Assembly (NCBI GenBank): GCA_037379345.1 | Contig: CM074518.1 | Location: 23,932,001-23,996,000, forward strand | DNA: 64,000 nt | DNA from: Perna viridis | Taxonomy: Eukaryota | Direction: 5' to 3' | Shown here: piece after piece, positions 1-64,000 of the stretch | Layout: each line of letters begins with the position of its first letter | Numbering within the stretch: the stretch's first letter is position 1 | Notes under the pieces: generated by a model | What the model was told of the DNA's origin: nothing | Database searches by the model: none | What the model saw: the letters and a program-made list of their open reading frames with translations, nothing else | Translations under genes and position numbers: made by a program

Positions 1-3000
1 TGCAATGGTTGAACCCTTAACAATTCCGGGGCGAATATGGACACACCATTTGAACTTGACACAGCTACGAAATTTGATTACGATTAGATATTTAACACAG
101 GATAAAAGTTTGACCAAAACCAATTTGGTCACTTTTTTGCCATTATTCCAAAATGGTTCCAGTAAAAACCTGTAAAAATCAATCCCAAATTCCTGTGGAA
201 AATGGCACCTTGTGGTATAATTTCAAAGTGATCCATTTATTTTCACTAAAGTTATTGTGAAGAAATCATTAAAAAAATTTTTTTTTTCATGGCCCATTTG
301 TGTCTCCTTGTTCTTACTTGGCTCAAGTCACAATCACAAAATCTGTCCCAGGCTTTTTTTTTGTGGTATGACACCTTGTAGTAAATTGTAGTAAAACTTA
401 TATGAGATCTGTTGACTTTTATTCCAGTTACTATTATAACATAAGGAAAATGCTTGATTCAGGCCATTAATTCCTACGAGATTCAAGTCTAAACCTACTC
501 TTCTTTTGGTGATACATTGTGCATGTATATTACCTTGAAATACAATTTCAAAGAGATTAATTTCCTAATAGTCAGTTGAAAATTCTTGAAGTATCAAGTA
601 TAATTCTTTTATATCTTCTTTATCACTATCATAGTAAGAGTTGTCTCAGCAATAGTCTGTTTGTCCGTTTGAAATAAAAATATACTTCCTTTACTATTCC
701 ACTATTGCTGTTGTCAAGAACGTAACCCGCCTCGGAAAAAAATATCTCTGATTATATAATCAAAATGTAGGTAGGAATGGCAGTCATTATCGTTCTTTTT
801 TTTTTAAATTTGCAGTGTCGTCTGAATTTTGTTAACGTCACATGATATATGTAAAATTTTCCCACCATCCGTGGAGAACTGTAATATATCCGGTATCGGT
901 GCAGATTGATTGGAAAGGTCAAGGCTGAAATGGATGTTGCTAGAGATGCTCTTAAGGGATGACAAATGTAAAATATTGCGAAGTGCTTTAAAGTTATTGA
1001 CCATTTTGAGAGGGAGGGGAAAGGGGTATGCTCATGGGTCTGAAAATCAGGGGAAAACATTGTTCAAGTTATTCATTTATTGAAAAAAAAACCTCTCACA
1101 TTAATAAAGAAGACAGATTTTCAAAAAGAAATATTGATTTTGCTTGCTGCTTAAATATAAATAAAAATATTGCACTTGCGAATCAAACATTTTCATTCGG
1201 GTTGACACTCCCCTGTGTTATGCACTAATTTTTACGAGTTTCGCATAGACAGTACATGTATGGCATTGCTTGCTAATTTAGGCAATGCCTACCCTATATT
1301 ATTCTATAATGGATAAAAAAAAAAACACTAGTTAAGCGATCCCCTAAACAGGAGTTTTAGCCTAATTTGTAGTATTTTGTACTAAAGACATGACTACATG
1401 AAAGTAAATGTCCTCCATACATTATGTGTCCATACGACAATCATACGACAGAGAATAAAAACATACTTTTTAATCGTTTATTAATAAAATTATATACATA
1501 TTTACGACTGAAACCTTAACAGTTCTGTTTTAAAACTTAATAAAATAAAGTAAATTAGTTGCCCCAAAAGGCGTGGTAAATATGGCCGATGATGGGGCAT
1601 AAAACCATTTGAACATTTAAATGATCGAGAATTGTTGAATTATCACAACTGATTGCGTTGAAAAACTGACGAAACGTTTAAATCAAAGTCAATTGTAAAT
1701 AAAAAGTAGATGAATGCCCGCATAGACTCATCGATTTTAAATAATCAAGCATTTTGTTTCTGTGTTTACACCCTTGGCGTCGCCGAACAACAGCCATACG
1801 TAACCGGATGTCATACGTCCTTAGAAAATGACATTAAATAAGATGAATGTTCTTTTTTCCAATCAAGGGTATGTTCAAAATTTAGAAGTGTAATCTTAAC
1901 TTCAATGTAAAATTGAAAATAGTTAACAATACATTTTAGAGCGGAGGGATACATCAATCTACTTTCGATTTGGCCAGATCTAGTTGTACAGTATGCAAAC
2001 AGCATTTTCTGATGAAAACGACTGTCATCATAAATACTTTTTAGTTTCGGTTATGCAAAAAATATTTTTGTGGTGAAATGTTGTCGGCACTGACCAGATC
2101 GATTGGGAATCACCCGAGATTTTAGATTGTTTTTACACTGCCCACAAGGATTTATAAAATGGCGGCTTCTATCATGTTGACTCGAAAGTGAAAGTAACCA
2201 TGAAGGTCGTGAAATACAGGTATTCGTTATATGTAAGAGGTAACTTGCACTAGATATAGGTGTAATGAGTTACTGGGGTAACAATTTGGTATCATTTAAA
2301 AGTATACGGTAGTGACCTAACTTATTTTTAATTCTCAAAATAACTACATTTTTTCCATAGTTACACTATTTGTGATAAGTGGCACATACAACATAACGTT
2401 AAAAATATGAAAATATTTTTCTTGGCCAAGTTTCAAGTCTTTTTATGGTGTAATAACGAAGAATTTAACAATTGACATTTTCCTTTAATGGAACCTTAAA
2501 CAAACCGATTCATCGTAACTAAGTGTTACTGAAATCCCCAGAGCTGTTCGTATTTACCTGTTGAAAAATAAATTAGTAAAAAAAAAAGAATAAGTGTAAC
2601 AGTTTATTATCGTTGTTCTCTCTGATTACGTTTTGACATTATACAAAGAAAACGAAATAATATCTAGCTAATGTACTAGAGCAAGACGGGATATTATGAA
2701 TCTAAAATCTTATGGCTGAAAGATTGGGAAAGTGCAGATACCCGAATGTAAGATTTGGTCGTTCTGTAAGGAATCTCAGCCCAGTCAGAGAACTATTTTA
2801 CCTTTACCAAAGGTGTATAATATTTCCAAATCTTCCACGAGAAAAGCTAGCGTTTGTTTTGAAATAAAATTGTCTATATTTAGCTGCTGATCATGACGTA
2901 TCAATCTGACCAGTGATACGTCACGACCAGGTATAAAATGTGGGTTACACTAACTATCAATTATTCTCCATTATTAAAAAAAATTCAAACACACATCAGT

Positions 3001-4952
3001 AAGATATGATTGTTATCTAACTCAAAATTAAATAACAACAATTGTATTTTTTTACAGGAAAGCGCGGGTTATAGCAGTGTTTCAACCCATGCGTCCGAAA
3101 AGAAAATCTCACACAGCTAGAAATAAGTGAAAAAAGCATATAATGATATAACATATAATAATATATAATATAATAAATATTAATAAATGGAAACCCATCT
3201 AACTGCATTGTTTAAGAAAGCATATGTAGCAACAGTTGAATATGTTCTCACGAATGAAAACAGTCAATATAGTATATACCTTTAATAATACATGTAAATG
3301 TACTGATAGTACTTTATAAAAATGTCAAAATATCTAATTGTACAAACTTTATTTGGTATAAAGTAACAACAATCCAAAAATAGTATACAGCTTCCAATTA
3401 TGATAGAAAGACAGATAACTTGCGTTAAAATATAAATATTATAAAACATCGAGGAAAGAGTGAGAGCAACATTTTTTTAAACATTTCAAACGAAAGAGAT
3501 GGACAATATGCATACATAATTTCGGCAAAAGCTGGCATATGGTTACGGAAACATGTCAACAAAAGTTTATGTCAGTACCTAAAGTTTAGCTTAAATGGGT
3601 TTGTAAGTTTACATTTAATGCAAAGAGGTTCGTTAAAACATCAGTCAAGGTAACAGAAACGCCTATGTTAAATCAAGATGTGTGGGGAAAAACCATCTAC
3701 AAAATGTCTTTAACCAAGTTGCTTACTGTTTGCTAATCAACTCCTGAATAACTTTTGTTTTCCGTATATTTTTATATTTATTTTATTTCAGAGCGATGCT
3801 GTACATATATACATACAATCTATCTTCAAATCGGCCGACTAGCATTTTAGCATTTACACAACAGCCTTATCAAACTTTTTTACTTCACATTTATAGAAAC
3901 AGAAAAAAATAGAAAAAAGTATTTAATATACGCTAATATAGTATGCTTTATGGTTTTGATAAAGAAAAAAATCATTTTTCAATTATTTCTTACTGTACTA
4001 ACAAACTGTCTGAAGCAGTGGCCTGTCCTTTAGATATAGATGATATAGATGCACATATGGTAAAATGGAAAACAAAAGATGAATATAAGTCTTCAAGCAG
4101 TTGTTTTATGTAAGACTGGTTTACTTTTATGACTATAGAATCCCACAATGGAAAGTAGATGAATTTTATTGACGCAATTCGTTTTAACTATTCCTGTACA
4201 AAGAAATCAAAGAATAGTAAAGACACCTCTTTACAATTATATAATATATGTTGCCACCGTTACATACTTTTCAACTAGTTTTCATTTTGAAGATGCTATA
4301 TAGATTTGCAAACAAATGCACCACAGTCGAGTAGATATACTCAAATCTATCCGCTCCTTTGTAATAAAAAAATGATCTCTTACTTAGTTAATTAAATCAC
4401 ATTAGAGCATGCGTAAATTATACCCTTGGCTGACTCAGAATACATTATATTGTATAAACACATATATAAAATTCTTAAATACTTTGTTTCATTTATGAAA
4501 TGTCAGAATGGGTGATGCAAACAAACTAACAAGTACTCATCCACCATCACAAAGCAGTATAAATGTATGAATTTATTTAAACGAGGGAACAGAGCGTTCA
4601 ATATGATAATCATGAACTTTCCCTTTCAAAACTGTTTTGCATTTAATGTTTTATTTATTTATTTTTTGTTGGTTAGAGTAATTTATCTATGACATTTAAT
4701 TCGTCAGTATTGATGTGATTTTATTCTTCATGATCGGACTAAGTGTGCTTCCATGTTGTTGATAGTTTTGCTTTTCCCTTTACTTTTAGTGCATTGAAAA
4801 TAAACAATTCATAAAATAAACATACTGATCATATACTGAACTATTTTGAAAAGAAAAACTATACTTAATCAAATTCGATATTGACGTTTTATCTGTACAG
4901 GTGACCATAGCGATTATATTGCAATCGTGATTGTTTGTTTGTGTTCAAAGTG

Positions 4953-6511
4953 AAAGAGTAATGAAGGGAACCAAGGTTATAGCGGTAATCAAAAGAATGT
5001 AAACCAGGGACAAAGACCAGACATGGAAAACAGACACACACAACAAAGAACATAAAGTAACTAAAATCATACATACAAAGTAACAAAAGTAAATGAGCAA
5101 CTCGGACTCAACTACAAACTGGGAGCATGGACCACGTGCACCGGTAGGCGTCCTCTGCTTTTCTAGAAACACCCGCCGAGTTGCTCATAAAAAGTCAAGT
5201 CCGGGATAGACAAACGCAGAAAGGAAAACTATGACCCGCTGAATGAATCAGTTTTCATGGTGCTGATGGATACATCATAACGATCCACGAGTTCATGATG
5301 ACGACCATAAAACTTCTGTAGTAATGACTTCAATCTTGTAACAACATAATCATGTTCAAGAAGCCTATTTGTTAGACTTCTAGCACGATACAAAAAGTCT
5401 GCGTAGTTTCGGCAAGCTCTGGCATAACGTATGAGTTGTGATATAAACACTCTAAACGCAGGAGCCGAAGGGATGTTGCCCCAGATGAAAGGAAAGTTGA
5501 CAATTCTGAATGAAAAGTCATCACGTTTGTCGTAAAGTTTGGTCAATAGTTTTCCTTTACCATCGTTTTCTAAGTGTAGGTCAAGATATGAGGCTGACTT
5601 CACAGTGTCTGTAGTATCCTTTATCTCAAGTTCTTTTGGGTAGATGCGATTTATCAAACCCCCGAAATTAGGATTGTTTAAAGATAATACGTCATCTATA
5701 TAGCGGAAACTGAGATTGAAGGATCTAGCCAAACGATATCTAGCCAAACGATATTCTTTCTTTCTGATCAAATCAGCTATAAAGTCAGCCTCATAAGAGT
5801 GTAGAAATGGTCAGCAAGTAAAGGATCACAATTTGTTCCCATTGGAATGCCGACGATTTGTTGAAAAACACGTCCACCACACTGGACAAGTATGTTGTCG
5901 ATTAAAAATTCCAGCATTTTGTAAACATCTTCCTCTGTATATTTGGAAGATGATTTGGAATTGTTTCTTACAAAGTATGAGGAATTTCTACCAGGAACTA
6001 TATATTTGTATCTAGGTGTACCATCTTTTTTGGAAAAACAACGATGTATAATGTTTTTAAGTCGGGATTTTAACTGAGTATGGGGATTAGAAGTAGGTTT
6101 TAATGCTATTATATTCAGATAATAGTCTTGAACTGATTGTCTCCAAAAGATCTTTCGAATTTTTCAGGATCCACATTGAATTAATACCACTACGGGAGTA
6201 ACAAGTGTTGTGGTCGGACTGCATACCCTCTTTGACAGTTGTGAGTATAGAAGTTAAAAGTTTTGAAAGAGGTTTGGTGGTACATTTTGCAGATCCAGCT
6301 ATGAAACGTTGTTTGTATGGATTCTTGTGAAGTTTAGAAATCCAGTACATAGAGGGTAAATCACAATCATCGTCCTTGGTAGAGAGACCAAAAGAGGATA
6401 GCACAGATTTATGTTTTTCCACAATCTCTTCTTTGGAGAGAGTGGTAGCAGTATAGATCTTATCACTGCTATTATTTTCTACGTCAACCTCTGATAACAA
6501 ACATTTGATAA
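4953..6511 (-). mobile_element. 5'-truncated, frameshifted Penelope-like retroelement (Naiad-type, RT at the C-terminus) with 3' UTR
   Basis: ORFs 6087-6500 (LPSMYWISKLHKNPYKQRFIAGS) and 5229-5771 (FRYIDDVL, YDKRDDFSFRIVNFPF..NIPSAPAF..ISQLIRYARAC). GIPMGTNC lies in another frame between them. The RT ends at a stop with no C-terminal GIY-YIG domain, as in N-terminal-EN PLEs. Confidence 0.9.
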
Positions 6512-9499
6512 GTCCGCACTGTCAGTATTATACAAACACGTGTATTCAAAACATGCTACGGAATGAATGTCATATGTATGTCTAAGCAAGAGTTGTGTTA
6601 CATGTATTGTGGTGTTAAATGTCCAGAGCATAAAACAAATATCTTTGTGAACATCTGATTTGAAAAAAGCAATCATTGAAAATGTTTATATCAAAATATG
6701 TCATTGATGTAAGTTTTTTTCTTTCTATTGGAAAGTTTTCAGGGAGTTGTCTCCTAATGTATTCAACAGGGAAGATATAAACCTTATTTGCCACTTCATT
6801 GGAGACGGATGTACGCAGTTGACAAAAAGTTGACTTACTGACAACAATTATCACGGGAGGACCTCTAGGCACAAACATTAGTTTAAACCTGTCATAACAA
6901 ACACTACATTTAGGATCTTTAACACAAATAATTACACATGACAATTGAGAATGTGTATGTACATCCATGCACCTCATGAACGGTGCAGCAACGTAAGTTT
7001 TGATATACATCTGGATAATTTATAGCTTTTTGGGCCTATGTTCAAAAAGGTGTACACCAAATACGAACGAAATATTGAGATTTTTACATTATATACAAGA
7101 AACTAGAACGACAATATTTAATTCACAGAAAACGTTTTAATACTGAAAACACATTTTGAATAAAAACTTTACAATATCGAATACATGTAGGTTATGTTTG
7201 TTATGTGTACATTGTGCATGTACATGGAGATACTTCTCCGGACAGTAAAAACAGCGTTGAATAAACTTTGTTGGATAAGACTGTTCTTAATCATGTTATT
7301 AGATGAAAAACTTGAGCCTTTTTTTCACAAGCAAACGATGCAAATGGCTTTTGATTTTCCAACATTCAAAATAAGAATCTTAATATTAAAGGAGGTCGCT
7401 ATGAAAAAATGTGCCTAGTCCTTATGACATGATTTTATATGGAACTAAGCTTGATGCTGTAAAGGGCTATGTGGTTAGTGTTTGCCGCGTTAATGTCATC
7501 AGACAGCTTAACATGAATAATAAAATCATAAGCAAAAAGTCTTAGCAGATTTAAGACAACAACTACAAAGGTAAGGGTATATGTACAGGTTAAAACATTG
7601 CTTAAGAAGACTAATGAAATGCCATAGTTCCTGTAAAATAACATTAAAGACACGAGTGAATTTACTAGTTATTCCCATTTTATGTCTCTTCCTATTTTAA
7701 ACATTTTACATATTTGCACAGTATGAAATGATAAATGCTTCGTTTCGTAACACAAGAAAAGAAAATAAAAAATAAATAAAAAGCACCATATACTTGAGCT
7801 ATGTATTCCTTAGTTCAGTAACAATTTTTATATATACAAAAAAATACCATTTATCAATGGATGTTTGATATGAGACGAAGCTTATGCTTTTCAAATGTTT
7901 TTCATAATACATTTAAAATAATGACAAGAAAGAAGGAGTATCAGACAAACAATCAAATCGTATAAAAAAAATATGGATCTTACGGTAGATCAAACCTATC
8001 ACACGGGGAATTCTGTTTCTGTCATCTTGCAAAATAATACGAAAGTATGTATTTGAAATGAGCAAATAGTGATTGAAAATACGCAAAAAAGTGTTTAAAT
8101 TATTCGAAAAGATTATTTTGTCATAAACTTATATATGGTAAAATTACAAACATTAATTTTATAAACCCTCTCATAAGGAAAATGTTCCATAGAATGTTAT
8201 TGAAATTTCGTTTTTTTTTTTAAATATTTCATTGAAAAAGTTGGATGGCCCCAATTTTATCTTAAGTTCATGAAATAATGTCAGATAAGTGTATACACAT
8301 TTTTCAGAAAATTTTATCAACTAGTTTTTTTAATAGTTAGCGAAACTGGAAATTCTCTATGTAATCTATAAAATATTTTAAAAATATCTTCTACATGTAG
8401 GCTCAGTTATCTCGTAATTTACTTCGGTGACCTATATTTGTATTCTTAAACTTTTACAATATGTTCGTTATGATGTTTGCGATTAATATATTTATTGTGG
8501 GTGACGGTTAAAAGTCTTTAAAGTATAACTAAAGAAATTAATATAGAAGAGCAAACATGTACATGTATAAAAAAAAATAAATCTGAAGTGAATTAAATAG
8601 TTGCAACTGAACTAGCAAACTATTACAAACCAACTAAAATTATATCACACGATAGGAAAAAAATGCATGAGAGTAAGAAAAGCATTAAACTAAATGTTCT
8701 TTTAAACACACACAAAGCATTGTACCATTGATTCCTTTTTACATGTACGTGAACATAAAACAATTTAAAAAAGTTAGAAAAAAAATAAAGGAATTGAACT
8801 ATGCATACGCTAATAGCTAAAATTAAACCAACCTTTCTCCAGGCTCTGCGTCTGAGAGAATTTTTAACAATTTGTGACATAGAAGTGGAAAATATTATCA
8901 CACTTAAGCATTTAAAGTTTTGTCGCTCTGAGGCCAGTAATGAACAGTTTACGGGAACAAAATTAGAATTTTCAGCTTTAATGTAAAGAAAAAAGTATTT
9001 ATAAACCACTCCATCTTTATATTTCCCATCCTGTCACAAAATTAAAAAACTTATACCAAAAATTATTTTCGAAATATTGTGGATTATAATGGTTGGGTCA
9101 GTATATATGATTCTCATTATGCTATATCGTACAGCTATTTTGACCTTAACCATGGAACAAAGGTTTGCAAATTTAGTAATTGTTTAGTTCAGCTTATACT
9201 CACTTTGTCTCCTAAAAAACTCTTTCGAATTGATCAAAACCGCAAAAACAAACATATTTAACATCAAAGTCAAAATCTGATAAATGCATGATCTTAAGTC
9301 GATAGCTGCTTCTGTCGCCTTTTTCTTTTATCTCTATTGAATATTTGTCATGATTGAGTATACCTCTAACGAGCGAAATGACGTTATTGTTTGGGCCACC
9401 GATCCATTTTTGAGAACCAATGGATCACCAATTGTGAGGGGTGTTTACACCATAATTCGTAACATCATAGAACAGGGTGGAATAGCAAATGCAACTAAA

Positions 9500-10500
9500 C
9501 ATGAACCTTATCGACTTTAAGAAAGTATTTGACAGTGTACACAAGAAACATTGTTGAAAATAGAAAGATCATATGAAATACCAATGAAGATATGTAAACT
9601 TATGAGAGCATTCTACTCAAACTTTGAGTGTAGTGTCATTTGGAAAAAAGAAATTATCAGATTAATTCAGTTTTAAATTAGACAAAGATGTATACTATCA
9701 CCTATTATTTTTAACAGTCATTATGTGGATGTAAAGACAAACAAAACGTGACACCAAGAGAGGTATTAAATGGATAATGTTCAGGCATCTAGACGATCAG
9801 GACTTTGCAAACAACCTTACAGATGTCTAAGAGAACATATCACATTTACCAGAAATATTGATAAACTTAATATCCTTTCTAAGCAAACTGGTCTTAACAT
9901 CAGTACGAAGACGACTAAGGAAACGACAATCAAAACGCCAACAAAACCTGTCGTCCTCGAGAGTCGCATGCTACCTATGAAGCATTCTAAGTAAGGATAA
10001 TGGAACTGGAAAAGATATAAAAGCAAGACTCAATGAAACACGCTCAGCATTCGCTTAACATCAGGCCATTTTCAAGTCCAACAATTTAAATTTGAGGAGT
10101 AAACTCCAACTTTACAAAAGTAAAGTTAAAGCAGTCCTTCTGTATGGGTCCAAATACGGGCGTGATTGACAGTGACATGAGGCCATATATTATCAGCAAT
10201 GAAGACCTTCTTCCGACATGCAAAAACATAGTGTATTGAATTGGAAATCAAACGCAGAACGAGATCGCTTGGGCATGAAATGATGATGTCCAAAAACAAA
10301 ACACTCAAAATAGTTTTGCATTACACATCGCCTGGAAAAAGAAAGAGTGGTAGACTACGCACCATCGAGCGAAGAACTATAACATCTTAGATAAAAGAAA
10401 TAGTCTACTAATTGTGTCAAGTACAGTTTGTGGCAAAAGACAGAGGTAGATGTCGGCTACCTGTTGACGCCATAAATCCCATCCGGGTCGAAGAGAATAA
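9500..10500 (+). mobile_element. Degenerate RTE-type LINE fragment (RT and 3' end)
   Basis: Broken frames read LIDFKKVFDSV...SYEIPMKICKLMRAFY, RQRCILSP and GLNISTKTTK; many stops and frameshifts. Confidence 0.65.
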
Positions 10501-10544
10501 AATCAGCTCTTGAATGATATAAACTCTCCATTTAAACTATGTAC

Positions 10545-10635
10545 AATTCCCAATTTTCCATTCCCCATTGATAATTCCTCATTCCCGCATGAATAATCCT
10601 CACTTCCCATACACTTTCCCCATCCCTACACCATT
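10545..10635 (+). repeat. Degenerate C/T-rich tandem repeat (attccc-like units)
   Basis: Recurrent caattccc / cattcccc / cacttccc / cattccct units. Confidence 0.5.
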
Positions 10636-11013
10636 TCTCATTCCCTATCCTTCAGTATACCAACAAAAAAACAATAATTGTATAAATTGCGTTCATTTTG
10701 TGCTGTGTTTGGTTATATTTCTTTTGGATTAGTTTTGTTTTGTTTTGTTTGTTATTGTTGTGATGTCATACAGTAATGCATGAAATGTCATATATTTTTC
10801 TGTTAATTTCTTACCCAATCTTAATCAGCCATGAACTTGTCTATGTAAGTTTGGAATGTAACGTAATATTAATACCTGACAATAGCAGAATAAAAAATAA
10901 GAGGTATGAATACTGAATGTACAATTTGATGATAACGATCGCAAACTCAGCGAATGACTTGTTTGTAAAGTTTTACACTAATATTCAAAGCTTAGAATTT
11001 GTTAGATACTATT

Positions 11014-11506
11014 GCCCCGTGCAGGTCCAAGTGTTAAAAGAATAGGCCTGCAGCAGCGCTAAGCTTGTCGTAAAAGGCGACTAAATAGTGCTCAGAACCC
11101 TAGCCGGGGGCTAGGGTGCTCTGCCCACAGAGCAACTGGGATGTGTGCCCCGGGTTGTTGAATGGGGTACCCCTGGCGTGTTACATGCTGGGGTTGTCAG
11201 GCTATAATACGGAAAACCTGGCCGCAAACCATAGTGGTGCACCGTGTTGGGAAAGATGCCACGTTCCTCGCACGTTAAAGAACCCCACTGTGGTATTCTC
11301 CCGGAGTAGGAACCATAGGGCTCCGCCACAGGAGGCTAAATTGCCCGACCCTACCCACCTCTCCCTATTTCCAGTGGAAATCAAAATTTGCGACCCCATT
11401 GTCCTTGTGTCCCATCCCATTTTCAGTTCATCATCATCATTTCATGTTCATCGTCTGAATATAGCTGAAATATTGCTGCTCGGACGTTAAACCCCAACAA
11501 ACAAAA
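11014..11506 (+). mobile_element. SINE-like element, about 490 bp (copy A)
   Basis: GC-rich and highly similar to 24451-24958; starts gccccgtgcagg; internal gcacgttaaagaacc; LINE-like tail cggacgttaaaccccaacaaacaaa. Confidence 0.85.
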
Positions 11507-11549
11507 CCGTTTGATTTATGTTTGATTTCAATATACGTATGCATTGTAG

Positions 11550-11897
11550 GCTGTTATTCATTGACATTAACACAGAACCGCAACAACACAGTATGGGCAA
11601 TTTGTATGTTTGCTAACACGTCACTTGCATATAATATGTAGGATCCTAACAGATACTGGATGCGAAAACCAATTGAGTCCAATGCATTGTACGACAGAAA
11701 TGTGCTTGATGAACATTTTGTAGAAATCTCGGTCAAAGGCGGATATAAGTTGTGTATAATCAACCCAAATCAGAGTGACTTAGAGTTTAGATATCTGCTT
11801 AATTATTATTCTTCACTCTTCGAAGGTGTTTTAAAGATTTCAACGTTTGAAGGGGTTTTAACATCGATGGTCGGGATATTTAATAATGAACAAAAAG
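11550..11897 (+). pseudogene. Divergent Ig-like ectodomain exon with an in-frame TAG (11639-11641)
   Basis: ttgtag acceptor, AAAG|gtattt donor, 348 nt, phase 1/1. Reads GCYSLTLTQNRNNTVWAICMFANTSLAYNM*DPNRYWMRK...GGYKLCIINPNQSDLEFRYLL...EQK, with Ig-like C, W and Y-x-L-x-I...D...Y spacing. Confidence 0.6.
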
Positions 11898-12792
11898 GTA
11901 TTTTATTAGATGGTAGCTGTCCTCTTATTGAGATGGACATCAGGATAGAAAAAAAAAGATGTATATTATATAAAGATATTTAACACCAAGTCAATCTGTT
12001 AGTCATGGAGTTTTAACGAAAACACTTTGTGGAATCAACATTACCAATTACTCGACTTGTACTTGAGCATTATAATTTATACATTATATCTTAAAAAAAT
12101 CTCAGTATTTTCAGCATTTTACATACATGTAAAACTGTGGCCTTGTAGAAATAAATCAACAGTTAGTTCCGTTAAAAAAAAAATTGAAATTTCAAACACA
12201 AAATTAGATAAATTAATTTAGATAAACACCGTAATCTGATTGGTTAAAATAATTTTGTTATATCTCAATGGAGTAAAAAAATATCGACACGCCCCTATTC
12301 AGTTAAATTCAGAGCTATTTTTCTCATGTTTAAAGACAAAAAGATTCGTTTTAAAATTAATTGATAAGAATTGGCAAAATTAAAAATTTTGTTTATTGAA
12401 AAATAACATAAATTTTCCATGTGCATATTGTTTATTGTGCGAAATATAAATATATTGAAGTACAAATCAGTGTTAGTATCAGATATTGAAATATTAATGC
12501 ATCATTTGTATACAATATACGGAATTACTACTGACAAAAAAAAACATTGAAACCTGCTCAGGAATACTGTACACTTTTAGTGATATTATAAATAATTATG
12601 CATAAGTTTTACTTAACTTTTATAATGTTTGCATCAACTAACTTCTTAATCTGCTTTCACATCTACAGTAAATTTTGCAAATGAAATCACTTCACGACAA
12701 TCTCAAAAGATTTCTAACGATAGTATACTTCAAATGTACCTAATTATACAATGAACTGTGTATTTCTTTTCTATTAATTTATTTCGACGCAG

Positions 12793-12900
12793 ATATTTCA
12801 GATTGTACAGTAAAAATTGCAGTGATAGCAGTTTCGATGATTTTTAATGCAGTGTTAGTTATTGTCGTTATTTTGTTGTACAAGAGGAGAATTAACAAAA
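12793..12900 (+). CDS. Transmembrane exon of the plus-strand membrane-protein gene
   Basis: cag acceptor, perfect gtaagt donor, 108 nt, phase 1/1. Reads ISDCTVK-IAVIAVSMIFNAVLVIVVILLY-KRRINK: a hydrophobic helix followed by basic stop-transfer residues. Confidence 0.8.
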
Positions 12901-14464
12901 GTAAGTACAAAAATTAGTACTGCCTTGCCCTATACCGATCAAATATGTTAATGCGTCTTTACAATAATTCCATTTTATTTAAATATTGAATAATTGAGCT
13001 GTATAATTAATGTATAGGTATTTTCAGCAGCTCGTTGTTTTATCTAAGAGTAAATATCAAGATCTGCAGGTGTTATTGCACTTTTTGAAATCAGAAATTT
13101 GCATAACAAGATCTCGTTACTTTGACAACGGTCATCCCATTTGTCCTATTTTCCATGTTTGCAGAAACGTTTCAGAAACTGATATTTTGTTTTATTAATT
13201 GATGGGTGTTGATTCTCTAATTATAACTATCTTAAACTATATAGCTCATATCAAAAATAGAAAAAAATAATCGTGATTGTTCAATTTGGTGTAGTTTCTA
13301 AACTTAAAGTTTTGTTGGTTTGTTTGCTTTTTTCGCTTTTTGTTTTTGTGTTCATTTTTGTTTATTTGTTTATTTTATTTTTTTTTGTTTGGTATTTGTT
13401 TGTTTTGTATTTTACAATACTGTTGTATAAATGTTCTATTTTGCCATATGGACTAGCAAAATAGCTTACTTTACGCTCCATGGGAATAATTCATGCACAT
13501 CCAAGAATCGTAGACGTGATGCTTTTCGAAAATACATGGTAAAGTGGATTGATTATTGGAGCACATGAATTATACAACTTCCCTGATATGACGCCATCTT
13601 TTTTTTTCGAAAACGAAAACAAACAAAAGAATTTTGCAATGGGAATAAAGGTACAGTACGCTCAAGATGTTTTTGTACATTTTCGTTTGGTCATATCGAT
13701 TGAAATCATTTCCGTAGGCATTGTTAAAAACGAGATTTGCATTTTTCCATATACACGCGCAAAACCGGAGCGACAAGATGTTGATTATGCGAGGACAATG
13801 AGGTTTACGTCTCCATATGTGACCATTTTGAGCTCATAACATGCATAACTAAAAGAAAAAGTACGTTACAATTCAGACACTGCTTTTATATAGGGGATTC
13901 CTGACATAAAGAAATAAACGAACAAATTGTGCTTCTTTTGTCTTCATTGCTATGCTTATGCTTCTATATTCAGATCTGCATTTTTGAGAAAAACATTCAT
14001 CTATCTCCCGGTAAAATTAACAAAATCAACATATGCAAGGACTCTTGCTACTTGCCAATTTCTTTCAAAAATAATTTATCTTTTATCTCGAAAGTGCAAC
14101 AACCGAATGACAAACCAAGGATGGTTATGTGGTCCAACAAAGACATCCATTCCGTTTGTTTTCTCAAAATTAAAAATTATGTACATGTACATGTATCTTT
14201 TCACAAATAACTAAGATAAATTTATAATTTGATTGTTTGTTGCTTACATCCATGGCAATATTTCTGGGGAAAAAAGATTTTCCACATATCAATTATTAGT
14301 TTTTTCAACAATTGACATTGTTTATCCACAAATGAAAATGGAATTATCTTGTGGAAAGGCGATATAACGTACGTCTTTTTACCAGGAGAACTAAAAATGT
14401 GTTTCCCTTCGCAGATCGATCGTTTTTTTTCATATAAATGTTCATTTTAAAAGCAATCATGCAA

Positions 14465-14700
14465 GTTGGTCTTAGGGGAGTGTGCTCGCCTCTAGTGATA
14501 GCCAGGTCACATCAAATGTTACTAAAAATGTTGTCATTGCTTCTCCGTCCTCCATCTAGCACGTGGTATTTAAAGGGGTGGTATGACGTCTGATTGTTTG
14601 CTGGGAGTTAAAATAATGTTTTCTAGAAGTGTGGCAAGCCTATCTGTGGCCTGTTGCTTCTGGGCGCTAGCACACTAACGACAAGTACAAAGTAGGGTTT
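14465..14700 (+). mobile_element. Degenerate Meta-domain-type SINE
   Basis: Recognised motifs ttgcttctcc..tagcacg, ataatgt, and ctgttgcttc..gcgctagcac in the order typical of bivalve Meta-SINEs; not aligned to a library. Confidence 0.5.
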
Positions 14701-15032
14701 TTTCGATTGACCAAACCTTTTCGTCATGAAATATTTGCCAAAGAACGTGAAACCACAATCAGTCAATGATTGAATGACTAGATTCAGACTTCTCAACTTC
14801 TGTTGATGAAATCTTTTTTGCTGCAACAGATGAGCGATAGTATTTTTGTTTGTTTGTTTTTTTTTTTTTTCATTCCTGCATTTGAATGTCACTCAGATAC
14901 TTAAACTGTTTCATTATTTCAAACGTTACCAAATATGTAAAGCTCTGAAAGATAGACTACTTTAATGAACGAATTATTACATTTACTCTCTTGCTTATTA
15001 TATGTCATTAATCTAGTATATGTATTTTTCAG

Positions 15033-15133
15033 AGACAATAAAGGACACTCGTGAACTCAATCAGTTCCCAAATGAAGTTTCAATCAACGGTGATAATAAA
15101 GATGGCAACAATACAGAATTACCATTTAAATAA
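15033..15133 (+). CDS. Putative terminal cytoplasmic exon of the plus-strand gene
   Basis: tatttttcag acceptor; phase 1 matches the TM exon; reads (K)TIKDTRELNQFPNEVSINGDNKDGNNTELPFK*. Confidence 0.65.
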
Positions 15134-16676
15134 TTCACAATGTCCTACTACGAACACGTTGTGTACTACGATCACGTTGGATGCATGGCCAAGATAAATG
15201 GTTATCTTGACAGAAGTCCGTTGTAGCTCTAGTTCGTCATTAGCACCACACAAACTGTTTATTTTTCTGTGTTTCATCTTCTTGCAACCAATCGTCAATA
15301 TAAATAATATTCTGACGATTCCCCCAGACAATCAGATGTTAGATACTTTTGAGTGATAGTTTGTGTTTTTGTATGACCCATTTCTGATATTAAAATCAAA
15401 GTGTTCCTCTTGTTGAAAAATGGACTATGAAAGTAATAGTTAGATGACAACAAATAAACAATTGTTTTACATTATCTTTTCTGTCAAGATCTAACAGATA
15501 GTTCTAAACATTTGGTGAAGACGGGTGTGCTTTCGCAAATTTATACAAGGTGTCAATTAGCCTTATATATATATAAATATATATAACTTTATTCTCATGT
15601 TTTCTAAACTTAAAATCTATTATTTTCCAAAAGAGTGAGCTTGTACACATATTTCTGGCATAATTCTAGTGAAAATATATTCTAGTATTGTTAAGACGTT
15701 TAATATCTAAGAAAAAATTCTTTATTTATATTTTTTTACATAGCATGGTACATTAAGTCGTTATATTATGTATATATTTGAAAAGACTCTCTGAAATATC
15801 GATGAATACTTCACTGACCAAACAATATCATTGCTAAAACTTAAGATTGCAAAATGGACGCTCAGCAAAACAATATCAATATTCCTTTTCTTTATATTAT
15901 ACTGGTAATTATAAACATTTATTTTGTGTATATCTGTCTTCACAGTTTTGTTAAAGATTGAACTAATTCAAATATTGTTTTAACTAGTGCAATCAATATA
16001 CATCCCACTTTCAAAATTCAGACTTTTTAAGAGTTTGGCCATGTAGGAACTAGGCAGTTACTATGACATGATTGCACATGGTAAATTTTATCCCATGGCA
16101 TTGTTTAGTTCCTATGTAATGTTTATATCATATGTACGTCAAAAAGATTTTCTGTTTTCAAATCGACAATAGATGGTTCAGAAAATGATTTTAAAGTTCC
16201 CCGAGAAAGCTACCAAACAGCACAGAACGAAAGTGTCAATTCCCTTTTTCAATGAATTATATATAATTTAAATCTCTTAAACCGTTGCAGTTAATAAAAA
16301 AAACATCTAATTTTGAGGAAGGATGAATTTGCAATATTAAATACACGATTTTGTTAAAACAAAATATGCCATGTGCCACACATACCTGTTTTATCATATA
16401 TACACATTATATAATTATATACATATAATTTGTTCTTGCAATAACTGTAAATGTGTTCAGATGTATATTTATATAAAATATTGTTCTTTATATAACATTG
16501 CACAGAATGTTCAAATAAACAATAATACCTCCAATTTTGTTCTTTTTCGGTTTAGCATATTTTTTTACATTTCTTACAAACATTTACATCAAATTTACAC
16601 AATGGTTACGGCAGTTCAGCGTATCATATGCATGAGAGTTGAGATTAAAAACTATGAAGAGAATAAGAGACTATAA

Positions 16677-17353
16677 CAGAAGTTTTAAATGATACATGTA
16701 CATACTTAGAGATGCAAGCATGTAATGAATTGAAGGCGACCATCCATTTTATTGACAAACGAACGCGAACCAAAGTATCGATGTCACGTCAAAATGTTGA
16801 AGGGGAGGGGATCGATGGGCCTATTAGACCAACAGTTGGTCAAGAAGAGTACTCTGCTGATAAGGTTCAAAAGGGTTATCTCCTTTAAAAAGCCGAAATA
16901 GTTAAAAGGTTTCTTCTCGTGTATTCATTGTTTCCTTGGTGTAATTTGTGTTATCTGTATAAACAATCAGGATAACTTAAATGTTTTGTAGAAACCATAT
17001 TTAACATAAAACATATTTATATTTTTAATAGACATGATAGAAAAAAATATTACAGTTTCTCGATTGTTAAAAAAGTAGGCATTTCAAGTGAATAAAGGAC
17101 TACATCAGAAGTTTTAAATGATACATGTACATATTTAGAAATGCAAACATGTATTGAATTGAAGGCGACCATCCATTTTATAGACAAAAGAACGCGAACC
17201 AAAGTATTGATGTCACGTCGCAATGTTTAAGGGGAGGGGATCGATGGGCCTATTAGACCAACTGTTGGTCTAGAAGAGAGCCCTGCTGATAAAGTTCCAA
17301 AGGGTACTCTCTTTTGAAAGGCCGAATGATATTATGTTTACTCGTGTTTTCAT
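16677..17353. repeat. Local direct duplication of about 250 bp (16677-16928 and 17106-17353)
   Basis: Both copies begin cagaagttttaaatgatacatgtacata and share gggagggga-tcgatgggcctattagaccaac. Confidence 0.9.
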
Positions 17354-20300
17354 ATAGCATTGGACTATTTACCTTAGCGCATTAATATAATCAGAAGAAG
17401 AAGCTGCTTTTTCAAGCAAATGTAGTTTACCTAAATGATAACTGATGGTTCGGTGTCAATGACAATTACTTTTTGTCTCACCGGAAATTACGAGGATTAA
17501 AGTTACTTCAACAGTAAGGCATATCTTATGATAAGATGTATGCAAATTGGTGTGATATTGTGATCACCTTTTTTTTTATATAAATATGACTTTTGACTAA
17601 AAGAAATGACATTTATACGTTTGACTAAAGCAATGTTGATGAAAATTTATTTTCATACAGTATCATATATCCTTGGTATATTCCTCAGCTGTTGAAATAC
17701 TTTAAGCATATCGTTATGGTCTTTTCACTATTTCAATCTATAAACACCTCAAAAATCAATATTTTCGTAAAACCGACATAGTTGACAGCGTATGTAGACA
17801 AATAACATTGTCAATGTTCGGTAGTGTATTAACATTAAAGTATATTGATATTAGTTTATTATTTTGTAAAGGTTCGTTCAACTGTTTTATCAATCATTCA
17901 ACACTTTTTCATATTCCGATTTTTAGTTTGGGTGTATGTACAGAAGAACTGTCACATAATCACAAAAAAAGCAGACACATCTTGTCTTCTATCTTATATT
18001 TCTACGACCTACAAAAGAAAATCACACAGAATGTATACGATAGTACAACATTGGATGATTTCATGTCAAAATTGTAATGAATTATGCAGTATACGTTAAA
18101 AAATAGTTTTTCTCATCATGGTGACAAGAAAAAAGTAAATGGTACTTTTTCTTAAAATTCGAAAGTCGTAAACATTTGTTGGTTTTCATTTCATATTCTG
18201 TCGAAATATTTAATGGTTTTATCTATAAGGATTCGTGATTTGTTTTCACTGAGAAAATAAACAAAAGTCATTTTATGAAATAAACATAAATGCGCTCTGA
18301 GAATCTATTTGTTACAAACATGTGTGGCAGAGTGGAATTTAACCAGGAATTGACTGTGGATAGAATATTCATTGTATGTTACTCTTCCTATATATTTATG
18401 TATTGTATTTTATTTATTATATGATATATGATTTGAGATTAATAAATGAATGGTTTATATGTTTATTGAAATTTTGACTGATGGATTTACCTATCAGCTG
18501 ATAAGCTATTCATAGAACTCTCTGTTTCTCTCTTATTTATTGATCTGTTCAGGTCACATGTATTTTAAAATTCTCGTTGGTGTTTCCTTTCGAATGTGAG
18601 TACTATTCTCTTTGAGTTTGCTGAGATGGATGGCAGATATATTGATTTCTTTGAGATTTTCATAACTTTGTCAATAGTTTCTGCCTACTATGTCAACATA
18701 AATCTACTTTGGAAGTTTAGTTGTATTGCTGAGTTTCTGGAACTTGTATTTGAGGTTTGTTTCTATATTTCTGGCACTTTATCCCACTAAAAAAACTTTG
18801 TCTTAACTGAGCAGCTAGCATGAGGTTGAATGTTCAGTTTGAATTTGAGAATGAATTTGCAGTATGAAAATTAACTGAGCGATTGAGTAAAATCTATTTA
18901 AACTATTTAAAGAGACTAAACGATATAAAAGATTACAAACATTTAAAATAGTTAATAATTGAGCTATTAAACCAAAAGTTTCAAAAGAGACAAATCTTGA
19001 ATGAATGTGATTTCTTATAAATAAATAGGAAATAAATAATTGATTAAATGGTTAACTTTTAATATGTTAAATGATATTTTTATCTAATGATGCACTCAAA
19101 GTTTTTGGTGTTTGTAATGAATGTAATTAATGTTCCATGAACACATCCGTTATGAGACATAAATTTGCTTCAGGTTTTATATGATGTGTTATAATTTATG
19201 AAGTACTGTATTATACCAGACAGTTAACCTGACCTTTTCATCTATTTGAGAGGTAAGCACTAAGTTGTGTTTTTATTATATATTTTTGTGTTAACATTCC
19301 ATTTGTGGCAATGTTTGGCAAACTTATGTTTTGCTGTTATTTTAAATCTAAATGTTGCATACAATTTATAGAGTATAAGAGATCTGTACAGAAAACCACC
19401 ATGTCAGAATTTACAAAATTATATTGGTATGAGATTTATGTCAATCATGAATAAATATAATTCATACATGTATACGCAATATATATTGAGTCTTAGAGAC
19501 AGACAAATACATGAAAACATAATTTATATTTTATTCTAACAATATTGTACAGGTTGACAGAATATGTTCTTTATTTAAAAATAGAGTTATCTTTCTTTTC
19601 TCTGTACTTATAGTATTTAATTGTATTACAGGGTCAATAAATTTATTTGTAACATATTCCAATCTGCATTATCAATAAAAGAACCCTAAATCATCCACGT
19701 TTAATTTGTGGATCCCAGCATGCTTTCACATGTCAGTAGCAAATAACTCGTCCTTTCATTACAAGTCTTTTTCGGCCAAACGGAAAAACTCTGAAACAAG
19801 CATGTAAAAAACTCACGGATCTGATATTATTTCACTAAATTTTCTATTTGAATGCTAGAAAATGGATATATTGTCAGAGTTGTCTGCCCTTAAAATATGT
19901 ACGTGCAGTTCATTTTAATCAAAATGTAATTCATTTTACGAAAATGAAAAGGACTCTGCTGTTACACGTACAAAAACAAACAACATTTTGATCTTGGTGT
20001 GTTATTTCATACAGAACTACCTTGTTCTTAGAGAGACACTAAAATTACTTTCTTTGATTTAATTATTTTTAATTAAACAAAAAGGAAATACCAATAATAC
20101 ACATTGCCAATTTCGAAGTGCTGTACACGTGTTTCAATGAGTAACTTCTAAATAGAAGTATTATAATTGAATATGTAGAAAGATATAAATCTAAAAAATA
20201 ATTGTATACATGTAAAAATGTACTCATAGCCAAATATTATTGAAATAGAAAACCAAATCCTGCGAGGTCATGCGCAATGAAATGAAGCCCCAATTGTTCA

Positions 20301-20438
20301 GTGTTTTGAAATTTCCAATACTGCAATCTTTGATATATATTATAAATAGTATCTGATACAAGTTGAGATTAGACAGATCAAATTACGGGTTAACAAATAT
20401 CTTCTGGGACCTTAGGTTAAATGATTACAATAATTTAC

Positions 20439-20543
20439 CCTTTCCCTGTCGACATCTTCTACGACTTGCATAGAACAATCCAGCAGAAAGAATTCCCGAG
20501 CCAACGATGTATATTAACACAAACTTCACATTTGGCACTTTTC
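20439..20543 (-). CDS. Ig-receptor gene 1, transmembrane exon (type A)
   Basis: ttattgtcag acceptor, gtaaat donor, 105 nt, phase 1/1. Reads GKVPNVK-FVLIYIVGSGILSAGLFYA-SRRRCRQGK. Confidence 0.8.
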
Positions 20544-21162
20544 CTGACAATAAAAAAAATGTTACACACTAAATGTCTGATTTCATCATGAAAGGTAATC
20601 GAACTTTAAATATTGTTTTTTATTTTTTACACCGATAAGTACATAATTGGTTGCTAAGCAAGCAAATTCAATATTTTATTCGCAACATGCTGACTATTTT
20701 AGAAAAAAATCATCGTGCGTGTCGTTCCTACGACGTTTCCAGGGAGATTTATGCGTCTGTTTGTTGTTTCATAGACAAAATTATGTTACGTTATATGTGG
20801 ACCTGGTAACATATATACTGCATTTTCTAAAGACATTATTACAAACAAGCAATGCTATTTTCATTATTATTTTCAGAAGTCGAATAATAGAAACTAGATA
20901 TTGTGACAAACGGACGTTTAGTACGATCGCTTTTTACTGTGCAAATTCAGGATAAAATTCTGTAAAGGCTGTAGAAACATATATTCCCTATATACCTCGG
21001 GGATAAAGGTACTTAATCTGAAAATCATGGACTGATGAACACTGAGGTAATATCTAACAAACATATACGACGGGTGGACATAACATTGAAATGGAAAATA
21101 TATTGATTTTCTTTTATTTCAAAATACGTCACACTGTGTTACACTGTATATATAATACATAC

Positions 21163-21204
21163 CATTTAGAACCACTGTTGTTGTTATGTTTGTTGATATT
21201 ACAC
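21163..21204 (-). CDS. Ig-receptor gene 1, second Thr-rich stalk exon
   Basis: aaag acceptor after a T-rich tract, gtatgt donor, 42 nt, phase 1/1. Reads GVISTNITTTVVLN (NIT sequon). Confidence 0.65.
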
Positions 21205-21902
21205 CTTTATCAACATAAAAAGATATAACTTTATTTTGATACATAAATATGTGTGTGTATGTGTATGCATGTGTGTGTATGATATAATTATTTGGGTCAA
21301 CTTTTGTAATCAAAACGCCTTGTACTATTTACCTTGTTTTGCTTACTTAAAGAAAGAGGATTTTTTTTTTTGCTTTTTAGTTATATGTGTATGCATCTCA
21401 GTATGAATCGGTCTAACTGATAAAACAATTAAATGTTGTCTGGTTCACGTTCAGCCATAATTATGGTATGCATATTCGGGATTATAACAAAAAACAAGTT
21501 TGTTATAATTAATTTGAAATTTAAAATGAAAAAAAAAATGTTAGGAAATAGGAAAATACAAAATTGAGAGAGCCACCGGAGAATGACAGAAATGTGTTGG
21601 GGCGGTCAACTTTGCAATCTGATGAGGTTTTTTTTAGAGAACTCTACAATATGGGTGTGTTGATTTAGCGTGGCGCACTTGGAATAAAAATGATCAAATA
21701 TCGATACAACCTACGAATAAAAGGCTCCCCAATTTGATCATCTTAACTAAAAAGTTTATTTCAAGTTAAGGTCTGTGCTGGCCTCTATTGTATTACTTCT
21801 AAGTCGACTAGTAAGTGTAACAAGTAACACGATCGAGTAATATCAGAACTGTTAAGGTTTGTTTCTGTACGTATTATCATGATATCATTTTTCTTTATTT
21901 AC

Positions 21903-21956
21903 CTCTGGTACTTTGATTCGTGGTTTCATTGGCTGTCTGTGTACAGTTGATTTCAT
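21903..21956 (-). CDS. Ig-receptor gene 1, stalk exon
   Basis: aacag acceptor, gtaaat donor, 54 nt, phase 1/1. Reads DEINCTQTANETTNQSTR; conserved in all three units. Confidence 0.8.
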
Positions 21957-22279
21957 CTGTTAAATATTGCAGTAAGGAGGTCATTTTCAAAACAAAGTTA
22001 AGTAAATGTATATGAAAATTAAAGACTTGAAATTGTGAGTCCAAATTTAAGTACGCAGATACAGTTTAAAAACAATTATCATTTTGGCAACAGAGTAGGC
22101 GGTTCAGAAAGGGGGTTCTAGGCTAATATTCGCCCAAAATAAAAAAAAAATCCCATGAAACCAAAAAAGAGTCCAATTACCGGATCATATCCTATAGATC
22201 CGCAACGGGAGTCTAGTTATTGAATATTTGCCACGTATGACAAGAGAAATTAAATGTGTATACCAGTAAATGTATTGAC

Positions 22280-22558
22280 CTTTCATTGTTACGTTAAATG
22301 TTTGTACTGTTAATGAATTATCCAAGCAGGTATAGACTCCTATGTCGTCTTGGCTCATATTTGTAAACTTCAACTCATACACTCCAATGCTGACATTAAC
22401 AATAACATCCAAATCTTGACTATTGTTCGGACCGTGTCTTCTATTTATGAATATGTTTTCATTGCCTTTAATCCACACCAATGTTTTATTGAAACCTTCA
22501 ATAGGGCAACTCAAAACCAACTGTTCTCCTGGACATAATTCTCTCTTTAATACGTCAC
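22280..22558 (-). CDS. Ig-receptor gene 1, Ig-superfamily (V/I-set-like) domain exon
   Basis: ttttag acceptor, AAG|gtcaat donor, 279 nt, phase 1/1. Motifs G-x-x-x-x-L-x-C, W-x-K, Y-x-L-x-F and D-x-G-x-Y-x-C. Confidence 0.92.
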
Positions 22559-24450
22559 CTAAAACCATGATTAGACATATGATATACAAAGTAAATTACA
22601 ATTGATATAAACAACTGTTTGTCTATTTACAACAAACACAAGACAAGATCATTATAGGAAATCTTTCAAATTTAAATACTGATGTCATATTCACTTATTT
22701 ATTTATGCAGTTCAGTAAATGCCTCATTAATTTGAAAATATCTTTGTTATAAAACACAGTGAACAATGAACTATAACAGGATTATTATACTAATTTTTAA
22801 AATTTCTTGTCTTATTCCTTCAGTAAGAATAAAAATGTTTACCTTCCAATTTTTTACCCATTATATTTGTTTATCATTGTTTAAAGAACTCACAGCATAA
22901 TCATTGCATTTAACTTATATGTTTATATATGTTTGGATTGAGTTGTCTTTCTAACCATGAGACTGATGATATCAAAAAGAACATTCCTTTGGTTTTCGTG
23001 TAATAACAAACTTAATTTGCTCGTATCCTTGAAACTTAATTGGTATTCAGTTATTATACTTTCCTCAACATCTACAATTGAAAACTAAAACACCGTTTTA
23101 ATTCAAGGTTAATATCAATGAAAACAATCTATACACGAACAATATTTAATGGATGTAGGTTTAAACAAACAACAGATCTGTTAGTAGGGAGAATACACAC
23201 CACGAAACCACAATACTCATCATTTGCCTTGTTTTCATTTTATAAATCCATATTGTCATTATTTTAGTCTTCTTAAACTCGAGAACATTTTAAAAGGATG
23301 ATTGATCCTACGTTGTTTTTATAATAGGTTTTACTCCAGTTGTGGCGAATGTTGCCCAGATTAAACTATATACATGTAGTTACTTTCTTACACGGGTCGC
23401 GCACACAATTTTGTCCCTACAGTACTGACCAGTTGCGACGGGTAATAGTAATTGTTGAGAAATATAATCGAGTTCCAATGTAACGTTCTTTATTAGTACA
23501 AGTTTAGTGATTATTGGTGATATTTACGAATGCTCATTCTTTTATATTTTTATGATATGAATAATTATGTTTGATGTGTATCTGTTATATGAAGCGCATT
23601 TACTTTGTCCCATCTATTGGTTGTACTTAGTATGCTGATTGTTTCTGTCTTTGCAATGTTGTACCGTTTCCGAAGGTCTATAATAAAACTGGCTGTAACC
23701 CATTATAACAATAGCAACATGTTTATTGTTTTAAGCCAGTCATAAACTGAATATTGATATTTGCACATATTAAGAAAATAAATCATGAAAATTTAAGCAT
23801 ACTAGACATGAATTAAATTTACAGATTTGAGTTAGTTTATCTTAGTTAATCAGACTTTTATTTTTGTAGCAATTTGTACTTACAACTCGACATTAACAAA
23901 CAAATCAAACTAAGTATTACAATAAACTATTTTTGGCTATAAAAAGTTTGGTAACCTTGGATTAATTTGTGTCACCAGTCTATTTCCCATTATGAAAACA
24001 TGCAATAATTTGTTTTAATGCCATATATGGATTTCAATATTAAGTCGGCAAAAATAGACAAAACCAAGCATTTTTCCTGTTATTTGGTTAATATTTAAGT
24101 GCTTTGACGCCATTATGACTTGATGCATAGGGTTAAGCTAATGTCATGTCATTCTTGTGGTATGTACGTTTGTTCATAGTGAGTTCAAAGAACGGGGAAC
24201 CAAGAATAAAAAAATAGCCAAAACTACGTTGTTAAATTGTCAAAAGCTCTTACTGGCCATGCTTGCTCATCTGGATGTGATTTGTAAAATATTAAAAAAA
24301 AGCTAATCAACTTAAAAGTCAGTGTTGTTTGTTCTATGTAGTAATCATGTATGGAAGTTAGCATGTCCATGTTTGTAATCCAATTTCTCTTCAGTATCCA
24401 AAATAATGAATACATGTGACTAAAATGATGTAACTTTTTTTTCTTATCGC

Positions 24451-24958
24451 GCCCCGTGCAGGTCCGGGTGTTAAAAGAATAGGCCTGCAGCAGCGCTAAG
24501 CTTGTCGTATAAGGCGACTAAATAGTGCTCAGAACGCTAGCCGGGGGCCTAGGCGCTTTGCCAACAGAGCAACTGGGATGTGTGCCCCAGATGGTGGAAT
24601 GGGGTACCCCTGGCGTGTTACATGCTGGGGTTATCAGGCTATAATACGGAAAACCTGACCGCAAACCATAGTGGTGCACCGTGTTGGGAAAGACGCAACG
24701 TTCCTCGCACGTTAAAGAACCTTGCTGTGGTATTCGATAGGAGTAGGAACCCTTGCGCTCCGCCACAGGAGGCTAAATTGCCCGAGCTTACCCATCCCCC
24801 CTCTTTCCAGTGGCAATCAAAATTTGTCGACCCTATTATCCTTGTGACCCATCCTTTTTATCGTTTCATGTTCATTTTATCATCCATTTCATTTTCATTG
24901 TCTGAATATAGCTGAAATATTGCTGCTCGGACGTTAAACCCCAACAAAAAAACAAACA
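24451..24958 (+). mobile_element. SINE-like element (copy B) in the leader-Ig intron of gene 1
   Basis: 12-bp TSD ttttcttatcgc at 24439-24450 and 24959-24970; empty sites in unit 2 (~41650) and unit 3 (~57185). Confidence 0.92.
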
Positions 24959-25025
24959 TTTTCTTATCGCATTTAACAAATGTATATTCTTAGAAATTAC
25001 AAGACGCACATTGTAAGTTGCTTAC

Positions 25026-25074
25026 CATTTAAAAGAACGGCAATTACCAATAGGTTAAGTACATAAATCTTCAT
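25026..25074 (-). CDS. Ig-receptor gene 1, signal-peptide exon
   Basis: ATG at 25074; reads MKIYVLNLLVIAVLLN|G; phase-1 gtaagc donor; upstream acceptor ttcacag; conserved in three units. Confidence 0.8.
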
Positions 25075-25370
25075 GTTGCACTGTGAAATTAAAATGACAG
25101 AAATTCATTTATTGTGTTAAACATGATGAAGTAAATAGATTTGTATTGTTTCAAGGACCGAGCCGTATTTGCTTTTTTGGGGATTTAAGTGATTTTTTTT
25201 ACAATTTATACTGTGTACTTCCACTATAAACATATTGTCAGAAATTGTTACAGGTTGCCTAAACTACTAATGGAATAAAATTAAACAATTTATATGATTG
25301 TTAGAAAAAATAACATTTTTTATTTATTCTGCAGTTTGATTTACAAAATGCATATGACAATCTCCCTTAC

Positions 25371-25400
25371 CTGTTTTCATCAGCAATTCATTATGCACTC
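25371..25400 (-). other. Putative non-coding 5' UTR exon (paralogous donors at ~42061 and ~57578)
   Basis: Conserved CAG|gtaagg donor in all three units upstream of the leader exon, which itself has an acceptor; the 5' boundary is uncertain. Confidence 0.4.
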
Positions 25401-26464
25401 TGAACAATGATCTGTATTTTTTGTTTGTTTGTCGTATTTATACTTGTAACAATACTTCCTTATATTAATGAAGTCGAAAGTTCATGAATACTTTAAATAC
25501 ATTTTATAGTGTATTTTAGAGACCATATTACAATTTACAAAATAAAATGAAATAAGGAAGTATATCAATCACTTATTTAGATTATTATTTATTTTTTTTT
25601 AAATATTATTATGATTGCGGAATGAAATCTTGAAAATCTGAACCATGTTTTGTAAAGATCAATTATGTACTAATCTCTCATACCCATTTGTGTGCAATAA
25701 AAAGGAAAATTCACATCGTGTTTGAGAGGGTACATATTTGAAAGCCTCGAATTCAAAGTTAATCAGTGTTTAAAGCCAGGTAATGTCTATAGAATCTGAT
25801 TTTCATATAACTGAACCCATCGATTGGTTTACACTAACCAAAAAGATTTTTTATCTTGATGTCTAAAGAAGATATCATACTAGATAATGTTTTGTGTATG
25901 TGTGAAAAACATCGAGGTAAAGCAGCACATGGTGCGACAACTGAAGATACAGAAATCACAATGAGCAATGTCATATGATACCGTTAAACGCGCATATCAT
26001 AAATTAAATAAACTATTTATATATTAAAACTTAAACAGTATTAGTCAGTCAATGCATAAAAGCAATAGCTGGCTGGCAAACAATCTAAAATATCAAATAT
26101 ATGCGAGATATATTGAATGCTACCGACTACAATTCATGTATTTCTGTCCTTCTAATTGACTAAATGTCATTGAATATAATCATTTTTTAGAATAAATAAA
26201 AGTACTTATTTTTCGCTAGCATTTCAGAAACAGACGGCTAGGATAATTTTAAAATTCGGTAGCCAAAGCAATGCACATAATATAGATTTTATTCAAATAA
26301 TTATTCCTGTTCTACAACATGTCAGCATCTACGATGCTTTAATATCAAGTGCAGCAACCATGCTGATTTTTATATGGTACAGCAGCTTCTAAGAAACTAT
26401 TTTGTCTGGTTCAACATGAAGAAACATTTGTTAAAGTAAGAGTAGTTAAAAAAAAAACAGAATG

Positions 26465-26615
26465 GTTGATTGATTGTTGGGGTTTAACACTCTAGCAGCA
26501 ATATTTAAGCTATATTCAGGCGATGAATATGAAATGGGTGATATATATGAAGATGACATCATGATGTAATTAAGAATGGGATGAGATACGAGGACAATGA
26601 GGACTCAAATTTTGG
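26465..26615 (-). mobile_element. 3' fragment of the same SINE family (paralogues ~43195-43325 and ~59078-59225)
   Basis: Reverse complement of the SINE tail (ttgttggggtttaac..cagcaatattt.agctatattcag). Confidence 0.7.
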
Positions 26616-27790
26616 CTAAACCTAACAGTTTTGAGGCAGTATGCGAAAAACCTCTGTCTGACCACTATGTTATATTTATGGTAATGGCGGCCATGTTTAT
26701 TGACAGATCACAAATCCCATCAGTTATACATGTATGTAGAAAGAGTGATCAAGGGAACCAAGGTTATAGCGGTAATCAAAAGAATGTAATCCAGGGACAT
26801 GGTAATCAGACATGGAAAACAGACATACACAACAAAGAACATATAGTAACTAAAATCATACATACAAAGCAACAAAAGTAAATGAGGAACTCGGACTCCA
26901 CTAAAAACTGGGAGCATAGACCAGGTGCACCGGTAGGGTAAGCGTCCTCTGCTTTTATAGAAACACCCTCCGAGTTGCTCATTAAAAGTCATGTCCGGGG
27001 TAGACAAACGAGGGAAAGAAAACTATGACCCGTTGAATAAATCAGTTTTCATGGTGCTGATGGATACACCATAACGATTCACGAGTTCATGATAACAACC
27101 ATAAATCTTCTGTAATGATGACTTCAATCTTGTAGCAACATAACCCTGTTCCAGAAGCCTATTTGTTAGAGTTCTAGCGCGATACAAAAAGTCTGCGTAG
27201 CTCTGGCATAACGTATGAGTTGTGATATGAACACTCCATACGCAGGAGCCAAAGGGACGTTGCCACAGATGAAAGGAAAATTGACAATTCTGAATTAAAA
27301 GTCATAAGGTTTGCCGTAAAGTTTGGTAAGAATACCTTAATGGACATTCGTACCAAGTTCGAAACCATTTGGTCTTTACAGTCGTGTCAGATGGTAAGCT
27401 GCTTTAAAGAAAACACATTAATTATCGCGAAAAAAGAGCAAAAAACTGCATCTTGCTAAACAAATTTATACAATTTGACCACTGATAGAACGAATCATGC
27501 TGGGCCTAAGAGTTATTGAGATATAAGTAAGAAAATATCTGTCTGACCTGTATGTTAAGTTTTGACGGCAATGTGTTTTCGACGGATCAAAAATCCATAT
27601 ATCAGCTCTGTGCAAACGAACTTAAGCAACAATAATACCAAGTTTGGTTAAATTTTGCCCAGTTGTTTCAGAGGGGAAGAGTTTTGAAAAAAAATTGTTA
27701 AGGACGGACGATGTAAGACGGAGGACGACAACGGACGCTAACTGATGGCAATAGCTTACGTAGCCCTTTGGATCAGGTAAGTTTAAAATA
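26616..27790 (+). mobile_element. Helentron-associated/pearl-like non-autonomous element, interrupted by a Naiad (paralogues ~43326-43632 and ~59225-59788)
   Basis: Internal taccaagtttgg-type repeat units, a GACG microsatellite, and the terminal agct.acgt..ccctttggatcaggtaag..taaaa motif typical of bivalve HINE/pearl elements. Confidence 0.6.
26740..27327 (-). mobile_element. Naiad 3' fragment inserted only in unit 1
   Basis: Homologous to 4953-5545; the empty site tgtatgtagaataccttaa is present in unit 3 (~59345). Confidence 0.9.
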
Positions 27791-30411
27791 AACAACGCTT
27801 TCACGATGATCTGGGTACCCGGGAGCGTTTGTTTACCGTTCGTATAAACTCACGATATGAGCGTTTGTTTGTCGTGTGTTTGGTGAGCGTTTAGCGTGCA
27901 TTTAGGTATCGTGCGTGCGGGAAACCTCACGTAGTGTATTCTTGCACATGAGGTTGAATGGTTTGTTTGAATTCGACGTTTATTTTTTTTTTTCTGTTGG
28001 TAAACTAAGTTTTAATAAAGTGGTAGTTGTAACCATTAATTTTTAGATCAGATGAGGTGACAACAGCCAGTCTATATATAATGAATGATTTGATTTTCAT
28101 TTGCAGTTTTATTCAAAGAACAATTTAATTGACTTATTACATTGAAAGAGGATATTTGTATGTGTGACATTATGATGTAACTCAACTATTTATAAATTAG
28201 GTCGCACTATCATGTGAACTAAAGTTTTGTTAAAAATAAAACCAAAAAGAAAAAGGAAATGTATTTCCTCCTCATTTGTAACCATTTTGTATGTAGGAAA
28301 TTGTTCATACCTTTGTCAAAGTATCGAACTATTTTTTTTTATAAGGAAACAAATTATTAAATGAAATAATTGAAATGACTTACATCATTACCACATCAAG
28401 ATAAGTACTATTCTATATTTTAATCCTACCGATGCACCTGGTCCATACTCACACTTTTAAGTGTAGTCCGAGTTGCTTATTTACTTTCCGCTAGAATCTT
28501 AGTTCCCTTGATTACTCTTTCCATATAAAATCAAAAATACTACGTAATTTATATTTTGTTTCTTTATTTTCATTGTAACAAAGGACTCAGACCTGTTTGA
28601 TCTTTAGGTGTGTTGAATTGTGTAATATGTATTTTCTACTATTGCTAGATTTTAAAGGAAAAGGGTTGTGATCACACCTTTACCGCTATTTCTAAAGTCA
28701 GTAATTTCTGGCCTCTGTATATCTTATTTTGTTTTCACCTTTAGTTTATTTTCATGTTTCTTGAATTTATAGGACAACTCTTACTGTGTACCTGTGTATA
28801 AGGATGTTTTAGTGCTTGCTGCAGCCTGACCTGTGGTATGAAGGTATCCTCGTCCTGAATTAAAGACCAATGGCTAGTCTTTTTCTGACAATTTTCCTTC
28901 CAAGGGTGGGGGGGGGGGTTGCTGTCGCTTTGACATATACATTATACCTATTCTCGTACGTAATATTATATTATTGAGGTTCTAGATTTCAAATTTGGCA
29001 CAACTACAAATTTGATTTAAATAACTTTCTGATGACTCGATTAAAACTTACTTTTATGAAAAACCAACTATTTAAAAACATGAAATAGACTCAAATGATT
29101 TGAATTAAATCTGTGTTATTTTCATATTGTCATATTTTATTTATGGTCATGTCTTCGCCCATGTTATAAAAATATATATCGACGTAAACTCATCTTTATA
29201 CATTCCTATGAATACATAGTAGATTGTTTGATATAAATGCCTTGATTGACATTACTGGCGAGGAATCTATTAATATACATTGTACATGATCGCAATTATT
29301 TTCCATTTTAAAATTTTGCATGAAAATGTTCATTTAAAATATGTTTGAAAAAAAATTAAAATACCAATTTTAGTCTATAACATGACCATCGATAGTAACA
29401 GTTGTGGTTGAAAGAGTCGCAATGCAAGGAGTGAATAGCATGGAATAGGAAGCATGTATATGCTCCTATCTATATTTTGTTTATTTGTTTGCATATATAT
29501 TTAGTTGTGTTCTGTCAGTTGTTGTGGTGTTTGCATATCTTTTTTGTCTTGTAGCAGCAACCATGTTCCTTGGCGAAACATACTTCTTTGATGACAATTT
29601 GTATGTCATTGTTTTTGTTAGTCCATGTTTATCTTGGTTCCCTTGTTTTCACATTAATGAACTTATCTTATTTGATTGCATATGTCAAAGTTTGATTTAG
29701 AACCGTTCGATCTCAAACCATTCCATGTGGAACTAACCATAAGTCTTAATTGGGATCACAATGCCATTTCACCTTCAGGAATATCGTATACCTTTGTAAT
29801 CTTAATTTACTTAAATGTACACCATTACCTCTTTGTCAATTCATTTTAATTTTAGAAAAATTGTATTTAGTTTTCGATTTTGACATAAGATACCTTGTAA
29901 TAAAATGGAATAGGACCAGAGTGTTTGTCGATTTTTTTTCAGATTAATTAAAAAATAGTACTTATGATTGAATATTTTAGATAGACAATCTAATAATGAG
30001 GGGAATCCGATCCTGGAATCCTGAATTCATGGACGCGAATTCCCGTATTTCGAATTGAAAATAAACAAATTCCCATTTTATGGGTACCCTTCGTAATGGT
30101 AAAATTTAAAAGTGAAGCAAACATAGAATAGAACTAAACCATACAGGTTTCATATTGCTATTAGGTTCATCTGTAAAGACAAAGAATACAGTTAGAGAGC
30201 GTAATCAAGGGAACCAAAATTCTAGTGGAAATCAAAATATTGGGATCCAGGACAAAAGACCTTACAGAGAAAACAGACATACAAACGAAAGACCATAAAA
30301 TGACCAAACATAATATGTACAAAGCAAAAATGGTAAATTTGCAACTCCCGATCCAACAAAAACTTACCGTTAAAGTTAGCGTCCTCTGCTTTTATACAAC
30401 AAAAACAAATA

Positions 30412-32170
30412 TTGTATATTTATTTATTTATATTTATTTAGACAGGTCAAGCACATATAATACAAACATAAAATACAGTATAGATATACACATAGACATA
30501 AACGTATACAGACCAAGACATTACATGAAAAAATAGCATTGATATGAAACCTTGAAACTTGTCAAGGATAGCCCATGAAGCCATATCTATAAAAAAGGCT
30601 GATTTCCCATGGGGTCCTTAAAAAGAAAAGAATACATGAAAAACACTTGAATCTACACACGAAGCATTTCACATTTCCTAAAATATTAACAGTTTATGTA
30701 AATACATTTTTTTATATAAAAAGTGACATTTTGTAGTTAAAAATAAATTAATTCATTTTCTTTTCTCATTTTGGTTCTTCCTTTCTAACAAGTTTAACTT
30801 CAGTTTTGAAAGAATTTGGGTTTGTTGTATTTTTAACAGTAAGTGGTAATTTGAACTTTAACAAGTAGGCTTCTGGAACAGGGTTCATATCACAACTCAT
30901 ACGTTATGCCAGAGCTTGCCGAAACTACGCAGACGTTTTGTATCGCGCTAGAACTCTAACAAATAGGCTTCTGGAACAGAGTTATGTTGCTACAAGATTG
31001 AAGTCATCACTACAGAAGTTTTATGGTCGTCATCATGAACTCGTGGATCGTAATGGTGTATCCATCAACACCATGAAAACTGATTTATTGAACGGGTCAT
31101 AGTTTTCCTTACCTCGTTTGTCTACCCCCGGACTTGACTTTTTATGAGCAACTCGGCAGGTGTTTCTAGAAAAGCAGAGAACGCTTACCCTACCGGTGCA
31201 TCTGGTCCATGCTCCCAGTTTTTAGTGGAGTCCGAGTTTCTCATTTTCTTTTGTTACTTTGTATATATGATTTTAGTTACTTTATGTTCTATGTTGTGTA
31301 TGTCTGTTTTCCATGTCTGGTCTTTGTCCCTTACATTCTTTTGATTACCGCTATAACCTTGGCTCCCTTGATTACTCTTTTGTATTAGTAGAACATGAAG
31401 AGCTATAACAAAATAACCGAACTGGTAAATTTATCAAGGTAAACCGAAAACAGATTATACAAATGGGATGTCAGTTTTTTCAAATGTCAAAAAGAAGGTT
31501 AAAAAACTTAATGGTAATTTGTTCCAAGCATGATATATGAAACTGTCTTTACTACATAACTTACAATTAGGTATACTATAATTTAAACTTGAAGCACCCC
31601 TTGTATTTCCTTGATTCATTTTGAAATTTTCACACAAATATTAAGTTGCAGTACAATGGTAGATGTTAAAAACAAGATCTAATTCTAAGTTGGTTCACTG
31701 TATCTGGCACCGAAAGCAAATTGACACTGTTATTTTGTTTTCTTCAAACTTTACGCTTGTTTTGGTCCAGGCCGTTAATAAACCTAAAAACTTTGTTTTG
31801 CAAGATTTGTTGCAAATCTTGGGCAATCCCACCCCTAAACTACTGTACCAAGGGGCACATGAATAGTCAAAATAGCATTGTATCAAAGAAGTTGGCAGTG
31901 TTATTCTATATCTATTTATTCTATATCTGGAATCAAGACATTTAGCATTCTTATATAACATTTCAATCTTCCATTGACTTTAGAAAAAATATTTGACACT
32001 AATGTTTCAAAGTTCAAATTATTATCAATATAAACTCCGATATATTTGACAATATCTGTAGTTTTAATTATATGATCATTACATTTAACAGAGAAAATTG
32101 TGATTTGTTTGATTTTTTTCTTTTGGGGCCAATTACCATACATTCGCTTTTACCTAAATGCAATGCTAAT
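30412..32170 (-). mobile_element. Degenerate CR1/L2-group LINE 3' part (paralogues ~47118-48190 and ~63172-63589), split by a Naiad insertion
   Basis: KY(I/L)GVYID.NLNFE.LVSNI.SKVNGRLK and TSLIQCYFDYSCAPWYS; (aaat)n-like 3' end near 30420. Confidence 0.7.
30854..31511 (+). mobile_element. Naiad 3' fragment plus about 130 bp of captured flank, bounded by a 10-bp TSD
   Basis: TSD tggtaatttg at 30844-30853 and 31512-31521; a single copy at the empty site 47547-47556; the same 5' junction occurs at 63590. Confidence 0.9.
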
Positions 32171-33104
32171 TTATGATCAATCACCCAGTCTGAACACTGC
32201 TCTAACACACTTCCTAATGTGTTTGATATTACATTTGGATCTATATGTTAATATTATTTTATTAAAGTGTCACCATCGTTTACATTACATATTACATATC
32301 AATAAATGAGCATAGTTATCGTAAAATATGCCAGCCGATAACAGGCGATAACGGCTTATGAGACACTACGAATCTAACAAACCACAGTAAGCAAGATGAA
32401 AAAAAACCAAATTATTGTCTTATGTTTGTATATACAAATAATCGATGTTTGTTTGAAAGTGGTGAGTAAACAGTACAGTCATGTAAGTTTTAATCTAATT
32501 TCTTTAAAATACAGTTATCAATGGCCAACATCTACATGACATAATTCCACTAGGCTATTTCTGTGTAGTGGGTTTCATCCTCATCTGCGTTTGCTACGTC
32601 CTTTAAATGATAAATAAAATGAGGGGCTTAAAATCTAACATGAATGGGCTGTACTGTACATTTTAGTATGACCTTCCTTTGATGATATTATAATTAAAGT
32701 ATTACCGACATCCTAGGCGGAAGAATTTTATGATATATGCATAGTACAGACAAAATCAAAGTATTACTAATTACTAGCTTCCAAAACTTGATATTGGTTT
32801 ATATTGTGTGATAGGCAATATACATTTGAGTCCTTTTCAGTTCCTTGTTTAAAGCCACTTTAACTGTAAAGAAAGAACTGACTAGTTGAACATGTACGTG
32901 ATCCCTTGCAAAATGGAAGATCCAATGTTATTTTTTTAAGAGGTTATTGGTTTTTTACTTTAATTGATGCCAGAAATTACACAAATAATAACTAATACAG
33001 CATAACAATTTGCTTTCGTAATTATTCCCAGAGGTTTTTTAAATTATCATTATATTTTAACACAGTAAATACATTTCATTTATTGATACTCGAAACGTTG
33101 TTGT

Positions 33105-33520
33105 TGTATTGCGCTAGACTTCTTCTGGAACGGGGTCATGTTGCTAGAAGATCAAAGGATTGAAGTCATCACAACAGAAGTTTTATGATCGCCATCATGA
33201 ACTCGTGGATCGTTTCGAGGTATCCATCTGCACCTTGAAAACTGATTTTTCATCGTGTTATAGTTTTCCTTTCCTCTTTTGTCTACCCTGGAGTTCACTT
33301 TTTATGAGCAACTCGGCGGGAGTTTCTAGAAAAGCAGAGGACGCTTACCCTACCGGTACACCTGGTCCATGCTCCAAGTTTTAGTGGCGTCCGAGTTGCT
33401 CATTTGCATTTGTCACTTTGTATGTATTATTTTAGTTGCTTAATGTTCTTTGTTGTTCTTTGTTGTGTATGTCTGTTATCCATGTTTGGTCTTTGTCCCT
33501 GGATTGCTTACTTTTGATTT
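33105..33520 (+). mobile_element. Older Naiad 3' fragment (paralogue ~49985-50400)
   Basis: KSSQQKFYDRHHELVDRF plus the 3' UTR hairpin; present at the equivalent position in two units. Confidence 0.85.
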
Positions 33521-33652
33521 NNNNNNNNNNNNNNNNNNNNNNNNNNNNNNNNNNNNNNNNNNNNNNNNNNNNNNNNNNNNNNNNNNNNNNNNNNNNNNNN
33601 NNNNNNNNNNNNNNNNNNNNNNNNNNNNNNNNNNNNNNNNNNNNNNNNNNNN
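33521..33652. other. Assembly gap (132 N)
   Basis: Run of N; the paralogous site ~50393-50443 holds about 50 bp including a (TA)n tract. Confidence 1.
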
Positions 33653-34564
33653 CGTTGGGAATCGCTCAGACCTTTCTATATATAGATATTTCTATTTTTG
33701 AATATTTCTTTTGAAATAACGCCTTTGTGAATAAAGATGCAGTGCTAAATGTGTGACTAATCTGAATGTAAAAAAATTGCTCATCTATTTGTAACATTTG
33801 TAACAAATGTATATTTTTTTCTGTTCCGGTTGTAATTTTTTGGAAAATTTTCAGTATTAAGACGACTAGCATTTATGGAAATAACCATGGCAATATCTAC
33901 TGGTATTTCCTCACCATCTATATTGAAAAAAAAACTGTCCACACAAATATATGAATATAATTATTTAATTTGTTCATGAGCAAGGACATATGGGACCAGG
34001 GAAGATAAAGGCTTCTTCGCTGAAGAAGTAGGATGCAAAAAAGAAAATGCAAGTATAGTCTAACTTTGATAGATTACGTAATGCTAAGCTATAAATATCC
34101 CAATATATACTTATTCAATTGTTTGAAACCGCATACTGGTTTACTTTTTATTCTTGTCCCATTATAAAATCAATGAAGCCCAGTCTAAGTTGTACTTTGT
34201 ATGAATGAAAGCATGGTCAATTGATGCAAAATGTAACATATTTAACATCAACGTTACAAGGTTCTTATTGAAAATTAGCCATCACCTTTAGCCATTAGTG
34301 ACATATAGCAATGCGATGTTGAAGTGTTAAATTCTGCTGATCTATTCTGAAGGCAAATTTCAATGATTATTTTTATTAGTAGAACATGAAGGGCTATAAC
34401 GAAATAACCGAACTGAAAAACTTATCAAGGTAAACCGAAAAAAGATTATACAAATGGAATGTCCGTTTTCCAAATGACAAAAATTAGGCTAAAAATCTGA
34501 ACTTTTGAAACATCCGCACTTGCCCTGATGCAAATAGTCGGTTTAGCTAGGTAAGATATTTTTT

Positions 34565-34771
34565 TTAACGTAAAAGGGTGGGTATTTCATCATATCCTTT
34601 CAGCACTGAAACACATTTTCTAAATAAAAGACACATATCTTTCAATTAGGCAATCGTTCATCTGCTATATATGTATTAGTTGAAATCCCTACTTTTATTA
34701 CCTGTCTAACGTAACAATATGTGTATTGGTAAAGTACAATATACGATGAGAGTTGGCCGATTTGTAATGAG
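34565..34771 (-). CDS. Candidate cytoplasmic exons of gene 2 (34702-34771 and 34565-34619) ending ...KGYDEIPTLLR*
   Basis: Phase 1/2 exon AHYKSANSHRILYFTNTHIVTLD, 82-nt gtaata..tttag intron, then RKCVSVLKGYDEIPTLLR*. The first acceptor is weak. Confidence 0.4.
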
Positions 34772-34799
34772 CTTACGACATTTAAATAAGCGAAATTAT

Positions 34800-37348
34800 A
34801 TTAAGTACGTATGGTGGGGACATTAAGTTAGCATTATTACTGATGATTTCAATGTGGTTTCTTACAGATCTAACAATTTTAGTCCTGCAAAAAATATTTT
34901 TTTTTCGAAAAACTATGCCTACAGTATTTTACCACGAAAATGCATGTGATAATGTACATCCAACCAGTTCATATTCAAACTGCATATATGTCATACAAAT
35001 AGCATTTCTACTTGTCGTTATAGAAGTTTTACTTATAATGTCCGTATTGAAAGAAATCCTGGTCCATCAAATTATTATGCAAGGTTGTTATCCTAAACTG
35101 ACTCATATTCTGCATCTTTTGAATTCTCCTCGACCAGTTACGCTACCATTTTCCTGTCACTGGTTTTATCAAATGCCAATTTAAAAAAAAATTAAGCGCA
35201 AAATTTGGCTATATGATCGAGGAGATTTTGATAGATAACGAAACATATTAGCAGAAACTAATTGAGGTAATATTTTTATTCAAATGATATTGACAACATT
35301 GTTTAAGGTTTTTCTTCCACTATTCTGCACCCCACAAAAATACTATCCCAAACAGGATAGTTACAATTTGAAAGTCTGATCTACCGTGGTTGAGTAATGA
35401 TATTAAACAAAACTGTCTAGAAAGAAAAAAAGCTTTTACTCAAAAGCTAAGTGCTCTGGAAGCCGGACTGATTGAAATAAATATCCCATCATTACTGGTT
35501 GATGATAGATTGACGAGAAATGACCGCGACAATGCAAATCACTTTAAAATTACTTTGCCCTACAATCAACTTTACATACGAAAGATGCTAAACTCCCCCC
35601 TCGTATTGGTTCTGAAGAGCAACTCAGTGAAAATCCTCAATGACAGTGAGATAGAAGATGTGCTAAAAATCTTGGATACAAATAAAGCATTAGGTCCTGA
35701 TCTGATAAACCTCCGCTTGTTAGAAGAAGCAGTTTCCGTGTTAAGGTTTCCATCATGGACATTTTTGAACTTGTCACTCTCATTTTCTGTCTTCTCAAGT
35801 GAATGGGCGAAAGCAAAAATAACGCCTATTTTAAAAAAATAATACCCCCATGAAGTGAAAAAATATCAAACAATTTCATTATTATGTATTCTTTCAAAAT
35901 GCTTCGGAAGATATGTTTATAAACACGTCCACAATTTTGTGTTTGAAAACAAGATTATCACTCCAAGTCTGTCTGGGTTTTACGAAAGTTGATTCAACGG
36001 TAAATCAATTAGTTAGATTTTTACTGATATTGGTTGAGCTCTTGCTAGTGGGAAAGAAATAAGAAACGTATTTTGTGATATAAGTAAAGCATTCGACCGA
36101 GTTTTCCATGCTGGACTCTTATCTAAACTGGAAAATTACGAAATTACGGGAATGCTGCTCCACTAGTTTATTTATTTTTTTTTTTTTTGCTGGGGAGGGT
36201 TCAAAGGGTTGTCATATATGGAAGTAACTCAGATTGGAGAGCAATTATTGTTTATCAACGATATATTATCTGACATTGGTGCGTCGATCAAGCTCTTCGC
36301 AAATGAGACTAGTATATACGTTATTTAAGATATCCCGGGAAATGCTGCGAGAATCGTGAACTGTGCAAATATACACCGTTGGTCATGTCAGTGGCTAATA
36401 CAATTTAATCCACAAAAATGAATCAATGATCTTCTCACGTTAGTCAGTAAAACCATTTCACCCACCTTTGATGATGAATGACCGGGGTCTTCATGAAGTT
36501 AAACATCTTGGTATCATTTTTTTTTCAAATAATGGTTCTTGGCATGACCACATTGATTACATAGCAAAAAAGGCTTATACAAAAAACGTAGTAGGATTGA
36601 TGTTTTACGAAAGATGCGTTTCATTCTTGATAGAATCATCTTAGAAATAGTATATTTTTCTTTCATTCGGCCAATTTAGAATATGGTGATATTATTTGGG
36701 ACAACACGACAATGTCCTTAGTTAACAAGCTAGAAAATGTTCAGATAGAAGCTATGCAAATTGTGACGGGAGGGACCAAATTAACATCTATCAATAAACT
36801 ATATGACGAAACAGGATGGGAAAAAATGTTGGACAGAAGGGAAAACATAGACTCATATTATTATATCAGATTATCAACAAGGAACCTCCAGAGTATTTGC
36901 AATCTTAAATTCCAAACTCGGTTGATTCCTTGCATGGACAATATGCTAGACAATCACAAAATATTTTAGAACTATGCACGACAATTGACTTCTACTCTGA
37001 ATACTTTCTGCCAACAACAGTTACTGTAAATCTATTGCTGTATAGCTCAAATATTCTAAATGCCGAACAAAATGTAGAAGTTTTTTCCCAAAAGTTCAAA
37101 AGTTATCTCGTCACTAATTTTCCATTTGTGTTTTTCTATTCGTTTGTCTTATTTACAAGTCAGTTGAGAAAATCATTCCACATGCATCTTATTTATAAAA
37201 AAAATATTCTTCTTAGTTTACTTTTAAGGACACGGACCTTTGTACAAGCTATTTTGCTTTTTCCGAATCCTACCATGACTTTGTATGTAAATGTGTATAC
37301 TGTTTTTGCTTGTGCTTATATACTTAAATAAATATGTTTCAACTAAAT
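34800..37348 (+). mobile_element. Degenerate CR1-type LINE, antisense to gene 2 and downstream of its TM exon
   Basis: KALGPDLI, WAKAKITPILK, VFCDISKAFDRVFHAGLLSKL, FINDI..IKLFA and FIRP/EYGDIIWDN; 3' end aaataaatatgtttcaactaaa; many stops. Confidence 0.85.
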
Positions 37349-37903
37349 CCCCGGTTATTTTGTCAGCAGAGATATCATAATTACCTGCAGCTCGACTGTA
37401 ACATTGCTATTTTCTTGTATAGTTGACCTGTTACCATTTACACACATTGAGTTTCTGCAACGTTCTTCACTCACGAAAAATACAAGATATTCTTATTTTT
37501 GTAATTCAAATGAGTTACATCGTTTTACATAGTTAAAATCCAAAACTAAATGTTTACTTATCATAAATTGGATTGCACATTTTCTTTAGCAGTTATATTT
37601 AAAGTCGACGTAATAGCTATGTCAGTCCTTTGGAATTACGGAGATTTTAATTTTCTTTATTCAATCTAGCATTATTTATAAAATCTTTAGTTTGAACCAT
37701 TTTATTTTAGATATTTTCTATTTTTCACGTGTCAGCCCTACTCGTCTATTGCATGTGTTAGTTTGAGACTTTAGGGCATTTATAAAAATACAGGATTTTC
37801 CAATTCTTGAAAATAAAGATTGCTTTTGTGAGATTTCTTACGATGATACTTCACTTTAAACATCAATTCTACAATGTAAAACGTATTTTAATTAATATTT
37901 CAC

Positions 37904-38041
37904 CAGCCGTCCAACAGGACACCAGTAGAACAAGTATTATCGTTAAAATCACCACACCAGAGCATATAATAAGACAAAGATGGAATGTATCTAGACGTAA
38001 ATGTTCCGTGGCAGTTTCCATTGAAGATGTGTCACTGGTGC
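37904..38041 (-). CDS. Ig-receptor gene 2, stalk/transmembrane exon (type B)
   Basis: ttttag acceptor, gtgaaa donor, 138 nt, phase 1/1. Reads GTSDTSSMETATEHLRLDTFH-LCLIICSGVVILTIILVLLVSCWTA. Confidence 0.8.
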
Positions 38042-38991
38042 CTAAAATGTAAATAATATGATTTTATTTCAAAGTGAAGAATTTTGTCAATGATAATCCT
38101 TTACATGGGTTAAAAAATTAATTTCATGTTTCCGTTATCAAGTTATACATTCAAAGAATCTGATTTTTGAAATTCAAGAAGGTTATCTGTGAATATTACG
38201 ATTTCTCATCAATTTGTTCCAGACATATTTGTAAATGTTCACAATTGTTTTCATTTGGAATATAAAAGAGTACATTTACTATGCCACTATTTTTTTTAAA
38301 ACTTACATTTTAACGAAGTTTTATTGAGTCGACATTTTAAGTTGCATTTAAAGATAAATAATTTCAGAGAAATTACTAAATGGACTGATTTATTTTCTAA
38401 GTAACAGTTGCATAGTTAAATTTTACTTGATATATAACAAGATTTATTTTAGTGTCTTTTCAATAACTACATATGACATTTACACTTTCTTATTCAAATA
38501 GTGTTATTATATCTTTATTGTTTTTTTATTACCTGTATTATCTGTAAAAAAACTCTATTTACATAAATGCTGTTATTGGTCAAATGCATCCAAAACGCGC
38601 TTTAAAAAAAAGGAAATAAAACCTGCAAAAAATGCAGTAAATGCTTACGTTTCCCTTATCTTCCAAATAAACTAAACATTCTTGCCTATTTAATTTGTCA
38701 TTCTCAACCCATATGCATGAATAATAATCCACGGCTTTTGTAGTCATATTTTAAATGACTAAGTCGAAAAAACAGCCATTAGACCTTTCTTCAACTAGAA
38801 ATGTCTCACTAAAATCATCCGAAACATAGTAATTTTCTGCAATTACATCTGTGAATTTTAAAGATATCAAGATCATTTGACTGCCATTATGATATGGATA
38901 TTTCAACACATGTTTGCTGTGAATATGTGCACGTCCATGTTTCACAATGGCAATACAGAAAACCCTGAAATATAAAAGTTCCTTTATTTAC

Positions 38992-39045
38992 CTCTGGTAC
39001 TTTGATCCGTGGTTTCATTGACTGTCTGTGTACAGTTGATTTCAT
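38992..39045 (-). CDS. Ig-receptor gene 2, stalk exon
   Basis: 54 nt, phase 1/1; reads DEINCTQTVNETTDQSTR. Confidence 0.8.
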
Positions 39046-39363
39046 CTGTTAAATATAACAGTAAGGAGGTTATTTTCAAAAGAAAGTTAAGTAAATGTAT
39101 ATGAAAATTAAAGACTTGAAATTGTGAGTCCAACATTAAGTACGCAGATACAGTTTAAAAACAATTATCATTTTGGCTACAGAGTGGGCGGTTCAGAAAG
39201 GGGGTTCTAGGCCAACATTCGCCCAAATTAAAAAAAAAATGAAACCAAAAAAGAGTCCAATTACCGGATCATGTCCTATATATCCGCAAAGGGAGTCTAG
39301 TTATTGAATATTTGCCACGCATGACAAGAGAAATTAAATGTGTATACCAGTAAATATATTGAC

Positions 39364-39642
39364 CTTTCATCGTTACGTTAAATATCTGTAATGTTGATGA
39401 ATTATCCAAGCAGGTATAGACTCCTATGTCGTCTTGGCTCATATTTGTAAACTTCAAATCATACACTCCAATGCTGCTATTAACAATAACATCCAAACCT
39501 TGTCTATTGTTAGGACCGTGATTTCTATTTATAAATATGTAGTTATTGCCTTTAATCCACTTGAATGTTGTATTGAAATCTTCAATAGTGCAACTTAGAA
39601 CCAACTGTTCCCCTGGACAGAATTCTCTCTTTAATACGTCAC
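39364..39642 (-). CDS. Ig-receptor gene 2, Ig domain exon
   Basis: 279 nt, phase 1/1, splice sites intact; GDVLKREFCPGEQLVLSCTIEDFNTTFKWIK...DDIGVYTC...FNVTMK. Confidence 0.92.
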
Positions 39643-41714
39643 CTAAAACCATGATTAGACATATGATAAACAAAGGTAAATTACAATTGATATAAACAAC
39701 TGTTTGTTTATTTACAATATAAACAAGACAAGATCATTATAGGAAATCTTTCAAATTTAATTACTGATGTCATATTCACTTATTTATTTATGCAGTTCAG
39801 TAAATGCCTTATTGATTTGAAAATAACTTTGTTATAAAACACAGTGAATAATGAACTATAACAGGATTATGATATTACATTTTAAAATTTCGAATTTGTT
39901 TTTATTGTCTTATTCCTTTAGTAAGAACAAAAATGTTTACCGTTCAATTTTTTACCCATTGTGTTTGTTCATCATTGTTTAAAGAACTCAGAGCATAATC
40001 ATTGCATTTAACTTATATGTTTATATATGTGTGGATTGAGTTGTCTTTCTAACCATGGGACTGACGATATCAAAAAGAACATTCCTTTGGTTTTCGTGTA
40101 ATAACAAACTTAATTTGCTCGTATCCTTGAAACTTAATTGGTATTCAGTAATTATACTTTCCTCAACATCTACAATTGAAAACTAAAACACCGTTTTAAT
40201 TCAAGGTTAATATCAAGAAAAACAATCTATACACCAACAACATTTAATGAATGTAGGTTTAAACAAACAACAGACTTGTTAGTAGTGAGAATACACACCA
40301 TGAAACCACAATACTCATCATTTGCCTTGTTTTCATTTTACAATTCCATATTGTCATTATTTTAGTCTTCTTAAACTCGAGAACATTTTAAAAGGATGAT
40401 TGATTCTACGTTGTTTTCATAATAGGTTTTACTCAAGTTGTGGCGAATGTTGCCCAGATTAACATATATACATGTAGTTACTTTCTTACACGGGTCGCGC
40501 ACACATTTTTGTCCCTACAGTACTGGCCAGTTGCGACGTGTAATAGTAATAGTAATTGTTGAGAAATATAATCGATAAATTCTCTATAAGTACAAGTTTA
40601 GTGATTATTGGTGATATTTACGAATGCTCATTCTTTTATGATATGAATAATTATGTTTGATGTGTATCTGTTGTATGGAGCGCATTATTAACATGAACAC
40701 ATATGTCTTGCATTTACTTTGTCCCATCTATAGGTTGTACTTAGTATGCTGATTGTTTTGTACCGTTTCCGAAGGTCTATGATAAAACTGGCTGTAACCC
40801 ATTATAACAATAGCAACATGTTTATCGTGTTAAGCCGGTCATAAACAGAATATTGATATTTGCACATATTAAGAATATAAATCATGAAAATTTAAGCATA
40901 CGAGACATTAATTAAATTTACAGATTTGAGTTAATTTATCTTCCACAGCGCCGTCTTAATCAGACTTTTTTAGTAGCAATTTTTACTCACAACTCGACAT
41001 TAATAAACAAATCAAACTAAGTATTACAATAAACTATTTTTGGCTATAAAAAGTTTGGTAACCTTGGATTAATTTGTATCACCAATCCATTTCCCATTAT
41101 GAGAACATACAATAATTTGTGTTAATGCCATATATGGATTTCAATATCATTAAGTCGGCAAAAATAGACAAAACCAATCATTTTTCCTGTTATTTGGTTA
41201 ATATTTAAGTGCTTTGACGCCATGATGACTGGGTGTATAGGGTTAAGCCAGTGTTATGTCCTTATCTTGTGGTATGTACGTTTGTTCATAGTGAGTTCAA
41301 AGAATGGGGAACCAAGAATAAACAAATTGCCAAAACCACGGTGTTAAATTGTCAAAAGCTCTCACTGGCCATGGTTGCTCATCTGGATGTGATTTGTAAA
41401 ATATTCAAAAAAACTAATAAACTTCAACGTCAGTGTTGTTTGTTCTAAGTATACTTTGTTGTTGTTTACCAGGACAACATCCAATAAAAAAACAAACAAA
41501 CAAACAAAGCCTGGATAATAAACTTTCAAGGGTCTTTAATCATATAGCAACTAATAGATAAGTGATGACTATGTAGTGATCAAGAATGGAAGTTAGCATA
41601 TCCATGTCTGTAATCAAATTTCTCTACAGTATCCAAAAAAGTAACTTTTTTCTTATCGTATTTAACAAATGCCTATTCTTAGAAATTACAAGACGTATAC
41701 TGTAAGTTGCTTAC

Positions 41715-41763
41715 CATTTAAAAGATTGACAATTACCAATAGGTTAAGTACATAAATCTTCAT
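41715..41763 (-). CDS. Ig-receptor gene 2, signal-peptide exon
   Basis: MKIYVLNLLVIVNLLN|G with a gtaagc donor. Confidence 0.8.
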
Positions 41764-44700
41764 GTTGCACTGTGAAATTAAAATGACAGAAATTCCTTTA
41801 TTGTGTTAAACTTGATGAAGTAAATGGATTTGTATTGTTTTATTAAGGACCGAGCCGTTTTTGCTTTTTTTGGGATTTAAGTGATTTTGTTACAATTTAT
41901 ACTGTGTACTGCCACTATAATCACATTGTCAGAAGTTGTTACAGGTTGCCTAAACTACTAATGGAATAGAATTAAACAATTTATATCATTGTTAGAAAAA
42001 ATAACATTTTTTATTTATCCTGCAGTTTGATTTACAAAATGCATATGACAATCTCCCTTACCTGTTTTCATCAGCAATTCATCATGGACTCTGAACACTG
42101 ATTGGTATTTTTTTTGTTTGTTTGTCGTATTTATACTTGTAACAATACTTCCTTATATTAATGAAGTCGAAAGTTCATGAATACTTTAAATACATTTTAT
42201 AGTGTATTTTAGAGACCCTATTACAATCTACAAAATAAAATGAAATAAGGAAGTATATGAATCACTTACTCAGATTATTTCTTTTTTTTAAATATTATCA
42301 TGATTGCGGAATGAAATCTTGAAAATCTGAACCATGTTTTATAAAGATCAATTATGTAGCTATCTTTCATACCCGTTTGTGTGCAATAAAAAGGAAAATT
42401 CACATTGTATTTGAGAGGGTAAAATTTTCAAAGCCTCGAACTCAAAGTTTATCAGTGTTTAAAGACAGGTAATGTCTATAGAATCAACGTCTGATTTACA
42501 TATAACTGAACCCATCGATTGGTTTACACTAAACAAAAAATATTTTTTATCTTTATGTCGAAAGAAGATATACTAGATAATGGTTTGTGTATGTGTGAAA
42601 AACATCGACGTAAAAGAGCACAAGATACGACAATTGAAGATACAGAAATGACAATGAGCAATGTCATATGATACCGTTAAACGCGCATATCCTAAATTAA
42701 ATAAACTATTTATATATTAAAACTTAAACAGTATTGGTCAGTCAATGCATAATAGCAATAGCTGGCTGGCAAACAATCTAAAACATCAAATATATGCGAG
42801 ATATATGGAATGCTACCGACTACAATTCATGTATTCCTGTCCTTCCAATAGACTAAATATCATTGAATATAATCATTTTTTAGAATAAATAAAAGTACAT
42901 AATACTTATATTTCGCTAGCATTTCAGAAAAAGACGGCTAGGATAATATTAAAATTCGGTAGCCAAAAGCAATGCACAGAATTTAGATTTTATCCAAAAA
43001 ATTATTCCTGTTCTACAATATGTCATCATTTACGATGCTTTAATATCAAGTGAGGCTACCATGCTGATTTTATATGGTACAGCGGCTTCTAAGAAACTAT
43101 TTTGTCTGGTTCAACATGGAGAAACATTTCTTAAAGTAATAGTAGTTAAAAAAAAAAACAAAAACAACAAAAACAAAACAAAAAACAAAATGATTGATTG
43201 ATTGACACTCTAGCAGCAATATTTAAGCTATATTCAGGCGATGAATATGAAATGGGTGATATATATGAACATGACATCATGATGAAATTAAGAATGGGAT
43301 GGGACACGAGGATAATGAGGACTCAGATGTCTGACCTCTATATTATATTTATGGTAATGGCGGCCATGTTTATTAACAGATCACAAATCCCAATATCAGT
43401 TATACATGTAAGTAGAATACCTTAATGGACATTCGTACCAAGTTCAAATCCATGTGGTCTTTACAGTCGTGTCAGATGGTAAGATGTTTTAAAGTTTGCC
43501 CAGTTGTTTCAGAGGGGAAGAGTTTTGAGAAAAAAATTGCTGAGGACGGACGATGAAAGACGGAGGACGACGACGGACGCTGATTGATGGCAATAGCTTA
43601 CGTAGCCCTTTGGATCAAGTAAGCTTAAAATAAACAAAGCTTTCACTATGATCTGGTTACCTGGGAGCGTTTGTTTACCGTTCATATAAACGCACGATAG
43701 GAGCGTTTGTTTATCGTGTGTTTGGTGAGCGTTTAGCATGCATTTAGGTATCGTGCGGGAAACCTCAAGTAGTGTATTCCTGCACATGAGGTTGAAAGGT
43801 TTGCTTTGAATTCGACGTTTAATTTTTTTTCTGTTTGTAAACAAAGTTTTAATAAAGTGGTAGTTGTTACCATTAATTTTTAGATCAGATGAGGTGACGA
43901 CAGCCAGTCTATATATAATGAATATTTTGATTTTCATTTGCAGTCTGATTCAAAGAACAATTTAATTGACTTATTACATTGAAAGAGGATATCTGTATGT
44001 GTGACATTACGATGTTACTTAAATATTTATAAATTAGGTCGCACTATCATGTGAACTAAAGTCATGTTAAAAATAAAACCAAAAAGAAAAAGGAAATGTA
44101 TTTCCTCCTGATTTGTAACCATTTTGTATGTATCAAATTGTTCATACCTTTGTTAAAGTATCGAAATATTTATTTTTTATAAGGAAACAAATTATTAAAT
44201 GAAATAATTAAAATGACTTACATCATGACCACCTCAAGGTAAATACTATTCTATATTTCAACCCTACCGATGCACCTGGTCCATACTCCCAGTTTTAAGC
44301 GCAATCCGAGTTGCTTATTTACTTTTGCTGCTTTGTTTGTTTTATTGTGGTTATTTTATGTTCGTTGTTTTCTGTGTCTGTTTTTCATGTATAGTCTTTG
44401 CTTCTAGATGATTACATTATCTTGAATTCCGCTAGTGTCAACTATGTTAGATACTATTACGTAGTGGACCAATTATAAAATTACGAGCACTAATTGTATT
44501 ATAAGGAACAATTCATGGTGCGTAGTGGCTTAATGGTATGTTAGCAAGTATAGATTATTATTGAATCCAATAATATATAAGGTGTAATTTACAAATGAAG
44601 TCATTTTATTATACACTCTGTTGTTTGTCAAATGTACGTGTACACTAGACAACGATTTAATATCTGTAATTTACCTTTGTACTTCTATCATACAATAAGT

Positions 44701-47700
44701 TCAAAAATCATAGAGAAATAACTTGCAGTAGTTTTGAACTGGTCTGGAGGAGGCATGTCAGTTTATACATTTACGTAATTTATATTTTGTTTCTTTTTTT
44801 CATTGTAACAAGGGACTCCGACCTTGTGATCTTTAGGTGTGTTGAATTGTGTAATATTTATATTCTATTATTGTTAGATTTTAATAGAAAAGGGTTGCGA
44901 TCAAACCTTTATCGCTTTTTTGCGCATTTCTAAAGTCAGAGATGTCTGGCCTCTGTATATCTAATTTTGTTTTCACCTTTAGTTTATTTTTATGTTTTCT
45001 TGAGTTTATAGGACAACTATTACTACATACCTGTGTATACGGATGTTTCGTGGGTTGCTGCAGTCTGACCTGTGGTATGAAGGTATCCTCGTCCTGAATT
45101 AAAGACCAATGGGTTGTCTTGTTCTGACATTTTCCTTCCAAGGGTTGGTGGGGGGGATGGTGGTGGGTTGCTGTCGCTTTGACAAAAACAACCGGCTGGT
45201 GTGGGAGTTGCTGTCGCTTTGACATATACACTATACCTATTCTCGTTCGTAATATTATATTATTGAGGTTCTAGATTTTATATTTTGCACCAACTACGTG
45301 ATGATACCTATATCATTTTTAATGACGCCACTTTTGTCGTGATATGATTTGTACAAATTTGCTTTAAATGTGTTAGTTTCTGATGACTCGATTAAAACTT
45401 ACTCTTATGAAAAAACAAATATTTAACAACATGAAATAAACGCAAATGATTTGAATTAAATCTGTGTTATTTTCATATAGTCATATTTTATTTATGGTAA
45501 TGTCTTCGCCCATGTCATAAAAATATATCTATCGACGTAAACTCACTTTTATATTCCTATGATGAAAACAATCAAATAAATCTAGGTATAATTTAAAATT
45601 AGGTTTTCTAAGGAAGTACATAGTATATTGTTTGATATAAATGCCTTTATTGACATTACTGGCGAGGAATCTATTAATATACATTGTACATGATCGCAGT
45701 TATTTTCCATTTTGAAATTTTGCATGAACATGTTCAATTATTTTGATGAATGTTGTCCGTCACTAACTTGAGTCCAGACTTACTGTAAAGATTTTTAAAA
45801 TATGTTTGAAAAAATTGAAAAATTTCAATTTTAGTCTGTACATGACCATCGATAGTAACAGTTGTGGTTGAAAGAGTCGCAAGGCAAGGAGTGAATAGCA
45901 TGGAATAGGAAGCATGTATATGCTCTTATCTATATTTTGTTTATTTGTTTGCATATATATTTAGTTGTGTTCTGTCATTGGTTGTGGTGTTTTTATATCT
46001 TTTTTGTCTCGTTTTTTTTTTATTTTCATTGCAGTTCCATATCTGTTCCATGCATCAGCATCCCCAGTCAATGTTCTCTAAAGTAGAAGTTTTTCTTTAA
46101 GGCAATTAAGGTTTTTAGATGTTTAGTTTTCTGTTTAGGTTACCCATGCTAGATCAATGGTATTTTGTGTATAGTTACATAAGCATCACTACAGTACATT
46201 TCAATATGTGTTCCGTGCACATGCTCCCGTAGTTACTATCGTTTTTAATAGCAGCAACCACGTTCCTTGGCGAAACATATTTCTTAAATGACAATTTGTA
46301 TGTCATTGTTTTTATTAGTCCATGTTTATCTTGGTTCCCTTGTTTTCACATTCATGAACTTATCTTATTTGATTGCAGATGTCAAAGTTTGATTTAAAAC
46401 CGTTCGATCTCAAACCATTCCATTGCGTGTGGAACTAACCATAAGTCTTAATTAGGATCACAATGCCATTTCACATTCAGGAATATCGTATACCTTTGTA
46501 ATCTTAATTAACTTAAATGTACACTATTACCTCTTTGTCAATTCATTTTAATTTTAGAAAAAATGTATTTAGTTTTCGATTTTGAAAAGATAAACCTTTT
46601 AATGATATGGAATAGGACCAAAATGTTTGTCGATTTTTTTTTCAGATTATTTAAAAAAAAATAGTACTTATGATTGAATATTTTAGATAGACAATCTAAT
46701 AATGAGCGGATCCGATCCTGGAATCCTGAATTTATGGACGCGAATTCCCGTATTTCGAATTGAAAATAAACAAATTCCCATTTTATAGGTACCCTTCGTA
46801 ATGGCAAAGTTTAAAGGTGAAGGAAACATTGGATAGAACTAAACCATACAGGTTTCATATTGCTATTAGGTTCATCTGTAAAAACAAAAAATACAGTTGG
46901 AGAGATTAATCAAGGGAACCAAAATTCTAGCGGAAATCAAAATATTGGGATCCAGGATAAAAGACCTGACAGGGAAAACAGACATACAAAACAAAGAACA
47001 TAAAATGACCAAACATAATACGTACAAAGCAAAAATGGTACATTAGCAACTCGTACTCCACCAAAAACTTACCGGTAGAGTTAGCGTCCTCTGCTTTTAT
47101 ACAACAAAAACAAATACTGTATATTTATTTATTTATATGTATTTAGACAGGTCAAACACATATAATACAAACATAAAATACAGTATAGATATACACATAG
47201 ACATAAACGTATACAGACCAAGACAATACATGAAAAAATAGCATTTATATGAAACCTTGAAACTTGACAAGGATAGCCAATAAAACCATACCTATACAAA
47301 AGTATGTTTTCCATTGGGGTCCTTAAAAAGAAGAATACATGGAAAACACTTGAATCTACACACGAAGCATTTCACATTTCCTAAAATATTAACAGTTTAT
47401 GTAAATACAGTCTGTTATAAAAAAGTGACATTTTGTTGTTAAACATAAATAAATTCATTTTCTTTTCTCCTTTTGGCTCCTTCCTGTATAAAAAGTTTAA
47501 CTTCAGTTTTGAAAAAAAATGTGTTCGTTGTATTTTTAACAGTAAGTGGTAATTTGTTCCAAGTTTGTATAGCATGATATATGAAACTATCTTTACTACA
47601 TAACTTACAATTAGGTATACTATAATTTAATCTTGAAGCACCCCTTGTTTTCACACAAATATTCAGGTGCAGTACCATGGTAAATATTAAAAAACAAGGT

Positions 47701-48399
47701 TTAATTCTGAGTTGATTCACTCTATCTGGCACCGAAAGCATATTGACACTGTCATTTTTTTTCTTCAAAATTTACGCTTGTTCTGGTCCTGGCCGAGACC
47801 AGAAACCTTAAACTTTGTTTTGCAAGATGTGCAATTCTTGGGCAATCCCGCCCCTTAACTACTGAACCAAAGGGCACATGAATAATCAAAATAACATTGT
47901 ATCAAAGAAGTTGACAGTGTTATTCTCTATCTGGAATCAAGACATTTAGCATTCTTATATAACATTTCAGTCTTCCATTGACTTTAGAAACAATATTTGA
48001 CACTAATTTTTCAAAGTTCAAATTTCTATCAATATAAACTCCGAGATATTTGACAACATCCGTAGCTTTAATTACAAATTGTGATTTGTTTGATTTTTTT
48101 TCTTTAGGGACCAAATACCATACATTTGGTTTTACCTAAATCCAATGTTAATTTATTATCAATCAGCCAGTCTGAACACTGACTAACACACTTCCTAATG
48201 TGTTTAATATTACATTTGGATCTACATGTTAATATTATTTTATTAAAGTGTCACCATCATTTACATTACATATTACATATCAATAAAAGAACATAGTTAT
48301 CGTAAAAGATTCCAACCGATAACAGGCGATAACGGCTTATGAGACACTACGAATTTAACAAACCAGAGTAAGCAAGATGAAAAATAATTATATACGATA

Positions 48400-48810
48400 A
48401 CGCTTAAAACTGTATACTAAATGAATGCATGTTATCTATAAAACATTTTATGTACAACTGGTTAAAATTGGAACCATTTTTATATTTTACATTAAAAAAT
48501 CGTGTTTGTTATCGATATCAAACAGGTAAAAAGTCCTTATTAAAAGCACAGGCATTGGTGAATAAATCTTGTCGTAAATCTGAGAAAAAAATACATTCAA
48601 ATAAATAGTGCGTCTCATCTTCTGTACTACTATTGTTACAGTACATACATAAACATTCATTCAGAGGTAAAGGTGGTCTATTATATCTGCCCGTTTCAAT
48701 TTTGACTTGTAGTGAACCAGATCTGGACAATGACAAAACACGTCTATGATTTCATTTTTTTTACAAATTTAACAGAATTTTCCGTGCAAAGATAATGTTC
48801 AAACAATCTA
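48400..48810 (-). mobile_element. Non-LTR retrotransposon C-terminal zinc-knuckle fragment
   Basis: ORF 48518-48736: IETGRY...CMYC....EDETHYLFEC, a CCHC motif of LINE ORF2 C-termini. Confidence 0.7.
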
Positions 48811-50868
48811 TGTAGACACCCACCGAGTTGTTCATAAAAAGTCATGTCCTGGGTAGACGCAAGAGGAAAAGGAAAATATGTCATGTCGAACAAATCGATT
48901 CTTATTGATGAATTACTTTATGTGAAGCAAAACATTCTCACATTTAAAAAATAAATAAGTCTTTGCTGTTTAAAAAAATTGTAACAGACAATTAATTTCA
49001 TTACGTCACGAAAAATGTAACAATAACTTTTGACATCAGATTTTTTCGGTCGTAAAAGAATCTTAGATACATTTTTCATCTACGCTGTACCTAACGCAAT
49101 GTTGCAAATTACAAGTACAAACCCTTAAAGTTTAATAGAAACGGGCTTTATTGTCCTTTGTTAATTGTGATCCACGTCGAGCGCAGTTTTGTGAAATATA
49201 AATGTATATGGTAATTTTCTTCAGTTACTATCATACTTGGATGTCCGAAAAGGTCTTCAATGAGAAAAAGCTAGCACTTAATAAACTACACTTAGTAACG
49301 TTATTGTTTTATGTTTGTGTATACAAATAATCGATGTTTGTTTGAAAGTGGTGAGTAAACAGTACAGTCATGTAAGTTTTAATCTAATTCTTTACAGTTA
49401 TCAATGGCCAACATCTACATGACATAATTTCACTAGGCTATTTCTGTATATTGGGTTTCATCCTCATCTGCGTTTGCTACGTCCTATAAATGATAAATAA
49501 AATGAGAGGCTTAAAATCTAACATAAATGGACTGTACTGTACATTTTAGTATGACCTTCATTTGATGATATTATAATTAAAGTATTACCGACATCCTAGG
49601 CGGAAGATTTTTATGATATATGCATAGTACAGACAAAATCAAAGTATTACTAATAACTAGCTTCAAAAACTTGATATTGTTTTATAAAATGTGATAAACA
49701 ATATACATTTGAGTCCCTTTCAGTTCCTAGTTTTAAGCCACTTTAACTGTAAAGAAAGAACTGACTAGTTGAACATGTACGTGATCCCTTGCAAAATAGA
49801 AGATCCAATGTTATTTTTTAAGAGGTTATTGGTTTTTAACTTTAATTGATGCCAGAAATTACACAAATAATAACTAATGCAGCATAACAATTTGCTTTCA
49901 TAATTATTTCCAGAGGTTTTTTAATTACCATTATATGTTAACAGAGTAAATACATTTCATTTATTGATACACGAAACGTTGTTGTTGTATTGCGCTAGAC
50001 TTCTTCTGGAACAGGGTCATGTTGCTACAAGATTAAAGAATTGAAGTCATCACTAAAGAAATTTTATGGTCGCCATCATGAACTCGTGGATCCTTTCGAG
50101 GCATCCATCAGCACCTTGAAAATTGATTTGTTCATCGTGTTATAGTTTTCCTTTCCTCTTTTGTCTACCCAGGACTTGACTTTTTATGAGCAACTCGGCG
50201 GGAGTTTCTAGAAAAGCAGAGGACGCTTACCCTAACGGTACACCTGGTTCATGCTCCAAGTTTTTAGTGGAGTCCGAGTTGCTCATTTACATTTGTTACT
50301 TTGTACATATTATTTTAGTTGCTTAATGTTCTTTGTTGCGTACGTCTGTTATCCGTGTTTGGTCTTTGTCCCTGGGTTGCTTACTTTTGATTTTCGCGAG
50401 AACCTTTGTATATATATATATTTGAATTTGACAGTTTTTACATCGTTGGGAATTGTGCAGACCTTTCTATATATAGATATTTCTATTTTTTGAATATTTC
50501 TTTTGAAATAACGCCTTTTTGAATAAAGAGGCAGTGCTAAATGTGTGACTAATCAGAATGTGAAGAAACCAATTGCTCATCTAATTTAATATACAACAAA
50601 TGTATTTCTTTTTCTGTTTCGGTTATAATTTTTTGGAAAATTTTCAGCATTAAGACGACTAGCATTTATGGAAATAACCATGGGAACTAATATCTACTGG
50701 TATTTCCTGACCATCTATATAGAAAAAAAACAGTCCATACAAACATATGAATTTAATTATTTAATTTGTTCATAAGCAAGGACATATGGCACCAGAGAAG
50801 ATATAAGCATGTTCGCTGAAGAAGTAGGATGCAAAAAAGAAAATGCAAGTGTAGTCTAACTTTGATAG

Positions 50869-51318
50869 AGTAATCAAGGGAACCAAGGTTATAGCGGTAA
50901 TCAAAAGAATGTAACCTAGGGACAAAGACCAGACATGGAAGACAGACATACACAACAAAGAACATAAAGTAACTAAAATCACACATACAAAGTAACAAAA
51001 GTAAATGTGCAACTCGGACTCCACTAAAAACTGGGAGAATGGACCAGGTGCACCGGTAGGGTAAGCGACCTCTTCTTTTCTAGAAACACCCGCCGAGTTG
51101 CTCATAAAAAGTCAAGTCCAGGAAAAGGAAAAACTATGGCCCGTTGAAAATATCAGTTTTCATGGTGCTGATGGATACACAATAACAATCCACGAGTTCA
51201 TGATAAGGACCATAAAACTTCTGTAGTGATGATTTCAATCTTGTAGCAACATAACCCTGTTCTAGAAGCCTATTTGTTAGAGTTCTAGCACGATATAAAA
51301 AGTCTCTATAGTTTCGGC
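50869..51318 (-). mobile_element. Naiad 3' fragment present only downstream of gene 3
   Basis: The empty site tttgatagattacg is present at ~34065-34078. Confidence 0.9.
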
Positions 51319-52021
51319 AGATTACGCAATGTTAAGCTATAGATATCCCACTGAAAATACTTATTCAATTGTTTGAAACCGCATACGGGTTTACTTTTTA
51401 TTCTAATCCCATTATCAAATCAATGAAGCCAAGTTTCAGTTGTACTTTGTATGAATGAAAGCATGGTCAATTGATGCAAAATTTAACACATTTAACATCA
51501 ATGTTACAAGGTTCTTATTGAAAATTTACCATCACCTTTAGCCATGAGTGACATATAGCCCTGCGATATTGAAGTGTTAAATTCTGCTGATCTATTCTGA
51601 AGGCAAATCTCAATGGTTATTTGAATTAGTAGAACATGAAGAGCTATAACGAAATAACCGAACTGAAAAATGTATCAAGGTAAACCGAAAAAAGATTATA
51701 CAAATGGGATGTCCGTTTTTTTCAAATGACAAAAAGAGGCTAAAAATCTTAACTTTTGAAACATCCGCATTGGCCCTGATGCAAATAGTCGATTTAGCTA
51801 GTTAAGATATTTTTTTAACGTAAAAGGGTAGGTAAGCCTGGATATTTCATCGTAACCATTCAGCATTGGAACTCAAAGCTCTTTGACACATTTTCTAAAT
51901 AAAAGACACATATCTTTCAATTAGACAATCGTTCATCTGCTATATATGTATTAGTTGAAATCCCTACATTTATTACCTGTCCAACGTAACAATATGGGTA
52001 TTGGTAAAGTGCAATACCTTG

Positions 52022-53510
52022 GCTAAAAATCTTGGATACAAATAAAGCATTAGGTCCTGATCTGATAAACTTCCGCTTGTTCAAAGAAGCAGTTTCCGTG
52101 TTAAGGTTTCCATCATGGACATTTGTTAACTTGTCACTCTCATTTTCTGACTTCTCAATTGAATGGAAGAAAGCAAATGTAACGCCTATTTTCAAAAATA
52201 ATACCCCCATTAAATGAAAAATCATCAACCAATTTCATTATTATGTATTCTTTCTAAATGCTTTGAAGATATGTCTATAAACACGTCCACAATTTTGTGT
52301 TTGGAAACAAGATTATCACTCCAAGTCTGTCTGGGTTTACGAAAAGTGATTCAACGGTAAATCAATTAGTTAGTTTTTCGAATGATATTGGTTGAGCTCT
52401 TGCTAGTGGAAAAGAAATAAGAAACGTATTTTGAGATATAAGTAAAGCGTTCGACCGAGTTTGGCATGCTGGTCTCTTATCTAAACTGGCAAATTACGGA
52501 ATTACGGGAATGCTGCTACACTGGTTTATTTTTTTTTTGTTGGGGAGGGTTCAAAGGGTTGTCATATAGTGAAGTAACTCAGATTGGAGACCAATGAAAG
52601 GGAGGGTCTGCAAGGCTCCAGTTGTGGGACTTTTATTGTTTATATCATTTATCAACGATATATTATCTGACATTGGTGCGTCGATCAACCAAGAAACTCC
52701 AGAGTATTTGCAATCGTTAATTCCAAACTCGGTTGATTCCTTGAATGGATATTATGCTAGACAATCACAAATTATTTTAGAAATATACACGACAATTAAC
52801 TTCTACTCTGAATACTTTCTGCCAACAACAGTTAAACTGTAGAACAAACTTTCTCAGAATACCAGTAGTTCTAGCTCCACTAACAATTTTAGAAATAGGA
52901 TTCAGGAATATTTGGTAAAATGCCCAAATATTTACTTCATTGGTAAACGACTATGGCAAATATTACATGCCAGAATGTAAATGAACAATGCTTCACTCAA
53001 CGAACAAATGTTCAGTTGTAACCTTGTAAAGTCCACTAGTTGCACCTGTGGTCATGTTGAATCAACTTCCCATTTTTTGCTTTTTTGTCCTAAATATGTT
53101 TTATTACGAAATGAAATAATGTTTTCTATGGCACTTGGTGTACCTTTTACTGTAAATGTATTGCTGTATGGCTCAAATATTCTAAATGCCGAACAAAATG
53201 TAGAAGTTTTTCCTAAGTTCAGAAGTTTATTATCAAAAGTAATAAATGCTTCACTTCCATGTACTGCATCTCGTCACTAATTTTCCATTTTTGTTTTTAT
53301 ATTCGTTTGTCTTATTTACTAGTCAGTTAAGAAAATCATTCCACATGCATCTTCTTTAGAAAAAAATATTCTTGTTATTTTACTTTTACGGACACGGAAC
53401 TTTGTATAAGCTATTTAGCTTCTTTCCGAATCCTACCATGACTTCGTATGTAAATGTGTATACTGTATTTGCTTGTGCTTATATACTTAAATAAATATGT
53501 TTAAACTAAA
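52022..53510 (+). mobile_element. CR1-type LINE, paralogue of 34800-37348 with different internal deletions
   Basis: Same RT motifs; retains a C-terminal CTCGHVESTSHFLLFC zinc knuckle (ORF 52981-53280) that the other copy has lost. Confidence 0.85.
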
Positions 53511-53981
53511 TCCCTGATTATTTTGTAGACAGAGATATCATAATTACCTGCAGCTCGACTGCAACATCGCTATTTTCTTGTATAGTTGACCTGTTACCAT
53601 TTACACACCTTGAGTTTCTGCAACGTTCTTCACTCATGAAAAATATAAGATATTCTTATTGTTGTAATTGAAATGAGTTACCTAGTTTTAAATCGTAAGT
53701 AAAATCCAAAACTAAATGTTTAATGATCATAAAATTGGATTGCACATTTTCTTTAGCAGTTATATTTAAAGTAGACGTAATAGCTATGTCAGTCCTTTGG
53801 AATTACCTGTCAGCCCTACTCGTCTATTGCATGTGTTAGTTTGAGACTTTAGGGCATTTATAAAAATACAGGATTTTCCAATTCTTGAAAACAATGATTG
53901 CTTTTGTGAGATATCTTACGATGATACTTCACTTTAAACATCAATTTTACAATGTAAAACGTATTTAAATTAATATTTCAC

Positions 53982-54119
53982 CAGCTGTCAAACAGGACAT
54001 CAATAGAACAAATATCGTCGTTACAATCCCCACACCAGAGCATATAATAAGACAAAGATGGAATGTATCTAGACGTAAATGTTCCGTGGCAGTTTCCATT
54101 GAAGATGTGTCACTGGTGC
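53982..54119 (-). CDS. Ig-receptor gene 3, stalk/transmembrane exon (type B)
   Basis: 138 nt, phase 1/1; reads GTSDTSSMETATEHLRLDTFH-LCLIICSGVGIVTTIFVLLMSCLTA. Confidence 0.8.
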
Positions 54120-54603
54120 CTAAAATGTAAATAATATGATTTTATTTCAAAGTGAAGAATTTTGTCAATGATAATCCTTTACATGGGTTATAAAATTAAT
54201 GTCATGTTTCCGTTATCAAGTTATACATTCAAAGAATCTGATTTTTAAAATTCAAAAAAGTTATCTGTGAATATTACGATTTCTCATCAATTTGTTCAAG
54301 ACATATTTGTAAATGTTCACAATTGTTTTATTGAGTCGATATTTTAAGATGTGTTTAAAGGTAACTAATTTCAAATGACTAATTTGAAACAACTGCTCTT
54401 AGATCTTTCTTCAACTATAAATGTCTCACTAAAATCATCCGAAACATAGTAATTTTCATCTGTAAATTTTAAAGATATCCAGGTCATTTGACTGCCATTA
54501 TGACATGGATATTTCAACACATGATTGTTCTGAATATTTGCACGTTCATGTTTCACACTTGCAATGCAGAAAAACCCTGAAATATAAAAGTTTCTTTATT
54601 TAC

Positions 54604-54657
54604 CTCTGGTACTTTGATCCGTGGTTTCATTGACTGTCTGTGTACAGTTGATTTCAT
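54604..54657 (-). CDS. Ig-receptor gene 3, stalk exon
   Basis: 54 nt, phase 1/1; reads DEINCTQTVNETTDQSTR, identical to gene 2. Confidence 0.8.
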
Positions 54658-54979
54658 CTGTTAAATATAACAGTAAGGAGGTCATTTTCAAAAGAAAGTT
54701 AAGTAAATGTTTATGAAAATTAAAGACTTGAAATTGTGAGTCCAAATTCAAGTACGCAGATACAGTTTAAAAACAATTATCATTTTGGCAACAGAGTAGG
54801 CGGTTCAGAAAGGGGGTTCTAGGCTAATATTCGCCCAAAATAAAAAAAAATCCCATGAAACCAAAAAAGAGTCCAATTACCGGATCATATCCTATAGATC
54901 CGCAAGGGGAGTCTAGTTATTGAATATTTGCCACGTATGACAAGAGAAATTAAATGTGTATACCAGTAAATGTATTGAC

Positions 54980-55258
54980 CTTTCATCGTTACGTTAAATG
55001 TTTGTACTGTTAATGAATTATCCAAGCAGGTATAGACTCCTATGTCGTCTTGGCTCATATTTGTAAACTTCAACTCATACACTCCAATGCTGACATTAAC
55101 AATAACATCCAAATCTTGACTATTGTTCGGACCGTGTCTTCTATTTATGAATATGTTTTCATTGCCTTTAATCCACACCAATGTTTTATTGAAACCTTCA
55201 ATAGGGCAACTCAAAACCAACTGTTCTCCTGGACATAATTCTCTCTTTAATACGTCAC
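54980..55258 (-). CDS. Ig-receptor gene 3, Ig domain exon
   Basis: 279 nt, phase 1/1; protein identical to the gene 1 Ig domain (one synonymous difference, at 54987). Confidence 0.92.
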
Positions 55259-57248
55259 CTAAAACCATGATTAGACATATGATATACAAAGTAAATTACA
55301 ATTGATATAAACAACTGTTTGTCTATTTATAACAAACACAAGACAAGATCATTATAGGAAATCTTTCAAATTTAAATACTGATGTCATATTCATTTATTT
55401 ATGCAGTTCAGTAAATGCCTCATTAATTTGAAAATATCTTTGTTATAAAACACAGTGAACAATGAACTATAACAGGATTATGATACTAATTATTAAAATT
55501 TCTTGTCTTATTCCTTCAGTAAGAATAAAAATGTTTACCTTCCAATTTTTTACCCATTATATTTGTTTATCATTGTTTAAAGAACTCACAGCATAATCAT
55601 TGCATTTAACTTATATGTTTATATATGTGTGGATTGAGTTGTCTTTCTAACCATGAGACTGATGATATCAAAAAGAACATTCCTTTGGTTTTCGTGTAAT
55701 AACAAACTTAATTTGTTCGTATCCTTGAAACTTAATTGGTATTCAGTTATTATACTTTCCTCAACATCTACAATTGAAAACTAAAACACCGTTTTAATTC
55801 AAGGTTAATATCAATGAAAACAATCTATGCACGAACAATATTTAATGAATGTAGGTTTAAACAAACAACAGATCTGTTAGTAGGGAGAATACACACCACG
55901 AAACCACAATACTCATCATTTGCCTTTTTTTCATTTTATAAATCCATATTGTCATTATTTTAGTCTTCTTAAACTCGAGAACATTTTAAAAGGATGATTG
56001 ATCCTACGTTGTTTTTATAATAGGTTTTACTCCAGTTGTGGCGAATGTTGCCCAGATTAAACTATATACATGTAGTTACTTTCTTACACGGGTCGCGCAC
56101 ACAATTTTGTCCCTACGGTACTGACCAGTTGCGACGGGTAATAGTAATTGTTGAGAAATATAATCGAGTTCCAATGTAACGTTCTTTATTAGTACAAGTT
56201 TAGTAATTATTGGTGATATTTACGAATGATTATTCTTTTATATTTTTATGATATGAATAATTATGTTTGATGTGTATCTGTTATATGAAGCGCATTTACT
56301 TTGTCCCATCTATTGGTTGTACTTAGTATGCTGATTGTTTCTGTCTTTGCAATGTTGTACCGTTTCCGAAGGTCTATAATAAAACTGGCTGTAACCCATT
56401 ATAACAATAGCAACATGTTTTTTGTTTTAAGCCAGTCATAAACTGAATATTGATATTTGCACATATTAAGAACATAAATCATGAAAATTTAAGCAAACTA
56501 AGTATTACAATAAACTATTTTTGGCTATAAAAAGTTTGGTAACCTTGGATTAATTTGTGTCACCAGTCTATTTCCCATTATGCGAAGATTCAATAATTTG
56601 TTTTAATGCCATATATGGATTTCAATATCATTAAGTCGGCAAAAATAGACAAAACCAATCATCTTTCCTGTTATTTGGTTAATATTTAAGTGCTTTGACG
56701 CCATGATGACTGGATGCATAGGGTTAAGCCAATGTCATGTCCTTATCTTGTGGTATGTACGTTTGTTCATAGTGAGTTCAAAGAACGGGGAACCAAGAAT
56801 AAAAAAATTGCCAAAACTACGGTGTTAAATTGTTAAAAGCTCTTACTGGCCATGCTTGCCCATCTGGATGTGATTTGTAAAATATTCAAAAAAAAAAAAA
56901 AACAACTAATAAACTTTAACATCAGTGTTGTTTGTTCTAGGTATACTTTGTTGTTGCTTACCATGACAACATCCAGTAAAAAACAAACAAACAAACAAAG
57001 CCTGGATAATATACTTTCAAGGGTCTTTAATCATATAACAACTAATAGATAAGTGATGACTAAAAAATGTAGTAATAAAGAATGGAAGTTAGCATGTCCA
57101 TGTCTGTAATCCAATTTCTCTACAGTGTCCAAAATGTTGAATACATTTTACTAAATTGATGTATACTAAAAATAGGAACTTTTTTCTTATCGCATTTTAC
57201 AAATGCATATTCTTAAAAATTACAAGACGCACATTGTAAGTTGCTTAC

Positions 57249-57297
57249 CATCTAAAAGAACGGCAATTACCAATAGGTTAAGTACATAAATCTTCAT
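57249..57297 (-). CDS. Ig-receptor gene 3, signal-peptide exon
   Basis: MKIYVLNLLVIAVLLD|G with a gtaagc donor. Confidence 0.8.
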
Positions 57298-58121
57298 GTT
57301 GCACTGTAAAATTATAATGACAGAAATTCATTTATTGTGTTAAACATGATGAAGTAAATAGATTTGTATTGTTTTTGCTTTTTTTGGGGATTTAAGTGAT
57401 TTTTTTTTTACAATTTATACAGTGTACTGCCACTATAAAAACATTGTCAGAAGTTGTTACAGGTTGCCTAAACTACTAATGGAATAAAATTAAACAATTT
57501 ATATCATTGCTAGACAAAATAACATTTTTATTTATCCTGCAGTTTGATTTACAAAATGCATATGACAATTTCCCTTACCTGCTTTCATCACCAATTCAAC
57601 ATGGACTCTGAACAATGATTTGTATTTTTTTCTTTGTCGTGTTTATACTTTCAAAAATACTTCCTTATATTAATGAAGTCGAAAGTTCATAAATACATTT
57701 TAAAGTGTATTTCAGAGACCATATTACAATCTACAAAATAAAATGAAATAAGGAAGTATATGAATCACTTATTTAGATTATTATTTATTTTTTTTAAACA
57801 TTATCATAATTGCGGAATGAAATCTTGAAAATCTGAACCATATGTTATAAAGATCCATTATGTATCTATTTCTCATACCCGTTTGTGTGCAAAAAAAGGA
57901 AAATTCACATCGTAGTTGAGAGTGTAAAATTTTAAAGTCCTCGAACTCAAGGTTAATCAGTGTTTAAGGACAGGTAATGTCTATAGAACCAACGTCTGAT
58001 TTTCATATAACTGAACCAGTCGATTGGTTTACACTAACCAAAAAGATTTTTTATCTTGATGTCAAAAGAAGATATCATACTAGATAATGTTTTGTGTATA
58101 TGTGAAAAAGATCGACGTAAA

Positions 58122-58589
58122 GGCTAAAAACCACTAATTCCACTTCCCATAGGCTTCTATGCTAATTTCACAATATTCAATGGCTTCTCTGGACTTTACC
58201 TTACCTTTAACCTGCAGAGGACTATATATCAGCATGATTCTACATATGTCAGCTCACAATCCTCAGAATGGCATGTGGGGTTAGCAGACTTGCAGTGCAG
58301 TACTGGTCACCGGAAGTGAAGTGTCAATAAATAGCATGGGAAAACTCAGTGTTTTCACAAGATAGGGGTATATTTAAAAATCATTATGGAGATTAGGCTT
58401 CACATCACAAGAAGCAAAATGCACCTATAAAATGTACAGAGATATTTTTCCTTTCAGAAACTGTTTAAATTTTTTAAATAAGATGAGAACTTTTTTCACC
58501 AGAATAATGAGGAACAGGGGTAATTTCTGCGTAGGACTATTTTTGCGTACGTTGCAAATGCTCATTCGTTGAATTGGTGGTCTGTAACC
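58122..58589. mobile_element. Non-autonomous TIR DNA transposon (Kolobok-like MITE), unit 3 only
   Basis: Imperfect TIRs GGCTAAAAACCACTAATTC / GGTTACAGACCACCAATTC; 4-bp TSD TAAA (58118-58121 and 58590-58593); empty site gtaaagcagc at ~25917. Confidence 0.8.
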
Positions 58590-61500
58590 TAAAGAAGCAC
58601 AATATACGATAATTAAGGATACAAAAATATCCTAAATTAAATAAACTATTTATATATTAAAACTTAAACAGTATTGGTCAGTCAATGCGAGATATATTGA
58701 ATACTACCGACTACAATTCATGTATTTCTGTCCTTCTAATAGACTAAATGTCATTAAATATAATCATTTTTAGAATAAATAAAAGTACATAATACTTATA
58801 TTTCGCTAGCATTTCAGAAAAAGACGGCTATGATAATATTAAAATTCGGTAGCCAAAGCAATGCACAGAATTTAGATTTTATTCAAATAATTATTCCTGT
58901 TCTACAATATGTCAGCATCTACGATGCTTTAATATCAAGTGCAGCAACCATGCTGATTTTTATATGGTACAGCGGCTTCTAAGAAACTATTTTGTCTGGT
59001 TCAACATGGAGAAACATTTCTTAAGTAATAGTAGTTAAAAAAAAACAAAAAAATAAAATAAAATGAAACAAAATCATTGATTCATTGTTGGGGTTTAACA
59101 CTCTAGCAGCAATATTTAAGCTATATTCAGGCGATGAATATGAAATGGGTGATATATATGAAGATGACATCATGATGTAATTAAGAATGGGATGAGATAC
59201 GAGGATAATGAGGACTCAAATTTTGGCTAAACCTAACAGTTTTGAGGATGTATGCGAACAATTTCTGTCTGGCCTCTATGTTATATTTATAGTAATGGCG
59301 GCCATGTTTATTGACAGATCACAAAACCCAATATCAGTTATACATGTATGTAGAATACCTTAATGGACATTCGTACCAAATTCGAATTCATTTGGTCTTT
59401 ACAGTCGTGTCAGATGGTAAGATGTTTTAAAGAAAACACATTAGTTATCGCGAAAAAAAAGCAAAAAACTGCAACTTGCTAAACAAATTTATACAACAAT
59501 TTGACCACTGATAGATCGAATCATGCAGGGCCTAAGGGTTATTGAGATATAAGTAAGAAAATATCTGTCTGACCTATATGTTACGTTTTAACGGCAATGT
59601 TTTTTCGACGGATAAAAAATCCACATATCAGCTCTATGCAAACGAACTTAAGCAACAATAATACCAAGTTTGGTTAAAGTTTGCCCAGTTGTTTCAGAGG
59701 GGAAGAGTTTTGAACAAAATTGTTAAGGACGGACGCTAATTGGTGGCAAAAGCTCACGTAGCCCTTTGGATCAGGTAAGCTTAAAATAAACAACGCTTTC
59801 ACGATGATCTTGTTACCCCTGAGCGTTTGTTTACCGTTCGTATAAACGCACGATAGGAGCGTTTGTTAATCGTGTGTTTGGGGAGCGTTTTGCGTGCATT
59901 TAGGTATCGTGCGTGCGGGAAACCTCAAGTAGTGTATTCCTGCCCATGAGGTTGAAAGGTTTGCTTTGAATTCGACGTTTATTTTTTTTTTCTGTTGGTA
60001 AACAAAGTTTTAATATAGTGGTAGTTATAACCATTAATTTTTAGATCAGATGAGGTGACAACAGCCAGTTGCAGTCTTATTCAAAGAACAATTAAATTGA
60101 CTTATTACATTGAAAGAGGATATCTGTATGTGTGACATTATGATGTAACTTAACTATTTATAAATTAGGTCGCACTATCATGTGAACTAAAGTTTTGTTA
60201 AAACAAAGGAAAAAAAACAAAAAGGAAAGGGAAATGTATTTCCTCCTGATTTGTAACCATTTTGTATGTAGGAAATTGTTCATACCTTTGTCAAAGTATC
60301 GAAAAAGAATAAGGAAACAAATTATTAAATGAAATAATTAAAACGACTTACATCATAACCACATCAAGGAAAATACTATTCTATATTTTAACCGTACCGA
60401 TGCACCTGGTCCATACTCACAGTTTTAAGTGTAGTCCGAGTTGCTTATTTACTTTCCGCTAGTATCTTAGTTCCCTTGATTACTCTTTCCATATAAAATC
60501 GAAAATGCTACTATTACGTAGTGGACCAATTATCAAATTACGAGCACTAATTGTATTACAACGAACACTTCATGGTGGGTTTAATTTACAACTGAAGTCA
60601 TTTTATTATACACTCTGTTGTTTGTCAAATGTATGTGTACACTAGACAACGATCTAATGTCTGTAATTTATCTATGTACTCCTATCATATAATTTAAAAT
60701 TTTGCCATTTAATAAGAGCAAATTAAAGTTTTGTAAAACAGTGTACATTTGTATAGAGATGTATGAATAAAAAATGTATGTATCCACATTATTATGCGAC
60801 TTTGTGCATTACAGGAAGAAAATATCAGACAATTAGTTCAAAGATGATAGAGACATAACTTGCAGTAGGTTTTAACTGGTCTGGAGTAAGCTGGCATGTC
60901 AGTTTATACATTTACGTAATTTATATTTTGTTTCTTTATTTTCATTGTAACAAAGGACTCAGACCTGTTTGATCTTTAGGTGTGTTGAATTGTGTAATAT
61001 TTATTGCTAGATTTTAAAGGAAAAGGGTTGCGATTACACCTTTACCCTATTTTGCGCCTTTCTACAATCAGTGATTTCTGGCCTCTGTATATCATATTTT
61101 GTTTTCACCTTTAGTTTATTTTCATGTTTCATAAATTGATAGGACAACTCTTTCTATGTACCTGTGTATAAGGATGTTTTGTGGCTTGCTGCAGCCTGAC
61201 CTGTGGTATGAAGGTATCCTCCTCCTGAATTAAAGACCAATGGGTAGTCTTGTTCTGACATTTTCCATCCAAGGGTTTGGGAGTTGCTGTCGCTTTGACA
61301 TATACATTATACCTATTCTCGTTCGTAATATTATATTATTGAGATTCTAGATTTCAAATTTTGTACAAACTACGCGTGATGATGCCCATATCATTTTTAA
61401 TGACGCCACTTTTGTCGTGATATGATTTGTATAAATTTGCTTTCAATAAGTTTCTGATGACTCGATTAAAACTTATTCTTATGACAAAACAAATATTTAA

Positions 61501-63589
61501 CAACATGAAATAGACTCAAACGATATGAATTAAATCTGTATTATTTTCATATTGTCATATTTTATTTATGGTAATGTCTTCGCCCATGTTATAAAAATAT
61601 CTATCAACGTAAACTCATTTTTATACATTCCTATGATGAAAACAATCAAATGAATGTAGGTATAATTTAAAATTAGGTTTTCTAAGGAAGTACGTAGTAG
61701 ATTTTTTGATATAAATGCCTTGATTGACATTACTGGCGAGGAATCCATTAATATACATTGTACATGATCGCACTTATTTTCCATTTTAAAACTTTGCATG
61801 CACACGTTCAATTATTTTGATGAATGTTGTCCATCACTAACTTGAGTCCAGACTTACCGTAAAGATTTTTAAAATATGTTTGAAAAAGTTGAAAAATATC
61901 AATTTTAGTCTGTAACATGACCATCGATAGTAACAATTGTAGTTGAAAGAGTCGCAAGGCAAGGAGTGAATAGCATGGAATAGAAAGCATGTATATTCTC
62001 TTATCCATATTTTGTTTATTTGTTTGCATATATATTTAGTTCTGTTCTGTCATTTGTTGTGGTGTTTTTATATCTTTTTTGTCTCGTTTTTTTTTCATTG
62101 CAGTTCCATTTCTGTTCCATGCATCAGCCTCCGCAGTCAATGTTCTCTAAATTACAGGTTTTTCTTTAAGCCAATTAAGGTTTTTAGATGTTTAGTTTTC
62201 TGTTTAGGTTACCCATGCTAGATCAATGGTATTTTGTGTATAGTTAGATAAGAATTACTACAGTACATTTCAATATATGTTCCATGCACATGCTCCCGTA
62301 GTCACTATTGTTTTCAATAGCAGCAGCCACGTTCCTTGGCGAAACATAGTTTTTGATGACAATTTGTATGTCATTGTTTTTGTTAATCCATGTTTATCTT
62401 GGTTTTCTTGTTTTCTAAATTAATGAACTTATCTTATTTGATTGCAAATGTCACAGTTCGGTTTAAAACCGTTCGATCTCAAACCATTCCATTGCGTGTG
62501 GAACTAACCATAAGTCTTAATTGGGATCAAAATGCCATTTCACCTTCAGGAATATCGTATACCTTTGTAATCTTAATTTACTTAAATGTACACCATTACC
62601 TCTTTGTCAATTCATTTAATTTTAGAAAAATTGTATTTCGATTTTGACATAAGATACCTGTTAATGATACGGAGTAGGACCAGAGTGTTTGTCGATTTTT
62701 TTTTAGATTATTTAACAATAGTACTTATGACTGAATATTTTAGATAGACAATCTAATAATGATGGGATCCGATCCTGGAATCCTGAATTTATGGACGCGA
62801 ATTCCCGTATTTCGAATTGAAAATAAACAAATTCCCATTTTATGGGTACCCTTCGTAATGGCAAAGTTTAAAGGTGAAGGAAACATGGAATAGAACTAAA
62901 CCATACAGGTTTCATATTGCTATTAGGTTCATCTGTAAAGACAAAGAATACAGTTGGAGAGCGTAATCAAGGGAACCAAAATTCTAGCGGAAATCAAAAT
63001 ATTGGGATCCAGGGCGAAAAACCTGACAGGGAAAACAGACATACAAAAGAAAGAACATAAAATGACCAAACATAATATGTACAAAGCAAAAATGGTAAAT
63101 TAGCAACTCGCACTCCAACAAAAACTTACCGTTAAAGTTAGCGTCCTCTGCTTTTATACAACAAAAACAAATGTTTTATATTTATTTATTTATTTATATA
63201 TATTTAGACAGGTCAAGCACATATAATACAAACATAAAATACAGTATAGATGTACACATAGACATAAACATATACAGACAAAGACATCACATGAAAAAAA
63301 TAGCATTTATATAAAACCCATAAGGATAGCCCATAAAGCCATACCTACAAAAAAGATGATTTTCAATGGGGTCCTTAAAAAGAAAAGAATACATGAAAAA
63401 CACTTGAACACTAAAATGTTAACAGTTTATGTAAATAAATTTTTTTTATACAAAAAGTGACATTTTGTAGTTAAACATAAATAAACCCATTTTCTTTTCT
63501 CCTTTTGGCTTCTTCCTTTATAACAAAGTTTAACTTCAGTTTTCAAAGAATTTGTGTTTGTTGTATTTTTAACAGTAAGTGGTAATTTG

Positions 63590-64000
63590 AACTTTAACAA
63601 GTAGGCTTCTGGAACAGGGTTTATATCACAACTCATACGTTATGCCAGAGCTTGCCGAAACTACGTCTGCGTATCGCGCTAGAACTCTAACAAATAGGCT
63701 TCTGGAACAGATTTATGTTGCTACAAGATTGAAGTCATCACTACAGAAGTTTTATGGTCGTCATCATGAACTCGTGGATCGTTATGGTGTATCCATCAAC
63801 ACCATGAAAACTGATTTATTGAACGGGTCATAGTTTTCCTTACCTCGTTTGTCTACCATGGAATTGACTTTTTATGAGCAACTCGGCGGGTGTTTCTAGA
63901 ATAGCAGGGAACGCTTACCTTACCGGTGCACCTGGTCCATGCTCCCAGTTTTTAGTGGAGTCCGAGTTTCTCATTTACTTTTGTTACTTTGTATATATGA
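63590..64000 (+). mobile_element. Naiad 3' fragment, paralogue of 30854-31511 (runs off the window)
   Basis: Same left TSD copy (63580-63589) and the same rearranged 5' junction; ORF 63642-63833 is the RT C-terminus. Confidence 0.9.

Follow-up and report, generated by a model that had tools for sequence, protein, structure and literature searches.

Organization of the locus

The window analysed here, 64,000 nt of Perna viridis contig CM074518.1, contains three linked genes, all read from the reverse strand, whose exons and surrounding features are listed in Table 1. Self-BLAST of the window places these genes in a tandem triplication with a unit length of ~16-17 kb, unit starts at 21890, 38979 and 54591, and an identity between units of ~90%. 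Unit 3 extends past the window to ~69862, where it meets an older promoter-like copy lacking the signal-peptide, Ig and TM-B exons; at the array's top end, a promoter-like sequence abuts the tail-exon region directly. Genes 1 and 3 lie 32.7 kb apart within this single array.

In each of the three genes, six exons join in frame with AG/GT splice sites. The models have complete open frames of 196 aa with a short tail (gene 1) or 216 aa (genes 2 and 3 each), and extra exons may be present between those listed. An earlier note on this DNA had described gene 1 as passing from Ig and stalk exons through a 42-nt exon to a TM-A exon, gene 3 as running into a non-homologous TM-B exon, gene 2 as joining TM-B to a diverged Ig domain, and all the junctions that it listed as phase 1. 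The exons were located as described, with AG/GT sites and phase 1 at each of these junctions; the junction between the tail exon and the last exon of the TM-B genes, which lies outside that list, is phase 0. There is no sequence similarity between TM-B and TM-A. In an older copy of the gene (paralogue P, below), the counterpart of the predicted gene 1 last exon shows little conservation, and the stop falls 15 codons earlier.

Table 1. Exons, relics, tandem units and other features of the array, in window coordinates
Feature	Position	Strand	Evidence or remark
Gene 1 exon 1	25026..25074	-	ATG and signal peptide; phase-1 donor
Gene 1 Ig exon	22280..22558	-	Pfam profile, AF2 model, Foldseek
Gene 1 stalk exon, 54 nt	21903..21956	-	unit alignment, splice sites
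Gene 1 42-nt exon, A-type-specific	21163..21204	-	12/13 aa kept in paralogue P; AG/GT sites
Gene 1 TM-A exon	20439..20543	-	membrane span and basic-Cys juxtamembrane stretch; 82% aa identity to paralogue P
Gene 1 predicted last coding exon (inferred)	19827..19888	-	conserved block and acceptor in paralogue P; frame check
Gene 2 exon 1, signal peptide	41715..41763	-	2 aa changes in hydrophobic core
Gene 2 Ig exon	39364..39642	-	83% aa identity to Ig 1 and Ig 3
Gene 2 stalk exon	38992..39045	-	unit alignment, splice sites
Gene 2 TM-B exon	37904..38041	-	sequence match, splice sites
Gene 2 cytoplasmic exon	37385..37464	-	phase 1 in, phase 0 out
Gene 2 last coding exon	32550..32600	-	acidic run and THYTEI motif, then stop
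Gene 3 exon 1, signal peptide	57249..57297	-	sequence match, splice sites
Gene 3 Ig exon	54980..55258	-	1 synonymous difference vs gene 1
Gene 3 stalk exon	54604..54657	-	unit alignment, splice sites
Gene 3 TM-B exon	53982..54119	-	sequence match, splice sites
Gene 3 cytoplasmic exon	53548..53627	-	sequence match, splice sites
Gene 3 last coding exon	49433..49483	-	acidic run and TQYTEI motif, then stop
Q-type Ig relic, gene 2 intron	38600..38964	-	E 9.6e-4 to Q-type Ig exon; one stop
Q-type Ig relic, gene 3 intron	54371..54576	-	E 6.7e-5 to Q-type Ig exon; two stops
Assembly gap (N)	33521..33652	.	repeat-rich part of gene 2 last intron; no exon touched
Tandem unit 1	21890..38978	.	gene 1, 5' part; gene 2, 3' (TM-B) part; self-BLAST
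Tandem unit 2	38979..54590	.	gene 2, 5' part; gene 3, 3' (TM-B) part; self-BLAST
Tandem unit 3	54591..64000 (window end)	.	5' part of gene 3
Conversion tract, unit 1 side	22045..23981	.	Ig exon and ~1.3 kb upstream intron; stalk exon excluded
Conversion tract, unit 3 side	54746..56569	.	counterpart of unit 1 tract

The Ig domain

The domain shared by the three genes belongs to the immunoglobulin superfamily by both profile and fold. The exon translation shows the core Cys...Trp...D-x-G-x-Y-x-C pattern, and Pfam scores lie above the cut-offs for I-set in Ig 1 (24.7 bits vs 23.7) and for Ig_3 and ig in Ig 2 (30.2 vs 30 and 26.1 vs 21.8, respectively). An AF2 model of the domain is a beta sandwich of 8 strands (pLDDT 69.5). 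Foldseek matched this model to at least 500 PDB Ig domains (E <1e-3, TM 0.7-0.8, probability 1.0), with no specific Ig subfamily singled out among the PDB matches. Distant relatives by sequence are found among uncharacterised single-Ig membrane proteins of Mytilus, including XP_071122969.1 (M. edulis), XP_063400120.1 (M. trossulus) and CAC5395221.1 (M. coruscus), which match the Ig domain with 35-41% identity (E 6e-5 to 5e-4). The alignment contains 22 invariant positions and the shared patterns CxGE..LSC..N-T..W and D-G-Y-CL-D. Thus, the family, which the earlier note had not recognised, does have distant relatives, although these are themselves uncharacterised.

In the three-unit alignment, a single base separates the Ig exon of gene 1 from that of gene 3 (ACA/ACG, both Thr), which is the synonymous difference reported previously. 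The gene 2 exon differs at 27/279 nt and 16/92 aa. All three units have the 54-nt stalk exon, with changes at 2/17 aa between gene 1 and genes 2/3.

Parental genes, breakpoints and the relic exon

Two kinds of gene outside the array have the architectures from which its chimeras could have been assembled. Paralogue P, an older A-type copy 78 kb away, contains the Ig, stalk, 42-nt and TM-A exons in the same order and is colinear with gene 1 across the breakpoint at 75-83% nt identity, and it carries an in-frame stop. The Q-type gene, found 16 kb below the window and as a copy on contig C3, consists of a signal peptide, a different Ig domain, TM-B, and a tail that terminates in an acidic tyrosine motif. 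Its signal-peptide exon is identical at 13/15 aa, its TM-B shares 51-53% aa identity, and its tail exons are conserved. Both parental architectures therefore exist independently, the A-type in gene 1 and P and the Q-type at two loci.

The similarity of unit 1 to units 2 and 3 stops between 21890 and 21889 and between 54591 and 54590. In the Ig/TM-A gene this point falls within the post-stalk intron, 13 nt from its start, in agreement with the earlier observation that homology ends a few bases past the stalk donor. On the other side, the break precedes the Q-type Ig exon by 14 nt: sequence just past the breakpoint in units 2 and 3 aligns to the acceptor and body of the Q-type Ig exon, interrupted by stops and a deletion. 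In gene 2 this relic is interrupted by an in-frame TAA, and the core Cys and Trp are gone; in gene 3 the relic contains an in-frame TGA, lacks its 3' half through deletion, and has an acceptor separated from the stalk exon by only 27 nt. The joints are intronic and phase-compatible, which bears out the intronic recombination proposed earlier. As read from its sequence, the array is a clean case of exon shuffling through tandem duplication with intronic breaks.

The following series of events accounts for this arrangement. The ancestral gene had the exon order of gene 1 (signal peptide, Ig, stalk, 42-nt exon, TM-A and short tail), with a Q-type gene standing upstream of it. A tandem duplication, later repeated, broke the post-stalk intron and the sequence 14 nt before the Q-type Ig exon, setting TM-B and the tail exons downstream of the copied signal-peptide, Ig and stalk exons, and genes 2 and 3 arose as chimeras. 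The stalk donor was now too near (27 nt) for the Q-type Ig exon to be spliced, and this exon has since decayed. The Q-type parent lost its own signal-peptide to TM-B exons by deletion, an additional event that the model demands and that counts against it, as do an Asn inside the hydrophobic core of the gene 2 signal peptide, the weak conservation of the gene 1 last exon in P and the dN/dS values given below. A very recent gene conversion re-matched the Ig exons of genes 1 and 3 after the chimera was duplicated. We give this account of duplication, chimera formation and conversion, together with the reading that all three genes still encode surface proteins (below), a probability of about 70%.

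An assembly artefact, in which units 2 and 3 are haplotypes placed in tandem or the identity of Ig 1 and Ig 3 is the result of mis-polishing, might be suspected from the N gap within unit 1, from the repeat-rich nature of the region, and from a tract of 98.5% identity that is unusual against the ~90% background. However, the units are 6-10% apart and contain many indels and insertions, as opposed to 1.6% between the window and an independent ENA contig for unit 3. This contig (98.4% identity) spans the gene 3 Ig exon, stalk exon, junction and relic and has a 37-bp unit-2-type patch within the Ig exon; it links the type 1/3 Ig to the TM-B-side junction, with unit-3-specific bases. Furthermore, the junction copies at 38979 and 54591 are not the same, one difference being a 492-bp deletion. 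On either side of the gap, 32412-33520 and 33653-34073 match 49301-50393 and 50444-50869 of unit 2 colinearly, with order and strand preserved, which agrees with continuity, short of proof. An artefact is thus very improbable.

Gene conversion and the integrity of the chimeric genes

The near-identity of Ig 1 and Ig 3 is explained by a very recent conversion of ~1.9 kb. Within this tract, units 1 and 3 differ at 17/1824 sites (0.9%), whereas they differ from unit 2 at 110/1896 and 108/1787 sites, respectively (~6%). Selection confined to the Ig exon was considered as the source of the identity and rejected, since the tract takes in ~1.3 kb of intron.

Whether the chimeras are functional bears on a second alternative, that genes 2 and 3 are functionless by-products of segmental duplication, either silent or yielding truncated or degraded products through splicing into the relic or read-through of the stalk donor. 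Read-through in the chimeras would meet a stop after 3 codons, and the relic provides alternative acceptors, for example near 54462. Values of dN/dS are 0.65-0.78 for Ig 2 vs Ig 1 and Ig 3 and ~0.9 for the TM-B module of gene 2 vs gene 3, a range (0.65-0.9) that, with few sites, is indistinguishable from 1. In addition, paralogue P already has its in-frame stop, and protein-database searches returned genomic ORFs only, with no annotated or transcript-derived protein. Against this reading, both chimeras hold a 651-nt open frame and six intact splice-site pairs, with no coding indels between units. At the overall density of 12-15 gap openings per kb, ~8 indels are expected in 651 nt (Poisson P ~4e-4). 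The relic exon decayed within the same period, the Ig frame is also open in a second haplotype or individual, and the tail exons have been conserved with those of the Q-type genes over a much longer time. On balance, we consider a by-product origin unlikely, but a possibility to be taken seriously.

Membrane ends and the paired-receptor question

The genes form a small, lineage-specific cluster, and their products are predicted to be type I membrane proteins, each made up of a signal peptide and a single Ig domain followed by a glycosylated stalk, one span and a short tail. All three genes probably still give surface proteins whose ectodomains are the same or similar and whose membrane and cytoplasmic ends differ. 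The tails of the TM-B genes end in TQYTEI (gene 3) or THYTEI (gene 2), and that of the Q-type gene in IHYSEI, in each case as a single copy after an acidic run. The ITIM consensus is [ILVS]xYxx[ILV]; IHYSEI has the ITIM form (IxYxxI), TQYTEI and THYTEI have the ITSM form (TxYxxI), and a YxxΦ sorting signal fits as well. Thus, the TM-B end has a C-terminal tyrosine motif that may be usable for signalling or sorting, while the TM-A end appears to have no conserved one. The TM-A span contains no Lys, Arg, Asp or Glu, with one Lys at its outer edge, and is followed by a tail of ~29 aa.

These features match the paired-receptor-like layout noticed earlier: the genes are linked, the ectodomains are near-identical (the Ig proteins of genes 1 and 3 are the same, and the stalk differs at 2/17 aa), and the cytoplasmic ends differ, with a tyrosine motif in one. 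A charged residue within the membrane span, which allows adaptor pairing, is a hallmark of activating paired-receptor partners; gene 1 has the short tail, but its span is uncharged. Paired-receptor function is speculative. Under such a reading, a mollusc would have independently built a pair in which gene 3 (and gene 2) is inhibitory through an ITIM/ITSM-type tail, gene 1 is the short-tailed counterpart, non-signalling or adaptor-dependent, and conversion keeps the ectodomains matched. The recent conversion that left the Ig protein identical and the fit of both tail motifs to the consensus forms are in its favour. So are the distant Mytilus relatives, in which one Ig type is likewise found on two sorts of tail, a long one with VxYxxL and a short one; in M. 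edulis, 10 kb separate a 313-aa gene from a 213-aa Ig gene. However, no adaptor is known for the uncharged TM-A span, the single tyrosine motif behind an acidic run is an equally good sorting signal, there are only three genes, and the conversion need not be selected because its tract includes 1.3 kb of intron. We regard true paired receptors as doubtful.

The broader claim of an evolved recognition system did not hold up. Genome-wide, the Ig exon type of genes 1-3 occurs only four times, once with an in-frame stop, and there are two intact Q-type genes; the family is tiny, the TM-A span is uncharged, and dN/dS cannot be told from 1. If the tyrosine-motif tail is inhibitory, the origin of paired-receptor logic outside vertebrates would be directly testable with these three genes. 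If the pair itself is real, the Mytilus relatives would follow the same long-tail/short-tail logic, which would then characterise a family of mytilid immune receptors in general.

Comparison with known systems

Like the vertebrate paired receptors (KIR, LILR, SIRP, CD300 and fish NITR), the mussel genes are linked, have near-identical Ig ectodomains kept alike by gene conversion, and owe their differing membrane and cytoplasmic ends to duplication and exon shuffling, with a tyrosine motif of ITIM/ITSM form at one end. The mussel genes share with these receptors only the generic Ig fold, with no further sequence relationship; unlike them, the short-tailed member has no charged TM residue, there is one tyrosine motif, and the three genes are not a diversified family. 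The Mytilus single-Ig proteins likewise consist of a signal peptide, one Ig domain, a stalk and a span, and the same Ig type occurs on unrelated tails. However, their TM and tail modules show no homology to TM-A or TM-B, and the Mytilus long tail, ~150 aa, has several tyrosines.

The closest parallel in process is classical exon shuffling by tandem duplication, with intronic breakpoints, phase-1 joins, both parents identifiable, and the displaced exon left as a relic. Here, however, the breakpoints are unusually near the splice sites (13 and 14 nt), and the chimera went through a duplication of its own, followed by partial homogenisation with its parent. With base-resolved breakpoints, both parental types, a decaying relic exon, a deleted parent gene and a later conversion that re-matched the ectodomains, the locus would be an unusually complete record of a receptor gene gaining a new signalling end.

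Organization of the array

The window (handle G000:C8:23932001-23996000; GC content ~31%) contains three tandem units, which are ~90% identical overall by self-comparison; all of the genes treated here lie on the minus strand. Each unit has a signal-peptide exon of 49 nt, an Ig exon of 279 nt, and a stalk exon of 54 nt. In gene 1 these are followed by a 42-nt exon and TM-A, and in genes 2 and 3 by TM-B, which is unrelated to TM-A. No homology between the TM-A and TM-B tails was detected by tblastx, and by eye they have only a short basic-Cys-basic juxtamembrane resemblance. An earlier note, made from the sequence alone, had claimed that Ig 1 and Ig 3 are a single synonymous base apart and that gene 2 combines TM-B with a diverged Ig. 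Both statements are correct, and Ig 2 differs by 27 nt and 16 aa. The homology of unit 1 to units 2 and 3, which was said to stop a few bases past the stalk donor, ends 13 nt into the intron. The phase 1 reading frame ascribed to all junctions applies to every one except the last junction of the TM-B genes (tail exon to last exon), which is phase 0.

The sole N run of the window is located in repeat-rich DNA of the predicted last intron of gene 2, with no exon nearby. Since its flanks are colinear with the next unit, in preserved order and orientation, sequence continuity across the gap is plausible but unproven. An ENA contig of 1886 bp (assembly ERZ13706909), which aligns to the window at 98.4%, covers the Ig exon, the stalk exon, the junction and the relic (a decayed Ig exon just past the stalk exon of genes 2 and 3), and contains unit-3-specific bases past the junction. 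Because this contig differs from the window by 1.6%, far less than the 6-10% seen between units, the units represent paralogues rather than stacked haplotypes.

Two repeats are dispersed through the region. One of 400-600 bp, often present as inverted pairs, flanks the assembly gap and also adjoins the TM-B exons of related genes on contigs C8 and C3. A second, of ~500 bp (89% identity), has another copy near paralogue P; it interrupts the first intron of gene 1, whereas the corresponding introns of genes 2 and 3 lack it. There are also long open frames resembling transposon remnants; seven transposon-like ORFs of the window gave no Pfam match at E < 0.01.

Coordinates of features in and around the array (window positions unless a contig handle is given; 1 v 3, 1 v 2 and 2 v 3 are divergences between units)
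Feature	Position	Strand	Remarks
Unit starts, 1 to 3	21890; 38979; 54591		
Ig 1, Ig 2, Ig 3	22280-22558; 39364-39642; 54980-55258	-	
Low-divergence tract (unit 1 coordinates)	22045-23981		1 v 3: 17/1824 (0.9%); 1 v 2: 110/1896 (5.8%); 2 v 3: 108/1787 (6.0%)
Adjoining stretch (unit 1 coordinates)	23982-25300		1 v 3: 6.8%; 1 v 2: 7.5%; 2 v 3: 6.6%
Assembly gap (N run)	33521-33652		
Gap flanks	32412-33520; 33653-34073		pair with 49301-50393 and 50444-50869
ENA contig alignment	56190-54307		
Paralogue P	G000:C8:24030121-24037591		outside window; Ig, stalk, 42-nt exon, TM-A; in-frame TGA at Ig codon 10; tail stops early
Q-type genes	G000:C8:23914400-23921300; G000:C3:19733500-19739000		~90% identical mutually, flanks included
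Ig-like half-exon	9215-9424	-	
Repeat, 400-600 bp	4951-5543; 26739-27327; 30880-31380; 33158-33519; 50003-50409; 50863-51319; 63616-64000		
Repeat, ~500 bp	11014-11507; 24451-24953		
Transposon-like open frames	5232-7019; 35372-37328; 47442-48751	-; +; -	

Origin of the chimeric genes

Genome-wide searches, which covered 723 Mb in 46 contigs, provided the count of exon combinations that the earlier note had proposed. The Ig exon is present in four copies, three in the window and one in paralogue P, 48 kb above gene 3. TM-A has one copy besides that of gene 1, located 5 kb downstream of P's Ig exon. For TM-B, two copies exist outside the array (51-53% aa identity): the first lies 16 kb below the window, the second on C3. 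P also contains the stalk exon and the 42-nt exon; no signal-peptide exon of P was found, and P is probably a pseudogene. Gene 1 and P are colinear for ~14 kb at 75-83% identity, uninterrupted at 21890. Since P has the same exon set and this colinearity runs across 21890, the Ig-stalk-42-nt exon-TM-A order is the older arrangement and 21890 the edge of a younger array.

Both of the extra TM-B copies sit in genes of a second type (Q-type), composed of a signal-peptide exon, a different Ig-like exon, TM-B, and two tail exons. The Q-type signal-peptide exon matches that of the array genes at 13/15 aa, and the Q-type pair on C8 and C3 arose by recent inter-chromosomal duplication of the entire gene. 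The decisive observation is that, directly past the breakpoint, units 2 and 3 can be aligned to the Q-type Ig exon, both its acceptor and its body (HMMER E values of 6.7e-5 and 9.6e-4 for the two relics, with stops within the matches). This alignment places the second breakpoint 14 nt ahead of the Ig exon in a Q-type gene that was located upstream of gene 1. In the chimeras the relic exon starts 27 nt past the stalk exon, a distance too short for an intron, and read-through of the stalk donor results in a stop after three codons. Both relics contain a stop at the same codon; one is truncated by loss of its 3' half, so that the copies differ by 492 bp, and the other lacks the core Cys and Trp.

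Unit 3 extends past the window to ~69862, where the region of the first tail exon abuts a promoter-like sequence. This sequence matches the stretch ~70 nt upstream of the signal-peptide ATG and is only ~80% identical to the copies in units 1-3. It is read as the promoter of the Q-type parent itself, whose signal-peptide, Ig and TM-B exons would then have been lost through a later deletion, one added event. The earlier proposal that intronic recombination joined one Ig to two membrane modules is borne out in the form of a tandem duplication with intronic breakpoints, a mechanism to which we assign a probability of about 0.9. That mechanism together with intact function of the genes is probable to a lesser degree.

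Gene conversion and divergence of the Ig exons

The tract of low divergence between units 1 and 3 takes in the Ig exon and ~1.3 kb of upstream intron. The stalk exon lies outside, and there units 2 and 3 match each other and differ from unit 1. Since the low divergence is confined to this tract, recent conversion accounts for the nearly identical Ig 1 and Ig 3; the 1 v 3 value is below the 1.6% allelic difference between the ENA contig and the window. The Ig exon of the ENA contig has a ~37-bp patch of unit 2 type, which is a second conversion event, as well as private changes.

Ig 1 and Ig 2 have diverged about twice as much as the flanking introns (27/279 vs 84/1624 sites; Fisher P = 0.005). 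Because this excess extends to synonymous sites, it does not simply reflect amino-acid selection. Conversion of Ig 2 from paralogue P was rejected: on the Ig 1/3 side the derived state is found at 14 of the 27 differences, and on the Ig 2 side at 11. Clustering of the replacements in loops was not supported, with 10 of the 16 replaced positions lying in predicted strands of the AF2 model.

Predicted proteins and constraint

Gene models were built from splice signals, reading phase, and conservation. Gene 1 is predicted to have six exons encoding 196 aa, including a tail of ~29 aa whose distal part is not conserved in P. Genes 2 and 3 are each predicted to have six exons encoding 216 aa. Past TM-B they contain an 80-nt exon, also conserved in the Q-type genes, and then, 4-5 kb on, a last exon in which an acidic stretch precedes TQYTEI or THYTEI and the stop codon (IHYSEI in the Q-type equivalent). 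This C-terminal motif fits the established ITSM/ITIM definitions and equally matches a YxxΦ sorting signal after an acidic cluster.

Among the array copies (27 and 14 differences), dN/dS is 0.65-0.9, indistinguishable from 1; against the Q-type genes it is 0.4-0.65. Gap openings number 12-15 per kb in the aligned DNA of the units. The 651 coding nt of each gene are free of indels and stops, against a chance expectation of ~8 indels, and the relic exon has decayed. These observations moderately support present or recent selection to keep the exons open.

Relatives of the Ig domain and comparison with known systems

Database queries were single exons; joined exons were used for checks of frame, stops, and length. 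The Ig exon falls in the Pfam Ig clan, with I-set, Ig_3 and ig all exceeding cut-offs, and an AlphaFold model from seven sequences folds it as a beta sandwich at moderate confidence (pLDDT 69.5). In Foldseek, hundreds of I-set and V-set domains match about equally, so the profile and structure checks suggested by the earlier note identify an Ig domain and no specific subfamily. Among 1.84 billion representative proteins, the one close relative is a genomic ORF on a 1.9-kb ENA contig. Other matches are generic multi-Ig proteins and uncharacterised single-Ig membrane proteins of Mytilus edulis, M. trossulus and M. coruscus (35-41% identity), and since Mytilus species supply the nearest named relatives, the source is probably a mytilid-like bivalve. 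When the open frames surrounding the Ig exon and the Q-type Ig exon were used as queries in word-index searches, genomic ORFs alone were returned. Elsewhere in the window, an Ig-like half-exon with a W...Y-x-C pattern has weak similarity to Ig 2, no Pfam match, and a paralogue on the plus strand ~18 kb past the window end; it suggests a further, different Ig gene beside the cluster.

In Mytilus, the tail of relatives with a 73% identical Ig is either short or 150 aa long with VIYENL at its end. An annotated mussel genome, that of M. edulis, may contain a long-tail/short-tail pair: at 24.44 Mb on OY782962.1, two Ig genes share a strand and are 10 kb apart, one of them encoding 313 aa with a single Ig and a C-terminus of ITIM form, the other 213 aa. 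Given this pair and the differing tails on like Ig domains, module swapping may be a habit of the wider family.

No description of paired Ig receptors in bivalves was found in full-text searches of the literature. The cluster resembles vertebrate paired receptors in form, having linked genes, converted ectodomains, and differing ends, one with a tyrosine motif. Unlike them, its short-tailed member has no charged transmembrane residue in TM-A, and there is no sequence kinship with the vertebrate families. Of the paired-receptor-like recognition system envisaged in the first reading, the layout stands; an immune paired-receptor role is possible but weakly supported and unlikely. As a case of chimeric genes created by tandem duplication with intronic breakpoints, the cluster is a clear member of its class.
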